Of a stretch of DNA of 64,000 nucleotides, positions 1 through 64,000 are shown piece by piece (positions within the stretch are counted from its first letter, which is position 1; each line of letters begins with the position of its first letter). Below the pieces are notes generated by a model that worked only from the letters and a program-made list of their open reading frames with translations, was not told the origin of the DNA and made no database searches. This DNA is from an uncultured bacterium (GTDB lineage: Bacteria; Babelota; Babeliae; Babelales; Babelaceae). Location: the NCBI GenBank assembly GCA_963819815.1, contig CAWFXL010000001.1, positions 416,001-480,000 on the forward strand. The letters run 5' to 3'. Both the position numbers and the translations under genes were made by a program.

Positions 1-721
1 TCACATTACTCCCTTGCATCTTGCGGCTCAGTACGCTTCTTTAGAGCTTATAAAGATGCTTATCGATAGGATTGCAAACGTTAAAGCTAAAACAAGGAAA
101 GGTTGGACTGCACTTCACGTAGCTGCTTGGGCAGGTAGAACAGACGTAGTTACTGTATTGCTCGATAGTGATGCAGCACTGCTTGACATGCAATCTCATG
201 CAAGACATACGGCCCTTCATTTTGCTGCCCGAGGAGGTCACGTCGAAACAGTAGAAGTACTTCTTAAGAAAGGCGCCGACATCGAAGCAGCTACGGCAAG
301 AGGTCGTACGCCTCTCTACGTTGCAGCTAGTAATGATCAAGTAGAGACGATCAAGATACTTCTTCAACATAATGCTCAAATTAGCGAAGAAACTTTACGG
401 GGGCGCACGGCACTTCACGTTGCTGCTGGTAGAGGTCGAGAAGGAGCATTAAGAGAACTACTTGACCATAGAGCTTCACTCGAAGCTTCCACTAAGCAAG
501 GTTGGACTGCGCTCCATTGTGCTGCTAAGGGTGGACACCAGGGAGCGCTTGCTTTGCTTCTTAAAAGGGGAGCGCGCCTTGAAGCTCAAACTCATAGGGG
601 ATATACACCACTGCAAATTGCCAAGCAACAGATGAATTATGATGTCGTAAACTTACTTACTACAGAGGAGAAAGTCCGTTTCTTAGCTGCAAATCGGTAC
701 CGTAACCCAAAAATGCAGTAA
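1..721 (+). CDS. Ankyrin repeat protein, 5'-partial (frame open from window start)
   Basis: About 7 tandem 33-aa G-x-T-(A/P)-L-H-x-A-A repeats; frame is open upstream of the called start (HITPLHLAA from nt 2). Confidence 0.93.
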   Translation, partial: HITPLHLAAQYASLELIKMLIDRIANVKAKTRKGWTALHVAAWAGRTDVVTVLLDSDAALLDMQSHARHTALHFAARGGHVETVEVLLKKGADIEAATARGRTPLYVAASNDQVETIKILLQHNAQISEETLRGRTALHVAAGRGREGALRELLDHRASLEASTKQGWTALHCAAKGGHQGALALLLKRGARLEAQTHRGYTPLQIAKQQMNYDVVNLLTTEEKVRFLAANRYRNPKMQ

Positions 722-878
722 TGGGCGAAGGAAGAGGCATTGATCTTATCAAATACAGTTCACCTATTATGAATGTCCCACCGATAGTAGGGCACCTTCG
801 ATATCCTTGATAGACTAACTTGTTAGCTCCGCACTACAAAGCGCTCTCTACGAAGAAATGAGATGCAGCATGATTTTC

Positions 879-908
879 TTGACTTTTCCGTCCTGCACCT
901 ATTAGAAT
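879..908 (+). promoter_or_regulatory. sigma70-like promoter of the 67-aa gene
   Basis: TTGACT-18 bp-TAGAAT upstream of AAGG and ATG at 976. Confidence 0.55.
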
Positions 909-975
909 TTGTGGGCAAGTGGTACCAATTGGTCAAAGAGTTTCAAACATCTTATACTAAAAAAGGCGTGTAAAC

Positions 976-1179
976 ATGGCATATAGTGTTAAATCCAAGA
1001 AAAGCGGTAAAACTTATTTCCTCCATTCTAAAGAGGTCACTCTAGCTGGAGGTCGAAAACAATGGATCTTCTACTTTGCAGGAGAACAAGCGAAAGAGGC
1101 TATTGATGAACTTCCTAAAGGATACGAAGTTACAGAAAATAGCCGAACTGGCCTTCCTATGCTGAAGAAAAAGAAATAG
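976..1179 (+). CDS. Small basic conserved hypothetical protein
   Basis: Promoter and RBS present; Lys-rich; YFLHSKEVTL.GGRKQ.I.YF...LP.GYEV.EN.RTGLP pattern resembles an uncharacterised family I recall from other prokaryotes. Confidence 0.8.
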   Translation: MAYSVKSKKSGKTYFLHSKEVTLAGGRKQWIFYFAGEQAKEAIDELPKGYEVTENSRTGLPMLKKKK

Positions 1180-1313
1180 TACGCTCAAAAATATAATCGT
1201 CTATTGACTATACGTTATGGACCGACACAAGCTCATGATGAAGATCAAAAGCATGGATGCAAACTAGAGCATAAAAAAGAAGCTCTCAATGTGCACTGCA
1301 AAAAACGAGAAAA

Positions 1314-1347
1314 GCAGGGTGCCTATCTCTAAAGATAGGCACCCTGC
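1314..1347. terminator. Perfect 15-bp stem hairpin between convergent genes
   Basis: gcagggtgcctatct-ctaa-agataggcaccctgc; followed by TTTT on the minus strand. Confidence 0.75.
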
Positions 1348-1487
1348 AATTGTATAGAACTTCTTCTTCTGAAATGCTTGCGCAAGTTTCATAAGAGTTT
1401 CCATCGTATATCCCGAAACCTCAGCATGTACTCAAATTGGGGGTTACTACTTGCATTCAGTTCATATAAAGCGGGAATAGATTCTTA

Positions 1488-1796
1488 TTATTCACCTTGA
1501 CTATATGAAGATGGGCTTGATTCTTGTTCATATGCTCGCTGTGCAAGGCCTTGACGCACTACAGGACGACCCACAACGGCTCCTCTACGTACGCCAACAG
1601 CTCCCCTACCGACACCAACGGCTCCTCTGCCGATGCCAACGCCTCTTCCTACTCCAACACCTCTTCCTACTCCAACACCTCTTCCTACTCCAACACCACC
1701 GACACCGGCCCTACCACCCCTCATGGCTGAGCTTTCCTGTGATACAAAGAGTGGCATAGACAAGGCTATAAGAATAAGTAATTTAGATATGTTCAT
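1488..1796 (-). CDS. Secreted Gly/Val/Arg-rich low-complexity repeat protein
   Basis: GGAGG RBS; signal peptide MNISKLLILIALSMPLFVSQESSA; GVGRGV repeats encoded by 18-bp tandem units near 1640-1700. Confidence 0.75.
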   Translation of the reverse strand: MNISKLLILIALSMPLFVSQESSAMRGGRAGVGGVGVGRGVGVGRGVGVGRGVGIGRGAVGVGRGAVGVRRGAVVGRPVVRQGLAQRAYEQESSPSSYSQGE

Positions 1797-2445
1797 GTGA
1801 ACCTCCAGTTTATTGATATTATCATTGTTATTACTTTTCTAATTGTAACAAAAACAATAGAGGAAAAGCAATAGTTTTTTAGTATAAAGGTAGAAAAAGG
1901 GGGGCATTTTGCGTGGCTAACCCAAATAGTGCGATTCTTAGCAAACATTCACTGTTTCCAAAAAATTCAGGTGTCTGTCTGTTATGGAGTCACAAAAAAC
2001 CAATACGCGCAAGGTAAATGCGTCTCAATCAATAATCTTTACAGGCGGTTTATAGTTTTGCGGAACACCATTAAAACATCTTAAATGCCTTAGGAATTAT
2101 TGCACCATGTATGTACTATCATAAGATCTTGTAGAGGAGAAACATTGGCAGCTTTTCTAAAAAAAGGTTTGTAGGCAAACCTCTATTATTCCAGGCAGTT
2201 ATAAGAGCGGCTCTTGCAGCAGGATCAATTTGAATATCTGGACCTTTAAGACCATATCCCCTCACATCAACTTTTCTCGTGCTTCTGAATGTTCAATGCA
2301 ATAGCCCGTTTATGACTTGCAATAGTTTTGAAAAATAGAACTCTCCCGGTATCTCAATGAAAAGTAAAATTTGATGCCTTCTAAATTCCTTGGTAGGGTA
2401 GCTTGGATAGATTACACAAATACACCTTCACATAAGGGCGCATAT

Positions 2446-5400
2446 ATGAAACTTAGGAATTATCTTTTTCTGTGTATTTTTTCTGGCGAAATGCTTGAAG
2501 GTGCAAGCGCGATAAAAAAATCTATAGCAATTATAGAAACTACTCTTTGCGCAAGGAGTGCTGAAGGAACAATGCTTCTGCTAGATCCTTCTTGGATTCA
2601 AGAATCGAATTATGTCGCAAACCTTGTCCGCGAGAATCCTGCGCTGGGGAGCGACAACATGCCCTTAATGATGCCCTTGAGTTTTGCGCAGCTTGAGGAG
2701 CTTAATGCTTACGTGATCAGCATTAAAGAAGGCAATACAAAACAATTCAAAAAAAAGCTTATGAATAGTATCTCAGGTAGCGATCGCACCATAACCTTTA
2801 TGCATTCAAAGGTTCGAGAATTGCATGAACTTTTCAAAGCAACAAAACAGATGGAACTTAAAAAGCTCCAACCGTTAGTGCTTGCAGCTTTTCTCTTTCT
2901 CCTAAAAACGGATGCTGTTTTAAACGCTTTTGCAGTGAATCCGCTGCTTGTGAAAGAGCTCGACCTACCATCTGAAGTAGGACAATCTTTAGTTAAACTA
3001 GTATCTGATGAAGATCAAGAATTTTTGCGAGCACAGCTTTGCATTACTTACACGTGCCAAAGGCAACCAACCTGCGCGTCTCTGAGTGAAGACGGCACGC
3101 TTGCATGCGTAGCAGGGCCCTATAAAACCAATACGAGTTTTATCGAAGTTTTTAACACGATGGATGGTGAACCAGTAAGTAATAGGGTGGTTGATTACAA
3201 AATAAAAGGAATCGAATTTTGCCATGGTAACCAGCTTATTTCGTGGGGCAAAACAACGATCGATCTCTGGGACACCTTTACTCATACAAAAAATACCCCT
3301 GATGGCTGGGAAGAGCTTTTAAAAGAAACGAAAAAAATCTGGGGAATCGCACTAAGCAAGAATAAAAAGAACCTCGCGGTAGTACTTGATGATAAAGTCC
3401 TTGTGCTCGCCATTCCACGAGCTCATTCAGATGAATCTTCGGAAGAAAAGTCTGATGATTCTTCTGAGGAAATTAAACCCAAAATACTTATAGCACCAGC
3501 GATGCATAGAAGAGAGAATAAAAAAAATAGTTATTCACGCGTTATTTTTGGAAATGATGATCAAACACTCATCGAAATTCGACCAGGTGGCGATCTTATT
3601 TTTTACCGATGGGAAAAGGAGAAAGTGATAGCATTTAAAAAAGGTTCTGGTACTGAGGTCGCTCGCTTCTATACCAATGGGTCAAAAGTTATTATTATCA
3701 CACAGGCACATGAAGTCCGCGTCTGGGACTGCCAACAAGAAGCAGTTGAACCACAAAATGAAGGTAAATTACCCAACACCGCACGTGATTATGTTTCAAA
3801 TGACCAGTTTATAGAGTTTGAAAAGCATCACACAAAGGTTTTTTGTGACACAGGTAGTACTGAGTTTATGGATAAACTCGTGTTCCTTACAGGTTCAGTA
3901 GTACCTGCTTCAATAATCGTACATGGTGGAGTACCAGGGCTACAACAAAATGATAGAAGCGATGAAAAACTTCAGATGTTAGCACTACCGCCTCACCTGA
4001 CCTTGCAAGGAGCCTGCGCAAGCCCTCAAGGAAAAGTGTTTCTGGGAATAACCACTCAAGGACTCGTCAAAGTGTGGCATGTTAATAATCCTGCCATAAC
4101 AGCCTTTCTTTCGTCTAGTATGCCTCTTGCGCACGCGCTTTTCATTCAATATCTCGCCAACTCATATAAAATTCCGTCGACTCATCGCAGTGATTTTTTA
4201 AAGGCGGATCATCTGAGAATAATTTTTGAGAAATGCGAAACCACGTTTCAGAAACTTATTTCAACTATGATTCAGAGACAACTGAGCGGGATAGAAGATA
4301 TCGTTCCTCAATCACCACGAGGCCAAAAACATGATATACAATACGCATCAAGTTCAGCAAGTACCAGCGATACTGTCCCCAAAGCTTCATTACTTTCTCG
4401 CATAAAACTTGCAAGAAGTTCTTCATCACCCGCAGCAAATACTTCCCCTCAATCCTCCCCACAACACTCTCCGCGTAGCGCAAAACAAGCCATTATTGCG
4501 GCCTTAAAACTTCCACAAATATCCTCAATACGAAACGACGGAGATTCACCTAGAAGAAGAGCATCACATGACGCAACATCAGCTCTTACACCTCGTGGAG
4601 CACAACTTCTAAAAAGAACCCAAAGTCAATTGCGAGGATCATTACGTCTTGAGATCGGGGAAAAAGAATCCTCAAGCAAAATGCACTTAGGATCACCGCG
4701 CGAGCCACTCTCAGAACGGGGTGCTCAATCTTCACCAAGTTCTGACATGAAAACTTCTGAATCTAGCGTCCCGGAATCACTCACTCCGCAGGAAGTATCC
4801 GCAAGTACTATCGTACAAGCCGTCGCTCTTGAACCTTCACTACTACCACGAGGATCTTCCCAGACATCTACCTTGAGAAAAGAAACTGTTCAGGTCTCCG
4901 TGCAAAATTCTCCAAATGTAGCACCTCAAGTTATGGACGTTAATCCTAAATCGGACGAATCAGATAGTAGTCAATACCACAATGCTGTAGAAGTAAGCAT
5001 ATGGTCAACGACGACGCTTGATGCTTATTCTTCCGCACGAGCGCTCTTCAATAGTGGCTCCTTTGAAAGATCCTACACTTGTTTCTTAGATATTTATAAA
5101 AAAAAATCTGGTAGCAAACTTTATAAGGCATTATCGGCTCATTTTCTGGGCGAGATGACTTTAAGAGGGCGCGGCACTTTGATTAATCCTCCTTTAGCGT
5201 TTACATACTTTGAAAAAGCGGTAAAACAGGATGTTGACAAAGCTCTTCAAGGAGAAAGCTTTGCACGCCTTGGCGAAATGTACTATTACGGGTATGGTGT
5301 TAAGCATTCATTAATGAATGCTTTGTATAACCTAGGTCAACTCGTTACCCAAAAGGCTGCTTCATTACCCGGTGCGGGTTCAGAAGTCACCCAGACAGTA

Positions 5401-6237
5401 TATACTAGCAATGAGGAAGCGCCGTTTAGAAGTAGAATTTCTGCACACTTTCATGTATACCGCGCAAAGTCTAGGGAGTTGAACATGCCGGTTAAGAGCC
5501 TCTGTGACGAAGCGCTCAGGCTCTGCGACGAAGCCATCGCCGCCAAAAGCTCAGACGCTTCATTCGCATGGCTCTATAAAGGGAGACTGCTCATTGCTCA
5601 AGCCAAAGTAACTGACTCGTATGAAAATTCTAATAAGGCATGGCGTTGCCTTTTGAAAGCAGCAGAATCTACCGATGAGTCGATCAAAACGGAAGCGCTC
5701 TATCGCCTTGGTAAATTATCGGTAGCACACTTTAAATCTTCTACACAGGCTAAAGAATATTTTGAAAAAGTCCTCAAATCAAATGAAACTACATGGATAA
5801 GAGCGGCAGCCGAGCTACAGCTAGGCAATCTCGCACATTTTGAAGCAGCAACCAATAAAACCACTTCTTATGCAGCAGCAATTGCTCACTACAAAGAAGC
5901 GATTGAGCAACCTTATAATTTATGGGCTCAAGCTGAAGCGGCTTACCAGATGGCTCGCATTTATGAGCGCTTAGAAGATCAACCTAAGGCTTGGGAGCAA
6001 GTGTTTTTCTATGATAATATGGCAATAGCGGTGGGCGAAGTACTGGGAATACACCATGTCGATGCTCATTTTTCGCTTGCTCGACAATATTTTCGCGGTA
6101 CCCCGGATCTTCCTGTAGACCTTCATGAAGCGTATAAACATTTTATGACAGTGATCCATGAAAGCCACAATCCATCTCAGCTTGAAGAGGCACACAATAG
6201 GGTAAAAGTGCTTATGAAGCAAGCTTCAACGAAATAA
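2446..6237 (+). CDS. Large secreted protein: Skp1/BTB-like N-terminus, divergent beta-propeller, Ser/Pro/Arg-rich linker, Sel1/TPR C-terminus
   Basis: Start reassigned to ATG 2446 by alignment with paralog 35172-39869 (MKLRNYLFLCI vs MSLRHYFFLCI); WD-like IDLWD/VRVWD/VKVWH; Sel1 motif LGEMYYYGYGV. Confidence 0.85.
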   Translation: MKLRNYLFLCIFSGEMLEGASAIKKSIAIIETTLCARSAEGTMLLLDPSWIQESNYVANLVRENPALGSDNMPLMMPLSFAQLEELNAYVISIKEGNTKQFKKKLMNSISGSDRTITFMHSKVRELHELFKATKQMELKKLQPLVLAAFLFLLKTDAVLNAFAVNPLLVKELDLPSEVGQSLVKLVSDEDQEFLRAQLCITYTCQRQPTCASLSEDGTLACVAGPYKTNTSFIEVFNTMDGEPVSNRVVDYKIKGIEFCHGNQLISWGKTTIDLWDTFTHTKNTPDGWEELLKETKKIWGIALSKNKKNLAVVLDDKVLVLAIPRAHSDESSEEKSDDSSEEIKPKILIAPAMHRRENKKNSYSRVIFGNDDQTLIEIRPGGDLIFYRWEKEKVIAFKKGSGTEVARFYTNGSKVIIITQAHEVRVWDCQQEAVEPQNEGKLPNTARDYVSNDQFIEFEKHHTKVFCDTGSTEFMDKLVFLTGSVVPASIIVHGGVPGLQQNDRSDEKLQMLALPPHLTLQGACASPQGKVFLGITTQGLVKVWHVNNPAITAFLSSSMPLAHALFIQYLANSYKIPSTHRSDFLKADHLRIIFEKCETTFQKLISTMIQRQLSGIEDIVPQSPRGQKHDIQYASSSASTSDTVPKASLLSRIKLARSSSSPAANTSPQSSPQHSPRSAKQAIIAALKLPQISSIRNDGDSPRRRASHDATSALTPRGAQLLKRTQSQLRGSLRLEIGEKESSSKMHLGSPREPLSERGAQSSPSSDMKTSESSVPESLTPQEVSASTIVQAVALEPSLLPRGSSQTSTLRKETVQVSVQNSPNVAPQVMDVNPKSDESDSSQYHNAVEVSIWSTTTLDAYSSARALFNSGSFERSYTCFLDIYKKKSGSKLYKALSAHFLGEMTLRGRGTLINPPLAFTYFEKAVKQDVDKALQGESFARLGEMYYYGYGVKHSLMNALYNLGQLVTQKAASLPGAGSEVTQTVYTSNEEAPFRSRISAHFHVYRAKSRELNMPVKSLCDEALRLCDEAIAAKSSDASFAWLYKGRLLIAQAKVTDSYENSNKAWRCLLKAAESTDESIKTEALYRLGKLSVAHFKSSTQAKEYFEKVLKSNETTWIRAAAELQLGNLAHFEAATNKTTSYAAAIAHYKEAIEQPYNLWAQAEAAYQMARIYERLEDQPKAWEQVFFYDNMAIAVGEVLGIHHVDAHFSLARQYFRGTPDLPVDLHEAYKHFMTVIHESHNPSQLEEAHNRVKVLMKQASTK

Positions 6238-6429
6238 ATGCTTAGGGAGGAACGGAAAACCAAAACTTACATGAACCTCTCTAACGCAAGGGAAACTACG
6301 AAGATGAAATACACAAGATTATCGGCTTGACTACGCCAGGAAATCGCAACGTTTTACTTTTTTTAAGATGATAGTATAGTAAAAACGTAAAATTATTTTA
6401 ACTTTGAATAAGACACGAGTAGCGTTATT

Positions 6430-7407
6430 ATGAAGAAAACCAGCGTATACATGTTTAGTTTATTACTGAGCATCACCTCTGCCCAAACCTATTGCTCTTC
6501 ATCTTCAATGGCTTCAAATGATGTTAAAGTCTCACAGGAGACATTACTTGAATATGCAAAGCGGGTTGAAACAGATTCACCAGAAAGGGTAGTCGAGTTA
6601 CTTAAGAAAGGAGCTTCGATAAATGCTAAAGATCCGTTAGGAAAAACCGCACTCCATTATTTTGCCCAAAAAGGTTTTGATAGTTGCGTGCACACACTTG
6701 TACGTGAAAAAAAGATTGATTTAGATGCGGTTGATAACCGTCTTTGGACTCCACTTCATTATGCTGCGGCGGGCTCCCATCTTGCCATTGTTAGACAACT
6801 TGTAAACAAGCGTGCTCAATGCGATGCCGCAACTAATGAAGGGAAAATTCCATTAGAGCTCGTTCCTGAATATGAAACTCTCCCTGATGAAATATTAGAG
6901 GCTACCGAAGATGCAATTCAGGAAATCGATCCTGACTTTTCTCAACCTGCACAATGCTTATTTCTTCTTTTTCGAGGCCTTGTTGATACAAGATCAAAAA
7001 ATAGTAAAGTAGCGCGAGGAAGGGTTATGTTGCATTATGCTGTTGAACTTCTTAATCCCGAGTTTGTTAAGATCATTTTACAGCCAGACCCTCCCATGTC
7101 AGCATCTTTTTCAAATGCCCCAGAAAATAGAGACTTCATTCATAGGGCCGCAATGGCCTCTTCAACTAAGTTATATTATTCTTTAAAGGATGAAGATGAG
7201 ATGACTCCATTACATCTCTTGGCTAAAAAGTTTCCCCAAGAAGTTGCGTTTGCTATACTAAACCACGGTCAGAATAACGTAAGATTTCCAAATCTCCGAT
7301 CAAAGCTCGTATATCGTCGTTTTAAGATTTTATTAGCCAAATCAAGCTTAAGTGCAAACAAACTAATTGCAGACCTTAGGGAAAAGGTACCGTCATTAGC
7401 GCTCTAG
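6430..7407 (+). CDS. Secreted ankyrin repeat protein
   Basis: Signal peptide; GKTALHYFA, LWTPLHYAA, EMTPLHLLA. Confidence 0.88.
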   Translation: MKKTSVYMFSLLLSITSAQTYCSSSSMASNDVKVSQETLLEYAKRVETDSPERVVELLKKGASINAKDPLGKTALHYFAQKGFDSCVHTLVREKKIDLDAVDNRLWTPLHYAAAGSHLAIVRQLVNKRAQCDAATNEGKIPLELVPEYETLPDEILEATEDAIQEIDPDFSQPAQCLFLLFRGLVDTRSKNSKVARGRVMLHYAVELLNPEFVKIILQPDPPMSASFSNAPENRDFIHRAAMASSTKLYYSLKDEDEMTPLHLLAKKFPQEVAFAILNHGQNNVRFPNLRSKLVYRRFKILLAKSSLSANKLIADLREKVPSLAL

Positions 7408-7571
7408 TAATAATGCACAGTGAGGTTGAATTGTTTGATCAAGAGCCAAACTACCCGAAGGCATCCAGGAGCTACTTTATAGCTTACAGATAAATTCTGT
7501 AGTGAGATCTAGCGCTGGGTTAATAAGGACTCGAGAGGTGAAGGTATCCTAATTTACGAAGGAGCTTAAGG

Positions 7572-7919
7572 ATGAACATAAATCATGCGGCACGGGCTGA
7601 CGAATATTACACTCTTGTAGGAGAAAAAAATGCTGAAGGAATCAAAAAATACTTTGATCCTGAGGTGCAATTTCAGAGCCCCCTGGCAACTTTAAAGGGG
7701 AAAGACGCTGTGATAGAGGCAACGTGCAATTTTATGCACTCCTTCAAGTCACTTAAGATACGTGCTAAATTTGGCGCAGGAGACCAAGCGATGATCGTTT
7801 ACGATACGGATATCCCAGGAATAGCAAAAAGCTTTCCCGGTGCTTCCTTACTCACTTTTCGCGATGGTCTAATCATAAAGATTGAACTGTTTTTCGATGC
7901 AAGCCGCTTCGTAGAATAG
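7572..7919 (+). CDS. SnoaL-like/NTF2 family protein
   Basis: 115 aa; FDPEVQFQSP..TLKGKDAV and C-terminal FRDGLIIKIELFFD; AAGGAG RBS; no signal peptide. Confidence 0.85.
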   Translation: MNINHAARADEYYTLVGEKNAEGIKKYFDPEVQFQSPLATLKGKDAVIEATCNFMHSFKSLKIRAKFGAGDQAMIVYDTDIPGIAKSFPGASLLTFRDGLIIKIELFFDASRFVE

Positions 7920-8219
7920 AAAGCAGGTTCCTGAGGCACTGTAGTAGTCCTGAAAAGAGGACCTCTACAAGTTTTTGGGGCTCGGAGTCCAGCAAGACCT
8001 ATCAAATTGACCGTCAGCAAAGGTGTAGTAACAGCTAGACGTACCTCTATGCGTATTGTTCTTCTTTATAGATTTATTAACAAGAGCCATATATTCCTTA
8101 AGCTTCCGATAGTGAGATCATTTGCAGGATTCAAAAAAGGGGGGGCGCTTGAGTTATTATGCAATTCTGGTACAATTAGAAAATAATTGATAATTACTCT
8201 TTAAAAAGGATACCCTACC

Positions 8220-9059
8220 ATGAAAATACAGGTACTCTGTGCTGCCATTCTAATGAATTGCGCGCTCTACGCCGGACATGTTGTAATCTCAAACCAATCC
8301 GATCTTCCATGCATGGTTTTTCTACCCGATCAACCAGGATCAAATGCAGTAATGATACCATCAACCGAAGATTCGTCTCCTCTTACAACAAAAATGGGGC
8401 GAAGCAATCTTTTCCTTTCGAGTGCTCTATTGGGTACCAAGGCAATACAAGTAACAAGATCAGGGATTGAAGTGTGGGATTACAATCTTAATCATCCAGC
8501 AATAATCTCCCGTACTCAAGAACAGTTTTCAGACCTTCATATTGTCATCGATCCGGTTGGACAGATTTCAGTATACAATGGAAGTTTACTTGTTCAAGAG
8601 TATGAAAAAACAGAAAATGCTCAAAAGGAATTCTTGAAGGCACTTAATCAAAATGACTTTAATCAAGCTCGGTATTGGATCACGCAGGGAGCTGACATTA
8701 ATAGGGTGAATGAGGAAGGTAATACTCCCTTGTTGCACTATGTCCGTCAAAATCCTGCCCTTTGTGGAGATATTATGAAGTTTCTCATAAACTGTGGCGC
8801 TAATGTAAATGCTCAATCTCGTTCGGGCTATACTGCACTCTTGTATTGTATTGTTTTAAACTCAGGGTGGCACAAAAGTATTATAGGCGACATAATTACT
8901 TTACTCCTCAACAAAGGAGCCGATCCCACTATTAGAAACAACGAAGGCATATCAGCACGAAGTTTCATAACCAATCCGCCAGCAGGTAGACTACAGCTGC
9001 GCGATGAAGATAAACAATATCTTATCCAACGTTTTGGTCGTCAACTTGGAATTGCATAA
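8220..9059 (+). CDS. Secreted protein with N-terminal beta domain and C-terminal ankyrin repeats
   Basis: Signal peptide; GADINRVNEEGNTPL, GANVNAQSRSGYTAL, GADPTIRNNEG; promoter TTGAGT/TGgTACAAT near 8149-8176. Confidence 0.88.
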   Translation: MKIQVLCAAILMNCALYAGHVVISNQSDLPCMVFLPDQPGSNAVMIPSTEDSSPLTTKMGRSNLFLSSALLGTKAIQVTRSGIEVWDYNLNHPAIISRTQEQFSDLHIVIDPVGQISVYNGSLLVQEYEKTENAQKEFLKALNQNDFNQARYWITQGADINRVNEEGNTPLLHYVRQNPALCGDIMKFLINCGANVNAQSRSGYTALLYCIVLNSGWHKSIIGDIITLLLNKGADPTIRNNEGISARSFITNPPAGRLQLRDEDKQYLIQRFGRQLGIA

Positions 9060-9331
9060 CTCATCATTACTTTCTCAAGAACTTCAAAGAAAAGAGGCTA
9101 CGGTGCGTAGCCTCTTTTGCAATGGATCTGCATGGTACAATAAGTCCCAAACAAGCCACAACCATGACCATGCTCATTCAAATTCCACGTAGAACTCGCC
9201 GCGAGAAGTTTTGAATACAGATTGATCATAGATAATCCAAAGGCTGCCTCTTGAAATAGTAAATTGCAAGTAAAAAAAGCTCTCAACTTTCGGCCTGTTG
9301 CGCTGGCCATCCAAAATGGTATCTTTAAAGC

Positions 9332-9856
9332 ATGGAAAGAAAAAAACAAAAAGTGATCTTAACATATCTGCTGTTTGCCTTTACACAAGCGGCAGGTACA
9401 GTATCTGATATCGAGCGGATTATCGATCGTCCTTTTGACCCGGCAATCCAACTTGGAAAATGGGATCTTATCGAGGCCGTCAATAAGATCAATATATCGA
9501 CAATGGATGCAAATCAAAGACACGTTTTACTCGAGAATTTTTACGAAAGATCTTGCAAGCGGCTTTCTGAGCATTACTTATCACCTTTTAGAGTGACACT
9601 GTCTCATCTGTATAAAGGAGCTCTTGTTTGCTCCCTTTTTTTTACAGGTAAATATATCGTACAAGCAGCAATGCCTGGAAGGTTCGGAATACTGGGGCAA
9701 ACTATTGATGGGTTCTTTGCAAGTGCTTCATTGCTAGCTCTCCTTTACTCGGGTAAAAAAGTATTCGATTTCCAAAGCGAACAGCGTAAGCTCGACGCTG
9801 CGCAAAGAAGGGTTGACTACTTCAAGAATCAAATAGACCTGTATAAAAACCCCTAG
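9332..9856 (+). CDS. Hypothetical exported membrane protein (hydrophobic hairpin plus C-terminal amphipathic helix)
   Basis: Signal-like N-terminus; two hydrophobic segments; similar layout to 25335-25901. Confidence 0.7.
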   Translation: MERKKQKVILTYLLFAFTQAAGTVSDIERIIDRPFDPAIQLGKWDLIEAVNKINISTMDANQRHVLLENFYERSCKRLSEHYLSPFRVTLSHLYKGALVCSLFFTGKYIVQAAMPGRFGILGQTIDGFFASASLLALLYSGKKVFDFQSEQRKLDAAQRRVDYFKNQIDLYKNP

Positions 9857-10170
9857 GGGAAGTACCCATCATGCAGGCCCTTGCAGATTAAAGTTGATAG
9901 AGAAAGCGAGCTGTTTGCTTCTCCTGTAAGCGCGATAAAGTTTTGACAGGCACATTTTTTTAGTCACCCTTACTAAGGCAATTCTTATCTTACTATAAAT
10001 CTACAAGAGGCCTCTAAACATTTTTATGGCTCTTATTCAAGAATGCCATAATCTAGATCATCTAGTAAAAGCTCAGAGAAAAATACGAAAAATAAGCAGG
10101 CTGCTGAATCTGAAATAACCATCTTTTAAAGGAGCCGCAGAAAACTCTGCGCAGCTCAAGGAGTAATAGC

Positions 10171-11382
10171 ATGATTGCTTGTAAAGGGTTACTTATTTTA
10201 GGGGGCCTGCTGCTTACTCAATCGGTAACAGCCAGTTCTTCTGTGCGAAAAAGAAAATTCGAAACTGAAATTCCTCTTACCTATCAGCAAGAACAGACAA
10301 ACAAATTCATAGGTGCCGCACGACGGGGTGATACCAATACCATGCGCGCACTTTTACACAAAGGACTATCGGTTGACACCGTTGATGAACATGGATCAAC
10401 AGCACTTCACCATGCATCTGAAAAAAAACAACTCGATGCTGTCCTGCTACTTCTCTCCTTTCATGCTAGAGTAACTATTAAAAACAATGTTCAACAAACT
10501 CCTATTCATAAAGCGGTCTGTTGTAGCGCGCCTGATGAACAATCTGAAAAGATCTTGATGCACCTTCTTAATGCAGGAGCTCATCCGTATGAGCCAGATG
10601 GCGCACGAAAAACTGCGTTAAACTATGCCGACGAGAGAGGTCTTGAATCACTTGCAGGGTTAATGCGTAAACATCTTGAGGCTCGTGAAGTCCCAGTACC
10701 TCGTGTACAACCACCGCTAGAGCCTCAAGAGATCTCTTTTGAAGAGCTACAAAAGGACATAGGTTTGTGTAATCGGTGGTCATTGTCTGATCAAAAGTAT
10801 AGGGCTCTTTTCTATGGTGCTTTAGAAAAGGAAACGAATGCCTGCAGACATATTATTATTGATTGTTCTCTCTCAAAAATTAATGAACTGCCTAAAGAAG
10901 AGGCCTATGGGAGAGTTATGGCGGTATTACCTTACCTGAATGACGTCATTTCCTATGGGTGTCTTGGTTTAGGTCCAAAAAGTCACGTACAGTATCTTTG
11001 CTTTTTAGATGTGTGGAAGCATGCACTCGTTGTCGTTTACTTTGATGAACTAAGGCGGGGCATACTTCTTGATACTCCGTTCACTCAAGATGCACAAAAA
11101 ATAGCCCGTCTTTTTCTTGAAAAAAAAGTTCGAGAAGTGATTACAGAACTTGCAGAGAAGTTGCGTCAAGAAAAACCATATCTTCTCAATCTTACCTTTA
11201 CCAAAGAGATTCTTGAAGGCAAAGGTTTTGAAGAGTTTTTTGATGAAGCAGTTGCTTTACCTGCTATAATCAGGTCGCCTGCTGTAACGGTGTTTGACGA
11301 GATTGAAAAATACGAGATCCTCTTTAAAGAAAAGAAAAAAGCTGAACGGGATAAACGGAATGCTCAAAATATAAGAGGATAA
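10171..11382 (+). CDS. Secreted ankyrin repeat protein with NLS-like RKRK and unknown helical C-terminal domain
   Basis: AAGGAG RBS; signal peptide; GSTALHHAS, QQTPIHKAV, KTALNYA. Confidence 0.88.
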   Translation: MIACKGLLILGGLLLTQSVTASSSVRKRKFETEIPLTYQQEQTNKFIGAARRGDTNTMRALLHKGLSVDTVDEHGSTALHHASEKKQLDAVLLLLSFHARVTIKNNVQQTPIHKAVCCSAPDEQSEKILMHLLNAGAHPYEPDGARKTALNYADERGLESLAGLMRKHLEAREVPVPRVQPPLEPQEISFEELQKDIGLCNRWSLSDQKYRALFYGALEKETNACRHIIIDCSLSKINELPKEEAYGRVMAVLPYLNDVISYGCLGLGPKSHVQYLCFLDVWKHALVVVYFDELRRGILLDTPFTQDAQKIARLFLEKKVREVITELAEKLRQEKPYLLNLTFTKEILEGKGFEEFFDEAVALPAIIRSPAVTVFDEIEKYEILFKEKKKAERDKRNAQNIRG

Positions 11383-11791
11383 GAATATCTCTCAATCTAA
11401 ATCCCCATCTGAATTCGTTTACTCCTGTTGCCGGATTAGCACCATTAAATTGTACTACCACATCTACGATAGAAAGCAATGCCATAGCTAATTATATCTT
11501 TTCTAAGTATCGCAACTGTGTGGTTACGCCTTGTCTGATGGCTCTATACTTAACCGGGTACCATAGAAAGACTCAATAAGAATTTCTAATTCAAGGCAAA
11601 ATAATATAAGATCTTTATGATTTCGCCGCATATACGGTTTCGATGACCAGAGAAATCAAGCTCCATAGCTCAAGCGAGTTGGAGTAACTAGGAAACACTT
11701 ACAACTCTATAAAAAGGGGGCTTGTGAAAATTAATCATATGTTTCTAACTTCCAGCACAAACAGTACAAATTTTTAAATGAGGTCCAAACG

Positions 11792-13507
11792 ATGAAAAAA
11801 AGACTAATATTCACTATCGTACTTCTCTCTTTTCAGTCTAATCAGCTCAATGCAATGTACAAATCCAATACTGTTGCTCAAGACAATACATCAAAAAGCT
11901 CTCAACAAACTACACCAGCTATTGGTAAGCTCGTAATGCTCTCACTTTTATTAGGCGCTTCAGCCCTTCAAAATTCTCCGGTTCAAGAGGTAGAGCTTTG
12001 CAATTCCTATAAAGAATTTGCTAAGTCTATGGTAGTAAATGGCGCATCTTCGAATATCTTTCGTTGGGCTTGTGAAACAAATCACCCAGCATTAGTAAGA
12101 GAACTTATTTCGTTCGGGGCACGTCCTGATGTATTTGATGTCAGAACTGCCAGTGAATCCGGCCGCGCTGAAGTACTTAATGAACTCCTTAAATCCTTTG
12201 CGTACGGTCATGATGAGTTACCTGATCTTATTGAAACTGATACTCATAGCTGCAATACAGATGTCTGCAAACTTGATATGCGTGAAAAACGTAGAATAAT
12301 TAATTTTTATACTTATATGGATGGTGAATCCACACTGCATGAAGCCGCAAAAAGCGGGCACTTAGAGGTAGTCAAAAACCTGATAAATCATGGTGCCGAT
12401 ATTACCTTAACCGATTATAATGGCGCAAATCTTATGCACAAGGCTGCATATTCAGGTTCGGTAGATCTTTTGAAATTTTTAGTTGATAAAGGTTTTCCGA
12501 TGGATAAACCTGATAACAATGGGGTGACCCCACTTATGATTGCAAGCCAACGGGGTCATCTGCCTTTTGTTCAAGAGATTCTAAGGCTCAATAATAACCC
12601 ATTTTTTGCAAGGAAAAGATTAGATGAAGGCTGTGGATGGGGGATTTCATCATGTGGTTCGGAGAAGGCAGATAACAATGGGGTTACTGCTACTATGTAT
12701 GCAATAGATAGTGGTGATATAAAATTGGTCCAAGAACTGTGCAATTTTTTTCGCAAGGGTAGGCCCAACTCAGAAATATTCGAATCAAAAGATATGCAAG
12801 GAAATAATTTTGCGCACCGTGCGAGCGCTAAGGGATATCTTGAAATACTTGGGTATCTCATACAGGAAGGGGGAAAGCAGCTAGCCATTGATACCAAAAA
12901 TAGGAATGGGCAAGATCCTCTTTTGGTTGCAATAGAAAATGGACATCAAGCGATTGCTATCGCTCTGCTTAACCTAGAGGTTGATATCAATGGCGGAAAA
13001 TCGGAGCCGCGGAATCCCCTTCGTGTTGCCAGTGAACGAGGACTTACTAGTTTAGTTTCTGAACTTTTTGCAAGCGCTTTACTTAGCGTCGGACAATCAA
13101 CACAGTTGACTCCTCTTCTTGCTGCAAGCAAGCGAGGGCTTACGGATGTGGTTTCTGAACTTATAAAAAGAGGAGCTAACGTTTCTGTCTCCGATGTGCT
13201 TAGAAGAGACCCGCTTTACCTTGCAAGCTCAAATGGGCACGCTGAAGTAGTCGAAAAGCTGTTAGCCTGTAAAGAAGTTGACTTAAACAGTACTACTTAT
13301 TTTGGCTTTAATGCCTATGACGCGGCATCACTTTTTGGTCGCAAGGAGGTGCTTAAACTTCTCAAAGAGCATGGGGCTCAAAAGCAACTTCATGTATTCA
13401 CCTCACCGATTGGTCTCATAATTATTACTAATGCGGTAGCTCTGGGAGTTGTTGGGATTTGGTTTTGTGTAATTAAAAAAGGTACTGTTAAACCAGTTGT
13501 CAAGTAG
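11792..13507 (+). CDS. Secreted ankyrin repeat protein with C-terminal transmembrane anchor
   Basis: GAGG RBS; signal peptide; more than 10 ankyrin repeats; terminal IGLIIITNAVALGVVGIWFCVI-KK. Confidence 0.92.
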   Translation: MKKRLIFTIVLLSFQSNQLNAMYKSNTVAQDNTSKSSQQTTPAIGKLVMLSLLLGASALQNSPVQEVELCNSYKEFAKSMVVNGASSNIFRWACETNHPALVRELISFGARPDVFDVRTASESGRAEVLNELLKSFAYGHDELPDLIETDTHSCNTDVCKLDMREKRRIINFYTYMDGESTLHEAAKSGHLEVVKNLINHGADITLTDYNGANLMHKAAYSGSVDLLKFLVDKGFPMDKPDNNGVTPLMIASQRGHLPFVQEILRLNNNPFFARKRLDEGCGWGISSCGSEKADNNGVTATMYAIDSGDIKLVQELCNFFRKGRPNSEIFESKDMQGNNFAHRASAKGYLEILGYLIQEGGKQLAIDTKNRNGQDPLLVAIENGHQAIAIALLNLEVDINGGKSEPRNPLRVASERGLTSLVSELFASALLSVGQSTQLTPLLAASKRGLTDVVSELIKRGANVSVSDVLRRDPLYLASSNGHAEVVEKLLACKEVDLNSTTYFGFNAYDAASLFGRKEVLKLLKEHGAQKQLHVFTSPIGLIIITNAVALGVVGIWFCVIKKGTVKPVVK

Positions 13508-13698
13508 ATTCAGTAGCAGATGATTTCTGTCTGTTGGAAAAAAAGCAGCCCATACAGTTGTATCCGGGTTACGAAGTAACCGTCTGTACGGGATTGAAAG
13601 AGATAACTGAACCTATGTTTAAAGAAGACACGTATTAGTTGAAGCCCCTGGAGAACAAGCTCGCATAATTTAAAAGCCGACTACAACTAAACCGAATT

Positions 13699-13745
13699 AA
13701 CTGCAAAAGATCCTGGGGGAGTTAATCCTACGATCTTTTGCAGTT
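13699..13745. terminator. Inverted repeat between convergent genes
   Basis: aactgcaaaagatc...gatcttttgcagtt, 14-bp perfect arms. Confidence 0.6.
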
Positions 13746-13813
13746 CTTAGGGCGCAATTTTACCCCTTGCATGTCCGATTTCTATCTGTTTCCAGCTTAA
13801 AAGAGTACTGACG

Positions 13814-15259
13814 TTACGGATGTAAAAATTGTCCAAAATCAATGATGGAATAAAAATAATTTTCGTCAACCAATTGGTCTGTCACTCCATTAACCTGAAC
13901 CAAGGTAGGTATGCAAACGAAATTTTTGGGAACGTCTAGGCGACAAATTTTCTGCTTTACCTCTTGCATCACATTAATTCCTAGGGGATTTTTTGAGAAC
14001 TTAATTTCGACGATATAGAGGATATTAATTCTTGTTTGTATGAGAAAATCAATCTGGCATCTCGGTTTTGTTTTTGTTGCTCTCTGAAAAAACGGATTAG
14101 CGCCGACGACATCTTCTGGTTTGATTTTCAATGCACTAAGGAGTTCTAGCCTGTTATTCACCACGAGGTTCTCAAATTGGAAGCCCATACTAGTTTCCCA
14201 ACCTGGCAGAACAGAGAGCTGAATTGATGCTAAGAGCCTTTTCTCAATGTGAGATTTCCTTGGCTGTATATATTTAAGGTAAAATCGGAGATAATTGTCG
14301 CTTAATCTGTAATTATAGAGTCTTACCCGTTTACCCGTGCGCAGCGACCATGTCTCATCTTTTGATACAAACCCGGCTTCGGTTAAATCATCCAAATATT
14401 CTGATAGTCGGCCACTTTTAGGATACTCTGCAGAAACCGCTATTGTGCTTAGATCAGCAGGGCCATTTACAAGTGATTGTATAATTCTTTTGTATATCTT
14501 ATCGCGTCTACTAAAGAGTTCATGGAATATTAGATCAAAATCATTGACCAATATACCCCCTGGCGTGAAACATTGTCTTTTTATATTGTCATCAGCTGAA
14601 AGTTTTGGATCCATTTGTTCTATATACCAGGGGACTCCACCAGTAACAGAAAGTATTTTGAGAATTTCCATATCAGTCGTTTTAAAGCCTTGAGCTGTTA
14701 ACATGGCGTAACAATCTGAGAGGGGCAAAGGATCTAGATGCATTGTCCAAGAAATACGGCCAAAATAACCAGTGCTGCTAATGATATTTTTGTCTATCCA
14801 GGTTGACACTGAGCTACATAAAATTAAGATTAAACGCGGATTTTTCTTAAATGCGTCTTCCCAGGCATTCTTTAATTTGCTGAGAAATGCCGGGTCTCCC
14901 TCTGCCATCCATGAGATTTCATCAAATAGAATTATGAGCCGACCGGTTTGAACAAGTCTGCCTAACAAGAAAAAGAGGGCTCCCCAATCAGTTGTTTCAA
15001 GTATCGGAACGTTCAATTGTTCGCTAAGCTGCCGAGCAAACTCATTTCGTTGAGTTTGTGCCGTGACACCTTCGACTGGCGCCAAGCCGGTAAATTTGTA
15101 AAAAGTATTATTTTTTGCAAATTCTTCCACCATGCGGCTTTTGCCAATCCTACGTCTCCCCTTAATAACCAAGAGACTCGCGGTCTTTTTAGAGAGAAAA
15201 GGCCTCAATTGGGCTAGTTCTGCCTTGCGGCCAATAAATTTATTCGATTCATTCGACAT
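13814..15259 (-). CDS. Archaeal-type AAA ATPase (ATPase_2-like) with winged helix and C-terminal PD-(D/E)XK-like domain
   Basis: FIGRKAEL; Walker A GRRRIGKS; Walker B IILFDE; TGGVPWY; DNYLRFYLKYI; QIDFL...VEIK. Confidence 0.9.
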   Translation of the reverse strand: MSNESNKFIGRKAELAQLRPFLSKKTASLLVIKGRRRIGKSRMVEEFAKNNTFYKFTGLAPVEGVTAQTQRNEFARQLSEQLNVPILETTDWGALFFLLGRLVQTGRLIILFDEISWMAEGDPAFLSKLKNAWEDAFKKNPRLILILCSSVSTWIDKNIISSTGYFGRISWTMHLDPLPLSDCYAMLTAQGFKTTDMEILKILSVTGGVPWYIEQMDPKLSADDNIKRQCFTPGGILVNDFDLIFHELFSRRDKIYKRIIQSLVNGPADLSTIAVSAEYPKSGRLSEYLDDLTEAGFVSKDETWSLRTGKRVRLYNYRLSDNYLRFYLKYIQPRKSHIEKRLLASIQLSVLPGWETSMGFQFENLVVNNRLELLSALKIKPEDVVGANPFFQRATKTKPRCQIDFLIQTRINILYIVEIKFSKNPLGINVMQEVKQKICRLDVPKNFVCIPTLVQVNGVTDQLVDENYFYSIIDFGQFLHP

Positions 15260-15308
15260 AACGAAACCATTTGTTCACAAAAATAGGAAAATCTATTATT
15301 ATGAATCG

Positions 15309-15337
15309 AATATACGCTTTATCTTTATTCACGTCAA
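15309..15337 (-). promoter_or_regulatory. sigma70-like promoter of the ATPase gene
   Basis: Minus strand TTGACG-17 bp-TATATT, flanked by inverted repeats. Confidence 0.65.
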
Positions 15338-15388
15338 TAAAATTTTTTAGTTTGGTGAACAATTCTTTTGATTTTTGGTAAGGACTCC

Positions 15389-15448
15389 GTAACTAATATT
15401 GGTTCGACAGCACTACATATTGCAGCAGTCCTGAATCACAGGGTGTGA
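15389..15448 (+). pseudogene. Isolated ankyrin-repeat fragment
   Basis: Translates VTNIGSTALHIAAVLNHRV* with no start codon. Confidence 0.6.
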
Positions 15449-15829
15449 TTCCTCGAATCGATATATACGTAAAAACAATTATTTTCTTGAGACTTAGTTC
15501 GTGATCAAGCTTATTGGCCATATACTATCAAATACGGAACTTTCAAAAATGTCATGATGACCCACGCAAATACTAATGATGGCACTGTTCTTATCCAGCG
15601 AACACAACTTGTTTCCGTCAAAGATTCAGACGTAGGGCAGATTATTAAGACTATACTACAACATCAATTAGGTGGGGTAACATGAATGAATCGACCAAAA
15701 AAAACAGATTAACTCGTGTCATAACTGTGGCTACCTATCAAAATCAATCCCCATTGTTTTAGCTATGTGTAAAAACAACCTCCTAATAAAGCTTTTCGTA
15801 GAGTTTCTATCCGTTACTTGCTATGTTAT

Positions 15830-15857
15830 TTGACAATATCAGCACATCTGCTAATAT
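15830..15857 (+). promoter_or_regulatory. sigma70-like promoter
   Basis: TTGACA-16 bp-TAATAT with extended TG; GAGGA RBS before 15926. Confidence 0.55.
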
Positions 15858-15925
15858 TATTACTAATAGAATAATAACATTAATCAATCTGGTGGCACCT
15901 TTTCTTATTATACGAGGATCATATC

Positions 15926-17659
15926 ATGAAAAAAAGCATATTTTTTATTGGCATTCTTATAGGAAGCATATCCTGTGAAGCTATGGATGTTGTCAGCGTA
16001 CCTGATGCCAGTTCAAAGACCGTTACTCTTCTGGCGGGTACCCATCAAGACCCTATAAAGATATCAGTTCGTCACGCAAAACAACTTATAGGAATATGTG
16101 ATCTACTTACGTACTCTGATTCAGAAGAAGATATCCCTGTTCCCGTTGTCGCTAAAAATATACTTGAAGCGATTTGTGCGCAGCTTGAGCGCATTGCTCT
16201 GTATGGGGAAGGGCGGGATAAAAAACTGATTGACGCGATATATGATGATTTTAAGAAGCTCGATGATGATACCCTTATCGAAGTGTTACGAGCGGCTGAT
16301 TATTTAAATGTCGTTATCTTATTGAATGCTGCATTCTCTATTGCCAAAGAACGCTCACTCGAAAAAGCTTCACTTGAAAACCTTTCATCTTTACATATTC
16401 GTATTTCGAGACTTCTACTTGAGTATAGGATAGCTGCCATGCTTGGCGTTACTCACGAGCGAGGGAATTATTATTCTCAACAAGATCTAAGTAAGGTACC
16501 TGTGGTAACTCCATTAACTACCTACAATTGTCGTACTGGCGGAATTGAATGTGTTGCCGTCACGCATGACGATAAGATCATTTTTGGTTCTGATGGTATG
16601 GTACGGATTGTAGATAGGGCTGGCACGGAACTTGCCGCGTGGCGCCTTGAGGAACAGGTTACGGTCATATGTGTAACTCCTGATAATAAAATAGTTACTG
16701 GTTCATCCAATGGAATAATCCGAATCTGGGATATGGCTGGTAATCAGCTTGCGCAATGTGAAGGACACCAGCAGCATATCAAGTCGCTTTTTATTACTCC
16801 TGACCTTAAGATAGTTTCTAGTGCAGGTGATTATACGGTGCGCATCTGGGACATGTTTGGTAGAGAAATCGCCGTATGTGCTAATTCTTTTATTGCAGCT
16901 TTAACATCAGATAATAAAATTGTTACTGGTGAAATGTTGACCGGAACGATGAGGATCTTTGATATATCTGGTAACCAACTTGCACAATGGCAGGGACATC
17001 AAGATCAAATTTGGTCGTTGACCGTTACAAATGATAATAAGATAGTTTCAGGCTCTAAAGATACAACAATATGTGTATGGGACACTTCTGGTAACCGACT
17101 TGCAGAGTGTAAAGGTCATGAAGGTGGAGTTACAACATTATTCGTGACAGCAGATCATAAGATTGTTTCCGGTTCTGAAGATACAACTGTACGTATTTGG
17201 GATAGTACTGGTAACCAACTTGCTGTATGCAAAGGTCATGAAAGTCCTGTCACTGCAGTGCAAGCAACGTCCGAGGGGCGAATAGTATCCAGTTCATCCG
17301 ATTTTTCAGTACGAATCTGGGATATTAAAGGCAAACAGATAGGGCTCTGTAGAGGGCATACTGAAGCAGTTCAGAAACTATGCCTAGCCGCTGATGATTC
17401 TATCATCTCTGCCTCATATGATAGAACTTTGATCATTTGGGATATGCAGAAAGTTTTGTTGCTTTTACAGATTGCATCAATTACTCATGACCAAGCCACC
17501 GCTATCTGGGCTTTGCTGCAAAAATGGGCTTCCCCTGATGCGGATAAACAGAGCTATGTGAATATGATAGTAGAAGTTATTACTGGCAAGCAACATAGCG
17601 AGTTTCAGCCAGAAGCACAAGAAAGTTCAACGACTTGTTCAACATCCTCCATTCACTAG
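15926..17659 (+). CDS. Secreted Skp1/BTB-like plus WD40 repeat protein
   Basis: Signal peptide ending CEA-M; IPVPVVAKNILEAI and LIEVLRAADYLNV (Skp1-like); about 8 GH...IWD repeats. Confidence 0.92.
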   Translation: MKKSIFFIGILIGSISCEAMDVVSVPDASSKTVTLLAGTHQDPIKISVRHAKQLIGICDLLTYSDSEEDIPVPVVAKNILEAICAQLERIALYGEGRDKKLIDAIYDDFKKLDDDTLIEVLRAADYLNVVILLNAAFSIAKERSLEKASLENLSSLHIRISRLLLEYRIAAMLGVTHERGNYYSQQDLSKVPVVTPLTTYNCRTGGIECVAVTHDDKIIFGSDGMVRIVDRAGTELAAWRLEEQVTVICVTPDNKIVTGSSNGIIRIWDMAGNQLAQCEGHQQHIKSLFITPDLKIVSSAGDYTVRIWDMFGREIAVCANSFIAALTSDNKIVTGEMLTGTMRIFDISGNQLAQWQGHQDQIWSLTVTNDNKIVSGSKDTTICVWDTSGNRLAECKGHEGGVTTLFVTADHKIVSGSEDTTVRIWDSTGNQLAVCKGHESPVTAVQATSEGRIVSSSSDFSVRIWDIKGKQIGLCRGHTEAVQKLCLAADDSIISASYDRTLIIWDMQKVLLLLQIASITHDQATAIWALLQKWASPDADKQSYVNMIVEVITGKQHSEFQPEAQESSTTCSTSSIH

Positions 17660-18086
17660 GTGAACTATGCAATTCCCAGTCTACGAATTGAAATTATTAA
17701 ATAATAATTACACTATTGCGTCCATGCTTGAAAAGATTAGATACATCGGCTTCTCACGTTAATACCATAAAGAGAATCCGTTGTCTTATTTGTAAAATCA
17801 GATTTCACTTCTTAAGGAAGGTTAGCCTTTTTCAATGCATGCCTAAGAAATGCGCTTGAATTTATTGCATAGCAAGTATACGATACTGCTTACTGAAATA
17901 AACTATGGTTAATTAAAAGACCGACTCTTTTATGAAAGGTATCTATCACTATTATATGAGTTACAGACAAGTTCAACACAATTCGCTAGCCTGTCCATTA
18001 TGGAGTCATAGAAAACAAATAGATTAAATCTTTTCTTTGCAGACAGGGCACATCTTGGAATCGCTTCAATAATTCGCTCCACGCTT

Positions 18087-18116
18087 TTGACAACGGACTA
18101 AAATAGTTGTCATAAT
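18087..18116 (+). promoter_or_regulatory. sigma70-like promoter with overlapping inverted repeat
   Basis: TTGACA-18 bp-CATAAT; tgacaac...gttgtca palindrome spans the promoter. Confidence 0.55.
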
Positions 18117-18152
18117 AGGCTTGATATACGTTTTTTAACTATGAGGAAATAG

Positions 18153-19406
18153 ATGAAAAAATATACATTCTTACTTTTTCTTATGGCCAAGGGTTCTTTT
18201 ATTCAATCTATGACTAGCACTGCTCATGAAGTGGATTTAGGATCATATGCTAGCATTACTTCACAAAGTTCAGAAGAAATATTTCAAAAAGCAGTGAGTT
18301 GTGAACGAGTAAACGATCTTGAAAAGGCTAAAATCTTTTATGAGATAGCGGCTGATAAAGGACATGCGGCAGCACAAACTAAGGTAGGTGTTTTTTATGA
18401 AGAAGCAGGAAATAAAGAAAAAGCAAAGCGCTATTTCACCTTGGCAGCTGATCAAGGAGATTCTGAAGCTCAAAATAAATTGGGAGTACTCTTATATCAT
18501 GAAGGAAACAAAGAAGAAGCAGAACGCTTATGGAAATTAGCAACTGATAATGGGTATGACAGAGCTCAATATAACTTGGGTGTACTCCGTGAGAAAGAAG
18601 GAAACAAAGAGGAAGCAAAGCGCTTATACGAATTAGCGGCGCAACAAGGATGTGTTCTTGCTTACAATAACTTAGGGGTGCTCTTTGATGAGGAAGGAAA
18701 AAAAGAGGAAGCAAAACATTTCTATATATTAGCTGCGGATAAAGGGTGTGCTGAAGCTCAACATAATGTAGCCCTCCTATTTGAAGAGGAAGAAAATATG
18801 GAAAAAGCCAAACATTATTACAGACTAGCGGCCGATCAAGGAAATCGAGACGCACAAAATAACTTGGCAGCCATCTTTGATCAAGAAGGAAACATTGACG
18901 AAGCGCAGCATTATCATACATTAGCTGCTGACCAGGAATGTCCTAGCGATCTATCTTCTAGGGAACGCTTGGGTAAGAAGAAAGAAAACAAAAAAGGAGC
19001 AACGCACTATCCAACCTTTAAGTCTGATCAAAAATCTATGAGAGATCAATTTCTTATGGAACTAGTATTGAGAGCAGAAAGAAAAAAAGAGGAAGCCAAG
19101 GATTTCTGTAAGCTAGCCGCCGATCGCGGAGATGCCATGGGTCAAAATGAGTGGGCGAGGATCCTTGAAAAAGAAGGAGATACGCAGCAAGCGAGGCTCT
19201 ATTATACACTTGCTGCTGAACAAGGATATTCTATTGCTAACATTAACTTAGATAGGCTCGCGGAGGCATCAAGAAGCAAGGAGGAAGCAAAACGCATAGA
19301 AACATTAGCGCCTGAGCAAAAACGTCTTGACACTCAAGAGAATGTAGAAAAACTCTTTGCTAGAGAAAAAAAAACTGAGCAAGCCCCTCCTTGTAAAATG
19401 CAATGA
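18153..19406 (+). CDS. Secreted Sel1-like repeat protein with C-terminal CaaX-like motif
   Basis: Repeated AQxNLGVL...EEAKxxYxLAADQG units; ends CKMQ*. Confidence 0.92.
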   Translation: MKKYTFLLFLMAKGSFIQSMTSTAHEVDLGSYASITSQSSEEIFQKAVSCERVNDLEKAKIFYEIAADKGHAAAQTKVGVFYEEAGNKEKAKRYFTLAADQGDSEAQNKLGVLLYHEGNKEEAERLWKLATDNGYDRAQYNLGVLREKEGNKEEAKRLYELAAQQGCVLAYNNLGVLFDEEGKKEEAKHFYILAADKGCAEAQHNVALLFEEEENMEKAKHYYRLAADQGNRDAQNNLAAIFDQEGNIDEAQHYHTLAADQECPSDLSSRERLGKKKENKKGATHYPTFKSDQKSMRDQFLMELVLRAERKKEEAKDFCKLAADRGDAMGQNEWARILEKEGDTQQARLYYTLAAEQGYSIANINLDRLAEASRSKEEAKRIETLAPEQKRLDTQENVEKLFAREKKTEQAPPCKMQ

Positions 19407-19529
19407 ACCCTAAAAAAAGAATTTTTCTCCCTGAGCAGAAACCGGAAACCTGGCTTCAGGATAGGTTGGTCGTACCTGCAGATTGATAGTGAGCATTCTC
19501 GACAGCATCAAATGGTGCAATAAAAGAAA

Positions 19530-20663
19530 TCATTCACTTAATTCAAGTCGTGTCGCTTTTTTTCGACTCAATTTTGGCCGTTTTCTTTTATTTTGAAGAT
19601 CATCAGATATTGTATCTTTGAAGAGGCTGGTTATTGAAGTATACCCAAGATCTTGAGCTTGATCATGAGCCAGGGCACGATCTGTTTTTTTATCGCTCGT
19701 AGGTTGTTTGTGATTGAGTAGCGAAGCGCTAATCAAATCTTCTGCAGTCTCATTGAGCGCATTCAAGAGATCGCTAGTGGCACCAGCGGCCAGTAGAAGC
19801 TCTACCTGGTCGAAACTTCCTTTGCGCGCTGCACTATGAAGAGCGGTTTCACGTCGTTCGCTGTTATCCACGTCATCTAGAGGGACTTTAATTTTAATAA
19901 GTTCGGCAACTGTTTTGGTGAAATCTTCTGAAGAACTGGCTACCCCATAGTGAAGTGCCGTTCTTCCATCAAGACTTCTTGCCGTTACTATGGCGCGTGG
20001 GGCTATCAAGGGAATCAATGAGAAATGTCCAGCTGAGGCAGCGCAGTGCAGAGGGGTCATGCAAGCGTTGGTAACTGGATTTGCGATTAAAGCTTTTTCA
20101 TAGAGTGTTTTAAAAGTATTAAGGTGACCGCAGAGTGCCGCAAGATGCAGTGCTGATGTGCCTGTCTCATCTTTTGCTCCAAGTTGTTCCCCTACGTGGG
20201 ATGAAAGGAGTATAAGAAGGAAGTGTGCATTTCCAGCCTGAAGAGCGGTATGAAGAGGCATGTATTGATCTCTATTCTTAATAAGACGGTCTGCACCTGC
20301 TTCTAATAAAGCGTTTCCACATCCTGTATATCCATGTTTAGCGGCATGGTGAAGCGGGGTACAACCGGCATGATCTTGCGCGTTGGAAAGCGCACCACAT
20401 TTTACAAGCAAGCGCACGAGAGCAGTTCTCCCTTGCGATGCGGCAAGATGAAGCGCGGTTTGACCTGAAGCAGTAACCGCTGAAAGGTCGGCGCCTTGCT
20501 CAACAAGCTCCGCAATGAGATCTCCATGTCCTTCATTAACAGCTCTTAGCAACCGTTCATTTAAATGAGCTTTCATTAATCCGTCAGAATAAGCCTTCTG
20601 CATAGCAGTAACCGTTGAATAGGGAATAATTATCATGAGACACAGAAGAAATTGTATGTTCAC
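19530..20663 (-). CDS. Secreted ankyrin repeat protein with basic C-terminal NLS-like tail
   Basis: Signal peptide ending VTA-M; about 8 TALHxAA repeats; KRKRPKLSRKK. Confidence 0.92.
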   Translation of the reverse strand: MNIQFLLCLMIIIPYSTVTAMQKAYSDGLMKAHLNERLLRAVNEGHGDLIAELVEQGADLSAVTASGQTALHLAASQGRTALVRLLVKCGALSNAQDHAGCTPLHHAAKHGYTGCGNALLEAGADRLIKNRDQYMPLHTALQAGNAHFLLILLSSHVGEQLGAKDETGTSALHLAALCGHLNTFKTLYEKALIANPVTNACMTPLHCAASAGHFSLIPLIAPRAIVTARSLDGRTALHYGVASSSEDFTKTVAELIKIKVPLDDVDNSERRETALHSAARKGSFDQVELLLAAGATSDLLNALNETAEDLISASLLNHKQPTSDKKTDRALAHDQAQDLGYTSITSLFKDTISDDLQNKRKRPKLSRKKATRLELSE

Positions 20664-20821
20664 TAAGGCTTCCTTTCAATAATTTTTTTCGACCAGTATA
20701 GCCTAGCAGATACGGTGAGAAATGGAAGGCAGCGGCATATAAAGAGTGCAGCAAGGCGTCTATGCCCACCTATATTTAACAACCCAAACAATAGCCTATA
20801 CTCGACTATTTTTTATCTCAT

Positions 20822-20858
20822 AACCAATGAGCCTTCTTAAATAGAAGGCTCATTGGTT
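20822..20858. terminator. 16-bp stem hairpin downstream of the beta-helix gene
   Basis: aaccaatgagccttct-taaat-agaaggctcattggtt. Confidence 0.7.
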
Positions 20859-20912
20859 CTAAAGTATTTTCTTATATCTATCAGCTTGCTAAAAGCTGAC
20901 TTTGAATTGATC

Positions 20913-22577
20913 TTATTTAGAACAACCGTGTGGTGGACATGGCAAGGGATTTAGAAGAGGATTAGATGCGTTAACCACACTTGTATTTCCGGTACCCGTG
21001 ATCACAATTTGACTATCAGTAGGTCCAAAGCAATTTCCATGCTTACAGGTTTGGTACGTACCGCACGGCGTACATGGACCTGTTGATGGGCCCCACCAAT
21101 TTTGACAAAGCAGGTAGTTAAGATTACCTTGCGTATCATGCACTTCATAAAGAAAGTTTTCAAAATTATTGTGACAAGCACGAATGGTTCCATGATTACT
21201 CAAATTGCTGGTGGGAGGTATGGGATTAACTAAAAAGGCACTTCCAGTAGGATTATTGCTTGGATCGTGACCGCCAATAAAACAGTTGCGCTCAATATCC
21301 AGATCAAAAATATTCCACGGACCAGTTATTGTTTGTAAATCAAATGCATTAGTTGTCGGAGCTCCAGAAACATACACCCCATTATAGAGATTGTTTTTTA
21401 TATCTGCGTAAAGACTTGGAAAATTAGTGCCTGCTGGGGAGCTCGATGTACTGTTGAATACAAAAAAGAATTCATTAGCGGTAACATTATTATTACATAC
21501 GGTTACTTTTTGCAGAGAGTCTTTGTTGCTTAGGCTGCCATTAAACTGACAACCGAGAAGAGCTGCTCTATAGAGGACCGTGTTTCTCGTAACGACTAAC
21601 TCACCCTTTGAACCAGTTATCGTGCGAAACCTAATGGCATCTCTTCCAGCAGTACTATTATTAACAATCGCATCAAGTTTAAAGAGGCAGGAATCAATTT
21701 CTAAATATTCAAATGTTCCAACGTCAGTTGGGTCAGCACCGATATCACCAGCTGCTGGATTGTTATAGAAATTACACTCGTCTACATGAGAATGCTGCTG
21801 CGCTTGTAGTGAAGGTATTAGTAAAATCATAAGTCCTCGAGCAAGGACATTATCATGAAAAGAACTGCGAGTAATAGTAACGTTTGATTCCGTGTTAGCA
21901 TCATGAGCAGCTACTTCAATGCAACTACTTGAAGAAGATGACGAAGAAAAACCTGAAAAATCAGACAAGCACGCTTCAAACTCTCTTTTTATACCCCCAA
22001 GCACAGTTTCAAAGATACCATGGCTATTAGCTGAAGAGCTGCTGACCATCTTCACACGCTCAAAATGAGTTTTGCCTGGATTCTTACAAGTGCCAACTAT
22101 GCCACTTACAAAGTCGGAAACGCGGAGATTTTTTACTGTCAAATCTTTTGCATTGTCGTAAAGGATAACATTACTTTTCGTATCTTTAATATAGATATTT
22201 TTGATTGTCGCATCTCCTGAAACGACAATCCCATTTCCACCATTTGAACTGAGGCTCATATTGGTAATCAGAGACTGTTCAGGGGAGAATGGATTCCCTA
22301 TAGGATCAACCTCGCCAATCAACTTTTGACCATCAAGGAGAGTAATTCCTCCATCAAGCGCTGTCGTTGACCCAAGAACAATGAGGGTTTCCCACTCTGT
22401 ATTATGGGATTGTGCTTGCGCTAATGAGATATAGGGATTCTTTTTTGAGCCAAGTCCAGGTGCCGAGGCCCCGCTTTGGACATACCGAACTCTTGCGCGC
22501 TCATCATTACAAGGCTGAGATGATATATTAGATGCAAGGATTAATACAAAGCTTAAGCTATAGAGAAACAGTTTCAT
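20913..22577 (-). CDS. Secreted right-handed parallel beta-helix (pectin-lyase-like fold) protein
   Basis: Start reassigned to MKLFLYSL (GGGGGA RBS); G.GSKKNPY.SLAQA lead-in; Asn/Ser-rich beta-helix rungs; NWWG and Cys-rich tail. Confidence 0.78.
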   Translation of the reverse strand: MKLFLYSLSFVLILASNISSQPCNDERARVRYVQSGASAPGLGSKKNPYISLAQAQSHNTEWETLIVLGSTTALDGGITLLDGQKLIGEVDPIGNPFSPEQSLITNMSLSSNGGNGIVVSGDATIKNIYIKDTKSNVILYDNAKDLTVKNLRVSDFVSGIVGTCKNPGKTHFERVKMVSSSSANSHGIFETVLGGIKREFEACLSDFSGFSSSSSSSSCIEVAAHDANTESNVTITRSSFHDNVLARGLMILLIPSLQAQQHSHVDECNFYNNPAAGDIGADPTDVGTFEYLEIDSCLFKLDAIVNNSTAGRDAIRFRTITGSKGELVVTRNTVLYRAALLGCQFNGSLSNKDSLQKVTVCNNNVTANEFFFVFNSTSSSPAGTNFPSLYADIKNNLYNGVYVSGAPTTNAFDLQTITGPWNIFDLDIERNCFIGGHDPSNNPTGSAFLVNPIPPTSNLSNHGTIRACHNNFENFLYEVHDTQGNLNYLLCQNWWGPSTGPCTPCGTYQTCKHGNCFGPTDSQIVITGTGNTSVVNASNPLLNPLPCPPHGCSK

Positions 22578-23047
22578 TGAAATTCCCCCCAAAAATGACT
22601 CTATGGGTCCAGTACCCATTTAACTTAATCTTACCAAAAAAGAGTTCTAAGGTTCAAGAGACAGTAGACTCGGTGACCGCAAGAACAAAACAGCATGAGA
22701 TAGAGAGCAACCTTGTTGTAAACATATGAACTTGTCGAAAAGATCGTCCAGATCTCAAGAGTAGGGGTATCGCCACGGCCAGTTTTTTGATCCGCCCGTG
22801 GCCAGGTTATCCAACAACAGATTTTTATTTTTGTCTCAAAGAGAGCTTAATATTTCCAGTTTCATAATCAACATGGGCTTCATGCCCGAAAAAGGAATTT
22901 GCACAACGAAGGTGTTCCTGCCCGACCACAGTCGAACTTGGACGTTGTCGCAGCCAAAAAAATGGAATTGGCACTGCAAGTTCCCTGTATACTCCAACCC
23001 TCATCTCTAAAAATGTGCCGATGTGAATAATTTGTAATAAAAAAATC

Positions 23048-23077
23048 TTGACTTCTGGCTGAAGTATTCAGTAACAT
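23048..23077 (+). promoter_or_regulatory. sigma70-like promoter
   Basis: TTGACT-18 bp-TAACAT; AAGGA RBS before 23115. Confidence 0.5.
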
Positions 23078-23114
23078 TAAAGTAGTATAGCCCAAAATTA
23101 AAAAGGAAAAACGT

Positions 23115-23480
23115 ATGAATAAGAAATTTCTATGTATGTTCGCACTCCTCAACATAGTAGCACCATCTATGGCGTATACCCATACTATTTATAACACAAC
23201 AACCGGTGAAATTCGAGTTAAGCTAAAGGAGATTCTTTGTAAAAATGACAATATAACGCTCCAACCGGGTGAAACCCAACAGATAAGCGTTGCAGGTTGC
23301 ATGACGAGCGCAGTAGAAGCCCGAGGTCTTTCTGGACCTGTTGCGGGAAAATCCGTAGTAGTTCCCGTTAAAGGTAATAAGGCAGCCGGTTATGAGTGGT
23401 ATGTGAATCTTGTGGATTTCAAAACCTCCGGGACTTCCATCGTCCCAGGGAGTGGAAGATTAGATATCGAACAACGGTAA
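23115..23480 (+). CDS. Small secreted beta-rich hypothetical protein
   Basis: Signal peptide; promoter and RBS; two Cys in the mature part. Confidence 0.8.
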   Translation: MNKKFLCMFALLNIVAPSMAYTHTIYNTTTGEIRVKLKEILCKNDNITLQPGETQQISVAGCMTSAVEARGLSGPVAGKSVVVPVKGNKAAGYEWYVNLVDFKTSGTSIVPGSGRLDIEQR

Positions 23481-23503
23481 ACTACAACACATGCGTTATA
23501 TAA

Positions 23504-23696
23504 GACGGTGGAAAAATTTCTGCTGAATTATTATTAGAGGTTTTAGAAGCAATACCACATTGTGTGGGTGAGAAGTTTGTATATAGTAAAATAGATAAAA
23601 GTGTACGAATTGAACAGATCAAGAGAGCTTTTGGACTTCTGCGCAAAGCAAGAGTTTGTCACGAAATATCAGCAGTTGCAGCAAACGGGGTTCCTT
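23504..23696 (+). pseudogene. Internal fragment of an AAA_14/DUF4143-type ATP-binding protein
   Basis: EVLEAIPHCVGEKFVYSKID...IKRAFGLLRKARVCHEISAVAANGVP matches the central region of that family as I recall it; no Walker A, no proper start; runs into the convergent gene. Confidence 0.7.
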
Positions 23697-23710
23697 GGAA
23701 TGTGCTCTCT

Positions 23711-24565
23711 TTAGAGAAGTTTCTTGCATACAGATTTATGCTCCACCCAATCATGCTTCTGACATGAAGGGGAACAATAAGTGTTTTGTTTACATTGAGA
23801 ACATCGATAGATGACAGCCTTCTTTTGACAGTATGCGCAGGTTAGTTCAAAAATTTCTAACACTCCTACATTATTATAGATTTTTGCAAGGGCGTATGGC
23901 GTAATGCCTGAGTTCTGAGGAGCTTGATAATCAGCTCCATGTGCCAATAGAATTTTAGTGATTTCTTTATTTGCTTCACTGCTGAAAGGTTTTTCGATAG
24001 GAATTAGAGGATGAAAAGAATTCTCAGAATCATTAAAGTGCTTTTCACCACCAACAGCCGCGAAATGAAGAGCGGTTGCGTCGCTTTGCGTACCTGTCTT
24101 AACATTAGCTCCATACCGAGTAAGAGTCCTGACACTTTCAACTTCACCTCGCAATACAGCAATGTGAAGGGGTGTCATGTTATCCTGACCAAGTACATCA
24201 ACCACTGCACCAGCATTAAGAAGCATCCTGAGACTTTCTATATTGCCTACATACGCTGCTACATGGACTGGGGTTTTTCCGTGCCCATCTAAGGAGTTTA
24301 AATCAACTTTTTTTGTTGCTAGAAGGAGCGCAAGGCAAGCGACGTGATTTCCTAGAGCTGCATGATGAAGGACTGTAGCTAAATTTTCATCCTTTGCTTT
24401 CAGATCGGCCCCATTTTCAATGCATTCATTCAGTGATTCGGGAACTCCTTCAGCTACGGCATTAAATAATTTTCGTGTAAGAACTTCTTTGCTGCAAGCA
24501 AAACCCAGTGAATCAACGTTCAAGAGGAATATCATGCTAAGTACACTGACAGGTTTTATAGCCAT
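23711..24565 (-). CDS. Secreted ankyrin repeat plus MYND zinc finger protein
   Basis: Ankyrin TPLHxA repeats; CAYC...RCSQC...YCSPSCQKHDWVEHKSVC. Confidence 0.93.
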   Translation of the reverse strand: MAIKPVSVLSMIFLLNVDSLGFACSKEVLTRKLFNAVAEGVPESLNECIENGADLKAKDENLATVLHHAALGNHVACLALLLATKKVDLNSLDGHGKTPVHVAAYVGNIESLRMLLNAGAVVDVLGQDNMTPLHIAVLRGEVESVRTLTRYGANVKTGTQSDATALHFAAVGGEKHFNDSENSFHPLIPIEKPFSSEANKEITKILLAHGADYQAPQNSGITPYALAKIYNNVGVLEIFELTCAYCQKKAVIYRCSQCKQNTYCSPSCQKHDWVEHKSVCKKLL

Positions 24566-24950
24566 TGGATAAGACCTTTCTAAGGATTAAAATGTCGTTA
24601 TTCATACTTTATACCACAATAAGAACAAGATGAAAATGCTCAACACAAGAGATAAAGTAACTTTTAAGCATACGGAGTTGATCTTAGCTAGGGAATTCTA
24701 TATGCTGAGGGCAATACATAATGTTCACTAAGAAGGGTGAATCAATTACTCCCACATTAAAGAAGTTTATATGAAACGTATTATTTTAATAGGCATGCTG
24801 TTCTTAGTAAGTTCTCTTCATGCCGAGAGTACGATTCAGGAAGAAACAGACGCAATTATTCTAGAACATAAAGCAGTTTCTGCTTTAAAAGCTAGTTTTG
24901 TGACACATGCTTCTAGTATCAAGATGCGGCATAATAAAAGGAGGAGTCGT

Positions 24951-25136
24951 ATGAAAAAGAATATTGGAAAAGTTGACCGTATTGTACGCGCATTACTTGC
25001 AATCTTGCTATTTGGCTTTGCGTGGTGGTTTCATAGCTTCATTCTAATGGGCTTTGCAATTTTCACAGCATACGAAAGTATTGCTAGTTGGTGCATAATA
25101 TACCAGCTCCTAGGAAAAAATTCCTGTCCTATTTAG
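24951..25136 (+). CDS. DUF2892 (YgaP-like) small membrane protein
   Basis: AAGGAGGAG RBS before ATG 24951; MKKNIGKVDRIVR...WCIIYQLLGKNSCPI; in frame with an upstream signal-peptide ORF from 24771. Confidence 0.85.
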   Translation: MKKNIGKVDRIVRALLAILLFGFAWWFHSFILMGFAIFTAYESIASWCIIYQLLGKNSCPI

Positions 25137-25334
25137 CAATCTCGTCCTATGCTTGATTAGAACAAGAGTATTACGTGCAAAATAATGTGGCAAGTCACTA
25201 CATGATGCTAATTTGACGAAAATACGCTAAATATTATAGACTCATTAGAGAGGTCGTTTGCTGAGAAAATAAGTATACCAAGCCTTAGTTAGGCAGCAAT
25301 ACAATCGTAGTATGATTTGTAGTGAAAGAAATTC

Positions 25335-25901
25335 ATGAAAAAATATGTATACCTTATGATTACTGTAGGTCTGTTGAGTGGCATGAGTCCGCTCCTCTCA
25401 TCTAAAGGACCTATAAGACCACTTGAGGCGGCAATAAAAGCGTGTGACCTCAGTGCGGTAAGAGTCGAGTTTAAAAAATTAAAAAGTCGTTCAGAACCGG
25501 ATGTTTTGAAGAAGCAGCTTGAAGAGCTTCTCGAAACTGCCCATGATGTTCTTGATAACCCCCCAGCACCGAAAGACACCTGCTCTCAAGGAAGCCCCTT
25601 GTTTAAAGGTATTTTTGGCATCTTTTTAATAGCTAAAATTGCTCCGTTTCTACTCTTTGGTGGTTCTAAATTAATGTTTGATACTGCCGATGGTCAGAAT
25701 GAAGTTAAATCTGCTGCTCGGATTGCTCTAGGAGCAGGCATGACTGCTATAGGACTTATTGTAGCTCGTAATGGGATAAACTACATCAGTGAAGCACTGG
25801 GTCAAAATACGATTAGTTCAAATCTTAAAAATGCCCAGACAGTTGTAGATTTCCTTGAAAAAAGCTTAGTGACATTGCAGGAAGATCTACCAGAGGCCTA
25901 G
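25335..25901 (+). CDS. Hypothetical exported membrane protein (hydrophobic hairpin)
   Basis: Signal peptide; two hydrophobic segments; C-terminal LKNAQTVVDFL similar to 9332-9856. Confidence 0.78.
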   Translation: MKKYVYLMITVGLLSGMSPLLSSKGPIRPLEAAIKACDLSAVRVEFKKLKSRSEPDVLKKQLEELLETAHDVLDNPPAPKDTCSQGSPLFKGIFGIFLIAKIAPFLLFGGSKLMFDTADGQNEVKSAARIALGAGMTAIGLIVARNGINYISEALGQNTISSNLKNAQTVVDFLEKSLVTLQEDLPEA

Positions 25902-25959
25902 AGTCGTTAATGTTATTAAAATGAAGTTTTAAACAAACTTGAGCGAGTTATCGATTTTA

Positions 25960-26188
25960 CCCCCTTCACGTCCGAACCTTCGCCGTAGTATCTTCGTAGG
26001 CACCGGTAATAACCTGAGATTCATCGGCACTAAAACATATGATGAGGATTCTCCCCCTTATGCAAAAAAGTATGCAAGGGGTCACCTGATCGAGCATTCC
26101 AAAGCTTAGCCGTATCTTGTGACCCTGTAATAAGGTAGGTACCTTGTGAACTCATAGCTACTAACCACACTGCTGTTCTATGCTCAAA
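25960..26188 (-). pseudogene. Frameshifted WD40 repeat fragment
   Basis: Minus strand FEHRTAVWLVAMSSQGTYLITGSQDTAKLWNARSGDPLHTFLHKGE / frameshift / IICFSADESQVITGAYEDTTAKV; absent from the ORF track. Confidence 0.75.
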
Positions 26189-26206
26189 AGAGCATATGGG
26201 AGGCTT

Positions 26207-26235
26207 TTGACATGAAAATGGCTCCTTTGTATCCT
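26207..26235 (+). promoter_or_regulatory. sigma70-like promoter
   Basis: TTGACA-17 bp-TATCCT. Confidence 0.55.
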
Positions 26236-26281
26236 AAATAAAGATGGCAACAAAATAATTAAATAAATAAAGTAGGGTGAC

Positions 26282-27475
26282 ATGAATCTATCCTTCGTTT
26301 CATATCATACACTTTTTACCATGTTTATTTTGAGCACTTTTTCAATGAGGCTGTATGGACAAAATATGTTTGCTCAAGAAAGTTATGAGACTGTATGGCA
26401 ACGTAGTAAAAAAGTTATGCTCGCTGGAGGTCGACTTGAGTGTATGCAACTAGCCTTTGAGGGTATTCCCGGAATTATTCGCATAAGGGGTGGGCATAGA
26501 GATAGGGATAAAGCCTTTGGATCAAACAAAATCAGCCCTGAAAATAGAAATCTAAAAATAAAAGCAGGCCTCCTCCAAGAAGCCATTGTTATTTCCTATG
26601 ATCCAAGACAGATTACACTTAGTCGTATCCTTAATCGTTTTTGGCGATCTATCGATCCTACAGATGCTGAAGGTCAATTTGCCGATAGAGGTCCACGCTA
26701 TGCGACTACAATTTTCTATAGCGATGAAAGTGAAAAACGCATCGCAGAAAAATCAAAACGTATTGTTGAAATGAGTTTTGCTGAACCAATTGCAACTTCT
26801 ATAGAAGCTGCGAGGTTTCATTACTTATATTCTCCAGAATGGGTTGATTCTGATGCTCACAAAGTTTTCTCTGACTTTACTCCTCTCGATGACGATTACA
26901 CTAAAAAAAGCCCTCAAAAAATTGGACGTTATTGTGAGAATTCTGGACGAACTGCTGCACTTGAAGAACTGTGGCACTCTAAAAGAAGGCCGCATCCTGT
27001 GTATTCTACTCAAGAACTTAAAGCTCGGTTAACGCCAGAGCAATATAGGGTTACACAGGAAAAAGAGCTTGAGCAACCTTATGCAAATGATTATTGGAAA
27101 AAGAAAAAAGAGGAGAGAGGAATCTATGTCGATATTGTTACTGGTGAGCCACTCTTTAGTTCTCGCGATAAACTAAAATCAAAAAATGGTTGGCCAAGAT
27201 TTAGAATACCGGTCGAAGATCCTTATACTGGTGATGGCACACCTTGGTCCTTCGATCTGAATGTTGTAATGAGAGGGTCTTTTGAACAGGGAATAAATGG
27301 TCCGCAGCAGGTAGAGGTAAGAAGTCGTTTTGGCAATTCACATCTTGGATACTTCCGCCATGTATTTCCTTTTGGACATAATAGCTGGTTTCTCGTTAAC
27401 TCAGCTGCATTAAGATTCATAGCTGAAGAAGATCTTGATAAGGAGGGGTACGGTGAGTACCGTAAACTTCTCTAA
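26282..27475 (+). CDS. msrAB: MsrA/MsrB fusion-like protein with degenerate active sites
   Basis: MsrA FWRSIDPTDAEGQFADRGPRY; MsrB LTPEQYRVTQ, GIYVDIVTGEPLFSS, GWP, SHLG, NSAALRF; catalytic motifs altered. Confidence 0.9.
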   Translation: MNLSFVSYHTLFTMFILSTFSMRLYGQNMFAQESYETVWQRSKKVMLAGGRLECMQLAFEGIPGIIRIRGGHRDRDKAFGSNKISPENRNLKIKAGLLQEAIVISYDPRQITLSRILNRFWRSIDPTDAEGQFADRGPRYATTIFYSDESEKRIAEKSKRIVEMSFAEPIATSIEAARFHYLYSPEWVDSDAHKVFSDFTPLDDDYTKKSPQKIGRYCENSGRTAALEELWHSKRRPHPVYSTQELKARLTPEQYRVTQEKELEQPYANDYWKKKKEERGIYVDIVTGEPLFSSRDKLKSKNGWPRFRIPVEDPYTGDGTPWSFDLNVVMRGSFEQGINGPQQVEVRSRFGNSHLGYFRHVFPFGHNSWFLVNSAALRFIAEEDLDKEGYGEYRKLL

Positions 27476-27704
27476 ATAACCATCGAGAATCTAGTCTATA
27501 GAGTTACCTCTAGACCCTAAAAAAAGGCCTGCATGTCCGAAAAGCGCACATTGCAGACATGAAAATTCCTTATTTTTAATCATCTTTTACTTTTGATGGT
27601 AGTCACAATTGAAGGCTCGGAATGTATCCGAAACTGACGAACACTTGAAGATATAGGCAATGCAGACATGAAATTTAAGAAATAACCACCCTCATAGAAA
27701 ACCA

Positions 27705-27734
27705 TTGACACGATAAGCTCATATTTTATATACT
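27705..27734 (+). promoter_or_regulatory. sigma70-like promoter
   Basis: TTGACA-18 bp-TATACT; GAGGT RBS before 27770. Confidence 0.65.
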
Positions 27735-27769
27735 AATAGAAAACATGGGCAAGAGTCTGAGGTAGTTAC

Positions 27770-28609
27770 ATGAAAAAAATTCTTATAGCAGTCATCATGG
27801 GGAGTTTTATGGGGATGGGAACACTCTCCGCAAGCCATGGGGTGTCTTTCCGAACTGATTTTACCAAATTAATGGGCTCACCCAAAAATGACCCTGTACT
27901 TGAGCTTATTTCTCAAGACAATGTCCTATTTAAAGTCGATAAGAGCCTTCTTACCTCTTCACCCGCTATTCCTATGATTGTGCAGATGCTTGAGGGAGTA
28001 TTACCTGAAGGTCCTATCCCCCTTCATTTTGAGGGACAAACAATTTCTGAATTCCTGACCCTTATTGCAACGAGCAAGTATAGTAGCCCAAACCTTACAA
28101 TTGAGCAGCTTGTAGACATCATGCGTCTTGAAGATTATGTTGAGGCAGAGGACGTCCTTTACGGTAAGACACTGTATGACCTGGTGGCAAAGCTTACGAA
28201 AATTGATGATCTGAATGTAGTTTTTGCAAACGGTAGGTTTCGATCTCGCGCTGAAAAAATGGTGGGAGCTCTGCTTGCGAAAAAAATAAGTGAAAAAGAG
28301 ACCAAATGGACAAGTGATGATCTAAAAACTTTGTTCCAGCTTCCATTGGTGCCTCATGAAGTTAAAATAGCTTTCATTACAGCGCTCATTAAAGATGACT
28401 ATTTTCTTCTTGCTCAGATCTTATTAGATCCAGCAGATCGGCTCGCTGCAATAAGAAGCTCCTTGAAAGAGCATGAGTATGCTTCCGTGAGAGATACTCT
28501 ACTTAAGAATTATCCAAGATTAACTGAAGAGAATAATGTTTCTGATTTGAGAAAGAATGTATATGAAGCTATCAAAGATGCTTTAGACATAAATCTACCA
28601 GGAAGATGA
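27770..28609 (+). CDS. Secreted Skp1/BTB-like protein
   Basis: Signal peptide; LELISQDNVLFKVD, PIPLHFEGQTI, LVDIMRLEDYV; paralogous layout to 43470-44381. Confidence 0.8.
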   Translation: MKKILIAVIMGSFMGMGTLSASHGVSFRTDFTKLMGSPKNDPVLELISQDNVLFKVDKSLLTSSPAIPMIVQMLEGVLPEGPIPLHFEGQTISEFLTLIATSKYSSPNLTIEQLVDIMRLEDYVEAEDVLYGKTLYDLVAKLTKIDDLNVVFANGRFRSRAEKMVGALLAKKISEKETKWTSDDLKTLFQLPLVPHEVKIAFITALIKDDYFLLAQILLDPADRLAAIRSSLKEHEYASVRDTLLKNYPRLTEENNVSDLRKNVYEAIKDALDINLPGR

Positions 28610-28960
28610 AATCAAAGCCGCAGTATTTGTTTGCAACGAATTTACTGGGGCGTATAGACTACTTTCCTTTTTCTCTTTATCATCTAGATCTGAAATGTCG
28701 TCTAAATGGAGCATTGAAGATTCCATTGGCACTATCGGAATGACTTGTAAGGCTCGTTGATCAAAGTTGGTATTCATTACACCTTGTGAATTGGAATTTT
28801 TGAAGCCTATAATCGCTGATACCATTTCCAATCGAGGTAATAAAGCTCCCTCAATGCTGTGACAATGGACTGAAGCCCTTAGGGCCGGAAAACTCAAGAA
28901 TAACGCGATCAGTAAGACTTTCAGGGGCATTTTCGATATTTTGTGTATAGCTTTTTTCAT
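28595..28960 (-). CDS. Small secreted hypothetical protein
   Basis: GAGGA RBS; signal-like LLIALFLSFPALRA-S. Confidence 0.6.
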   Translation of the reverse strand: MKKAIHKISKMPLKVLLIALFLSFPALRASVHCHSIEGALLPRLEMVSAIIGFKNSNSQGVMNTNFDQRALQVIPIVPMESSMLHLDDISDLDDKEKKESSLYAPVNSLQTNTAALISSSW

Positions 28961-29185
28961 GTAAATTCCTCTACAGAGCTCATCTCTTTTAGTTCTTATT
29001 ATTCTAAGTCTAGGTCCAATAAAGTAATAAACAAAACCATATTTGATGAGGAGCTCAACAAGTTTATATCGGGATCACTATGCTGTACGTAGGCCCCTAT
29101 AATAATTGCCAGATTATACTTAATTTGAAAAATATGATAAAGTAATATTACTAATAAAAATCATCCCTTATAATGGAAATAAAGC

Positions 29186-30349
29186 ATGGCTACAACCACC
29201 CTCACACAACTCACATTGAGCCTTTTTATGGCAGCCTTTAGCGTGCAACTGGTCTCGGCAGAAATTATTTCTGGCTACAGGATTAAAATTGATGGTCTGG
29301 GAACCCTTATCCTTCTTGGGGATTATCATAGACGAACAATAAATGATTCAGACCAATATGAGATTCTACGTTCTTTTCTCAAAGTGGTTGCTCAAGAACC
29401 TCACCGCGCTCGTCTAAACCTCGAAACTATCAAGGAGACACAGGAAGGCCTTGGCGTGATAGGTGAAGATAGGTTGAAAAAAAAGCTGGAAGCTACAAAG
29501 GTCATTACAAAACTACGAATTCTTATGAATTCACTCAAAGAAGAGCCAGGCCTTAATAATTCCGTAGCGTTTGAGACGAGTGATCCTCGTAAAAGCCTTG
29601 TGTGGGACATCTTTTTTTCAAGTCTTCTTCAAGCCATGGTGCGCACATCGTTAGAAACTAAGGGTAATTCAGTTAATCAAATGAATATGCTTTCCTCACT
29701 TGAAGAAGATAATAAGACCATACTTGAAAGATACGCGAGATTTCTTGAAAGAGCTTCACGTGAACTCCCCGCTTGCGTATATAAAGCAGCTGAGAAGATA
29801 CTCAATGAAAGAACAAAAAGCGCATTAACTTCAAAAAAAGCGCTGATGGAGTTTTTCAACACCTATGCTCGTGGTAGAGCCCTTCATACGAGATCTATCT
29901 CGAAAATTATATATAATTATGCGCGCAAAGAGCATCCTCAGTTGGTAGAATATTTTTCAACCTCCGATGCATCCGACAAAGAAAAAATTGTTGATACGAT
30001 TACCAGAAGTTTTTACTCTAAAATCCAACCCTTTTTCCTGCCTTACTACACAGCTATGGTAAATATTCCCTGGTTAATCGATAGTCTGAACTCCTTTATG
30101 AAGCCACGCAGCGCTAAGATAGGCATGTTTTATGCTGGAAATGCGCATATACGCCAAATGGTTACATTCATGCAGCAACTTCAAACGGAATTAACTCATG
30201 ATTATACGATCCGCTTTATCTTCACAAAGGTATCTGATGAAAGTAGGTCTCCTCTTTCGAAAGCTGAATTAGAAAAGGTTCTTGATCTTTCGACTGAAAT
30301 TGAAATAATGGAATTGCGAAAAGAGATTTGTCGGCTTAAGGGAGAATAA
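29186..30349 (+). CDS. Secreted hypothetical protein, possible EreA/ChaN/Tiki-like fold
   Basis: Signal peptide; LILLGDYH, LNLE, DPR, FYAGNAH motifs. Confidence 0.75.
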   Translation: MATTTLTQLTLSLFMAAFSVQLVSAEIISGYRIKIDGLGTLILLGDYHRRTINDSDQYEILRSFLKVVAQEPHRARLNLETIKETQEGLGVIGEDRLKKKLEATKVITKLRILMNSLKEEPGLNNSVAFETSDPRKSLVWDIFFSSLLQAMVRTSLETKGNSVNQMNMLSSLEEDNKTILERYARFLERASRELPACVYKAAEKILNERTKSALTSKKALMEFFNTYARGRALHTRSISKIIYNYARKEHPQLVEYFSTSDASDKEKIVDTITRSFYSKIQPFFLPYYTAMVNIPWLIDSLNSFMKPRSAKIGMFYAGNAHIRQMVTFMQQLQTELTHDYTIRFIFTKVSDESRSPLSKAELEKVLDLSTEIEIMELRKEICRLKGE

Positions 30350-30360
30350 GTACCATCACC

Positions 30361-32298
30361 CTATTCAACTTTACTCTTTTGAGATGGTTTTCCAGAATTT
30401 GGTTCATCATCGTCTTCATCATCACGATCTTCCACTGCTGTACTAGAGACTACAGAGCCGTCATTTCTTTGAGTTTCCTCAGGGTAAATAAGAGCTCTCA
30501 GCTTGTCCCAGCAGTTTTGGAAGGCTTCATTCGCAGCCTTTTTCGGGCTAGACAGCATAAAAATGTCATCCTGGATAGTATCTAAAACGGAAAAAACCAA
30601 ACCTTCCCAAGCTATACGTAAGAACGCACGAGAACTCGATGAGGACATTTGTTGCTCCTGAAGTTGATATTCAGACTGCAAAAATTTCCAGATAGTTGGT
30701 ACATCCTCGATATGTATACGCTTAATCATTTCCAGTACACCGAGATCACGCACCCGAACGGTATTATTAAAATCACCGATAACAATCTGGTCATCAGGTT
30801 TCATGCAGAGTGCACTAACACCACTTTCATGTATCTGAGACTCGGCAAGCTCTTCACCATTCTTACTCCAAACTCGAATTACTCCTTCCTTACTCGATGC
30901 GGTAATGATTTTTCCATCTGCAGTTACACAGATTGACGGTATAGTTCTACTCCTTGTGAACATCGGTTCCATGTTTTTATGCGCCTTAAAAACTATGAGC
31001 TCTTTTCCTAACGCATCCTGCACACGAGTATTTCCATCCCAAGACAAAGAAACAATCTCACCACTTGGTGTTGCAGAGACTGACAAAAAGCTACCAGTAA
31101 CGACCCGGTTCATACTAGAGCCGAGAAATATGCTACTCATAGAAACTCCTCTTTCCCTCTCGAATGGCAATGCCTGCAGGTTACCTACCGTATCCAAGAT
31201 GTGTGAGGTTCCATCGAAAGACCCAGTAAGTATAGTACCGTCTGGCATCACAAAGACTGAGCAAGGGAAATGTAGAGCACAGGTAGAGATTTTCCTGCAT
31301 TGCCTATCGTAGATATCAATTCCTCCTAGGTGTGCAGAAACTATCTTACCATCCAAAGTCACTTTGAGGGAAAATACTTCTTCTCGTGCGCCCTCTGTTG
31401 GAGTGTGGATTGCAAGCTGTGTACCTATAGTATTCCAGATACAAATTGTTCCATCACTATAGCCAGCAACAATGTCGCAGTCTGCTGTCATACACAGAGA
31501 GCTCACAAAAGTTTTACCGTTCGACTTACATACAGCAAACTCTTTTCCTTCAGGACTGTACATATGGATATTCCCACTTGCAAGCCCAACGGCTATGGTA
31601 CCATCAGGTCCCGCAGCAAGGCAGGTAATTTCACTTTGTGTTTTACACAAAACATGCTTTCCTAAAACCCGAAGAATATAGTTCTCTAAAAGAGCAGCTC
31701 TTAGTCGATTAGGAATTGCAGCTATCAGCTCAGCGGTAAATGCCTGTACACCCATGTCCATTACACAAGTTTGCGCTAGTTCAGGGACAAAGGGAATATC
31801 TAAATATTCGGCTGCTAAAAGTATGGCAACGACAGTATCTCCCTCAAGTTGCTCGAGCTCTTTTCTTATTTCTTCTTTGACCGTCTCGCTATCAGATCTC
31901 AACTGAGCAATCTTTTGGAGTGTCCTTGCATTTTCTCTCACTGGATCTATTTTAGATGATTGCGTCAGCTCATCTACTAAAAGTTCATTTTGAGTAATCT
32001 TTTCAACCCGCCCAAGCTGTTTTATAAGGAACTTTCCAATGCTGAAGTGAACTTGAGGTACATCTATAACGATATGATTCTCCTCGAGAAGCCATAAAAT
32101 ACCGCGTAACAACTTGGCATGTTGTAGAGAAACTTCAAAAGAGCTTTCTTCTTGTAAGTTTTCTTCTTTTCCCATTATAAGTTTGATCGTCTGTTCATTG
32201 CTTTCTATCGATTGCACAGTGCTCTCTACTGCAAGATTCATCGGTAGTGCCGTAAAGAACCATGACAAGGTCATGAGAAGAACTTTATTAGTATTCAT
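30361..32298 (-). CDS. Secreted Skp1/BTB-like plus WD40 repeat protein
   Basis: Start reassigned to MNTNKVLL (AAGG RBS); FEVSLQHAKLL, VAILLAAEYLDIP; divergent WD40 repeats; acidic/basic tail; paralog of 15926-17659. Confidence 0.88.
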   Translation of the reverse strand: MNTNKVLLMTLSWFFTALPMNLAVESTVQSIESNEQTIKLIMGKEENLQEESSFEVSLQHAKLLRGILWLLEENHIVIDVPQVHFSIGKFLIKQLGRVEKITQNELLVDELTQSSKIDPVRENARTLQKIAQLRSDSETVKEEIRKELEQLEGDTVVAILLAAEYLDIPFVPELAQTCVMDMGVQAFTAELIAAIPNRLRAALLENYILRVLGKHVLCKTQSEITCLAAGPDGTIAVGLASGNIHMYSPEGKEFAVCKSNGKTFVSSLCMTADCDIVAGYSDGTICIWNTIGTQLAIHTPTEGAREEVFSLKVTLDGKIVSAHLGGIDIYDRQCRKISTCALHFPCSVFVMPDGTILTGSFDGTSHILDTVGNLQALPFERERGVSMSSIFLGSSMNRVVTGSFLSVSATPSGEIVSLSWDGNTRVQDALGKELIVFKAHKNMEPMFTRSRTIPSICVTADGKIITASSKEGVIRVWSKNGEELAESQIHESGVSALCMKPDDQIVIGDFNNTVRVRDLGVLEMIKRIHIEDVPTIWKFLQSEYQLQEQQMSSSSSRAFLRIAWEGLVFSVLDTIQDDIFMLSSPKKAANEAFQNCWDKLRALIYPEETQRNDGSVVSSTAVEDRDDEDDDEPNSGKPSQKSKVE

Positions 32299-32526
32299 AT
32301 TATTTCGTACCTTTCTGCTATTGAGATAATCGACTTCCTTGGAGTCAAGTATTTCAACGTTAGATGAATAAGCTTTTTTAGACCTTTGCGCAAGCTTCAT
32401 TGAGATGAAGATCATATGATTCGTGGCTGAAGTTAAGCTTCATAATGCTGTATCGCTTCTGATTTGGCAACCTGCCTAGAAAATCAATAGTATGTATTAT
32501 ACTTCACGTTGTAGCTTTTTCTCCGG

Positions 32527-34803
32527 TTAGGTGGGGAGAATGGTCTTCAGTCTTTCAAGAGCGACCCTTTTAAGAGGACTGTTGGTCGCGCACGCATTAA
32601 TATGATAACTAAATTCTGCCCGATAATGCCTATCTCTCAAAAGAGATGATGCAACGATGAGGTTGACTAATTGTACGTCATACTCATCAAAATACTGACC
32701 GTTTAGCAGCACTTCTAAAGGACTTACGTTATTCGCATCATCCTGCAAAACCGACGCTCCAGCTTGCAATAAGAGCATAAGTACCTGCTTTTGACGTTCT
32801 CTAGTATCGGGCGTATGCCCATTAAATTCTTCAAACAGCTCATGCAAGGCTGTTTTGAATCCAGTACCTGCAGAGTTAACTAGTGCCCCTGCTTCGATGA
32901 GCATCTGCACACTCTGCGCGTCATACATTCCTGCTACGACACAGAGAGGCGTTTCTCTTTCTCTATTCTGTACATTTGCAGATGCACCCGCCCTGAGAAG
33001 CATTGCTATGAGCCTTTGTCTTACCGATGAAGTTCGAAGATTTGCGGCGATATGTAAGGGGGTATCGCGCTGTGCTGAGTCTGCAACGGTAGGATATGCC
33101 CCGTGGCTTAGCAGAAGCTCCACCCAAGGAATATGTCCTCGCTTCATCGCTTGATGAAGTAAGGTTGATCCTTCTTTAGTACGAACGTTGATCTCTTTCG
33201 AGTGAGCTACAACCATACGCAAAGTTCTTTCATCAATCTCCTCAGGCTCTGTCTCTGTGGAGCTTGAACTGGCAGGAGCAGTTACCATGTCATCTATTTC
33301 ACCAACCTGTACTGCTTTCAGAATAGTGTCAAAATCGTTCATCGCACTAAAGTAAGCTTTTTGAGTTTGCAAAGAAACGGTGAAATTAAGCTTTTCAAGA
33401 GTTTCGGCAAATTTTTGATATGCTCCTTTAGGTATAGTGCTCGGTATTAGTATGAGTCTTCTCGACGCGAAGCCTCGCGGTAGGCTCGCAAGAAAGAGTT
33501 TAATTATCTTACTCTTAACGTCTGACCAGCCCCCTTCAGAGAGTGCAAAGAGTGGTGTTACCTTATCTTCATCTTCTAATTCTATCGAAGCACCATGGGC
33601 CATAAGAACCGCTGCAGCATTATAGTATAGCATCTCTTTCTCTTCATCCTTTAGTTCAGGACGTTCTAACATGTCATTAAATCTTGAAAGAAGTAAATGC
33701 AGTGGGCTATTCCACGCAGCATCTTGAAAATTAACATCCGCCCCATGTTGGACAAGAACTGCGATACAACGAGCATCTCCGGCATGCGCTGCTGCATGTA
33801 AGGGAGTATATCTATAGTCACGGTATCGAGTAGGACTTGCTCCCGATTGAAGCAATTCTCTTAATCGTTCTGGGTCACCACTTGCTGCCAGATGTAATGC
33901 AGAATACTGGGGGTTTTTTCTGAAGTGAGTATCATTATTAACATATGCTATTCCAAGATCGAGCTTCGTATACAATGTATCGCTTATCCCGACAAGGAGT
34001 GCTTTCAAACAAGCATAATTTTTTTGCAAAACTGCTCGTTCAAAGAGCCTTTCAAAGGTACGTTGCTGTGAGGGAAAGTTGTTGCCACCAGTGAAGAGTT
34101 CATGAAAACAAATAATATGAATGCTTCTTTGGTCCTTCAAATCAACCGCAAGGTCAAGTGGCGTTCTACCCAAAAGATTAGTCATATCATCAATTTTTAC
34201 AAACCTAAAGCCTCTGTAAGTACATCGTTTAAGAATCTCTTCTTGTTTCGCATAATCTTTCTCTTTTACTGCTCCGTGTAGTGGCATATTGCCCTCGCTA
34301 TCTTTAACAAATACTGGTTCAAGAAGACCCTGGAGCTCTGGTAAAATCTTTGGCAGTTTTGTAAGGAATTTTTGTCGGCTAAGGTCACGAACAAGTCTTC
34401 TGAGGTAACGCCTAAAATCACCGCTCATTGCCGTCAGATTAAACATACCTTTTTTTACTATCGGGTTCGAGGTGAGAGATAATTCGTGCTCGCAAATAGC
34501 ACAGACTGCAGCTAAGGCATTATGTTTTATTGCCACATCAAGTGGAGTCTCTCCTTTAAGGTTCTGTAGAGTAGTATTACTCACGTTGGTAGCAAACCAA
34601 TCCATTAAGGTCATGGGAGAGTCCTCTTGATTGCTTGAGCCAAAAATTCTATGGAATGAAGTGTTTCCTTGATCGTCTCTCGCAAAAATATCGTTTGATC
34701 GTATTTCTTCTACATGTGAGCAAGCGCTTGCTTGCATCAACAGGGAAGAACATACTATTAACCCTAACACCGCACTGAAGATTTTTTTGGAAAGAGACAT
34801 CAT
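32527..34803 (-). CDS. Secreted ankyrin repeat protein
   Basis: Signal peptide; many TPLHxA/TPLDxA ankyrin repeats in three blocks. Confidence 0.92.
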   Translation of the reverse strand: MMSLSKKIFSAVLGLIVCSSLLMQASACSHVEEIRSNDIFARDDQGNTSFHRIFGSSNQEDSPMTLMDWFATNVSNTTLQNLKGETPLDVAIKHNALAAVCAICEHELSLTSNPIVKKGMFNLTAMSGDFRRYLRRLVRDLSRQKFLTKLPKILPELQGLLEPVFVKDSEGNMPLHGAVKEKDYAKQEEILKRCTYRGFRFVKIDDMTNLLGRTPLDLAVDLKDQRSIHIICFHELFTGGNNFPSQQRTFERLFERAVLQKNYACLKALLVGISDTLYTKLDLGIAYVNNDTHFRKNPQYSALHLAASGDPERLRELLQSGASPTRYRDYRYTPLHAAAHAGDARCIAVLVQHGADVNFQDAAWNSPLHLLLSRFNDMLERPELKDEEKEMLYYNAAAVLMAHGASIELEDEDKVTPLFALSEGGWSDVKSKIIKLFLASLPRGFASRRLILIPSTIPKGAYQKFAETLEKLNFTVSLQTQKAYFSAMNDFDTILKAVQVGEIDDMVTAPASSSSTETEPEEIDERTLRMVVAHSKEINVRTKEGSTLLHQAMKRGHIPWVELLLSHGAYPTVADSAQRDTPLHIAANLRTSSVRQRLIAMLLRAGASANVQNRERETPLCVVAGMYDAQSVQMLIEAGALVNSAGTGFKTALHELFEEFNGHTPDTRERQKQVLMLLLQAGASVLQDDANNVSPLEVLLNGQYFDEYDVQLVNLIVASSLLRDRHYRAEFSYHINACATNSPLKRVALERLKTILPT

Positions 34804-35171
34804 TTTGTATGCCTTATAATTACGTTGCTCTTTAAAAATTATTCCCCTTAAAGTATATCTTAATTATCATCAAACTTACAAGCGGACAGCTTATGCTAGA
34901 TAACTGAGCGGCTCAGAAAAAACATAATCAGAAAACTAGTGAGTACCATGACTCATGCTATACGTATTGTTATTTGATATGACAGTACGGGAAAAAGTAA
35001 TCTCCTGCCGGTGAATAATGGCTGGGCATTCATCCATAGCTAGGAAACCTAAGAGTGATATAAAAACTCTTTTCAAAATAGATATGCGTATAGTAGGTCG
35101 AGAGTGCTAATGGACACTATCCGCTCTACCAGGCCAGGGTTTCTATAAACCAGCCAAGCCAACGCATTTGA

Positions 35172-38100
35172 TCACACTGTTTTCTGTACTTTAAGCTTGA
35201 GATTCGCCTCCTCAATCTGCGAGGGGTTAAGGCTTTCTTGAGCGACAATCTTGAAGTGTTTAAATGCTTCTAGAAGATCTATTTCAATGGCTGGCGTGCC
35301 TTCATAATGCTGTCGTGCCAGCGAAAAATGAGCATCTATATGAGGAATGCCTAACACTTCGCCTATTGCAACTGCTTTTGCATCATATTCATGCACCTTT
35401 TCCCATTTCTTTCTCAGGAGCTGAGCTTTATCTTCAAGGACCTCCAACTTCTTTTGAGGAATGTTTTCATCCGATAGCTCATAGATACGTGCTATGTGGT
35501 AAGCGGCTTCAGATTGAACCCGTAAATTATATGGCTGATTAAGCGCTCTTTCATAACACGTAAGAGCTTGCAATGAGAGTATTTTTTTACTTGGAGATTC
35601 ACGAAATGCGATATGGCCAAGATAAAGCTCAGCCGCTGGACATATCCAGGAATTAGTGTTGGTGGCTCGTGCTTTTTTTAAATATTCTTTCGCTTGAGCA
35701 AGCGAGTCGACAGAGCTTGTATAGTGTAATTTCCCGAGCCTATAATAAGCTTCAGCTTTAAGTAGTTCATTTGAAGAGCGAGTAGCTTTTGAAAGAGCTA
35801 TTTCAAAACAGCTCATTGCCTTGGAGACCTTTTCTCTTGCAAGCAGGAAGCGACCTCGATAAAGCCAGGCTTGTGCACAATCTTGACTGGATGTTTCACA
35901 GGTATCTTCGCAAAGTCTCATGGCCTGTTCATAGAGGCTTACTACTGGTTCTGCTGTACTGTCTATTTTAAGGTCTTTACATTGAGCTCGATGCAAGAGA
36001 AACAGTGCGGCAATTCTACTTCTGAAACTAGCTTCCCCATCTATTTGGTTAACTTCTTCATCGTCTATATTGCTCACAATGAGATTTTGCTGATGAGCAA
36101 TAACCTGATTTAGATAGTATAGTGCATTCATCTGCGATTGTTTTACACCATATCCGTAAAAGTACATCTCACCTAACCGAGCACAAGCATAAGCCTGAAC
36201 AGCTTTGTCGACATCCTGTTTACTCGATATTTCAAAGAATTTGCAAGCCATTGCCGGATTCCACTCTACACCTCTCCCTAGGAAACACATTTCTCCTAAT
36301 ACGTGTGCTGCTAGAGCTTTATAGATTTTGGTTTCAGACAATTTGTATAAACCCTGAAAGTTTCGATATGCCTCCTCATACTTACCTTGCATATAAAAAC
36401 TAGCTGCTGATTTATACAATGTATGGGCGATATGCTCTCCTGTTTGAGTAAGCTTTAGAGAGCTTTTCCAAGTATTTTCAGGAGAAGTCTCAATACCGGT
36501 TTGATCTAATTTTCCTGCAAGAGCTTTCTGAGAAATCACATCAAATGGGCAAGAGGCTGCTTCTACCTCACGTGAACGATCCTTGCTAGCCGATGAATTT
36601 TTTACTGTAGATTCAGACGAGGTACTTGTATCTTCAGATGAGGTACTTGTAGAGGCAAGGGGACTTTCAGCTCGTGGGGTCACTAAGACTATTTCAGATG
36701 CATCATGTTCGGTCACTCTTGGAGTATCTAATTCATCTTGAACAACAAATTCTACTATCTGAGAACCGGAGCTGCTCTGTTGACCACTTGATAAATGCTC
36801 ATCCTGAGAAATTCCTGTGTCGGCATGAGAATGAGAGGTCTGTGTTGTTATGCTCACGCTTGGAGATTCCGACCCCTGAGACATACGGTCATTAGGTAGT
36901 GAAATACTTAACTCTGGGGATGGCTCTTGTTGAGCAACAGGTTGCGCCTGATCTCCTGAATGCTCATTCTGAGCAATTCCTGTGTCGGTACGAGGATGAG
37001 ACGTCTGTGTTCTGCTCACGGCTGGAGATTCCGTCTCCTGAGACACACGGTCATTAGGTAGTGGAATACTTAACTCTGGGGATGGTTCTTGTTGAGCAAC
37101 AGGTTGCGCTTGATCTCCTGAATGCTCATCCTGAGCAATTCCTACATCGGCCCGAGAATGAGAGGTCTGTGTTGTGCTCACGGCTGGAGATTCCGTCTCC
37201 TGAGACATACGGTCATTAGGTAGTGGAATACTTAACTCTGTGGATGGCTCTTGTTGAGCAACACGTTGCGCTTGATCTCCTGAATGCTCATCCTGAGCAA
37301 TTCCTACGTCGGCCCGAGAATGAGAGGTCTGTGTTGTGCTCACGGCTGGAGATTCCGTCTCCTGAGACATATCCTTATCGGGCAACGCAATACTTAACTC
37401 TGTGGATGGCTCTTGTTTACGGACACGAGGAGACGCTGTACGCCTAGTGCCTCTTGGTGATGAGTAAGTCTCTTGCAAAACGCTCGTTTCAACGTGTGTA
37501 CCAGAAGCACCTAACACTCGTCTTTTTGGAGATATCATTCTCTCCTGAGGCATACTAAGTAGCTCACTTTGCGACGGCTCTTGTTTACGGACACGTGGAG
37601 ATGCTATACGCCTAGTGCCTCTAGGTGATGCGTAAGTCTCTTGAGAGACGCCACTTGCGGCTTGCGCACCAGAAGTAGCAACCACTCTTCTTTTTGGAGA
37701 TTTCATCCGGTCTTGGAGCATACTAGGTAGCTCACTTTGTGGCGGCTCTTGTCTTTGCGAACGTGGAGACGCTGTTTGCAGAGTACTTCTCGGTGATGAG
37801 TGCTTCTCGTAAGAGATGCCAGTTATAACTTGTGCACCAGAGGTATGAGACCTTCTTCTCCTTGGAGAGCTAACTGAAGAATCGTATGATACCACGCTTG
37901 TTTCAGGTCGATCAGATGTGGTGATTCTTCTATGATCAGACGAAGCACTTCGTACAAGTTTATCTGTGCTCTGCACGGGAGTTGTAGACTCAGATGTGCT
38001 ACGTGTCCGAACGTTTAGATGTGGGGAGAATGGTCGGTTATCTTCCCAGGCTTTTCTAAAATCTGGAAATGCTGCAAACATAAGCTCCCGAAATGTTTCA

Positions 38101-39869
38101 TTGCACTCCTCAAAAATTCTACGAAGGTGATATGCCGTAGCCAGTTCACCTAGATCGGGATTCTCCTGTCTAAGCCGATTAATGAGGTACTGGATGCATA
38201 GAGCTTGCTCAAGAGGCATGCTTGATGAAATAAAATCTGATACTTCTTGATTGCCCATATGCCATACTTTTATCAAGCCATCAGGGCCGGTGCCCAGAAA
38301 AGCTGCTCCCTGACTACTTAAATAGGCTCCCTGCAACGCGAGTGAAGGGGGTAACGGTAACTTTTGGTAACTTTCACCTCGAACATCAGAGCGTGCCATT
38401 CCAGGGGCACCGCCATCAACAACTATTGCTGAACTCATTTTTCTCGTTGGCAGGAAAGCAAGGTTATCTATAAACTCATTACTAGAAGTATCACAAAAAA
38501 TCTTTACCGTACCCTTTTTAAGCTCGGTAAGCTGTTCATGAGGAATAATATCATAGGACAACACAGGAATATTGCCCTCGGTAATAGGTTCTACGGTATC
38601 TTGTTGGCAGTTCCAGACCCGTATTTCGTGGGTATCTGAAATAGTAACAAACTTTGAACCATTTGTGTAAAAGCCTCGATAGCCTGCTCCTGAATTCTTT
38701 TTATATGCTATAAACTTCTCTTTCTCCCATTCGTAAAACAGAAGATCCCCTCCAGGGCGTACTTCAATGATCAACTGATCATCATTTCCAAAAACAATGG
38801 TTGAATGATTGTTTTTCTTGTTATCCCTTTTATATGCTGGAGGAGCTAAGACTGTTTTCGTCTCTATTTGCGACGCTTCGGATTGACCTTTTCGAATGCT
38901 CAGTACGATGATTTTTTCGTCAAGTACCAATGCTAAATGTCTTCGGTCAGTACTGAGAGCTGTTCCCCAAATTCTTTTACTATCTTTATAGAGGTCTTTC
39001 CATGCAGGCGGAGTCGTATTGGAAAGACCAAATGAATCCCAAAGGTCGACACGTTTTTTCCCCCAGGTTATGATTCGGTTACCATCACAGAAGTGGACCC
39101 CTTTTATTTTGTAATCGAGCACTACATAGTATACTGAGTCACCACTTTTAAGATCAAAAACCTCAATAAAGCTGGTATCCTTTTTTTGAAGACCTGCAAT
39201 AACCACATGATGGCTATCGGGACTTACAGAACAGTATAGGAGCGGTTTGTCATTTTTTAGGGTGACACATAATTGGGCCCTTAAAAACTCTTGATCTTCG
39301 TCTTCTAGAAGCTTTACAGGAGATTGGGTAAGCTCAGGAGGCAACTCAAGCTCTGAAACCAGCCGTGCATTCGATACAAACGCGGCAAGTGAAGTTTCTT
39401 TTTTCAAGAGAAATAAAAATCCTGCAAGAGCAATAGGTTTCAACTTTTCAAGCCGCATGATCCGTATAAGGCTAAAGAGCTCACTCAATTCCTTAACTTT
39501 AACAGGAAGCGCTGCTGCACTGCGGTCGCCTTCTGAAATTTTGCTCATGAGACTTTTTTTAAGTTTTCCGTTTTTCCGTTTTTCGTTTTTAAGTTGAAGA
39601 AGGTAATCATTTAACATCTCGAGTTGATCACTGTTTAAAGGGACCTTAATAGGCATATCTTCTGTGGTTCCTAGTGCTGCATTTTGCTGTAACAGTGCTC
39701 CTATGTACTGTGACTCCTGAGCCCAGATAGCATCAAGCTGAAATGGCTTATCATCTGCGCTTACCGCAAAAAGATTGGTGTTTGTCGTACAAAGATCTTG
39801 TATCGCGACCGCTCCCTGTAAGGTTGCTCCAAAAGAAATGCATAGAAAAAAATAATGCCGCAAACTCAT
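35172..39869 (-). CDS. Large secreted Skp1/BTB-like, propeller, tandem-repeat linker, Sel1/TPR protein; paralog of 2446-6237
   Basis: AAGGAG RBS; shared blocks with 2446-6237 (DEDQEFLRAQLC, FGNDDQ..IE.RPGGDL, RLGEMY.YGYGVK, DAHFSLARQ). Confidence 0.9.
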   Translation of the reverse strand: MSLRHYFFLCISFGATLQGAVAIQDLCTTNTNLFAVSADDKPFQLDAIWAQESQYIGALLQQNAALGTTEDMPIKVPLNSDQLEMLNDYLLQLKNEKRKNGKLKKSLMSKISEGDRSAAALPVKVKELSELFSLIRIMRLEKLKPIALAGFLFLLKKETSLAAFVSNARLVSELELPPELTQSPVKLLEDEDQEFLRAQLCVTLKNDKPLLYCSVSPDSHHVVIAGLQKKDTSFIEVFDLKSGDSVYYVVLDYKIKGVHFCDGNRIITWGKKRVDLWDSFGLSNTTPPAWKDLYKDSKRIWGTALSTDRRHLALVLDEKIIVLSIRKGQSEASQIETKTVLAPPAYKRDNKKNNHSTIVFGNDDQLIIEVRPGGDLLFYEWEKEKFIAYKKNSGAGYRGFYTNGSKFVTISDTHEIRVWNCQQDTVEPITEGNIPVLSYDIIPHEQLTELKKGTVKIFCDTSSNEFIDNLAFLPTRKMSSAIVVDGGAPGMARSDVRGESYQKLPLPPSLALQGAYLSSQGAAFLGTGPDGLIKVWHMGNQEVSDFISSSMPLEQALCIQYLINRLRQENPDLGELATAYHLRRIFEECNETFRELMFAAFPDFRKAWEDNRPFSPHLNVRTRSTSESTTPVQSTDKLVRSASSDHRRITTSDRPETSVVSYDSSVSSPRRRRSHTSGAQVITGISYEKHSSPRSTLQTASPRSQRQEPPQSELPSMLQDRMKSPKRRVVATSGAQAASGVSQETYASPRGTRRIASPRVRKQEPSQSELLSMPQERMISPKRRVLGASGTHVETSVLQETYSSPRGTRRTASPRVRKQEPSTELSIALPDKDMSQETESPAVSTTQTSHSRADVGIAQDEHSGDQAQRVAQQEPSTELSIPLPNDRMSQETESPAVSTTQTSHSRADVGIAQDEHSGDQAQPVAQQEPSPELSIPLPNDRVSQETESPAVSRTQTSHPRTDTGIAQNEHSGDQAQPVAQQEPSPELSISLPNDRMSQGSESPSVSITTQTSHSHADTGISQDEHLSSGQQSSSGSQIVEFVVQDELDTPRVTEHDASEIVLVTPRAESPLASTSTSSEDTSTSSESTVKNSSASKDRSREVEAASCPFDVISQKALAGKLDQTGIETSPENTWKSSLKLTQTGEHIAHTLYKSAASFYMQGKYEEAYRNFQGLYKLSETKIYKALAAHVLGEMCFLGRGVEWNPAMACKFFEISSKQDVDKAVQAYACARLGEMYFYGYGVKQSQMNALYYLNQVIAHQQNLIVSNIDDEEVNQIDGEASFRSRIAALFLLHRAQCKDLKIDSTAEPVVSLYEQAMRLCEDTCETSSQDCAQAWLYRGRFLLAREKVSKAMSCFEIALSKATRSSNELLKAEAYYRLGKLHYTSSVDSLAQAKEYLKKARATNTNSWICPAAELYLGHIAFRESPSKKILSLQALTCYERALNQPYNLRVQSEAAYHIARIYELSDENIPQKKLEVLEDKAQLLRKKWEKVHEYDAKAVAIGEVLGIPHIDAHFSLARQHYEGTPAIEIDLLEAFKHFKIVAQESLNPSQIEEANLKLKVQKTV
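36790..37416. repeat. Intragenic tandem repeat, about 4 x 162 bp (54 aa)
   Basis: Anchor tcttgt recurs at 36925, 37087, 37249, 37411; unit QEPS.ELSI.LPNDR.SQETESPAVS.TQTSH. Confidence 0.92.
37411..37870. repeat. Intragenic tandem repeat, about 3 x 168 bp (56 aa), SPR-rich
   Basis: Anchor recurs at 37411, 37579, 37747; unit SPKRR...SQETY.SPRGTRR.ASPRVRKQEP. Confidence 0.85.
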
Positions 39870-40049
39870 AGAAGGCTCCTTTACGTTACTGAGGAAATAA
39901 CCTAACTGCTACAGTATCAAGGAATTTGCAAGGCATCAAATTTTAGTCTACTAGCAAAAAGAAATCTCTTTCAGCACACTGCAACAAAACTGCCACTGTA
40001 TTGAGGGCTAGAGCAATCGAAACTGGGATGTTTTGAGCTCCATGACGAT

Positions 40050-40231
40050 CTTGATCGAGTATGGATGTGTGCTCTGTGTAGAAGCACTCATGATAGAGAC
40101 TATAATGCTGCGAAAAATATCGAACGAGTTGGGGCACCAACTCTTGGGTTAGGTGATGTAAGACCAACTTTGTTGGCTATCGCTGTCTGATTCCAAAATC
40201 CCCGGAATGTATTCCTGGGCGAGTATGTCAA
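40050..40231 (+). mobile_element. tnpB: IS200/IS605-family remnant: tnpB 3' end plus right end
   Basis: Translates DRVWMCALCRSTHDRDYNAAKNIERVGAPTLGLGDVRPTLLAIAV* (Zn-ribbon half plus RuvC-III DRDxNAAxNI); subterminal hairpin then GAGTATGTCAA end. Confidence 0.88.
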
Positions 40232-40461
40232 TTGGCAAAACTCTCGAGCTCTCTGAGAGACAAAATATGGCTCAAACAATATTTTTTAGAGGTTCTCATA
40301 GCTCGCAACCATTCTTTGCAGCCCAGATGAAAGCCTTCACAATCTTGAATGATCGATGCATATTCAAATGAAACTTGCCATAAGAACACTTCGAATATCT
40401 AATTCCTATAGCTTTATCCAAAACCAGACTGTCAGTTGCAGGCTATATGTAACTTTCCCAA

Positions 40462-43086
40462 TTATGCGTCTTTCATTCTTTTATGACCTTGAGGAGAAGA
40501 TACCTGAGTATGCTCTTTAAGAGTCTTGTAACGCTCCAAGCAACGATTGAAAGCCTCATCTATCCCTTGTGTGACAAGAGCCTTAATTTTGTTTTTCCAT
40601 TCAGCAGAAGCTATATAGAGGCCCAAATCCTCATCTTCTATCTGTGGTCTCCATAAAGACGATATCGATCTGAGTAAATCAGGAAGAAGCGCATCACCTA
40701 TCGTTGTGCAGAGAAATTCAATAGCATGAGGCTTTATTGAAGTGAGCAGAAGTGTAATTTCATAAGGGAGTAAGTCGGCTTTATTCCGCACGTAGATAAG
40801 AGAAAATAACGCATCGAGATGCTCTGTATTCAATATGCTCAAAAACAGATGTATCAAATGATCTCTTAGATGGGGTGTATGACTAAAAATCTCATCAATA
40901 CAGAGCACGGGTATCTCTATTGATCTGAAAAGTTTTGTGATATACATGACATGCTTGTAAGCTGCTCTTTGCTGTATGCAACTTTGCTTGCAAAATCGGT
41001 AAGAACGAAACGCGATATATTCGAGATTTTCCGGGATATCATATATTTCTTCTCTTTCAATCGCTCCTTCAAGAGTTACGATAATCATGTTTCTAAGTCC
41101 TCTTGCTCCTGCAAAAGAGGGTTCTGCTCCTGCTTCTAAAAGGCAACCAATGCTCTCAGTTCTGCCTACGTTAGCCGCTTCTTCGAGTTCCGTCCCCATC
41201 TTGATGGTTCGGGATGAATTACCTCTACTCCCGCCGGTCCATAAAGTTCTTAATATTCTACTGGGCCTTACCCCGTGCTTAAGAAGCTGGGCTATACAAT
41301 GGTCACACCATACTGCAGTTCCTAACAAGCTGCGGTCGTCCTCATCCGAGAAAACAGAAGCTCCCGCCTTAAGTAACCGATCTACAAGGTCGCATAATCC
41401 TCCATCTAGTGCTCTAGAAAGGGGTGAACGAACCAAAGGCGAGAATCGCTCGACATAGGCTCCATGCTCAACAAGGAGATTCGCAAGCTCCACATGATTG
41501 GAATTGGGGTCATATAATAGCCCACTTAATATTGAGTCCTGGACCCCCTCGAATACCAATACGGCGCTTGGATTTGCTCCCGCAAGAATAAGCTTTTTAG
41601 CTGCATCGATGGGGGCACCTCTCTCTTTAAAAGCTCTTAAAACCGCATCAAGCAAGGCCTCTTCATCCGGATATGCTCCTGAATTGAGAAGCAGATCGAA
41701 GCATTCTTCATGTCTATTTGCTAAGGCAGCTGCAAGAGGAGTATATGACGGCGGACTTTGATCGCTTGGAATTGAGGCTCGGGGAAGATATTCGTTCGGA
41801 TTCGCTCCAACTTCTAATAATCGTTTTACTATTCCCACATGACCCGCTTTGCTTGCTTCATAAAGTGCTCTTGTAAGAAAGAAATCTTGGGGTCTTCTCA
41901 CCAGAGACAAAAATATTTCTAACCATTCGCCATCACCATTTTTTACCATGCCTTCCCATAATTCTGGTACGATACAGCGAATACCTAAGGCAAGAAGTCG
42001 TCGAAATAGTACTTTATCATTAGTTTGTATTACGAAGTGTAACCATCTTTGAAGGTCTGGAGTATTGTGGGATATGAGTCCCTGAGCCGCCAGTAACTCA
42101 ACTAACTCAATATTATGGTCGGCAATCGCATAATCCCAGGTCCTAACACCCCGGACTATCGCGCAACATTCAAGCCATAGGAGTGCGCGTTCATTATCAC
42201 CTTGTTGTTGATAATATTCCATGTAAGTATGCATACGTTTAAGGAGCGTGGGATCTCTATCTACATGGCGCGACAAGAGATATTTCGCACAGTGAGGCTT
42301 TTCCAAATAAATAGCGAGATTCACGGGCTTATTTCCCAAATACACGTCAGACGGAGCATCCAAAAATACTTCCGGAACGATTTCTCCGAGCATAGAGTCG
42401 TCGTCGTTTTGAAGGGCATCGAGAACTTTGAGTTCCATAGGTGCGGCCTGATAACAACGGACCCAACTAAACGCTTCTTGATAGTCTTCTTTTTGCCAAG
42501 ATTCTTGTGCATATATCTTAATTTTTGCCTCGAAGGAAGGCATTCTTTTCGCTCCATGAGATAAGAGCGTCTTGACACAGCGAACGCTCTTGAACAAAAG
42601 CGCAAGCTCCAGGGGTGTTTGCCCAAGATACGTTTCAAGTCGAGTATCAAGTTGCTCCTTGGGGATAGTATTTTCAAGCTCTGCATGAGCGTCATTTTCA
42701 AGCGCATTAAGGATCTTAAGTTCTCTTTCAGTCGCGGAACGACAAAGAGCCCACAAGATAGCCTGGTCTGGTTGTCGTTCCGCCAAGCAATGCTGCATAT
42801 GAGCTAGTATTTCTTGATCGGTAGAGGGATTTTTTAATGCACCACGCTTTATGAGCGATCTTACACAGTGCGGACTGCGTAAAAAAAGAGAAAACTCCAG
42901 AGGTGTTTTTCCCATGAGTAGCTCGAATCGAGTATTTACATAATAATCAGGAACAAGTCGGCTCAGTTCACTGGGGTTATCATTTTCGATAGCTCGCATA
43001 ACGCTCGCGGAAACTACAGCCATATGCAAAGGATAGATCCAGAAGGAAGACAAAGTAAATATCGCTATAAGGAAGATTTTTTTCAT
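40462..43086 (-). CDS. Secreted ankyrin repeat protein with F-box-like C-terminal domain and NLS-like tail
   Basis: Start reassigned to MKKIFLIAIF (GGAG RBS); ankyrin repeats; LFRSIEIPVLCIDEIF; ends HKRMKDA. Confidence 0.9.
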   Translation of the reverse strand: MKKIFLIAIFTLSSFWIYPLHMAVVSASVMRAIENDNPSELSRLVPDYYVNTRFELLMGKTPLEFSLFLRSPHCVRSLIKRGALKNPSTDQEILAHMQHCLAERQPDQAILWALCRSATERELKILNALENDAHAELENTIPKEQLDTRLETYLGQTPLELALLFKSVRCVKTLLSHGAKRMPSFEAKIKIYAQESWQKEDYQEAFSWVRCYQAAPMELKVLDALQNDDDSMLGEIVPEVFLDAPSDVYLGNKPVNLAIYLEKPHCAKYLLSRHVDRDPTLLKRMHTYMEYYQQQGDNERALLWLECCAIVRGVRTWDYAIADHNIELVELLAAQGLISHNTPDLQRWLHFVIQTNDKVLFRRLLALGIRCIVPELWEGMVKNGDGEWLEIFLSLVRRPQDFFLTRALYEASKAGHVGIVKRLLEVGANPNEYLPRASIPSDQSPPSYTPLAAALANRHEECFDLLLNSGAYPDEEALLDAVLRAFKERGAPIDAAKKLILAGANPSAVLVFEGVQDSILSGLLYDPNSNHVELANLLVEHGAYVERFSPLVRSPLSRALDGGLCDLVDRLLKAGASVFSDEDDRSLLGTAVWCDHCIAQLLKHGVRPSRILRTLWTGGSRGNSSRTIKMGTELEEAANVGRTESIGCLLEAGAEPSFAGARGLRNMIIVTLEGAIEREEIYDIPENLEYIAFRSYRFCKQSCIQQRAAYKHVMYITKLFRSIEIPVLCIDEIFSHTPHLRDHLIHLFLSILNTEHLDALFSLIYVRNKADLLPYEITLLLTSIKPHAIEFLCTTIGDALLPDLLRSISSLWRPQIEDEDLGLYIASAEWKNKIKALVTQGIDEAFNRCLERYKTLKEHTQVSSPQGHKRMKDA

Positions 43087-43273
43087 ATCAGATCTCCGTC
43101 TTACCATGATTACTTTTTGCTTGGATAAGTTCTTTCCAAGTATAGGCAAGTTCCGCTATAGAGCAAACATTGTAAGTATAGGAGCAAAAAAATTATTTCC
43201 GGTAGTTGGCAAAACAAAAGCTTCCGGGTTTAGGCATAATTGAATTGTCAAAGATTCTCACACCGGAAAAAAG

Positions 43274-43337
43274 AGGGACTGGCGTAGCCTGGGACGCTGA
43301 CAAACAACATTGTCAAGCAGAGCAACTATCAGTCCCT
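43274..43337 (-). terminator. Extended hairpin with U-tract downstream of 43470-44381
   Basis: agggactg...cagtccct outer stem, inner tgacaa/ttgtca stem, then CTTTTTT on the minus strand. Confidence 0.55.
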
Positions 43338-43469
43338 TGTGTTTTTAGAAAATGATTGTCCAACTCTGTAAATTGCCTTCGTGTCTTATATATATTCTTA
43401 TTTTTTTCTATTTTTGGAATTCATGTAACACATTCTCAAGCAACTTTTTCTTCGTTTTCTTCGTTATGG

Positions 43470-44381
43470 TCAAATTAAACACTCGTCAGAATCTGATTCG
43501 TCCTCATAATTTTTTAAGGGAAATCCTTCCTCAATCATAATCCTGAGAGTCCCAGGTATAAATGGTTTAAAGTATTGTACTAATCTCGCTACCAAATCCT
43601 TATATTCTTGAGGAGCAAGTAATGCTTTTATAATCTCAACTCGATTCTCATCTTCAGGCGTCAGGAGAATAGTATAGACCACCACATCCCTCCTTGGAGC
43701 GAGAGATGGAACTCTATCTAAGACACCTCTAGCTGATATCCCCATCTTAATGGGCAGTGTTACACTACTCTTAATAAGACATTCTATTAAATTAAGTAGT
43801 ATTTGATGTTCCATGCGAGGAAGTTTACTGAATGCTGTCAGGATATCTGTGGTCCAAGAATGCTTCGAGGCAATACTCTTAAAACACTCGTCTCCTATTA
43901 TTACAGATTGTAGATCTGGCAGTGTAAAGTTTTTTGCAATTTCTTCCCTGATAGACTTCTCAAGAAGAGGGTTTCCTAAAGTATTTTGTAAGTCATTAAG
44001 GTTCCAGGGTATCTTCTTCCCAAGTAACCGTAAAGAAGGCGTACGAAGTGAGTTAAGGTCTAAATAATCACTTGCTCGCAGCAACTGAAGAGCTTCCTCA
44101 TGTGTAATAGTGGTATCGAGGGTACCCGTCTTAAGGAACTCGATAACTCTTGCAAGAGTCTGCGAATTAATCTCAGGAAGATCAACGGGAGCCTCTTGCG
44201 GGGTGTATGTCAGTACATTCTTAATAGTACCTGCATCCTTAAAAAGGTCTTTAGGAGCCTCGATCGTTACGTTATCGCTGGTAACAAATTTGATTATTTT
44301 GTCCGATTGCTGAATGACTGCTTGGCTTGCGCAAAGACCGGTCATGAAACTGGTGGTAATAACAATGAAAAATTTCGTCAT
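43470..44381 (-). CDS. Secreted Skp1-like protein
   Basis: AAGGA RBS; signal peptide; IKFVTSDNVTIEA...TIKNVL...PVDLPEINSQTLARVIEF...LLRASDYLDL follows the Skp1 POZ pattern. Confidence 0.88.
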   Translation of the reverse strand: MTKFFIVITTSFMTGLCASQAVIQQSDKIIKFVTSDNVTIEAPKDLFKDAGTIKNVLTYTPQEAPVDLPEINSQTLARVIEFLKTGTLDTTITHEEALQLLRASDYLDLNSLRTPSLRLLGKKIPWNLNDLQNTLGNPLLEKSIREEIAKNFTLPDLQSVIIGDECFKSIASKHSWTTDILTAFSKLPRMEHQILLNLIECLIKSSVTLPIKMGISARGVLDRVPSLAPRRDVVVYTILLTPEDENRVEIIKALLAPQEYKDLVARLVQYFKPFIPGTLRIMIEEGFPLKNYEDESDSDECLI

Positions 44382-44676
44382 AGTCTGATCCTTAAGGTAT
44401 TAAAATCTCTATTGAGCACTTAGTTGTTTCTTCTTGCAAAGCCGTTAATTTGGCTACTCCTAAAGTGACCTTCAATCTCAAAAGGTGCGCCGGAACATGC
44501 TCTTTACACATTCATTGACGCCCTCAAGCTTTGCAGTAAGGGTTATTCGGATTTCACCATCTTCAATACGCCCATCAGAACAACTTTTTATCAAAAATTT
44601 TAATATCCATTTGTGATATTTATTGATGTAATGTAGTGATTACAGCTACTTTGAAGAAAGTGGTGACTCCTGTACT

Positions 44677-44705
44677 AAGATAACAAAACATATTCACATT
44701 GTCAA
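44677..44705 (-). promoter_or_regulatory. sigma70-like promoter
   Basis: Minus strand TTGACA-17 bp-TATCTT. Confidence 0.5.
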
Positions 44706-44785
44706 GAATCGCAGACAAATTAATTGCCCTTTTTCACCCTAATGGAAAACTTGCCTAGAGAATTAGCATCTTCTAATTTTTCAAC

Positions 44786-45379
44786 TTGCAATGCAAATCC
44801 CAATGTGAGATTTCTGTATCATGTGAGAGTCGGACGGCACATGGGCAAGTTATACGGACGACTGCACTTTTGCGAACAAAGCAAATTCCGCTCCTCCAAG
44901 TTCAGGAAATCTTTATGAGAACGCAGCATCTTAAGAATCACCTGATCACTATGTTTTTATGCAATTTAAGCGAACTTCAGCTCACACAATTTTTTGCATA
45001 TATCTATCGAAACAATAGAGAAAGCAGACTTCTTTACGAAATTGAAGCACTACTGTCATCTATAAAAGAGGACGCAATTGAATATCTTTATAACATGGTC
45101 ATGAGAGCCTGGGAACAAAATCTTTTGCCTAACCGTGTGGAATCAATAACCGACCTCTTTACTTCTGATCAGGGGAAAGTATTAATACGAAGCCTTATTA
45201 AAGAAGGAGTTGAAGAAGGTTTTGCTCATTGGTTGCAACAACATAGAGCAATTAAGGAAACTGTTCTACGAGAGGTGCAATTAAATAACCAAGAAAATGA
45301 TGAAGATAACGGAATCCCACTGGATAAAAGAAGAAAGTTCAATGATGACACTGATGCAGTTGTTTTAGAACAATTATAG
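44786..45379 (+). pseudogene. 5'-truncated paralog (C-terminal domain only) of the ankyrin/F-box-like/NLS family
   Basis: IPLLQVQEIFM, IRSLIKEGVEE and KRRK align with the C-termini of 40462, 57528 and 59773; no signal peptide, no ankyrins, TTG start. Confidence 0.78.
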
Positions 45380-45647
45380 TTTATCTACGATTATTCCTGA
45401 ATAGGAAAAAAGCCTTGTATCGCAAAGAATACCAAGGCCAAAGAATACAGCTTTGTCATCAGCAAAGACGACAACATAACTCTCCATTAAGATACGCAAT
45501 CTTTTCTTAATCTTTCTGCTTTTTCAGATAGAGGTAGAGTTACCCTTATGTTTTTTGCTGCATAGCCATCTTATAGTTTCAACAAGAGATTACTTTCTGG
45601 TCTTATCCTTTGCGACATCATAAGGTTCTATTGAGTTTTTAAAGCCA

Positions 45648-45733
45648 TCTTACGATATAAACAAATTGACCATTTATCAATCGCTCCGAACAAGGGACCA
45701 TTAACGTGCATTATTCAGGAATAAAATCACAGG
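45648..45733. repeat. ~86-bp direct repeat, copy 1
   Basis: tcttacgatataaacaaattgaccatttatcaatcgctccgaacaagggaccattaacgtgcattattcaggaataaaatc shared with 47189 and, more divergently, 48855. Confidence 0.92.
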
Positions 45734-47149
45734 TCATGATGCCTCTGCAGCATTCTTACATATATAGGAGTCCAATATCTCCCCAACAACTTCTCCTAGA
45801 CCATCTGGCAGATCCTCTAAGAAATTTTTATAGTCATTCCACAAATGAGGATACCTAGTAAAGTCTAAACGTAAGCTATCTCGTGAATCACTTGAATCTT
45901 GTATATAGGCTGATCGACCCTGACGAGCCCTGAGCTTCACCAGCCTTCTTGCTATCTCTATTTCATAGATCATATGTAAGATAGTCGCCTGCTTATGATT
46001 AATGGTATCTTCTCGAGTAAGATGCCTATAGAGCTTCATATGCGGGCCTATATCCCAGATCCTCGCAGTTTCATCCTCTGAAGCAGTCAAAACCTGATCT
46101 CCTGCTCTATTAAAAACTGCTGACATAACCCAATTAGTATGCCCTTCAAGAATATGCAGACATCTACCTATTGATGCATCCCAGATCCTCGCTGTTCCAT
46201 CATGAGAACCAGTCACCACCCTATCTCCTGTACCATTAAATATTGCTGAGGTAACCCAATTAGTATGCCCTTCAAGAATATGCAGACATCTCCCTGTTGC
46301 TACATCAAAGATCTTTGCAGTTCTATCATTTGAACCAGTCAAAACCTGATCTCCTGTATTATTAAATACTGCTGAACCGACCGCCCTAGTATGCCCTTTA
46401 AGAATACATAGACATCTACCTGTTGCCACATTCCAGATCCTTGCAGTTCCATCATGAGAACCAGTCACCACCTGATCTCCTGCACTATTAAAAACTGCTG
46501 ACACAACCCAATTAGCATGCCCTTCAAGAATACGAAGACATCTCCCTGTTGCCACATCCCAGATCCTCGCTGTTCCATCATGAGAACCAGTCACCACCTG
46601 ATTTCCTGCACTATTAAAAACGGCTGACACAACCCAATTAGTATGCCCTTCAAGAATACGAAGACATCTCCCTGTTGCCACATCCCAGATCCTCGCTGTT
46701 CCATCACGAGAACCAGTCACCACCTGATTTCCTGCACCATTAAATACTGCTGAACCAACCGACTCAGTATGACCTTCAAGAATATCCAGACATTCACCTG
46801 TTGTCGCATCCCAGATCCTCGCTGTTCCGTCATGAGAACCAGTCACCACCCTATCTCCTGTACCATTAAATATTGCTGAGGTAACCGAGTCAGTATGCCC
46901 TGCCAACTCTTGAAAGCTTAAGGGAAGCTTTTTGAGCAGATACATCACGAGTGGATGATTGTGAAGAAGGTAATTGCCTATCTTTTGGCTTGATAAAAGT
47001 GCTAAATTAGCAGCTAATTCATCACCTCGCACTATGTTTGCCAAGATACTTGTGTCTATCTTCTGAGTACTACTCGTACTCGATGCTTGCATACTTGCAT
47101 GCAATCCTCCATAGATACTGCAAATAATTATCAATGCTCTATAGTTCAT
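45734..47149 (-). CDS. Secreted WD40 protein with 7 highly similar 42-aa repeats
   Basis: Signal peptide; GH..VxSAVFN..G..VVTGS.DGTARIWD x7 (126-bp units). Confidence 0.95.
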   Translation of the reverse strand: MNYRALIIICSIYGGLHASMQASSTSSTQKIDTSILANIVRGDELAANLALLSSQKIGNYLLHNHPLVMYLLKKLPLSFQELAGHTDSVTSAIFNGTGDRVVTGSHDGTARIWDATTGECLDILEGHTESVGSAVFNGAGNQVVTGSRDGTARIWDVATGRCLRILEGHTNWVVSAVFNSAGNQVVTGSHDGTARIWDVATGRCLRILEGHANWVVSAVFNSAGDQVVTGSHDGTARIWNVATGRCLCILKGHTRAVGSAVFNNTGDQVLTGSNDRTAKIFDVATGRCLHILEGHTNWVTSAIFNGTGDRVVTGSHDGTARIWDASIGRCLHILEGHTNWVMSAVFNRAGDQVLTASEDETARIWDIGPHMKLYRHLTREDTINHKQATILHMIYEIEIARRLVKLRARQGRSAYIQDSSDSRDSLRLDFTRYPHLWNDYKNFLEDLPDGLGEVVGEILDSYICKNAAEAS

Positions 47150-47188
47150 ATCATTCCTTTATCATAATTCTACATTCAATGAAGTCAT

Positions 47189-47273
47189 TCTTACGATATA
47201 AACAAATTGACCATTTATCAATCGCTCCGAACAAGGGACCATTAACGTGCATTATTCAGGAATAAAATCCGTG
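47189..47273. repeat. ~86-bp direct repeat, copy 2 (contains promoter of 45734-47149)
   Basis: Near-identical to copy 1; minus strand TTGATA-17 bp-TATCGT. Confidence 0.92.
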
Positions 47274-48815
47274 TCATGATGCCTCTGCAGCATTCTTACG
47301 TATATAGGAGTCCAGTATTTTCCCAACTGCTTCTCCTAGACCATCTGGCAGATCCCCTAAGAAATTTTTATAGTCATTCCACAAATGAGGATACCTAGTA
47401 AAGTCTAAACGTAAGCTATCTGGTGAATCACTTGAATCTTGTATATATGCTGATCGACCCTGACGAGCCCTGAGCTTCACCAGCCTTCTTGCTATCTCTA
47501 TTTCATAGATCATATGTAAGATAGTCGCCTGCTTATGATTAATGGTATCTTCTCGAGTAAGATGCCTATAGAGCTTCATATACAGGCCTATATCCCAGAT
47601 CCTCGCTGTTCTACCCTCTGCAGCAATCACCACCCGATCTCCTGTACTATTAAATACTGCTGAAACAACCGCATGAGTATGCCCTTCAAGAATACGCAGA
47701 CATTCACCTGTTGCCACATCCCAGATCCTCGCTGTTCTATCCTCTGAAGCAGTCACCACCCTATCTCCTGTACCATTAAATACTGCTGAAACAACCGCAT
47801 GAGTATGCCCTTTAAGAATACGCAGGCCGCTCCCTGTTGCCACATCCCAGATCTTAGCAATACTATCATGTGCAGTCACCACCCTATCTCCTGTACCATT
47901 GAAGACTGCTGAATTAACCGGCCCCATATGCCGCCCTTTAAGAATATGCAGACATCTCCCTGTTGCTACATCCCAGATCCTCGCAGTTCCATCATTTGAA
48001 GCAGTCACCACCTGATCTCCTGTGCTATTAAATACTGCTGAATTAACTATCCCAGTATGCCCTTCAAGAATACGCAGACATCGTCCTGTTGCCACATCCC
48101 AGATCCTTGCAGTTCCATCATGAGAACCAGTCACCACCTGATCTCCTGTACTATTAAATACTGCTGAAGTAACAACCCTAGTATGCCCTTCAAGAATACG
48201 CAGACATCGCCCTGTTGCTGCATCCCAGATCCTCGATGTTTTATCTAATGAATTAGTCACCACCTGAGTTCCTGCACTATTAAATACTGCTACATAAACC
48301 CGGTTAGTATGCCCCTTAAGAATACATAGACATGCACCTGTTGCAGCATCCCAGATCCTCGCTGTTCTATCCCATGAAGCAGTCACCACCCTATCTCCAG
48401 TCCCATTAAATACTGCTGAATGAACATAACCAGTATGCCCTTCAAGAATCCATAGACATGCACCTGTTGCCACATCCCAGATCCTGGCTGTTCCATCATA
48501 TGAAGCAGTCACCACCCTATCTCCTATAGCATTAAATGCTGCTGATTTAACACTATAAGAATGCCCTGCCAACTCTTGAAAGCTTAAGGGAAGCTTTTTG
48601 AGCAGATACATCACGAGTGGATGATTGTGAAGAAGGTAATTGCCTATCTTTTGGCTTGATAGAAGTGCTAGATTAGCAGCTAATTCATCACCTCGCACTA
48701 TGTTTGCCAAGATACTTGTGTCTGTCTTCTGAGTACTACTCGTACTCGATGATTGCATACTTGCATGCAATCCTCCATAGATACTGCAAATAATTATCAA
48801 TGCTCTATAGTTCAT
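47274..48815 (-). CDS. Secreted WD40 protein with 8 repeats; tandem duplicate of 45734-47149
   Basis: Near-identical N- and C-terminal regions; exactly 42 aa longer. Confidence 0.95.
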   Translation of the reverse strand: MNYRALIIICSIYGGLHASMQSSSTSSTQKTDTSILANIVRGDELAANLALLSSQKIGNYLLHNHPLVMYLLKKLPLSFQELAGHSYSVKSAAFNAIGDRVVTASYDGTARIWDVATGACLWILEGHTGYVHSAVFNGTGDRVVTASWDRTARIWDAATGACLCILKGHTNRVYVAVFNSAGTQVVTNSLDKTSRIWDAATGRCLRILEGHTRVVTSAVFNSTGDQVVTGSHDGTARIWDVATGRCLRILEGHTGIVNSAVFNSTGDQVVTASNDGTARIWDVATGRCLHILKGRHMGPVNSAVFNGTGDRVVTAHDSIAKIWDVATGSGLRILKGHTHAVVSAVFNGTGDRVVTASEDRTARIWDVATGECLRILEGHTHAVVSAVFNSTGDRVVIAAEGRTARIWDIGLYMKLYRHLTREDTINHKQATILHMIYEIEIARRLVKLRARQGRSAYIQDSSDSPDSLRLDFTRYPHLWNDYKNFLGDLPDGLGEAVGKILDSYIRKNAAEAS

Positions 48816-48854
48816 ATCATTCCTTTATCATAATTCTACATTCAATGAAGTCAT

Positions 48855-48940
48855 TCTCATGATATAAACAAATTGACTATTTGTCAACAACTGCGAACAC
48901 GGGGCCATTAATGTGCATTATTCAGGAATAAAATCACAGG
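48855..48940. repeat. ~86-bp direct repeat, copy 3 (contains promoter of 47274-48815)
   Basis: Diverged copy; minus strand TTGACA-17 bp-TATCAT at 48859-48887. Confidence 0.9.
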
Positions 48941-49544
48941 TCATACATTTAAGGTTATACCTCTGCTGCCACATTCCCATTGCGGCGATGTTCATACGGT
49001 AACCGCGATACCACGCTCTAGGATACATAGTTAGCGTAAGATTTTGCTGTAAGGTGTTCTTGAAATAGATCATCAGACCAAATGTTTGCAATTCGATCAC
49101 TTCCAGAGCCAGAGATATTTTGAGAGCTATTCTCTTTGGATACAATCCCATCATGCTGAAGAGATCGACGCTTAGAATCTGAACCAAATGAAAGCTAAGG
49201 CAATCTCGCACGAAATTCTTTATGCACAGGTGGTCCAATCTTTTCATCATCAGGTTATGAAATCTGCTTTTCAGAGGCGCTTTTCAGAGGCATTGGGCGT
49301 AAGAAAACTTCTTTCAGCTACAAAAGACTTCCCTCGTTTTTTTTGCCATGCTCGAGCGAGGAGCTAGACCGTGAGAAAAAATCATAACAACACTACTTGT
49401 TAGGTGTACGTTCTCTAGATTCTTGCTGCTACTATGGCTGAATATATGAGAGAGAATGATGTAGGATTAAATGAACTGGTAAGTTTTGAACTCAAGTCCA
49501 GCTCACGCTATTATCTCGCTTTCATATTCATTCTAATACCATGT

Positions 49545-52247
49545 TTATTTTCTATTGAGAAGCAGAGCTAAAAGCAGCCCACCTCCCACTACTAAAGCAG
49601 AGCCTTCTAAAACTTTTATTCTAAGTTCATCTTTTTTTGCCGCCTGAGCCTTTACTTCTTGTTCGTATCTCTCTTTATGATATGCATAACCTAATGCATC
49701 GTATAATAGTTCATAAAAATCGCTATCATAATTTTTCTTCTCAAAGGTGGCTACTCTCGTCTTATGGGAACTATACGTAACAAGATCTTGCTTCATACCG
49801 TAGTATAACAGAACACTGCCTTTTGTTGCTTGCGAAAGTGCAGTTTCTCCGTGCGCATCAGCCAGATCAAAATCAGCACCATACTGTTTAAAAAGGACCA
49901 GAAGTTTCCTAAAATCAGCTAGTCCAAACCCATTATCAAAGTGTTTATCACTAGTATTTCTATGCATATTCGTTAGGGCCAAGATCGCCGGCACTAATGA
50001 GGCCTGGACAGTAGGTTGTCCCGCATGCTGAAAAAGTAATTCGAGCATCCCAGCATCGTAGGGTGTACGCGTAAGTGCCTGTACGAGAACATTATTTCCT
50101 TTTGCATCTTGCATATCAATGCGAGCATTATGCTTTAAAAGTGGTTTAACAGCAACAGGACAACGTCTAAGGACACGCATGAGCGCAGTCTCTTTAGAAT
50201 ACCTACTCTCAGGAGTATTAATATCATCTTCGGTTAAGTGTTCTATGAGTAGTTCAACCATGCCTTCAATCGCTTCTTCATGCTCTTTCTTCACTTCTGT
50301 GAGGTAAAACAACGAGTTTCTTTGGTCAGAATCTCGCGCACTCACAGATACTCCACTGCCAATGAGCCTTTTCACGATTGCAGTAAATTCTGGATTAGCG
50401 CAACTTGCACTCACGGAAAGCCTTAACTCTGCCGGCCCAAAAGAAACTCCATGATCAAGCATGCTCTGCACTACCTTACCATGGCCATTCTGAATAGCAC
50501 AAAAAGGTACATGCGTATTTCGATCTACATAGCTAACAATTGCCGGGTCACGACTAATAATAAGCTCAGCAATCTCATGGGCTCCGACTTTTGCAGCTTG
50601 TTCATATGCCTGCTTTCTATCCTCGCTAGTCGACTTGCCCAAAACGAGCTCGCACTTTTTCTTGAGTTCCTGAATCTCAGTATTATTTGATGCTTTTTGT
50701 GCAGCTAGTTCAAGCCCCACTAACTGAACAAGTACACCCTCTCCCTTTTTATCTTTTCCATAAACACTCGCCCCACACTTTAGAAGAAGCGCTACAACTT
50801 CTGAGGATGCTCGACCTAATGCATGCATGAGCGCAGTCTTATAGTCATTATCGATAGTATGAACATTAGCTCCTTTTTCAAGGAGAACTCCAACAATTTC
50901 GACAAATTCAGGCTTTGTAGAACATACTTGAATAGCATGCATTAAAATGGTCATCCCTGTATCATCTGCATAGTTCAGTAGAGTGCCTATATTGTACGTA
51001 AGCATACAGTGCACCATCTTAACATCTCGACGTTTAATCGCCGAGACCAATGCAACTCCTGAAAGCGCGCTTGAATCATGTTTCATAAGGAGATCTACAA
51101 TTTCGAGATCTTCAAAATTACCTCTTTGAGCCGCTCTCTCAAGAGTCATTCTCCCATTTCCTGCTATATACCTACTTAATAATAGATCTACTTTTTGCTT
51201 GAATCTTTTCTTCTCTTCAGGGTTTTCAACCTCTCTATACATTCTAAATGCACACTCCAGTGCTGTTCTGCCTTCATTATCACGTACAGTAACTAGCGCC
51301 CCCCTACTTAAAAGCAATTGAACCATATTACTACCTCCTTCATACGAAAGCGCAGCTATCATAAGTGGAGTGCGTCCTTTTTCATCTACTAGATTAATAT
51401 AAAAGCCCCGATCTAAAAGAAATTTAACTATTCCTGTACGTCCCAAATCTACAACTTTATGAAAAATCGCTGTTAACTCTTGCAATCTTCTTTCTTGTAC
51501 CTCTTTATAAAAAGGAGCCTTCAGTTCTGAAAAGCTATTCGTAGCTCTCTCAATGTTCCCTAAAAGCAAGCAAATAGTTGCGTCGGCATTCTCATTACTA
51601 GTAATTGCATGATCCAATGCCCTTTTTCCTTCATTGTCTCGAATATCTACCCGAGCACCTGCTTTCAGCAGTGCTGGCACAACGTCTTCAGCATGACAAG
51701 AACGGCTAGCAATCATGAGGGCCGTCATACCGCTAGCATTCTGCAGATTAATATCATCATGCACGGCCCTGGGAAGACATTTCTGAATAACACGTCCATC
51801 ATTTCCACTGAGGGCTACCATAAGGGGAGTCTCACCAGCCTTATTAGGTATACCAACCGAAGCCCCATTCACAAGCAAAAAATCTATATCATCTAAGGAA
51901 TCAGACGAACTTCTTTTGATTCTGATCGCATAATGAAGAGCGGCATTACCTGCTGCATCTGTACCATTTATTTTAGCACCGCGGTCAAGGCACTCTTGAG
52001 CCCAATGTTGGTTTCGCATACATGTAGCTTGGCAAAACGCTCCTTGTACATCAGTATTATCACGAATAACTCCGATGACACCTTCCTGGGGCAATTGGTC
52101 CCCTTTAAAGCCAAGACTTTTAAACCTGGACATTATCACTTCATCAGAAACTGTTTTTTCTCGAACTCTTTCAAGAGAAGAAGAGGCTCCAGAGGTACAC
52201 GGAGTTGCAAATAGGCACAATACAATAAGTATATTAGTAGATTGCAT
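49545..52247 (-). CDS. Secreted ankyrin repeat protein with C-terminal hydrophobic tail
   Basis: GGAG RBS; signal peptide; many G.TALM.A ankyrin repeats; ends SALVVGGGLLLALLLNRK. Confidence 0.92.
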   Translation of the reverse strand: MQSTNILIVLCLFATPCTSGASSSLERVREKTVSDEVIMSRFKSLGFKGDQLPQEGVIGVIRDNTDVQGAFCQATCMRNQHWAQECLDRGAKINGTDAAGNAALHYAIRIKRSSSDSLDDIDFLLVNGASVGIPNKAGETPLMVALSGNDGRVIQKCLPRAVHDDINLQNASGMTALMIASRSCHAEDVVPALLKAGARVDIRDNEGKRALDHAITSNENADATICLLLGNIERATNSFSELKAPFYKEVQERRLQELTAIFHKVVDLGRTGIVKFLLDRGFYINLVDEKGRTPLMIAALSYEGGSNMVQLLLSRGALVTVRDNEGRTALECAFRMYREVENPEEKKRFKQKVDLLLSRYIAGNGRMTLERAAQRGNFEDLEIVDLLMKHDSSALSGVALVSAIKRRDVKMVHCMLTYNIGTLLNYADDTGMTILMHAIQVCSTKPEFVEIVGVLLEKGANVHTIDNDYKTALMHALGRASSEVVALLLKCGASVYGKDKKGEGVLVQLVGLELAAQKASNNTEIQELKKKCELVLGKSTSEDRKQAYEQAAKVGAHEIAELIISRDPAIVSYVDRNTHVPFCAIQNGHGKVVQSMLDHGVSFGPAELRLSVSASCANPEFTAIVKRLIGSGVSVSARDSDQRNSLFYLTEVKKEHEEAIEGMVELLIEHLTEDDINTPESRYSKETALMRVLRRCPVAVKPLLKHNARIDMQDAKGNNVLVQALTRTPYDAGMLELLFQHAGQPTVQASLVPAILALTNMHRNTSDKHFDNGFGLADFRKLLVLFKQYGADFDLADAHGETALSQATKGSVLLYYGMKQDLVTYSSHKTRVATFEKKNYDSDFYELLYDALGYAYHKERYEQEVKAQAAKKDELRIKVLEGSALVVGGGLLLALLLNRK

Positions 52248-52573
52248 ACGATCTCCAGATAGGGTTGGCTCAAATGTCTTACCAACTGATGTCTCTCATG
52301 AGATCATCAGACTGCCCCAGCTTATCATGGCAAGACCAATAGGTTTTTCGCGGTAGGTATCTTAAGCAGTAAACACTTCACAAGTCTACTGAGGCTATTT
52401 CTTATCGTCAAATTTTCAGAATAATTTTTAACGCTACAAGAGGCGGTTATTTTTAGTTTGTGCAAGTTAGGAATTAATGAGGACTTTAGGAAGGACTTCG
52501 CTCGCAATGAGAATTACCGGGGTATACACAGCTACCTACCTGACAACAGTATTGCGTAATTTTTTTCCACAAA

Positions 52574-52669
52574 TACTATTGTTTTGCCGGAGAATCGATA
52601 ATACTATTGCTCGCTATAGGTAACAAGAGAAACCAAAAGAACGATGTTAAGATCGCCGGGAGCGCATGA
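52574..52669 (+). pseudogene. C-terminal fragment of a RelE/HigB-like addiction-module toxin
   Basis: YYCFAGESIILLLAIGNKRNQKNDVKIA resembles the Y....IILLL.GG.K..Q..DI..A tail of that family. Confidence 0.6.
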
Positions 52670-52682
52670 TGGGGAGTAATAA

Positions 52683-52913
52683 ATGAAAACTAAGAGCTTT
52701 ACAGCATATCTTGAGAAGCGTTTTAATAAAAATGAGATCACTCAGATTAAAGAACAAGCACAACTTGAGATCAGAATACTCAGGTGGATTCAGAAGTTTC
52801 TTGCCGATACTTCGGCAGTAGAACCAATAAGGGCTTTTCTCCTGCGAGCAATCTTCAGACGCATATCTTCTATAAACTATCCCATTCGGGACGCTCTCGC
52901 AACTCCGGGCTAG
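52683..52913 (+). pseudogene. Probable truncated antitoxin-like gene
   Basis: GGGGAG RBS directly after the toxin remnant; MKTKSFTAYLEKRF N-terminus; no recognisable HTH follows. Confidence 0.45.
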
Positions 52914-53075
52914 GGGACAAAGCCCAATTACCTTTTGCCAAGTAGGCCGCGGTGAGCGCGAAAGGCCTCTGTTTATAAGCTTATTCAGTAAGAAGTTGCG
53001 CCTTTCTTCTATTGGGAGACAAGCCTCATCCTTAGTCGGCGCTTTATGGCCTTTAGGCTGTCAATTTCTTATTTC

Positions 53076-53849
53076 TTAAATGAGCGCTTTAAGAAGCTTA
53101 ACAAAATCACTAACATTTTTTTGCGGCTTGCCTATATATTCTATGAGATCCTTTATAGAACGTTTCAGCCCTTCACTCAGCTGCCTACTATTTGGCTTAT
53201 CTCTAAAAAGCGGTTCAAAGCTTGTGTAGTTAAATATAGTATCTACCGAAATTTGGCTTGGGTTGTCAAAAAGTGGGCGTGCACCTTTTAGATCGAAATA
53301 TCCCTGAATCAGGGTATCAAGAAACTTAGGCATCCCCTTATTTGCATCTATAAACTCAAAAAAGCCCAACTGCTTATAATGACCAGAACCAAGATACTCC
53401 TTAAGATTATCAAGAAAGAGGACAGTATGCTGGGCCTCATCTTGACCAACATTGTTCGGCACCCCTTTTTTACCTTTGAAAATCCCTTCTCGTAAAATAC
53501 CAAGATATCCACCAAACTTCTCCGGACTAAGGTTTCGATTGGCTAAATCAGTAAGAACCTTTTTTATAAATTCTCTTGCTTTTGCAGTATCTGAATAGTC
53601 CTGAATAGTCGCATTTGGATCTCCATCCACAGCTATAGGTAATTCTCCGACTTTGACCGAATCAATTATCATGTCGATGATCGCCTCATTATTAGGCGAC
53701 TTACCCAAAAAGACCGCTTTTCTCAGTAGTTTACTCACCTCGAGATATTTCCCTAAAACACTCAACTTTACTCGTTCAATTTCAGCTTGTAGACTGAAAG
53801 AGCTCGCTAAACTGATACATAACGAGAATCCTAGTGCGGCTTTCTTCAT
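53076..53849 (-). CDS. Secreted hypothetical helical protein
   Basis: Signal peptide ending LQA-E; AAGGA RBS; promoter TTGAAA-18 bp-TATAAT at 53894-53923. Confidence 0.85.
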   Translation of the reverse strand: MKKAALGFSLCISLASSFSLQAEIERVKLSVLGKYLEVSKLLRKAVFLGKSPNNEAIIDMIIDSVKVGELPIAVDGDPNATIQDYSDTAKAREFIKKVLTDLANRNLSPEKFGGYLGILREGIFKGKKGVPNNVGQDEAQHTVLFLDNLKEYLGSGHYKQLGFFEFIDANKGMPKFLDTLIQGYFDLKGARPLFDNPSQISVDTIFNYTSFEPLFRDKPNSRQLSEGLKRSIKDLIEYIGKPQKNVSDFVKLLKALI

Positions 53850-54329
53850 GAATAATTTCCTTATTTTATATATACATTTCTATTCTATATGAAATTATAG
53901 CGTAAATTTTACCCCTTTTTCAAGAGTTTCTATTAATGGAGCCAATAACCCCTGCGGAGGGATAACCTCATGATAGAGTGCACCAAGAACTAGTGCCTAC
54001 TTCAGCATAATGGCATCAGATTGATTAAAATATTGTTCGATTTCATTTAAAAAATTGCATATCCCAGAGTTTGATACTTTATTATCACGTCCAGTACAAT
54101 CCTTTTTGCAATAGCAGTGGCACATGCTACTATTTAACAAAGTTAGTATTTCTTGAAGATGCTTAAAACCACGTACCCAACCCATATCCCAGAATTTGGT
54201 CGCAGGAAGCACTGGGCTGCAATAGCCCAACATATGAAGTATGTTTGGTAGTGCTAGTTAGACACTAAAGGCAGATTTCTTAACCAATTCATCTTGGTAA
54301 TTCATAATGAACTTATTTGCCATCAGTCC

Positions 54330-54893
54330 TTAGCATTTAGCTGCAAGAGGCTTAAATTGAGCCACAGTAATGTCAGCGGTTTCCCTATTAACAGAAAAAT
54401 CTGACGATGCTTCACACTTTGTAACCAAGTCTATTACTCGTACCGTGTAAAGCCCAGCGGAAACATTTTTAAAAATTGGATTACGATCTTGAACCGTATC
54501 TGTGGTTTGATCTGAAAGGAGATTCACCGTTTTACTGAGAATAAACCTATAATTTCCACTTCCGCCCGACACTTTTACTTTGAGGGTACCTGCAGGCAAA
54601 GAATACCACCGCTCTTCCCTCCTGGTTTTCTTTTTAAGCGCAGACTGGGACTTTCTTCGTTGTTCTGCCTCAACTTCAGCCCGCCATTGCTCAAGATCTT
54701 CTGGCTTTAGGCCAGGAGGAGGTGCTATAGGTTCGGACTCCTGTTGTGGGCTGCCTGAATCAACCATCTGAACATGCCCGCGACCTTCTTTCCAAGCGAC
54801 CTTAAATTGAGGACCTTTTTGTTGAGTACTCATCGCCTGAGCCCCTAAAAAAATCCCTATAACTGATAGAGCTAAAATATAATGATGCTTCAT
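54330..54893 (-). CDS. Secreted protein with a single SprB-repeat-like Ig domain
   Basis: AAGGAG RBS; signal ending AQA-M; GTLKVKVSGGSGNYRF...FKNVSAGLYTVRVID...C. Confidence 0.8.
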   Translation of the reverse strand: MKHHYILALSVIGIFLGAQAMSTQQKGPQFKVAWKEGRGHVQMVDSGSPQQESEPIAPPPGLKPEDLEQWRAEVEAEQRRKSQSALKKKTRREERWYSLPAGTLKVKVSGGSGNYRFILSKTVNLLSDQTTDTVQDRNPIFKNVSAGLYTVRVIDLVTKCEASSDFSVNRETADITVAQFKPLAAKC

Positions 54894-55254
54894 AAAATCT
54901 CCTTGAAATCAGAAAAAATCGACTTTTATTTACTATATGAAACAAGTATAGAAAAAATTGTCCCAATTCGTCAATAATTATTAAGTTTAGTAAGAGAACA
55001 CCCACTAGCCAACCTTTGATGCGCTTGCTTGACGTTCTTGTGGTTTCCTGTGTCCTACACCTATCTGAAATAGCTGAGGGAAATTATTTGCACGTAGGAG
55101 CGTTAATAGTGTAATAATACGGCTATGAGCAACTCGAGTCTGAACGGCTGTAGGTTTACTAAACTGAAACCATTTATCATGATATACTTGGTTATCTCCA
55201 TATTCTCTTCGTCGCCGTGTGCCAAATCCTCAAAACGAATATCATTTACAAGTG

Positions 55255-55313
55255 TTTTATCTGTTCCTCTAAGTTCTGTCTTTTTTCTTCTGTTGCGTGA
55301 TTACGAATTTTCA
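55255..55313. repeat. Duplicated 3' end of the 57528-59744 gene
   Basis: tctgttcctctaagttctgtcttttttcttctgttgcgtgattacga closely matches 57546-57603. Confidence 0.85.
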
Positions 55314-55317
55314 GATA

Positions 55318-57321
55318 TCAGTTTCCTTTATAGAGTGCAAGCTCCTGATGTTCTTTGCTGCGTTTCTGCCTAATACGGCACTCGGTCTTGTGGTTCGGCC
55401 AATCTTCTTTTTGACAGTCACTACTACAATAATATGTTTCCATGCATCCTGAACAAGTCATAGTCTTTGAAAGACTACAGAGGGAACACCTTTTTTCCAG
55501 TGCTTTTTCCAACATATCTTCTATTTCTGGATCACGGACGATGGCAAATGCAAGACACTCTTCTTCATCAGAGTTGAACAGTTTTATACCATGTTCAAGT
55601 AACAATTTAACAGTGGACTTATGCCCTCCCTGGACGGCTACATCTAATGCTGAAGCTTCACCAGGACTCTCGGTTGAATTTTTTTTGAGCTTGGTTATTT
55701 CTTGCTTCGCCTCAATATTTGCATGATGGTCTAATAATAATCTTACTATTGAATCATGTCCATTTTGGGCTGCAGCTAATAGTGCTGTACGTTGCGAAAA
55801 TCCCCTAAAATCAATCTGAGCGCCTGCATTGAGCAAAAGTTTAACAATAGATTCGTGTCCCTCGAGCGAAGCTACTATTAATGCTGTATCTCCGTTTTTA
55901 TTTGTTGCATCAACGGCAGCATATGCCTCCAATAAAAGTTCCATAATCTGCATTCGGCCAAAATTCGATGCCATAAGTAACGCCGTACAACCGTGATGAT
56001 CTGGAAGATCAACACTCGCATGCTTTGCCAGTAAAAGCTTAACGACTTCAGCATTATCATAACAAGTTGCAACAATTAAAGCAGTAGCACGTTGCTCATT
56101 TGCTGCGTTAATGTCTGCACCCGCGTCAAGTAATAGTTCAACAATTGAATCATCCCCAGATTGCGCGGCGAGTTGTAAAGCGGTAGCTCCCGTTGCATCT
56201 CTCATACTCACCTTAGCTCCGGCACTCAACAATTCTCTGACAACTTCAGCATGCCTATTTTGACTTGCAATCATTAATGCTGTAAATCCAGAACTTACTT
56301 CGTCTTTATTAAAACCCTGCTGTAATAAAAGCCGCACCTTTGTAAGATCACCTATCGCCGCCGCTGAAACCAAGGAGTTTGGTACGTTCACGATTACATA
56401 TTTGTTGTTTTGTATCGATAAACACGTATTTTTGTGGTTTTTCCAGTCTGCCTTTTGGCACGTTTGACCACAGTAGAAAGTTTTTTTACATCCTCCACAG
56501 GGCTTCGTTTTTGATGAGCTACATACCGAGCACCTAGTTTCTAAAGCTTTTTCTAGCATATCTCTTATTGCTGCAGAAGAATCATTACTTTGGCTAAAAG
56601 CGTTACACAGTTTGCCATCTTGTTTGAGTAGTTTTACGCCATGCTCAAGAAGTACTTTAACGGTTGCTTCATATCCTCTTGCAGCAGCTATATCTAATGC
56701 AGTTACGTCGATGCTTTTGGGTCCATCTTTTGTTTGAACGGTAGTTTTCATGGTACTCTCAACATTCGCACCATATTTTAATAATAGCTGTACTACAATA
56801 TCATGTCCTTTATCAGCAGCCGCTAGTAAAGCAGTGCATCCATCGTGACATACAGCATTCACCTGAGGCGCAGCTTTGAGCAATTTTTCTACAGTTGGAG
56901 CATGTCCATTTTGCGCAGCCATTATTAATGCTGTTACTCCATCTTCCACCGATGCTATGGTGCAATCAGCATTAACGCTAAGCAATTTTGTTACGATATC
57001 TTCATGTCCATTTTGTGCAGCGAAAATTAATGCCGTTTCACCTTTGGAATTTACATCATTAATATGTGCGCCTGAATCAATTAGGTAGGTAACAATTTCA
57101 GGATACCCCTGAAAAGAAGCGACCATTAAAGGAGTAAATCCCAAGCTATCTTTCTGATTGGCACCACCCTTTTTTACAAATTGTTTGACTGCTTGAAGAT
57201 CGCCCTCCTCCGTAGCTTTAAATAAGCGGGCGGCTCCTTGAAGCTTGACATTCATGGGAACTGTTTGCTGTAACGTACTAGTGCACAGGATTAAAATCGA
57301 AATGATTACATATTTTTTCAT
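55318..57321 (-). CDS. Secreted protein with duplicated (ankyrin array plus MYND finger) module
   Basis: Signal peptide; two ankyrin blocks each ending CSxC...CxGC..TxYC...CQKxDWxNHKxxC. Confidence 0.94.
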   Translation of the reverse strand: MKKYVIISILILCTSTLQQTVPMNVKLQGAARLFKATEEGDLQAVKQFVKKGGANQKDSLGFTPLMVASFQGYPEIVTYLIDSGAHINDVNSKGETALIFAAQNGHEDIVTKLLSVNADCTIASVEDGVTALIMAAQNGHAPTVEKLLKAAPQVNAVCHDGCTALLAAADKGHDIVVQLLLKYGANVESTMKTTVQTKDGPKSIDVTALDIAAARGYEATVKVLLEHGVKLLKQDGKLCNAFSQSNDSSAAIRDMLEKALETRCSVCSSSKTKPCGGCKKTFYCGQTCQKADWKNHKNTCLSIQNNKYVIVNVPNSLVSAAAIGDLTKVRLLLQQGFNKDEVSSGFTALMIASQNRHAEVVRELLSAGAKVSMRDATGATALQLAAQSGDDSIVELLLDAGADINAANEQRATALIVATCYDNAEVVKLLLAKHASVDLPDHHGCTALLMASNFGRMQIMELLLEAYAAVDATNKNGDTALIVASLEGHESIVKLLLNAGAQIDFRGFSQRTALLAAAQNGHDSIVRLLLDHHANIEAKQEITKLKKNSTESPGEASALDVAVQGGHKSTVKLLLEHGIKLFNSDEEECLAFAIVRDPEIEDMLEKALEKRCSLCSLSKTMTCSGCMETYYCSSDCQKEDWPNHKTECRIRQKRSKEHQELALYKGN

Positions 57322-57491
57322 AGATCCCTCTGATAGTTAAATTTTATGAGTTCGAAATTAATTTTGGTAGGTTTCATATAGTGCTCTTCGGCAGCGCTTA
57401 GATTCGTTACAAGATTCTTTGTGCTCGCTGAGGCATGAACACCGAGAGCAGTTGTGCCGAGTAACGCCATTACCATAATTATTTTTTTCAT
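57318..57491 (-). CDS. Very small secreted protein or truncated gene
   Basis: GGAG RBS; MKKIIMVMALLGTTALGVHA-S; stop overlaps next start (ATGA). Confidence 0.6.
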   Translation of the reverse strand: MKKIIMVMALLGTTALGVHASASTKNLVTNLSAAEEHYMKPTKINFELIKFNYQRDL

Positions 57492-57527
57492 GCTGGTCTC
57501 CAAAGTTTGAACCTGGTCTTACGATCA

Positions 57528-59744
57528 TTACTCAATTCTAGCTTTTTTTGTCTGTTGCTCTAAGTTCTGTCTTTTTTCTTCTGTCGTGTGATTACGATTT
57601 TCAAAAATAAGTTTCTCAAAGATATCCGTAACACCTTCAGCTATGAGCGACCGAATCTCTTGTTGTCCTTCTTCTGTAGTAAACAATGCTTGCACATCTT
57701 CAAAGGCTTGAGGTAACAAGGGCTGTACACAGGTAAGTACTTTTTCAAACAAATGTTCCACTACGAATGGTTTCGACGCTGTCAGGAGCGTAAACTGTTC
57801 GTGATCATACTGTACTAATTTTGTGGAGGCAACATAATGCCCATACAGCTGGTTGAAGGGCATGCCCTTGCCATGCGCACGCAAAGCAAAGCGTAAACGA
57901 TTGTCTGCGGTACTTTGCTCATTATTTAAATCACTTAAGAATATATCGATAAGCAGGTCTTGTTTCGTTTCATCTTTCAACAGTATTTCAAGAACGACAA
58001 GCAGAGGTATATCATTTTGTCTGAGAAGTCGCATGATAGGCCATATTGTTTTGCGTGCAGTGAGGGCCTTATCAAGACATGGCCTAAAGAGACGGTAACT
58101 TTGCTTTATAAGCTCCTTCAGGTTAACAAGAGATGTTCGTTGTGGTACAGATGCCTCTAGGGGATTTCTTTGAAGAGCAAACGTAAGCGCATCTACTACT
58201 TTTTTTTCACTTACACGCATAACTGAGCGTGGATCTGAACCAGCATCAAGAAGGAGCCGAACACATTCAGAGGATGATGACTGCAGTGCATAGCCTAATT
58301 CAGTAGTTGTAGAGTTACGACCAGTTGTTGGCGGCATTGGATGGTTATTTTGATCTATGAGAGCTTGCCGGTTGAGGGAAGCGCCATGAGCAAGGAATGA
58401 GGTGAGTAAAGGTACGGAGCCTCGAGCTGCTGCCAGATGCAGAACATAATCTCTGCTGTGAACAAGAGCACCCTGTTTAAGCATTGCTTGTACAATATCG
58501 TCTAACTGGCTTTCAAGAGCATATGCAAGCGAATGACTATCTAGTAGAGCGCCATGGGTTCTTAGGAGAGCGAAAGATTCTGGGTCTTGGTTTAGGAGTG
58601 TAAAATTGGCAAGGCTTACTACTCCCCCACGAGCCACTATTGAGGTATGAGGATCACCTTTATGCTTCTCGAGTAAGATTTTAAGAACTTTATGCTTCTT
58701 ATAATAGACGGCTAACCTCATAGCTGTATCAATATGTGCGCTAGTTTTTAAAAGATGATTCACGCAGAGACGCGCTTCTTGAGTAGCAGTACCAATAAAA
58801 GATTTTTCCCAGGCTACCATAAAGGCCGTTTCATCAAGATCTGCACCAGAATTAATAAGAAGAGAGACAACTTCTGGGTGCTCTTCTAGGCAGGCTGCCC
58901 AGAGGGGACTACGCGGATCATCAGGATTAACATAAGCACCTGCTTTAATGAGCGCATCGACACATTCAACATTTCCTTTATAACTTGCAAGAAGGAGAGG
59001 AGAATATAGTGTGGTAGATAATGGGCCCGTAAAGGCATATGAATGAGGAAGTTCCTGTCCAGCACTTGGTAGTTTTACTCCACCTGATTTTTCATTAGGG
59101 TCAGCTCCTGCTGCAAGCAACATAGTGAGTATTCTACTGTTGCCCCGAACTGCTGCAAAGGCAAGTGGAGTAACGCTAGGTATATGCTGATGATTCATTT
59201 TAATGCCAAGGTTGAGTAGAGATGCAATAATAGCATAGTGTTCTTGAAAGATTGCTTGAGTTAAAATGCAATGAGCTGGTACATCTGTATTGATCCACTG
59301 TTTCATAAGATCACTATCTGAATTCTGCCAAGCTTCTGTAAATCGTTTAAATATTATGATATCAATAACGCCTTGAGGTCCGGGGATTACAGCCTTCTGG
59401 TCAAGAAAGAGCATTATACTTTCAGGAGTACCCTCTTCCACAGCATACTGCAATGGTGTTTTGCCAGCTCGAGAATTTGCATTGAGCTGCGCCCCATGCT
59501 CTAAAAGTAAGCGTATGCATGGGCAATGTCCATGCTTTGCAGCAACATGAAGCGGCGCTAATCCATCGGGACCAGGAGCGTTTATATTCATGCCGGCTTG
59601 AATAAGCACCCTAAGCTGCTCAACGTCATTTGCAGCAACTATGCTCATAGCGACCGCGTCATTCTGGGTTCCTTGCATTGCTTGGGCACCATACGAAAGT
59701 CCGCAGGTTCCCCATGCAAGCACGGTCAATAGGTTCAATTTCAT
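57528..59744 (-). CDS. Secreted ankyrin repeat protein with F-box-like domain and NLS-like tail
   Basis: Signal ending AQA-M; ankyrins; LLRQNDIPLLVVLEIL; ends KKARIE. Confidence 0.92.
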   Translation of the reverse strand: MKLNLLTVLAWGTCGLSYGAQAMQGTQNDAVAMSIVAANDVEQLRVLIQAGMNINAPGPDGLAPLHVAAKHGHCPCIRLLLEHGAQLNANSRAGKTPLQYAVEEGTPESIMLFLDQKAVIPGPQGVIDIIIFKRFTEAWQNSDSDLMKQWINTDVPAHCILTQAIFQEHYAIIASLLNLGIKMNHQHIPSVTPLAFAAVRGNSRILTMLLAAGADPNEKSGGVKLPSAGQELPHSYAFTGPLSTTLYSPLLLASYKGNVECVDALIKAGAYVNPDDPRSPLWAACLEEHPEVVSLLINSGADLDETAFMVAWEKSFIGTATQEARLCVNHLLKTSAHIDTAMRLAVYYKKHKVLKILLEKHKGDPHTSIVARGGVVSLANFTLLNQDPESFALLRTHGALLDSHSLAYALESQLDDIVQAMLKQGALVHSRDYVLHLAAARGSVPLLTSFLAHGASLNRQALIDQNNHPMPPTTGRNSTTTELGYALQSSSSECVRLLLDAGSDPRSVMRVSEKKVVDALTFALQRNPLEASVPQRTSLVNLKELIKQSYRLFRPCLDKALTARKTIWPIMRLLRQNDIPLLVVLEILLKDETKQDLLIDIFLSDLNNEQSTADNRLRFALRAHGKGMPFNQLYGHYVASTKLVQYDHEQFTLLTASKPFVVEHLFEKVLTCVQPLLPQAFEDVQALFTTEEGQQEIRSLIAEGVTDIFEKLIFENRNHTTEEKRQNLEQQTKKARIE

Positions 59745-59772
59745 GGTCGTTTTCCTTCTTTATTTTTTTAGT

Positions 59773-61929
59773 CTAACGTGTCTTTCTTGCTTTTTTATCA
59801 TGATGTTCAAGAAGATCATCTCTATCATCATCTTGATCGGCGCTATTTTGAAAAACTTCATGTTGTTCTGAATGCGCCGTCTCATAATCTCTATATTCCT
59901 GAATATAACGGTCCTGTGCTTCATCTAGTCCTTCAGCAATTAATCTTCTGATCTCTTCTGTTCCTTCATCAGTTCTAAAAAAGTTTTTAATGGCTTTGGG
60001 ATCATCTTCCTCGACGATCTTCTGGGCAGTATCAATGACACGAGTAAAGAGATACTCAAGAGCAAGAGGTTTTGCTGCGGAGAGCACCGATTGCATATCG
60101 TATGCATACGTTCCTTCAGGTCTTAGGCTATTGAGTGTATTAAACAAGGCACCCAGTTGAGGTCTATTCGCGCTAGCCAAAAACATAGTGACTGCATGGT
60201 CGCATATCTCAGGAGATTGCATAAAGATTTCCTCAATAACAAGCAGAGGGATATCAATTGGCCTGAATAGTGTAAGAAGTTGTACTATTCTTTTATGGGC
60301 AATCCGCGTACATATGGTTGACTGTCTACAAAACCGGTAGCAATTCTTTATAAGATATTTTAACATAACAGGTATATCCACCACCTCACGTTCACCAACA
60401 TCCCATTCGTTATCTCTGAGAGAACCAAAAACAACTTCCATAGCTCTTTTAAAGTGGAGATCTTCTTCCCCTTGTACAGAGGGAATACCTTCTTTAGCTT
60501 TCATCAATAACTCGGTGCACGGAACAGAAAGAGAACACAGGGCAGCCTCTAGCTCAGTGTGCATAGCTATATCATCACGAGAAGCAGCATTTTCATAGGC
60601 CCCAGTACATGGTTGTGCTCCATGAGCAAGCAATGCGGCAACGCAGCGAGCACAGCCGTTGGATGCAGCTGAGAAGAGTAAGCTAGCTTCGCTTGAACAG
60701 CTCCTAACAGAAACGCCTTTTTGAAGAAGCAGTTCAACGATCGAACACATGTTATGTACTACAGCTGTATGAAGGGGACTAAACGCTACTAATTCTGAGT
60801 TTATGTCACTTCCTTTAGAAGGAGCTTCTATATGAGCTCCATGATCGATGAGAAGGCGTGCAATCTCCTCACTTCCTAATGATAGAGCATAATTAAGAGC
60901 CGTGATAGCAAGTATTATATCGCGATTATCAGCCATAAAATAAATATTTGGGTTAGCTCCTGCAGCGAGAAGCTTTTGAACCATTGCTGTATCCTTATTT
61001 TGGATTGCACGTTTCCAAGGGGGAAGGGGGTGGTAACCGTCTCGACCTTCATACAGAGTACTGGGATTTGCACCTGCCTCAAGAAGAATATCAAAACAGT
61101 CCATATGGCCCTTTGTATAGGCTATTCCAAGCGCGGTAATGTACCCATTTGGCGTTACCGCTACTTGGGCATTTGGATTTGCCCCTGCTGCGAGTAACAA
61201 TCTCACTATATCGGCCCGACCGTATTCGCATGCTGTATAGAGATATGCATCTTTTGTAACATCTGCCTTTGCCTCAAGAGCCATCTGTACACAAGTTATA
61301 TCTCCCTGCTGGATAGCCCGTTTAATAAGAAGTGCAGTGGTTGTTTTTGCACCGTCATGTTTAAGGCTCGCACCTAATCCAATAAGTTTGCGAAATATGT
61401 CGTTATCACGCTCGCTTATCGCTTTTATTAACCATTTTTGTAATGCAACAAGCGTTTCGGTCGTAATATTTGCACCTCGATTCAGAAGGGTATCCATGAT
61501 ATTCCAGGACTGGTAGGTTGCTGCTAATTCAAGAGGAGTCTTCATATGTATCCTTGCAACGCAGGCGTACCAGGGGAGTATTTTGTCAAGATCCTGAGAT
61601 GTTTCTGCGTGTTCAAGATGGGCGTCAATTTCTTTTGCAATCTTAAGAGTTTTTTTTATACCCAATTCTAAAAGAGCTTGCACACAACGTGGGCTTCCGA
61701 GCTCGAGCGCAAGATGTATCAGATTATGTCCATTAACCGTGGTTTCTGCAATAGAAGAAAGCTTTTCGCTCGCAAAGCAATCTCGAAGGAGCTCTGGATC
61801 ATCATTTCTAAGAGCCGCTAGGACTCGTTCTTCTTCGACGCCATTAATGGCTTGTTTTTCAGATACCAATGGCTGAGAAGCTTGTGTGCCAGATGCTATA
61901 CATAGTATGGCGATAATTAATTGTTTCAT
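59773..61929 (-). CDS. Secreted ankyrin repeat protein with F-box-like domain and NLS-like tail
   Basis: Signal ending TQA-S; ankyrins; LFRPIDIPLLVIEEIF; ends KKARKTR; promoter TTGACA-16 bp-TACACT at 61975-62002. Confidence 0.92.
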   Translation of the reverse strand: MKQLIIAILCIASGTQASQPLVSEKQAINGVEEERVLAALRNDDPELLRDCFASEKLSSIAETTVNGHNLIHLALELGSPRCVQALLELGIKKTLKIAKEIDAHLEHAETSQDLDKILPWYACVARIHMKTPLELAATYQSWNIMDTLLNRGANITTETLVALQKWLIKAISERDNDIFRKLIGLGASLKHDGAKTTTALLIKRAIQQGDITCVQMALEAKADVTKDAYLYTACEYGRADIVRLLLAAGANPNAQVAVTPNGYITALGIAYTKGHMDCFDILLEAGANPSTLYEGRDGYHPLPPWKRAIQNKDTAMVQKLLAAGANPNIYFMADNRDIILAITALNYALSLGSEEIARLLIDHGAHIEAPSKGSDINSELVAFSPLHTAVVHNMCSIVELLLQKGVSVRSCSSEASLLFSAASNGCARCVAALLAHGAQPCTGAYENAASRDDIAMHTELEAALCSLSVPCTELLMKAKEGIPSVQGEEDLHFKRAMEVVFGSLRDNEWDVGEREVVDIPVMLKYLIKNCYRFCRQSTICTRIAHKRIVQLLTLFRPIDIPLLVIEEIFMQSPEICDHAVTMFLASANRPQLGALFNTLNSLRPEGTYAYDMQSVLSAAKPLALEYLFTRVIDTAQKIVEEDDPKAIKNFFRTDEGTEEIRRLIAEGLDEAQDRYIQEYRDYETAHSEQHEVFQNSADQDDDRDDLLEHHDKKARKTR

Positions 61930-62360
61930 GGTGGTCCTTGATAGGGGTACTTTATCTGTGAATTACGTACTCCAAGTGTACTTATTTTTTTCAAATTGTC
62001 AAATAAAATACGAGTTTTGAATAGTTCCTGAAAGCCTCATACCAAAGATCTTGGGAGCTATATCCTGCAAACATGGTACCTATTACATTGAAGCAACCCC
62101 ACTATCGCCCATTAACTACCTCGAGAAATGAGCTACAGTATATTCTGCTGCTCCTATCCTCGCTATTGCAAACTAGCTAATATCAATGTGCCGTAGGGAG
62201 TCTGTTCACTTGCCAAGGAAGTATCAATTCGATCGATAAAACAGGTGGTTCAACAGCACCTAGATAATCGGCAATGGGCTAGAGGGGTTCTGATTGAAAT
62301 TCTTGGTGAGAAATTCATGATGAGGTATTTCTGCCTCGAAACTACTCGTACAATTCCATA

Positions 62361-62399
62361 CTGGGCTGAACAGCATTTACAAAATAGTGTTCAGCCCAG
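62361..62399. terminator. 12-bp stem hairpin just downstream of 62407-63297
   Basis: ctgggctgaaca...tgttcagcccag. Confidence 0.6.
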
Positions 62400-62406
62400 C
62401 GAATAG

Positions 62407-63297
62407 CTAAAGAAGAAGACAGGAGGAGATAGCTGGTTCTGCATTCCTTTTACGGGCCGCAGCATCTGCTTGTCTTCTTTTAATAGTAGCTGCTACTTCA
62501 GGTGCTAAAGCTTCGGGATGACTGGTATGTAATGCGAGGGTAGCATTCTCAACGTCCAATAAGGCTTTTTCTGATGTATCATATTCATTTTGTGCCCTAT
62601 TGAAATCATCTTGTGCGAGAGTTAACTTATCCGCTAGTTTCTCATGAGTATCACCCAAGTTTCTTAAATGTATCTTGAAGTCATCGATAATCTTTCGCTG
62701 GCTCGCTTGATTAGGTACAAGCAATTTAGCTACTTCTCGATGATCACGTATAATAGCTTCATCTGAATACATTGAATCTATCGATCCCTCAGACATAAGA
62801 TCTTCACTTGAGGCGTGTGATGCCTGTTGGTCTACCGGTGATTGCACATCATCATCCCATTCAAGAAGAATAACGTTTTCGTTCCGCAGCCTCTTTACTT
62901 CTTGGATCATTCTCTGAAGATCTTCTTCATGAAATACTTTGTTTCGAGAAGCTAACTCGATGGCATGTGTACTTTTGTAGAGGAGCTCGCTCACCGTATC
63001 TTTAAGCCTGGTGAGAACTTCTAGGTTGTCCCTGAGCTCATTCAGTTTGTGTAATTTTTCATCACGCTTAGCAAGGAGGTTTTTCACCGTTTGCTCAGTG
63101 ATATCTGAATGAACGTTTGACTGGGCTGCAAGAGCATTGGCATCCTCAATAATTTTAACCGTGTTTGCTAAAATATTGGTAGTGCTAGTGCTTGAACGGG
63201 AGCTTAAACTTGACGCCTGTTCTGATACATAACTAGCCTTTAGCGATACAATGCATGATAGTGCTATTAAAAGTCCCATACCATAATATATCTTCAT
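62407..63297 (-). CDS. Secreted coiled-coil protein with polybasic region and CaaX (CLLL)
   Basis: Signal ending LKA-S; heptad-rich helices; ends KRRQADAAARKRNAEPAISSCLLL*. Confidence 0.88.
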   Translation of the reverse strand: MKIYYGMGLLIALSCIVSLKASYVSEQASSLSSRSSTSTTNILANTVKIIEDANALAAQSNVHSDITEQTVKNLLAKRDEKLHKLNELRDNLEVLTRLKDTVSELLYKSTHAIELASRNKVFHEEDLQRMIQEVKRLRNENVILLEWDDDVQSPVDQQASHASSEDLMSEGSIDSMYSDEAIIRDHREVAKLLVPNQASQRKIIDDFKIHLRNLGDTHEKLADKLTLAQDDFNRAQNEYDTSEKALLDVENATLALHTSHPEALAPEVAATIKRRQADAAARKRNAEPAISSCLLL

Positions 63298-63306
63298 AAT
63301 AATTCC

Positions 63307-64000
63307 TCATGTAAGAGTTTTAGATTGCAGCTTTTGGATGAGTTCCTCATTGATCCTAAGTATCTCTTGAGCCTCAGCATGTCGTTTTTGAGCTGTCTCA
63401 ATCTCACGATTTACCGCTTCTGCTCGACTGCGATGATGCTGAGCGTCTGTTGCAAGTAAGTTTAATAAAGGAACGGTAGTTTCCATCATGTTGCAAAGCA
63501 ATCTATATTTTGTAAGAATACAAACCAGCCGAGCTCGTTCAGCATCCATGATCTGTTGAAATCTTTCATCAGCTATTTTTTCTATTTGTTCAAAATCGTC
63601 CAGAGAGTCATCAGCATCGTTATCATTAGTATCCACCAAATTCCTTGCTACGTTGCTTGATAGAGATAGTTGATAGAGAAGCCCCTGAATTTTTCTTATA
63701 TGTTCATCGTCTACGGTCACATTTGGTTCGCTTTCAAGAAGCATGGTGTGCATAATCTTGATGATACTTTGAATGGTCGCTATCCTATGCGAAGGTACCT
63801 CACCATTCTGTAACGATAGCTCATTTACTCTTGTGCTTATCTGCTCACACTCCTTGTGGAAATCATCTCGGAAGGTTGCCAGTCTTGCTAATGTTGCCTG
63901 ACAAAACAACTCCGCTTCAGTGCTTTTCTTAGCCTGAGCATTAAGGACTTGTAATTCAGCGATAAGTTTAACCGGCTTTCTACGAGCTTCCTCAATGAGG
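63307..64000 (-). CDS. Coiled-coil protein, 5'-partial
   Basis: Frame is open to the window end; helical with an acidic loop DNDADDSLDDFEQI. Confidence 0.82.
   Translation of the reverse strand, partial: LIEEARRKPVKLIAELQVLNAQAKKSTEAELFCQATLARLATFRDDFHKECEQISTRVNELSLQNGEVPSHRIATIQSIIKIMHTMLLESEPNVTVDDEHIRKIQGLLYQLSLSSNVARNLVDTNDNDADDSLDDFEQIEKIADERFQQIMDAERARLVCILTKYRLLCNMMETTVPLLNLLATDAQHHRSRAEAVNREIETAQKRHAEAQEILRINEELIQKLQSKTLT

Follow-up and report, generated by a model that had tools for sequence, protein, structure and literature searches.

Does a bacterium that lives inside protists encode, in single exported chains, both the adaptor and the substrate receptor of a eukaryotic ubiquitin ligase? 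The question is raised by a 64,000-nucleotide stretch of DNA (the window) from a genome that belongs to Candidatus Babeliales, an order of the phylum Dependentiae whose members parasitise protists from within, and not to a chlamydia. The original prediction held that six secreted proteins in this stretch begin with a Skp1-like domain, that an F-box-like helix follows and that four of them continue into a beta-propeller, with adaptor and receptor fused in one chain that docks on a host cullin. All six ORFs were present in the window, and every peptide string quoted for them was found in the ORF translations (Table 1; genes are named by their lower coordinate). They form three paralogue pairs (2446/35172, 15926/30361 and 27770/43470), and all six have a signal-peptide-like N-terminus by a crude hydrophobicity rule. 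As the same rule assigns one to 539 of the 1259 ORFs of at least 150 aa genome-wide (43%), a signal-like N-terminus is a common feature in this genome. The ATG at 2446 is internal to a longer ORF with a TTG start (2371), and starting at the ATG yields a signal peptide; for 30361, the most likely start is at 32298 (Met40), and this start likewise gives a signal peptide.

Table 1. Coordinates of the six Skp1-headed genes and their features in the window.
Gene	Feature	Residues (aa)	Nucleotides	Strand	Evidence or remark
2446	Gene		2446..6237	+	1263 aa
2446	Signal-peptide-like N-terminus	1-22
2446	Skp1-like head	32-174	2539-2967	+	AlphaFold2 model, VIA, Foldseek, hhalign
2446	LP motif and next helix	172-198	2959-3039	+
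2446	Beta-propeller	from ~201			THOC3-type propeller match aa 201-318
2446	Ser/Pro-rich middle; Sel1/TPR C-terminus	896-929 (Sel1)			Sel1 36.4 bits
15926	Gene		15926..17659	+	577 aa; signal peptide aa 1-19
15926	Skp1-like head	32-154	16019-16387	+	A6 profile, relatives
15926	Helix at H8/LP position	158-173	16397-16444	+	SLH replaces LP
15926	Low-confidence linker	180-189
15926	Eight-bladed WD40	191-509	16496-17452	+	AlphaFold2, WD40 156.6 bits
15926	Three-helix tail	507-553	17444-17584	+	Predicted to pack on aa 144-175
27770	Gene		27770..28609	+	279 aa; signal peptide; without propeller
27770	Skp1-like head	from ~44	27899-28174 (approximate)	+
27770	Helical C-terminal region; second LP motif	190-203	28337-28378	+
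30361	Gene		30361..32298	-	ORF reaches 32415; signal peptide
30361	Skp1-like head		31654-32190	-	31-aa insertion between POZ part and helix H5
30361	IP motif		31687-31722	-
30361	WD40 propeller, then long acidic C-terminal tail				WD40 57.5 bits
35172	Gene		35172..39869	-	1565 aa; signal peptide; paralogue of 2446
35172	Skp1-like head		~39342-39782	-	Alignments with 2446 type
35172	LP motif		39318-39350	-	Propeller follows
35172	Tandem repeats		36794-37845		Two arrays, 162- and 168-bp units
35172	Sel1/TPR C-terminus				Sel1 42.2 bits
43470	Gene		43470..44381	-	303 aa; signal peptide; without propeller
43470	Skp1_POZ	28-84	44130-44300	-	Skp1-like to ~aa 125 (nt 44007)
43470	Helical C-terminal region; LP motif	186-198	43788-43826	-

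The Skp1-like domain near the N-terminus was supported in all three paralogue pairs, by profiles, hhalign and an AlphaFold2 model, with evidence that differs from pair to pair. At the Pfam gathering score for Skp1_POZ (PF03931, 21.9 bits), one of the six proteins was recognised, 43470 (30.4 bits, E 4.4e-7); 27770 and 35172 gave weak matches at the head below this cut-off (13.1 and 11.3 bits), and 2446, 15926 and 30361 gave no Skp1_POZ match. As a single sequence, 43470 matched solved Skp1 no better than at E 0.2-1, a two-sequence profile of its type found the BTB domain of KLHL3 (1.2e-3) and Skp1 (4e-3) among solved structures, and the ESM Atlas offered weak BTB/BACK leads (0.85 or lower). Its paralogue 27770 is tied to it by blastp (E 3.7e-7) and phmmer (1.1e-6), and scores 76.4 bits against the family HMM, whose alignment includes 27770 itself. 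For the second pair, three sequences of the 15926/30361 type from this genome were built into a profile (A6), which found solved Skp1 at E 1.3e-7, with Skp1 making up 33 of 38 among the matches listed. The wider family profile (A2) reached Skp1 at E 4.9e-22 and Elongin C at 1.6e-7, and found no BTB proteins among solved structures. The 15926 head matches its counterparts in three relatives (G035, G017 and G015), all past the Skp1_POZ cut-off, and 30361 matches a Skp1_POZ-positive relative (L014; phmmer 5.5e-13) and scores 120.4 bits against the family HMM, again from an alignment that includes it.

For the third pair, 2446/35172 (47% identity over 261 aa, E 3.8e-74), sequence comparison of this head type alone was unproductive. 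Pfam gave no match below E 0.028 on five members of the 2446 type, a profile of five paralogues found nothing better than an unrelated protein among solved structures (E 0.29), and when a 21-sequence profile was compared with solved structures the first WD40 blade swamped the output. Aligned with the family by hhalign (A3 against A2), this type matched at 97.5% probability (E 5.7e-12). The heads share with Skp1 the signature motifs S-D-G..F-V, TIKN, PIPLP and A-x-[NDE]-YLDI, and a variable insertion occupies the position of the Skp1 acidic loop. The C-terminal, F-box-binding Skp1 domain that covers H7-H8 (PF01466) had no match at the six genes; in the genome, it has three matches at E 1 or better, away from these genes and below the cut-off.

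The fold was examined on the 2446 type. An AlphaFold2 model of 2446 aa 1-250 (pLDDT 83.6) superposes on Skp1 (1fs1_B) in VIA with Z 12.5 and an rmsd of 2.7 A over 115 of 116 residues, model aa 32-174 corresponding to Skp1 residues 2-140, and all 50 of the VIA matches listed are Skp1 chains. A Foldseek search for the Skp1/POZ fold, the check proposed for these heads, was led by Skp1 chains as well: each of the 33 rows for ranks 1-35 is a Skp1 chain or an entry titled for an assembly that contains Skp1, and the BTB domain of SPOP first appears at rank 36. The fold matches include the structure of AnkB with human Skp1 (5k35), and among viral proteins the best structural neighbour, at E 3.3e-5, is the 'Skp1 family protein' of a Pithovirus. 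Superpositions that take in the last Skp1 helix worsen to about 5 A rmsd. In the 15926 model, strands and helices follow in the same order as in the Skp1 head. We conclude that the heads descend from eukaryotic Skp1 and have kept its POZ sheet and helices through H7. Membership in the BTB family was ruled out, as 43470 scores 16.6 bits against PF00651 (cut-off 20.5 bits) and BTB chains are missing from the matches of the A2 profile; genome-wide, PF00651 gave no match at E 0.01 or better, and the controls likewise gave none.

The Skp1-headed exported proteins are a gene family of Candidatus Babeliales. The family HMM finds 13 genes in this 1.64 Mb genome, and of 261 Dependentiae genomes searched, 45 have a Skp1_POZ match above the cut-off, against 0 of 14 control genomes. 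A scan of 12 relatives (E 1e-4 or better) found Skp1_POZ in 10 and WD40 in 7. The payloads within the window are WD40 (15926 and 30361), a propeller with Sel1/TPR (2446 and 35172) and a private helical domain (27770 and 43470), the last being a conserved C-terminal region of these two propeller-less proteins; those in relatives include ankyrin, and a paralogue just beyond the window fuses a Skp1-like head to Peptidase_M48 (35.3 bits, cut-off 20.3). These results establish the domain identities, architecture and family spread of the Skp1-headed proteins. A word-indexed homologue search returned the query alone among 1459 candidates, and a second such search returned 3 proteins. In our literature search, nothing published tied Skp1 to Dependentiae or described bacterial Skp1-like effectors. 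Public tables already carry automatic Pfam labels for such proteins.

Four of the six proteins have the expected beta-propeller, 15926 and 30361 by WD40 score and 2446 and 35172 on weaker evidence (weak propeller-family matches, first-blade matches and modelled strands). The full-length AlphaFold2 model of 15926 (pLDDT 85.0, pTM 0.76) has an eight-bladed propeller that matches, in VIA, the eight-bladed ODA16/Rsa4 at Z ~42 and Fbw7 at Z 37.9.

The element between head and propeller had been read as an F-box-like LP helix, and this reading failed. A Leu-Pro motif (LP or IP) is present in five of the six proteins (15926 reads SLH) and LP is invariant in 7/7 close WD40-bearing relatives (L160 and P161 of alignment A5); taken alone, the pair is weak evidence for an F-box. 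The F-box profiles (PF00646 and PF12937) matched none of the six proteins up to E 1, none of nine LP segments up to E 10 and none of seven C-terminal tails, and genome-wide nothing above cut-off and nothing at the six genes, with the proviso that very weak matches may escape the speed filters of HMMER. The PRANC profile (PF09372) gave no match either. The element is also short: in place of a three-helix box, the 15926 model has one helix, ~16 residues long (aa 158-173), before the propeller linker (aa 180-189, pLDDT below 50), the 2446 model has two short helices (aa 176-180 and 188-198), and in relatives merely some 25 residues separate LP from the first WD40 'GH'. When the full-length 15926 model is aligned with Fbw7 or Cdc4, the alignments begin at aa 189-191 and so never pair its LP helix with their F-box or linker helices. 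Since profiles and length both speak against it, an F-box was ruled out for the LP helix and the C-terminal tails alike. The Skp1 superposition stops at Skp1 residue 140, which is where the LP element starts, and in the models this element occupies the place of Skp1's own last helix (H8), not that of an F-box.

For 15926, the conserved C-terminal three-helix tail is predicted to fold back onto H7 and the LP-position helix. Complex prediction scored this packing at 0.76 (best of 3 controls, 0.00), a mark that 116 of 157 solved complexes also reach, as do 2 of 215 mismatched pairs. Both partners in this test come from the same chain, and the high score may be due to resemblance to known Skp1-F-box structures. 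The contacts, at least 61% of which agree between runs, link aa 144-175 with aa 506-552, and the partner pLDDT is at least 74. Packed in this way, the tail would cover the face that holds the F-box in Skp1 and stiffen the junction of head and propeller.

The proposal that adaptor and receptor share one chain thus survives in part: a Skp1-derived head and a receptor domain do lie in a single chain, and the F-box is absent. SKP1 itself, the SCF/CRL1 adaptor (PF03931 + PF01466), resembles the heads in the POZ sheet, the helices through H7 and the signature motifs. It is a free protein of ~160 aa, whereas the Babeliales heads have a signal peptide and run on into WD40, Sel1 or helical domains; the last SKP1 helix is replaced, PF01466 is unmatched and the F-box partner is absent from the genome. 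Fusing adaptor with receptor is not unprecedented in principle, as a one-chain design is the rule for BTB-CUL3 adaptors, and BTB-Kelch proteins have been called 'single chain analogs' of Skp1/beta-TrCP1 (Canning 2013, PMC3597819). BTB-Kelch and BTB-MATH adaptors of CUL3 likewise join a POZ-fold adaptor to a beta-propeller through a short helical connector, which four of the six genes match by having head and propeller in a single ORF, a likeness of design and not membership. The BTB-CUL3 proteins consist of BTB, 3-box, BACK and Kelch, whereas those of Babeliales have a Skp1-type head and WD40, and no BACK.

Whether the Skp1-derived heads and receptor payloads form self-contained substrate receptors that use the host ubiquitin ligase machinery is, in our estimation, an evenly balanced question. 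The exported head would bind a host cullin at its N-terminal domain, in the manner of Skp1, and the payload would then offer host proteins to the host RING-E2 for ubiquitination. Such a receptor would need neither host Skp1 nor an F-box and would work like BTB-Kelch on CUL3. Cullin, U-box, BTB, ubiquitin and F-box families were not found in the genome, so the ligase partner would be the host's; CUL1 would be the most likely partner, rather than CUL3, because the profile favours Skp1 far over Elongin C and finds no BTB. Docking on a host cullin is plausible. The helix-5 motif, whose N and Y we take to sit in the CUL1 contact, is strongly conserved as NYLDIP in relatives (alignment A5); the window copies read DYLNV, EYLDIP, DYLDL and DYVEA, and the motif is unrecognisable in 2446 and 35172 (KQMEL and RIMRL). 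Our literature search found no published list of CUL1-contacting residues of Skp1. The F-box, too, adds to the cullin contact in SCF complexes, and the proteins here have none. The M48 peptidase fusion does not fit a simple substrate-receptor role. The low modelling confidence of the linker that joins head and propeller in 15926 also speaks against the receptor reading, as do the Sec signal, which by itself leads across the inner membrane alone, and the abundance of signal-bearing ORFs in the genome.

Among the alternatives, the one that fares best, though we consider it unlikely, has no link to ubiquitin at all, the Skp1/POZ fold serving proteins of the periplasm, the surface or vesicles as a general-purpose module for interaction or oligomerisation. 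POZ folds are oligomerisation modules in other protein families, and the drift of the helix-5 motif in the window copies would agree with such a role. All members have Sec signals; a Sec signal carries a protein across the inner membrane and no further, no translocation system is known to us and we know of no route for such proteins into the host cytosol. However, the family profile is specifically Skp1, with generic BTB unmatched, the fusion partners are eukaryote-type interaction domains and many of the surrounding genes encode ankyrin proteins with signal peptides, a type that in Babeliales is interpreted as effectors acting on the host. In the cultured relative Chromulinavorax destructans, signal peptides are given for 44% of CDS and 78% of ankyrin proteins, and that study reads the signal-bearing proteins as secreted effectors (PMC6561590).

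We rate as improbable that the heads act as decoys or inhibitors, binding host cullin or F-box proteins without productive ubiquitination, with host SCF ligases blocked or payloads (propeller, Sel1 or M48 peptidase) brought to SCF components. The Skp1 core through H7 is retained, including the helices that hold the F-box in Skp1, and the M48 paralogue is easier to explain if an enzyme is being brought to a Skp1 partner than if a substrate is being captured. But the H7/H8-position face of 15926 is predicted to be covered by its own tail, which would leave little room for a foreign F-box, and the large, diversifying payload set (WD40 and Sel1, with ankyrin in relatives) resembles a receptor library.

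Improbable to the same degree is two-chain mimicry as in chloroviruses, with propeller-less 43470 and 27770 acting as free Skp1 that bridges neighbouring ankyrin-module or WD40-only proteins, paired in trans, to the host cullin. Its appeal lies in the neighbourhood. 43470 is flanked by an ankyrin gene (40462-43149) and an ORF (44786-45379), both carrying the same C-terminal module of ~190 aa, and two headless WD40-only genes with signal peptides come next (45734-47149 and 47274-48815). The module core, IP-x-L-x-[IV]-x-E-I-[FL], has the spacing of the first helix of an F-box, and the five copies of the module all lie within 456-489 kb of the contig (C1). Against the idea, the module was found in 3 of 261 Dependentiae genomes, in two of them weakly, and searches with it gave no usable ESM Atlas match, no PRANC, no solved F-box relative and, up to E 10, no Pfam family. 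The precedent is chlorovirus PBCV-1, where the Skp1 protein A039L is described, in a review, as binding and working with viral ankyrin proteins that bear a C-terminal F-box-like motif (PMC7019647). Viral Skp1 homologues of chloroviruses and giant viruses are likewise a parasite's own copy in protists, but they are free-standing and cytoplasmic, whereas the Babeliales head is receptor-fused and behind a signal peptide.

The self-contained receptor also differs from the bacterial mimics nearest to it. Legionella AnkB-type effectors likewise mimic one SCF component, but they provide the F-box and borrow host Skp1, whereas the Babeliales proteins provide the Skp1 part and no F-box. Work on Parachlamydiaceae, also obligate intracellular bacteria of amoebae, describes large, lineage-specific, tandemly expanding F-box and BTB-box effector families in which ubiquitination-related eukaryote-like domains are fused to repeats (Domman et al. 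2014, PMC4209131). There, the payloads are LRR and type III signals were tested, as against WD40/Sel1 and Sec signal peptides here; the phylum (Dependentiae) and the domain differ too, as Skp1 enters that paper solely as the host partner.

More speculatively, and doubtful on balance, an acquired Skp1 may have become a portable, Sec-exported 'cullin plug' on many payloads (WD40, WD40+Sel1, WD40+ankyrin, private helical domains and M48 peptidase), with the LP helix and the protein's own tail filling the F-box site. If so, the proteins would be complete SCF substrate receptors outside the host's Skp1/F-box exchange controls, and together a diversifying receptor library of a type not described for any bacterium. 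Known cullin-RING mimicry on the receptor side comprises bacterial F-box effectors, chlamydial BTB-box proteins and poxvirus BTB-Kelch proteins, and giant viruses have free Skp1 copies; a bacterial Skp1 part fused to its receptor would be a third solution to ligase mimicry. As the heads are small folded domains, cullin binding is directly testable, and the propellers could serve as baits for targets. If true, this would be the first concrete, testable host-manipulation mechanism for the little-studied phylum Dependentiae.

All six open reading frames claimed in the original prediction (2446, 15926, 27770, 30361, 35172 and 43470, named by window position) were found in this 1.64-Mb, two-contig genome, where the window spans C1:416001-480000, and every peptide string quoted from them occurs in the translations. 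Gene 2446 begins at an internal ATG within a longer frame opened by a TTG at 2371, the shorter form starting with a signal-peptide-like segment; for the frame 30361..32415, a start at Met40 (nt 32298) is more likely, the shorter form again opening with such a segment. By blastp on residues 1–260 of each protein, the six form three paralogue pairs: 2446/35172 (47% identity, E 3.8e-74), 15926/30361 (E 1.7e-5) and 27770/43470 (E 3.7e-7). Behind the Skp1-like head, the first pair carries a putative propeller with Sel1/TPR repeats, the second a WD40 propeller and the third a helical domain. Gene 35172 also contains two adjacent tandem-repeat arrays (see table), which encode a probably disordered spacer, rich in Ser/Pro/Gln/Glu, from propeller to Sel1.

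The head of 43470 exceeds the Pfam cut-off for Skp1_POZ (30.4 bits vs 21.9, residues 28–84) and scores under the Pfam cut-off for BTB; 27770 reaches only 13.1 bits for Skp1_POZ (same cut-off, 21.9). The head of 15926 matches exactly those genes in three relatives' genomes (G035, G017, G015) that exceed the Skp1_POZ cut-off, and a profile of three own-genome sequences of the 15926/30361 type matched Skp1 chains among solved structures at E 1.3e-7, Skp1 making up 33 of the 38 matches listed at E ≤ 1. Using a 21-sequence family alignment (four window proteins plus relatives) against solved structures, Skp1 was matched at E 4.9e-22 (profile positions 26–173 on Skp1 3–153) and Elongin C at E 1.6e-7, with BTB proteins absent from the matches of that search. 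The Skp1 call had been considered weakest for 2446 and 35172, and by sequence their case is indeed weak: a profile of five paralogues of this type had no match in solved structures or Pfam. Among 1.84 billion representatives searched, 25 relatives were found at E ≤ 0.001, and the profile enlarged with them aligned to the 21-sequence alignment at 97.5% probability (E 5.7e-12, 130 columns), the small profile stripped of its signal peptide aligning to the family at 87.4%. An AlphaFold2 model of 2446 residues 1–250 (mean pLDDT 83.6) was then compared with known folds. In Foldseek, printed ranks 1–35 (33 rows) are Skp1 chains or entries named for Skp1-containing assemblies, and the SPOP BTB stands at rank 36; VIA-align ranks Skp1 1fs1_B first (Z 12.5, rmsd 2.7 Å, 115/116 residues; model 32..174 superposed on Skp1 2..140), with Skp1 in 50 of 50 among the matches listed. 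The head of all three paralogue types is thus Skp1-derived and preserved through Skp1 helix H7, as judged from sequence profiles and, for 2446, the fold model.

Behind the head lies a Leu-Pro-led helix that the original prediction had called F-box-like. The LP (or IP) motif is genuine, being invariant in 7/7 close WD40-bearing relatives, where the consensus reads IA-x-LP-x-x-IR-x-x-I...LG and the first WD40 'GH' follows about 25 residues further on. Its F-box character failed on profiles and on length, and we rejected it: F-box, F-box-like and PRANC profiles had no match in the six window proteins, in nine LP segments (60–65 residues, E ≤ 10) or in seven C-terminal tails, a genome-wide search for the three families found none above cut-off, and the element is too short. 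At this position the model of 15926 has one helix (aa 158–173) and that of 2446 two short ones, beginning where good superposition on Skp1 ends (Skp1 residue 140). The last helix of Skp1 is given as residues 147–163 (PMC13237083), and in the models the LP element occupies its place; PF01466, the Pfam model of the C-terminal part of Skp1, had no match at the heads.

The full-length model of 15926 (pLDDT 85.0, pTM 0.76) places behind the head an eight-bladed propeller that matches ODA16 and Rsa4 at Z about 42. Fbw7 (Z 37.9) and Cdc4 (Z 35), F-box proteins whose propellers likewise have eight blades, align to it from aa 189–191, leaving out the LP helix in every case. The C-terminal tail, conserved across the family as Q-A-x-x-I-W-x-x-L-Q, was split off (aa 503–556) for complex prediction with the head (aa 29–178). 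The predicted complex scored 0.76 (best of 3 controls, 0.00), a mark reached by 116/157 solved complexes and 2/215 mismatched pairs, with the proviso that tail and head belong to a single chain and that resemblance to solved Skp1–F-box complexes may account for the pass. Runs shared at least 61% of contacts with partner pLDDT of at least 74, and the contacts join aa 144–175 (end of H6, H7 and the H8-position helix) to aa 506–552. The complex model supports tail–head binding as a prediction, in which 15926's own tail would cover the face that holds the F-box in Skp1.

Features of the window, of 15926 and of related loci (window positions unless marked; C1, contig of this genome, G000)
Feature	Position (strand)	Remarks
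Tandem-repeat arrays in 35172	36794-37845	two, adjacent
First array		162-bp unit, 3.8 copies, 90% matches
Second array		168-bp unit, about 2.3 copies
15926 signal peptide	N-terminal	modelled at low confidence
15926 head	aa 32-154	model
15926 H8-position helix	aa 158-173	model
15926 linker, head to propeller	aa 180-189	low confidence in model
15926 propeller	aa 191-509	model
15926 three C-terminal helices	aa 507-553	model
~190-aa module copies	40465-41094 (-), 57531-58160 (-), 59776-60480 (-), 44786-45376 (+)	in window
Fifth module copy	G000:C1:487994-488554	outside window
WD40 genes, head absent	45734-47149 (-), 47274-48815 (-)	tandem, near-identical, adjoining 43470
L048, M48 fusion	G000:C1:408981-410357	458 aa; 5.6 kb upstream of window
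L050, double-headed protein	G000:C1:663326-665614	762 aa
L050 heads	aa 72-166, aa 186-301	family HMM domains
Ankyrin/Sel1 examples, first set	6430-7407, 8220-9059, 10171-11382, 11792-13507, 19530-20663
Ankyrin/Sel1 examples, second set	23711-24565, 32527-34803, 49545-52247, 55318-57321
MsrA-MsrB-like fusion	26282-27475 (+)	hydrophobic N-terminus
ATPase_2 gene	13814-15259 (-)	PF01637, 55.6 bits

With own-built HMMs, 13 head-bearing genes were counted in the genome (8 of the 21-sequence family type, 5 of the 2446 type), 10 of them within C1:337–498 kb. Skp1_POZ exceeds its cut-off in 15/101 genomes sampled from the order Babeliales (phylum Dependentiae, TM6), to which this genome belongs, and in 45/261 Dependentiae genomes vs 0/14 controls, with a match in 29 of 145 genera, frequently in tandem arrays and with up to 12 matches per genome. 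Twelve relatives scanned at E ≤ 1e-4 gave Skp1_POZ in 10 and WD40 in 7. The 2446-type head occurs in this genome only among the 101 sampled; its relatives combine head, propeller and Sel1/TPR or ankyrin repeats, and 0/20 scanned had Skp1_POZ at E ≤ 0.01. Other fusions exist. L048 joins signal peptide and head (Skp1_POZ weak, 17.2 bits) to Peptidase_M48 (35.3 bits vs cut-off 20.3; HELGH motif present), an enzyme instead of a receptor, and L050 has two successive Skp1-like heads before a WD40 propeller.

By our crude hydrophobicity rule, a signal-peptide-like N-terminus is present in 6/6 window proteins and 12/13 family members, and is the norm in this genome, since 539/1259 long ORFs (43%) have one. 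A similar picture comes from the cultured relative Chromulinavorax destructans, in which 44% of coding sequences and 78% of the ankyrin proteins have predicted signal peptides, and for which the source describes Sec alone and suggests outer-membrane vesicles as carriers (PMC6561590). The window itself forms an island of ankyrin-repeat and Sel1 proteins that carry signal peptides, and it is almost free of housekeeping genes. NCBIfam matches of these proteins to Legionella Ank effectors all lie far under cut-off and reflect the repeats alone. The island also holds a fusion resembling the methionine sulfoxide reductases MsrA and MsrB (NCBIfam matches all under curated cut-offs) and an ATPase_2 ('archaeal ATPase') gene, the only one in the window that looks neither exported nor eukaryote-like.

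Cullin, U-box, BTB, ubiquitin and F-box families were not detected in this genome (completeness 88%); therefore, any ubiquitin-ligase partner must be the host's. As the most economical reading, to which we give about an even chance, we propose that the head would dock on host CUL1 in the manner of Skp1 and the payload would recruit host proteins, uniting adaptor and receptor in one chain. One-chain adaptor–receptors are the rule for CUL3; BTB-Kelch proteins have been termed 'single chain analogs' of Skp1/beta-TrCP1, with a 3-box analogous to the F-box (PMC3597819). The uncertain head–propeller linker in the 15926 model counts against this reading, and so does the M48 fusion, which is at odds with a receptor role. 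At helix 5, the relatives' motif is NYLDIP, whose N and Y we take to be CUL1 contact residues; four window proteins have D/E-Y and 2446/35172 have lost the motif, a drift that also counts against this reading. That the head is a POZ module unconnected to ubiquitin we regard as unlikely.

Slightly less probable still is a two-chain, chlorovirus-like system, with propeller-less heads paired in trans with the bacterium's own receptors. Gene 43470 is flanked by an ankyrin gene and an ORF sharing one private C-terminal module, whose core (L-[FL]-R..IP-x-L-x-[IV]-x-E-I-[FL]..FL) resembles the first helix of the F-box, and the module's five copies are all confined to 33 kb surrounding 43470. The module (~190 aa) forms the C-terminal end of four ankyrin-repeat proteins and the entire length of one stand-alone ORF. 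Directly after the neighbouring ORF come two WD40 genes without a head, each encoding a signal peptide, ~55 helical residues ending KKLPLSFQELAGH and a propeller; the propeller-less heads might pair with these proteins in trans. In the chlorovirus PBCV-1, the Skp1 A039L is reported to bind viral ankyrin proteins via a C-terminal F-box-like motif (PMC7019647). However, the module matches nothing in Pfam, PRANC, solved structures or Atlas, and it is almost restricted to this genome (3/261 Dependentiae genomes, weak in the other two). Decoys that block host SCF, or heads that deliver enzymes to it, as the M48 fusion might bring to mind, are similarly improbable, and docking of the head on CUL1 with the payload as receptor stays our proposal.

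F-box effectors are already known from bacteria, free-standing Skp1 genes from giant viruses, and one-chain BTB adaptors are likewise known. Among viral folds, the nearest to the 2446 head is that of a Pithovirus Skp1 family protein (E 3.3e-5). F-box and BTB-box families are described in Parachlamydiaceae (PMC4209131). Within the open full-text literature (subscription journals being outside its scope), we found no description of bacterial Skp1-like effectors and nothing linking Skp1 to Dependentiae or Rhabdochlamydia; automatic PF03931 labels on such proteins are already in public tables. The Skp1-headed family is real, widespread within the single phylum Dependentiae, and open to direct testing.
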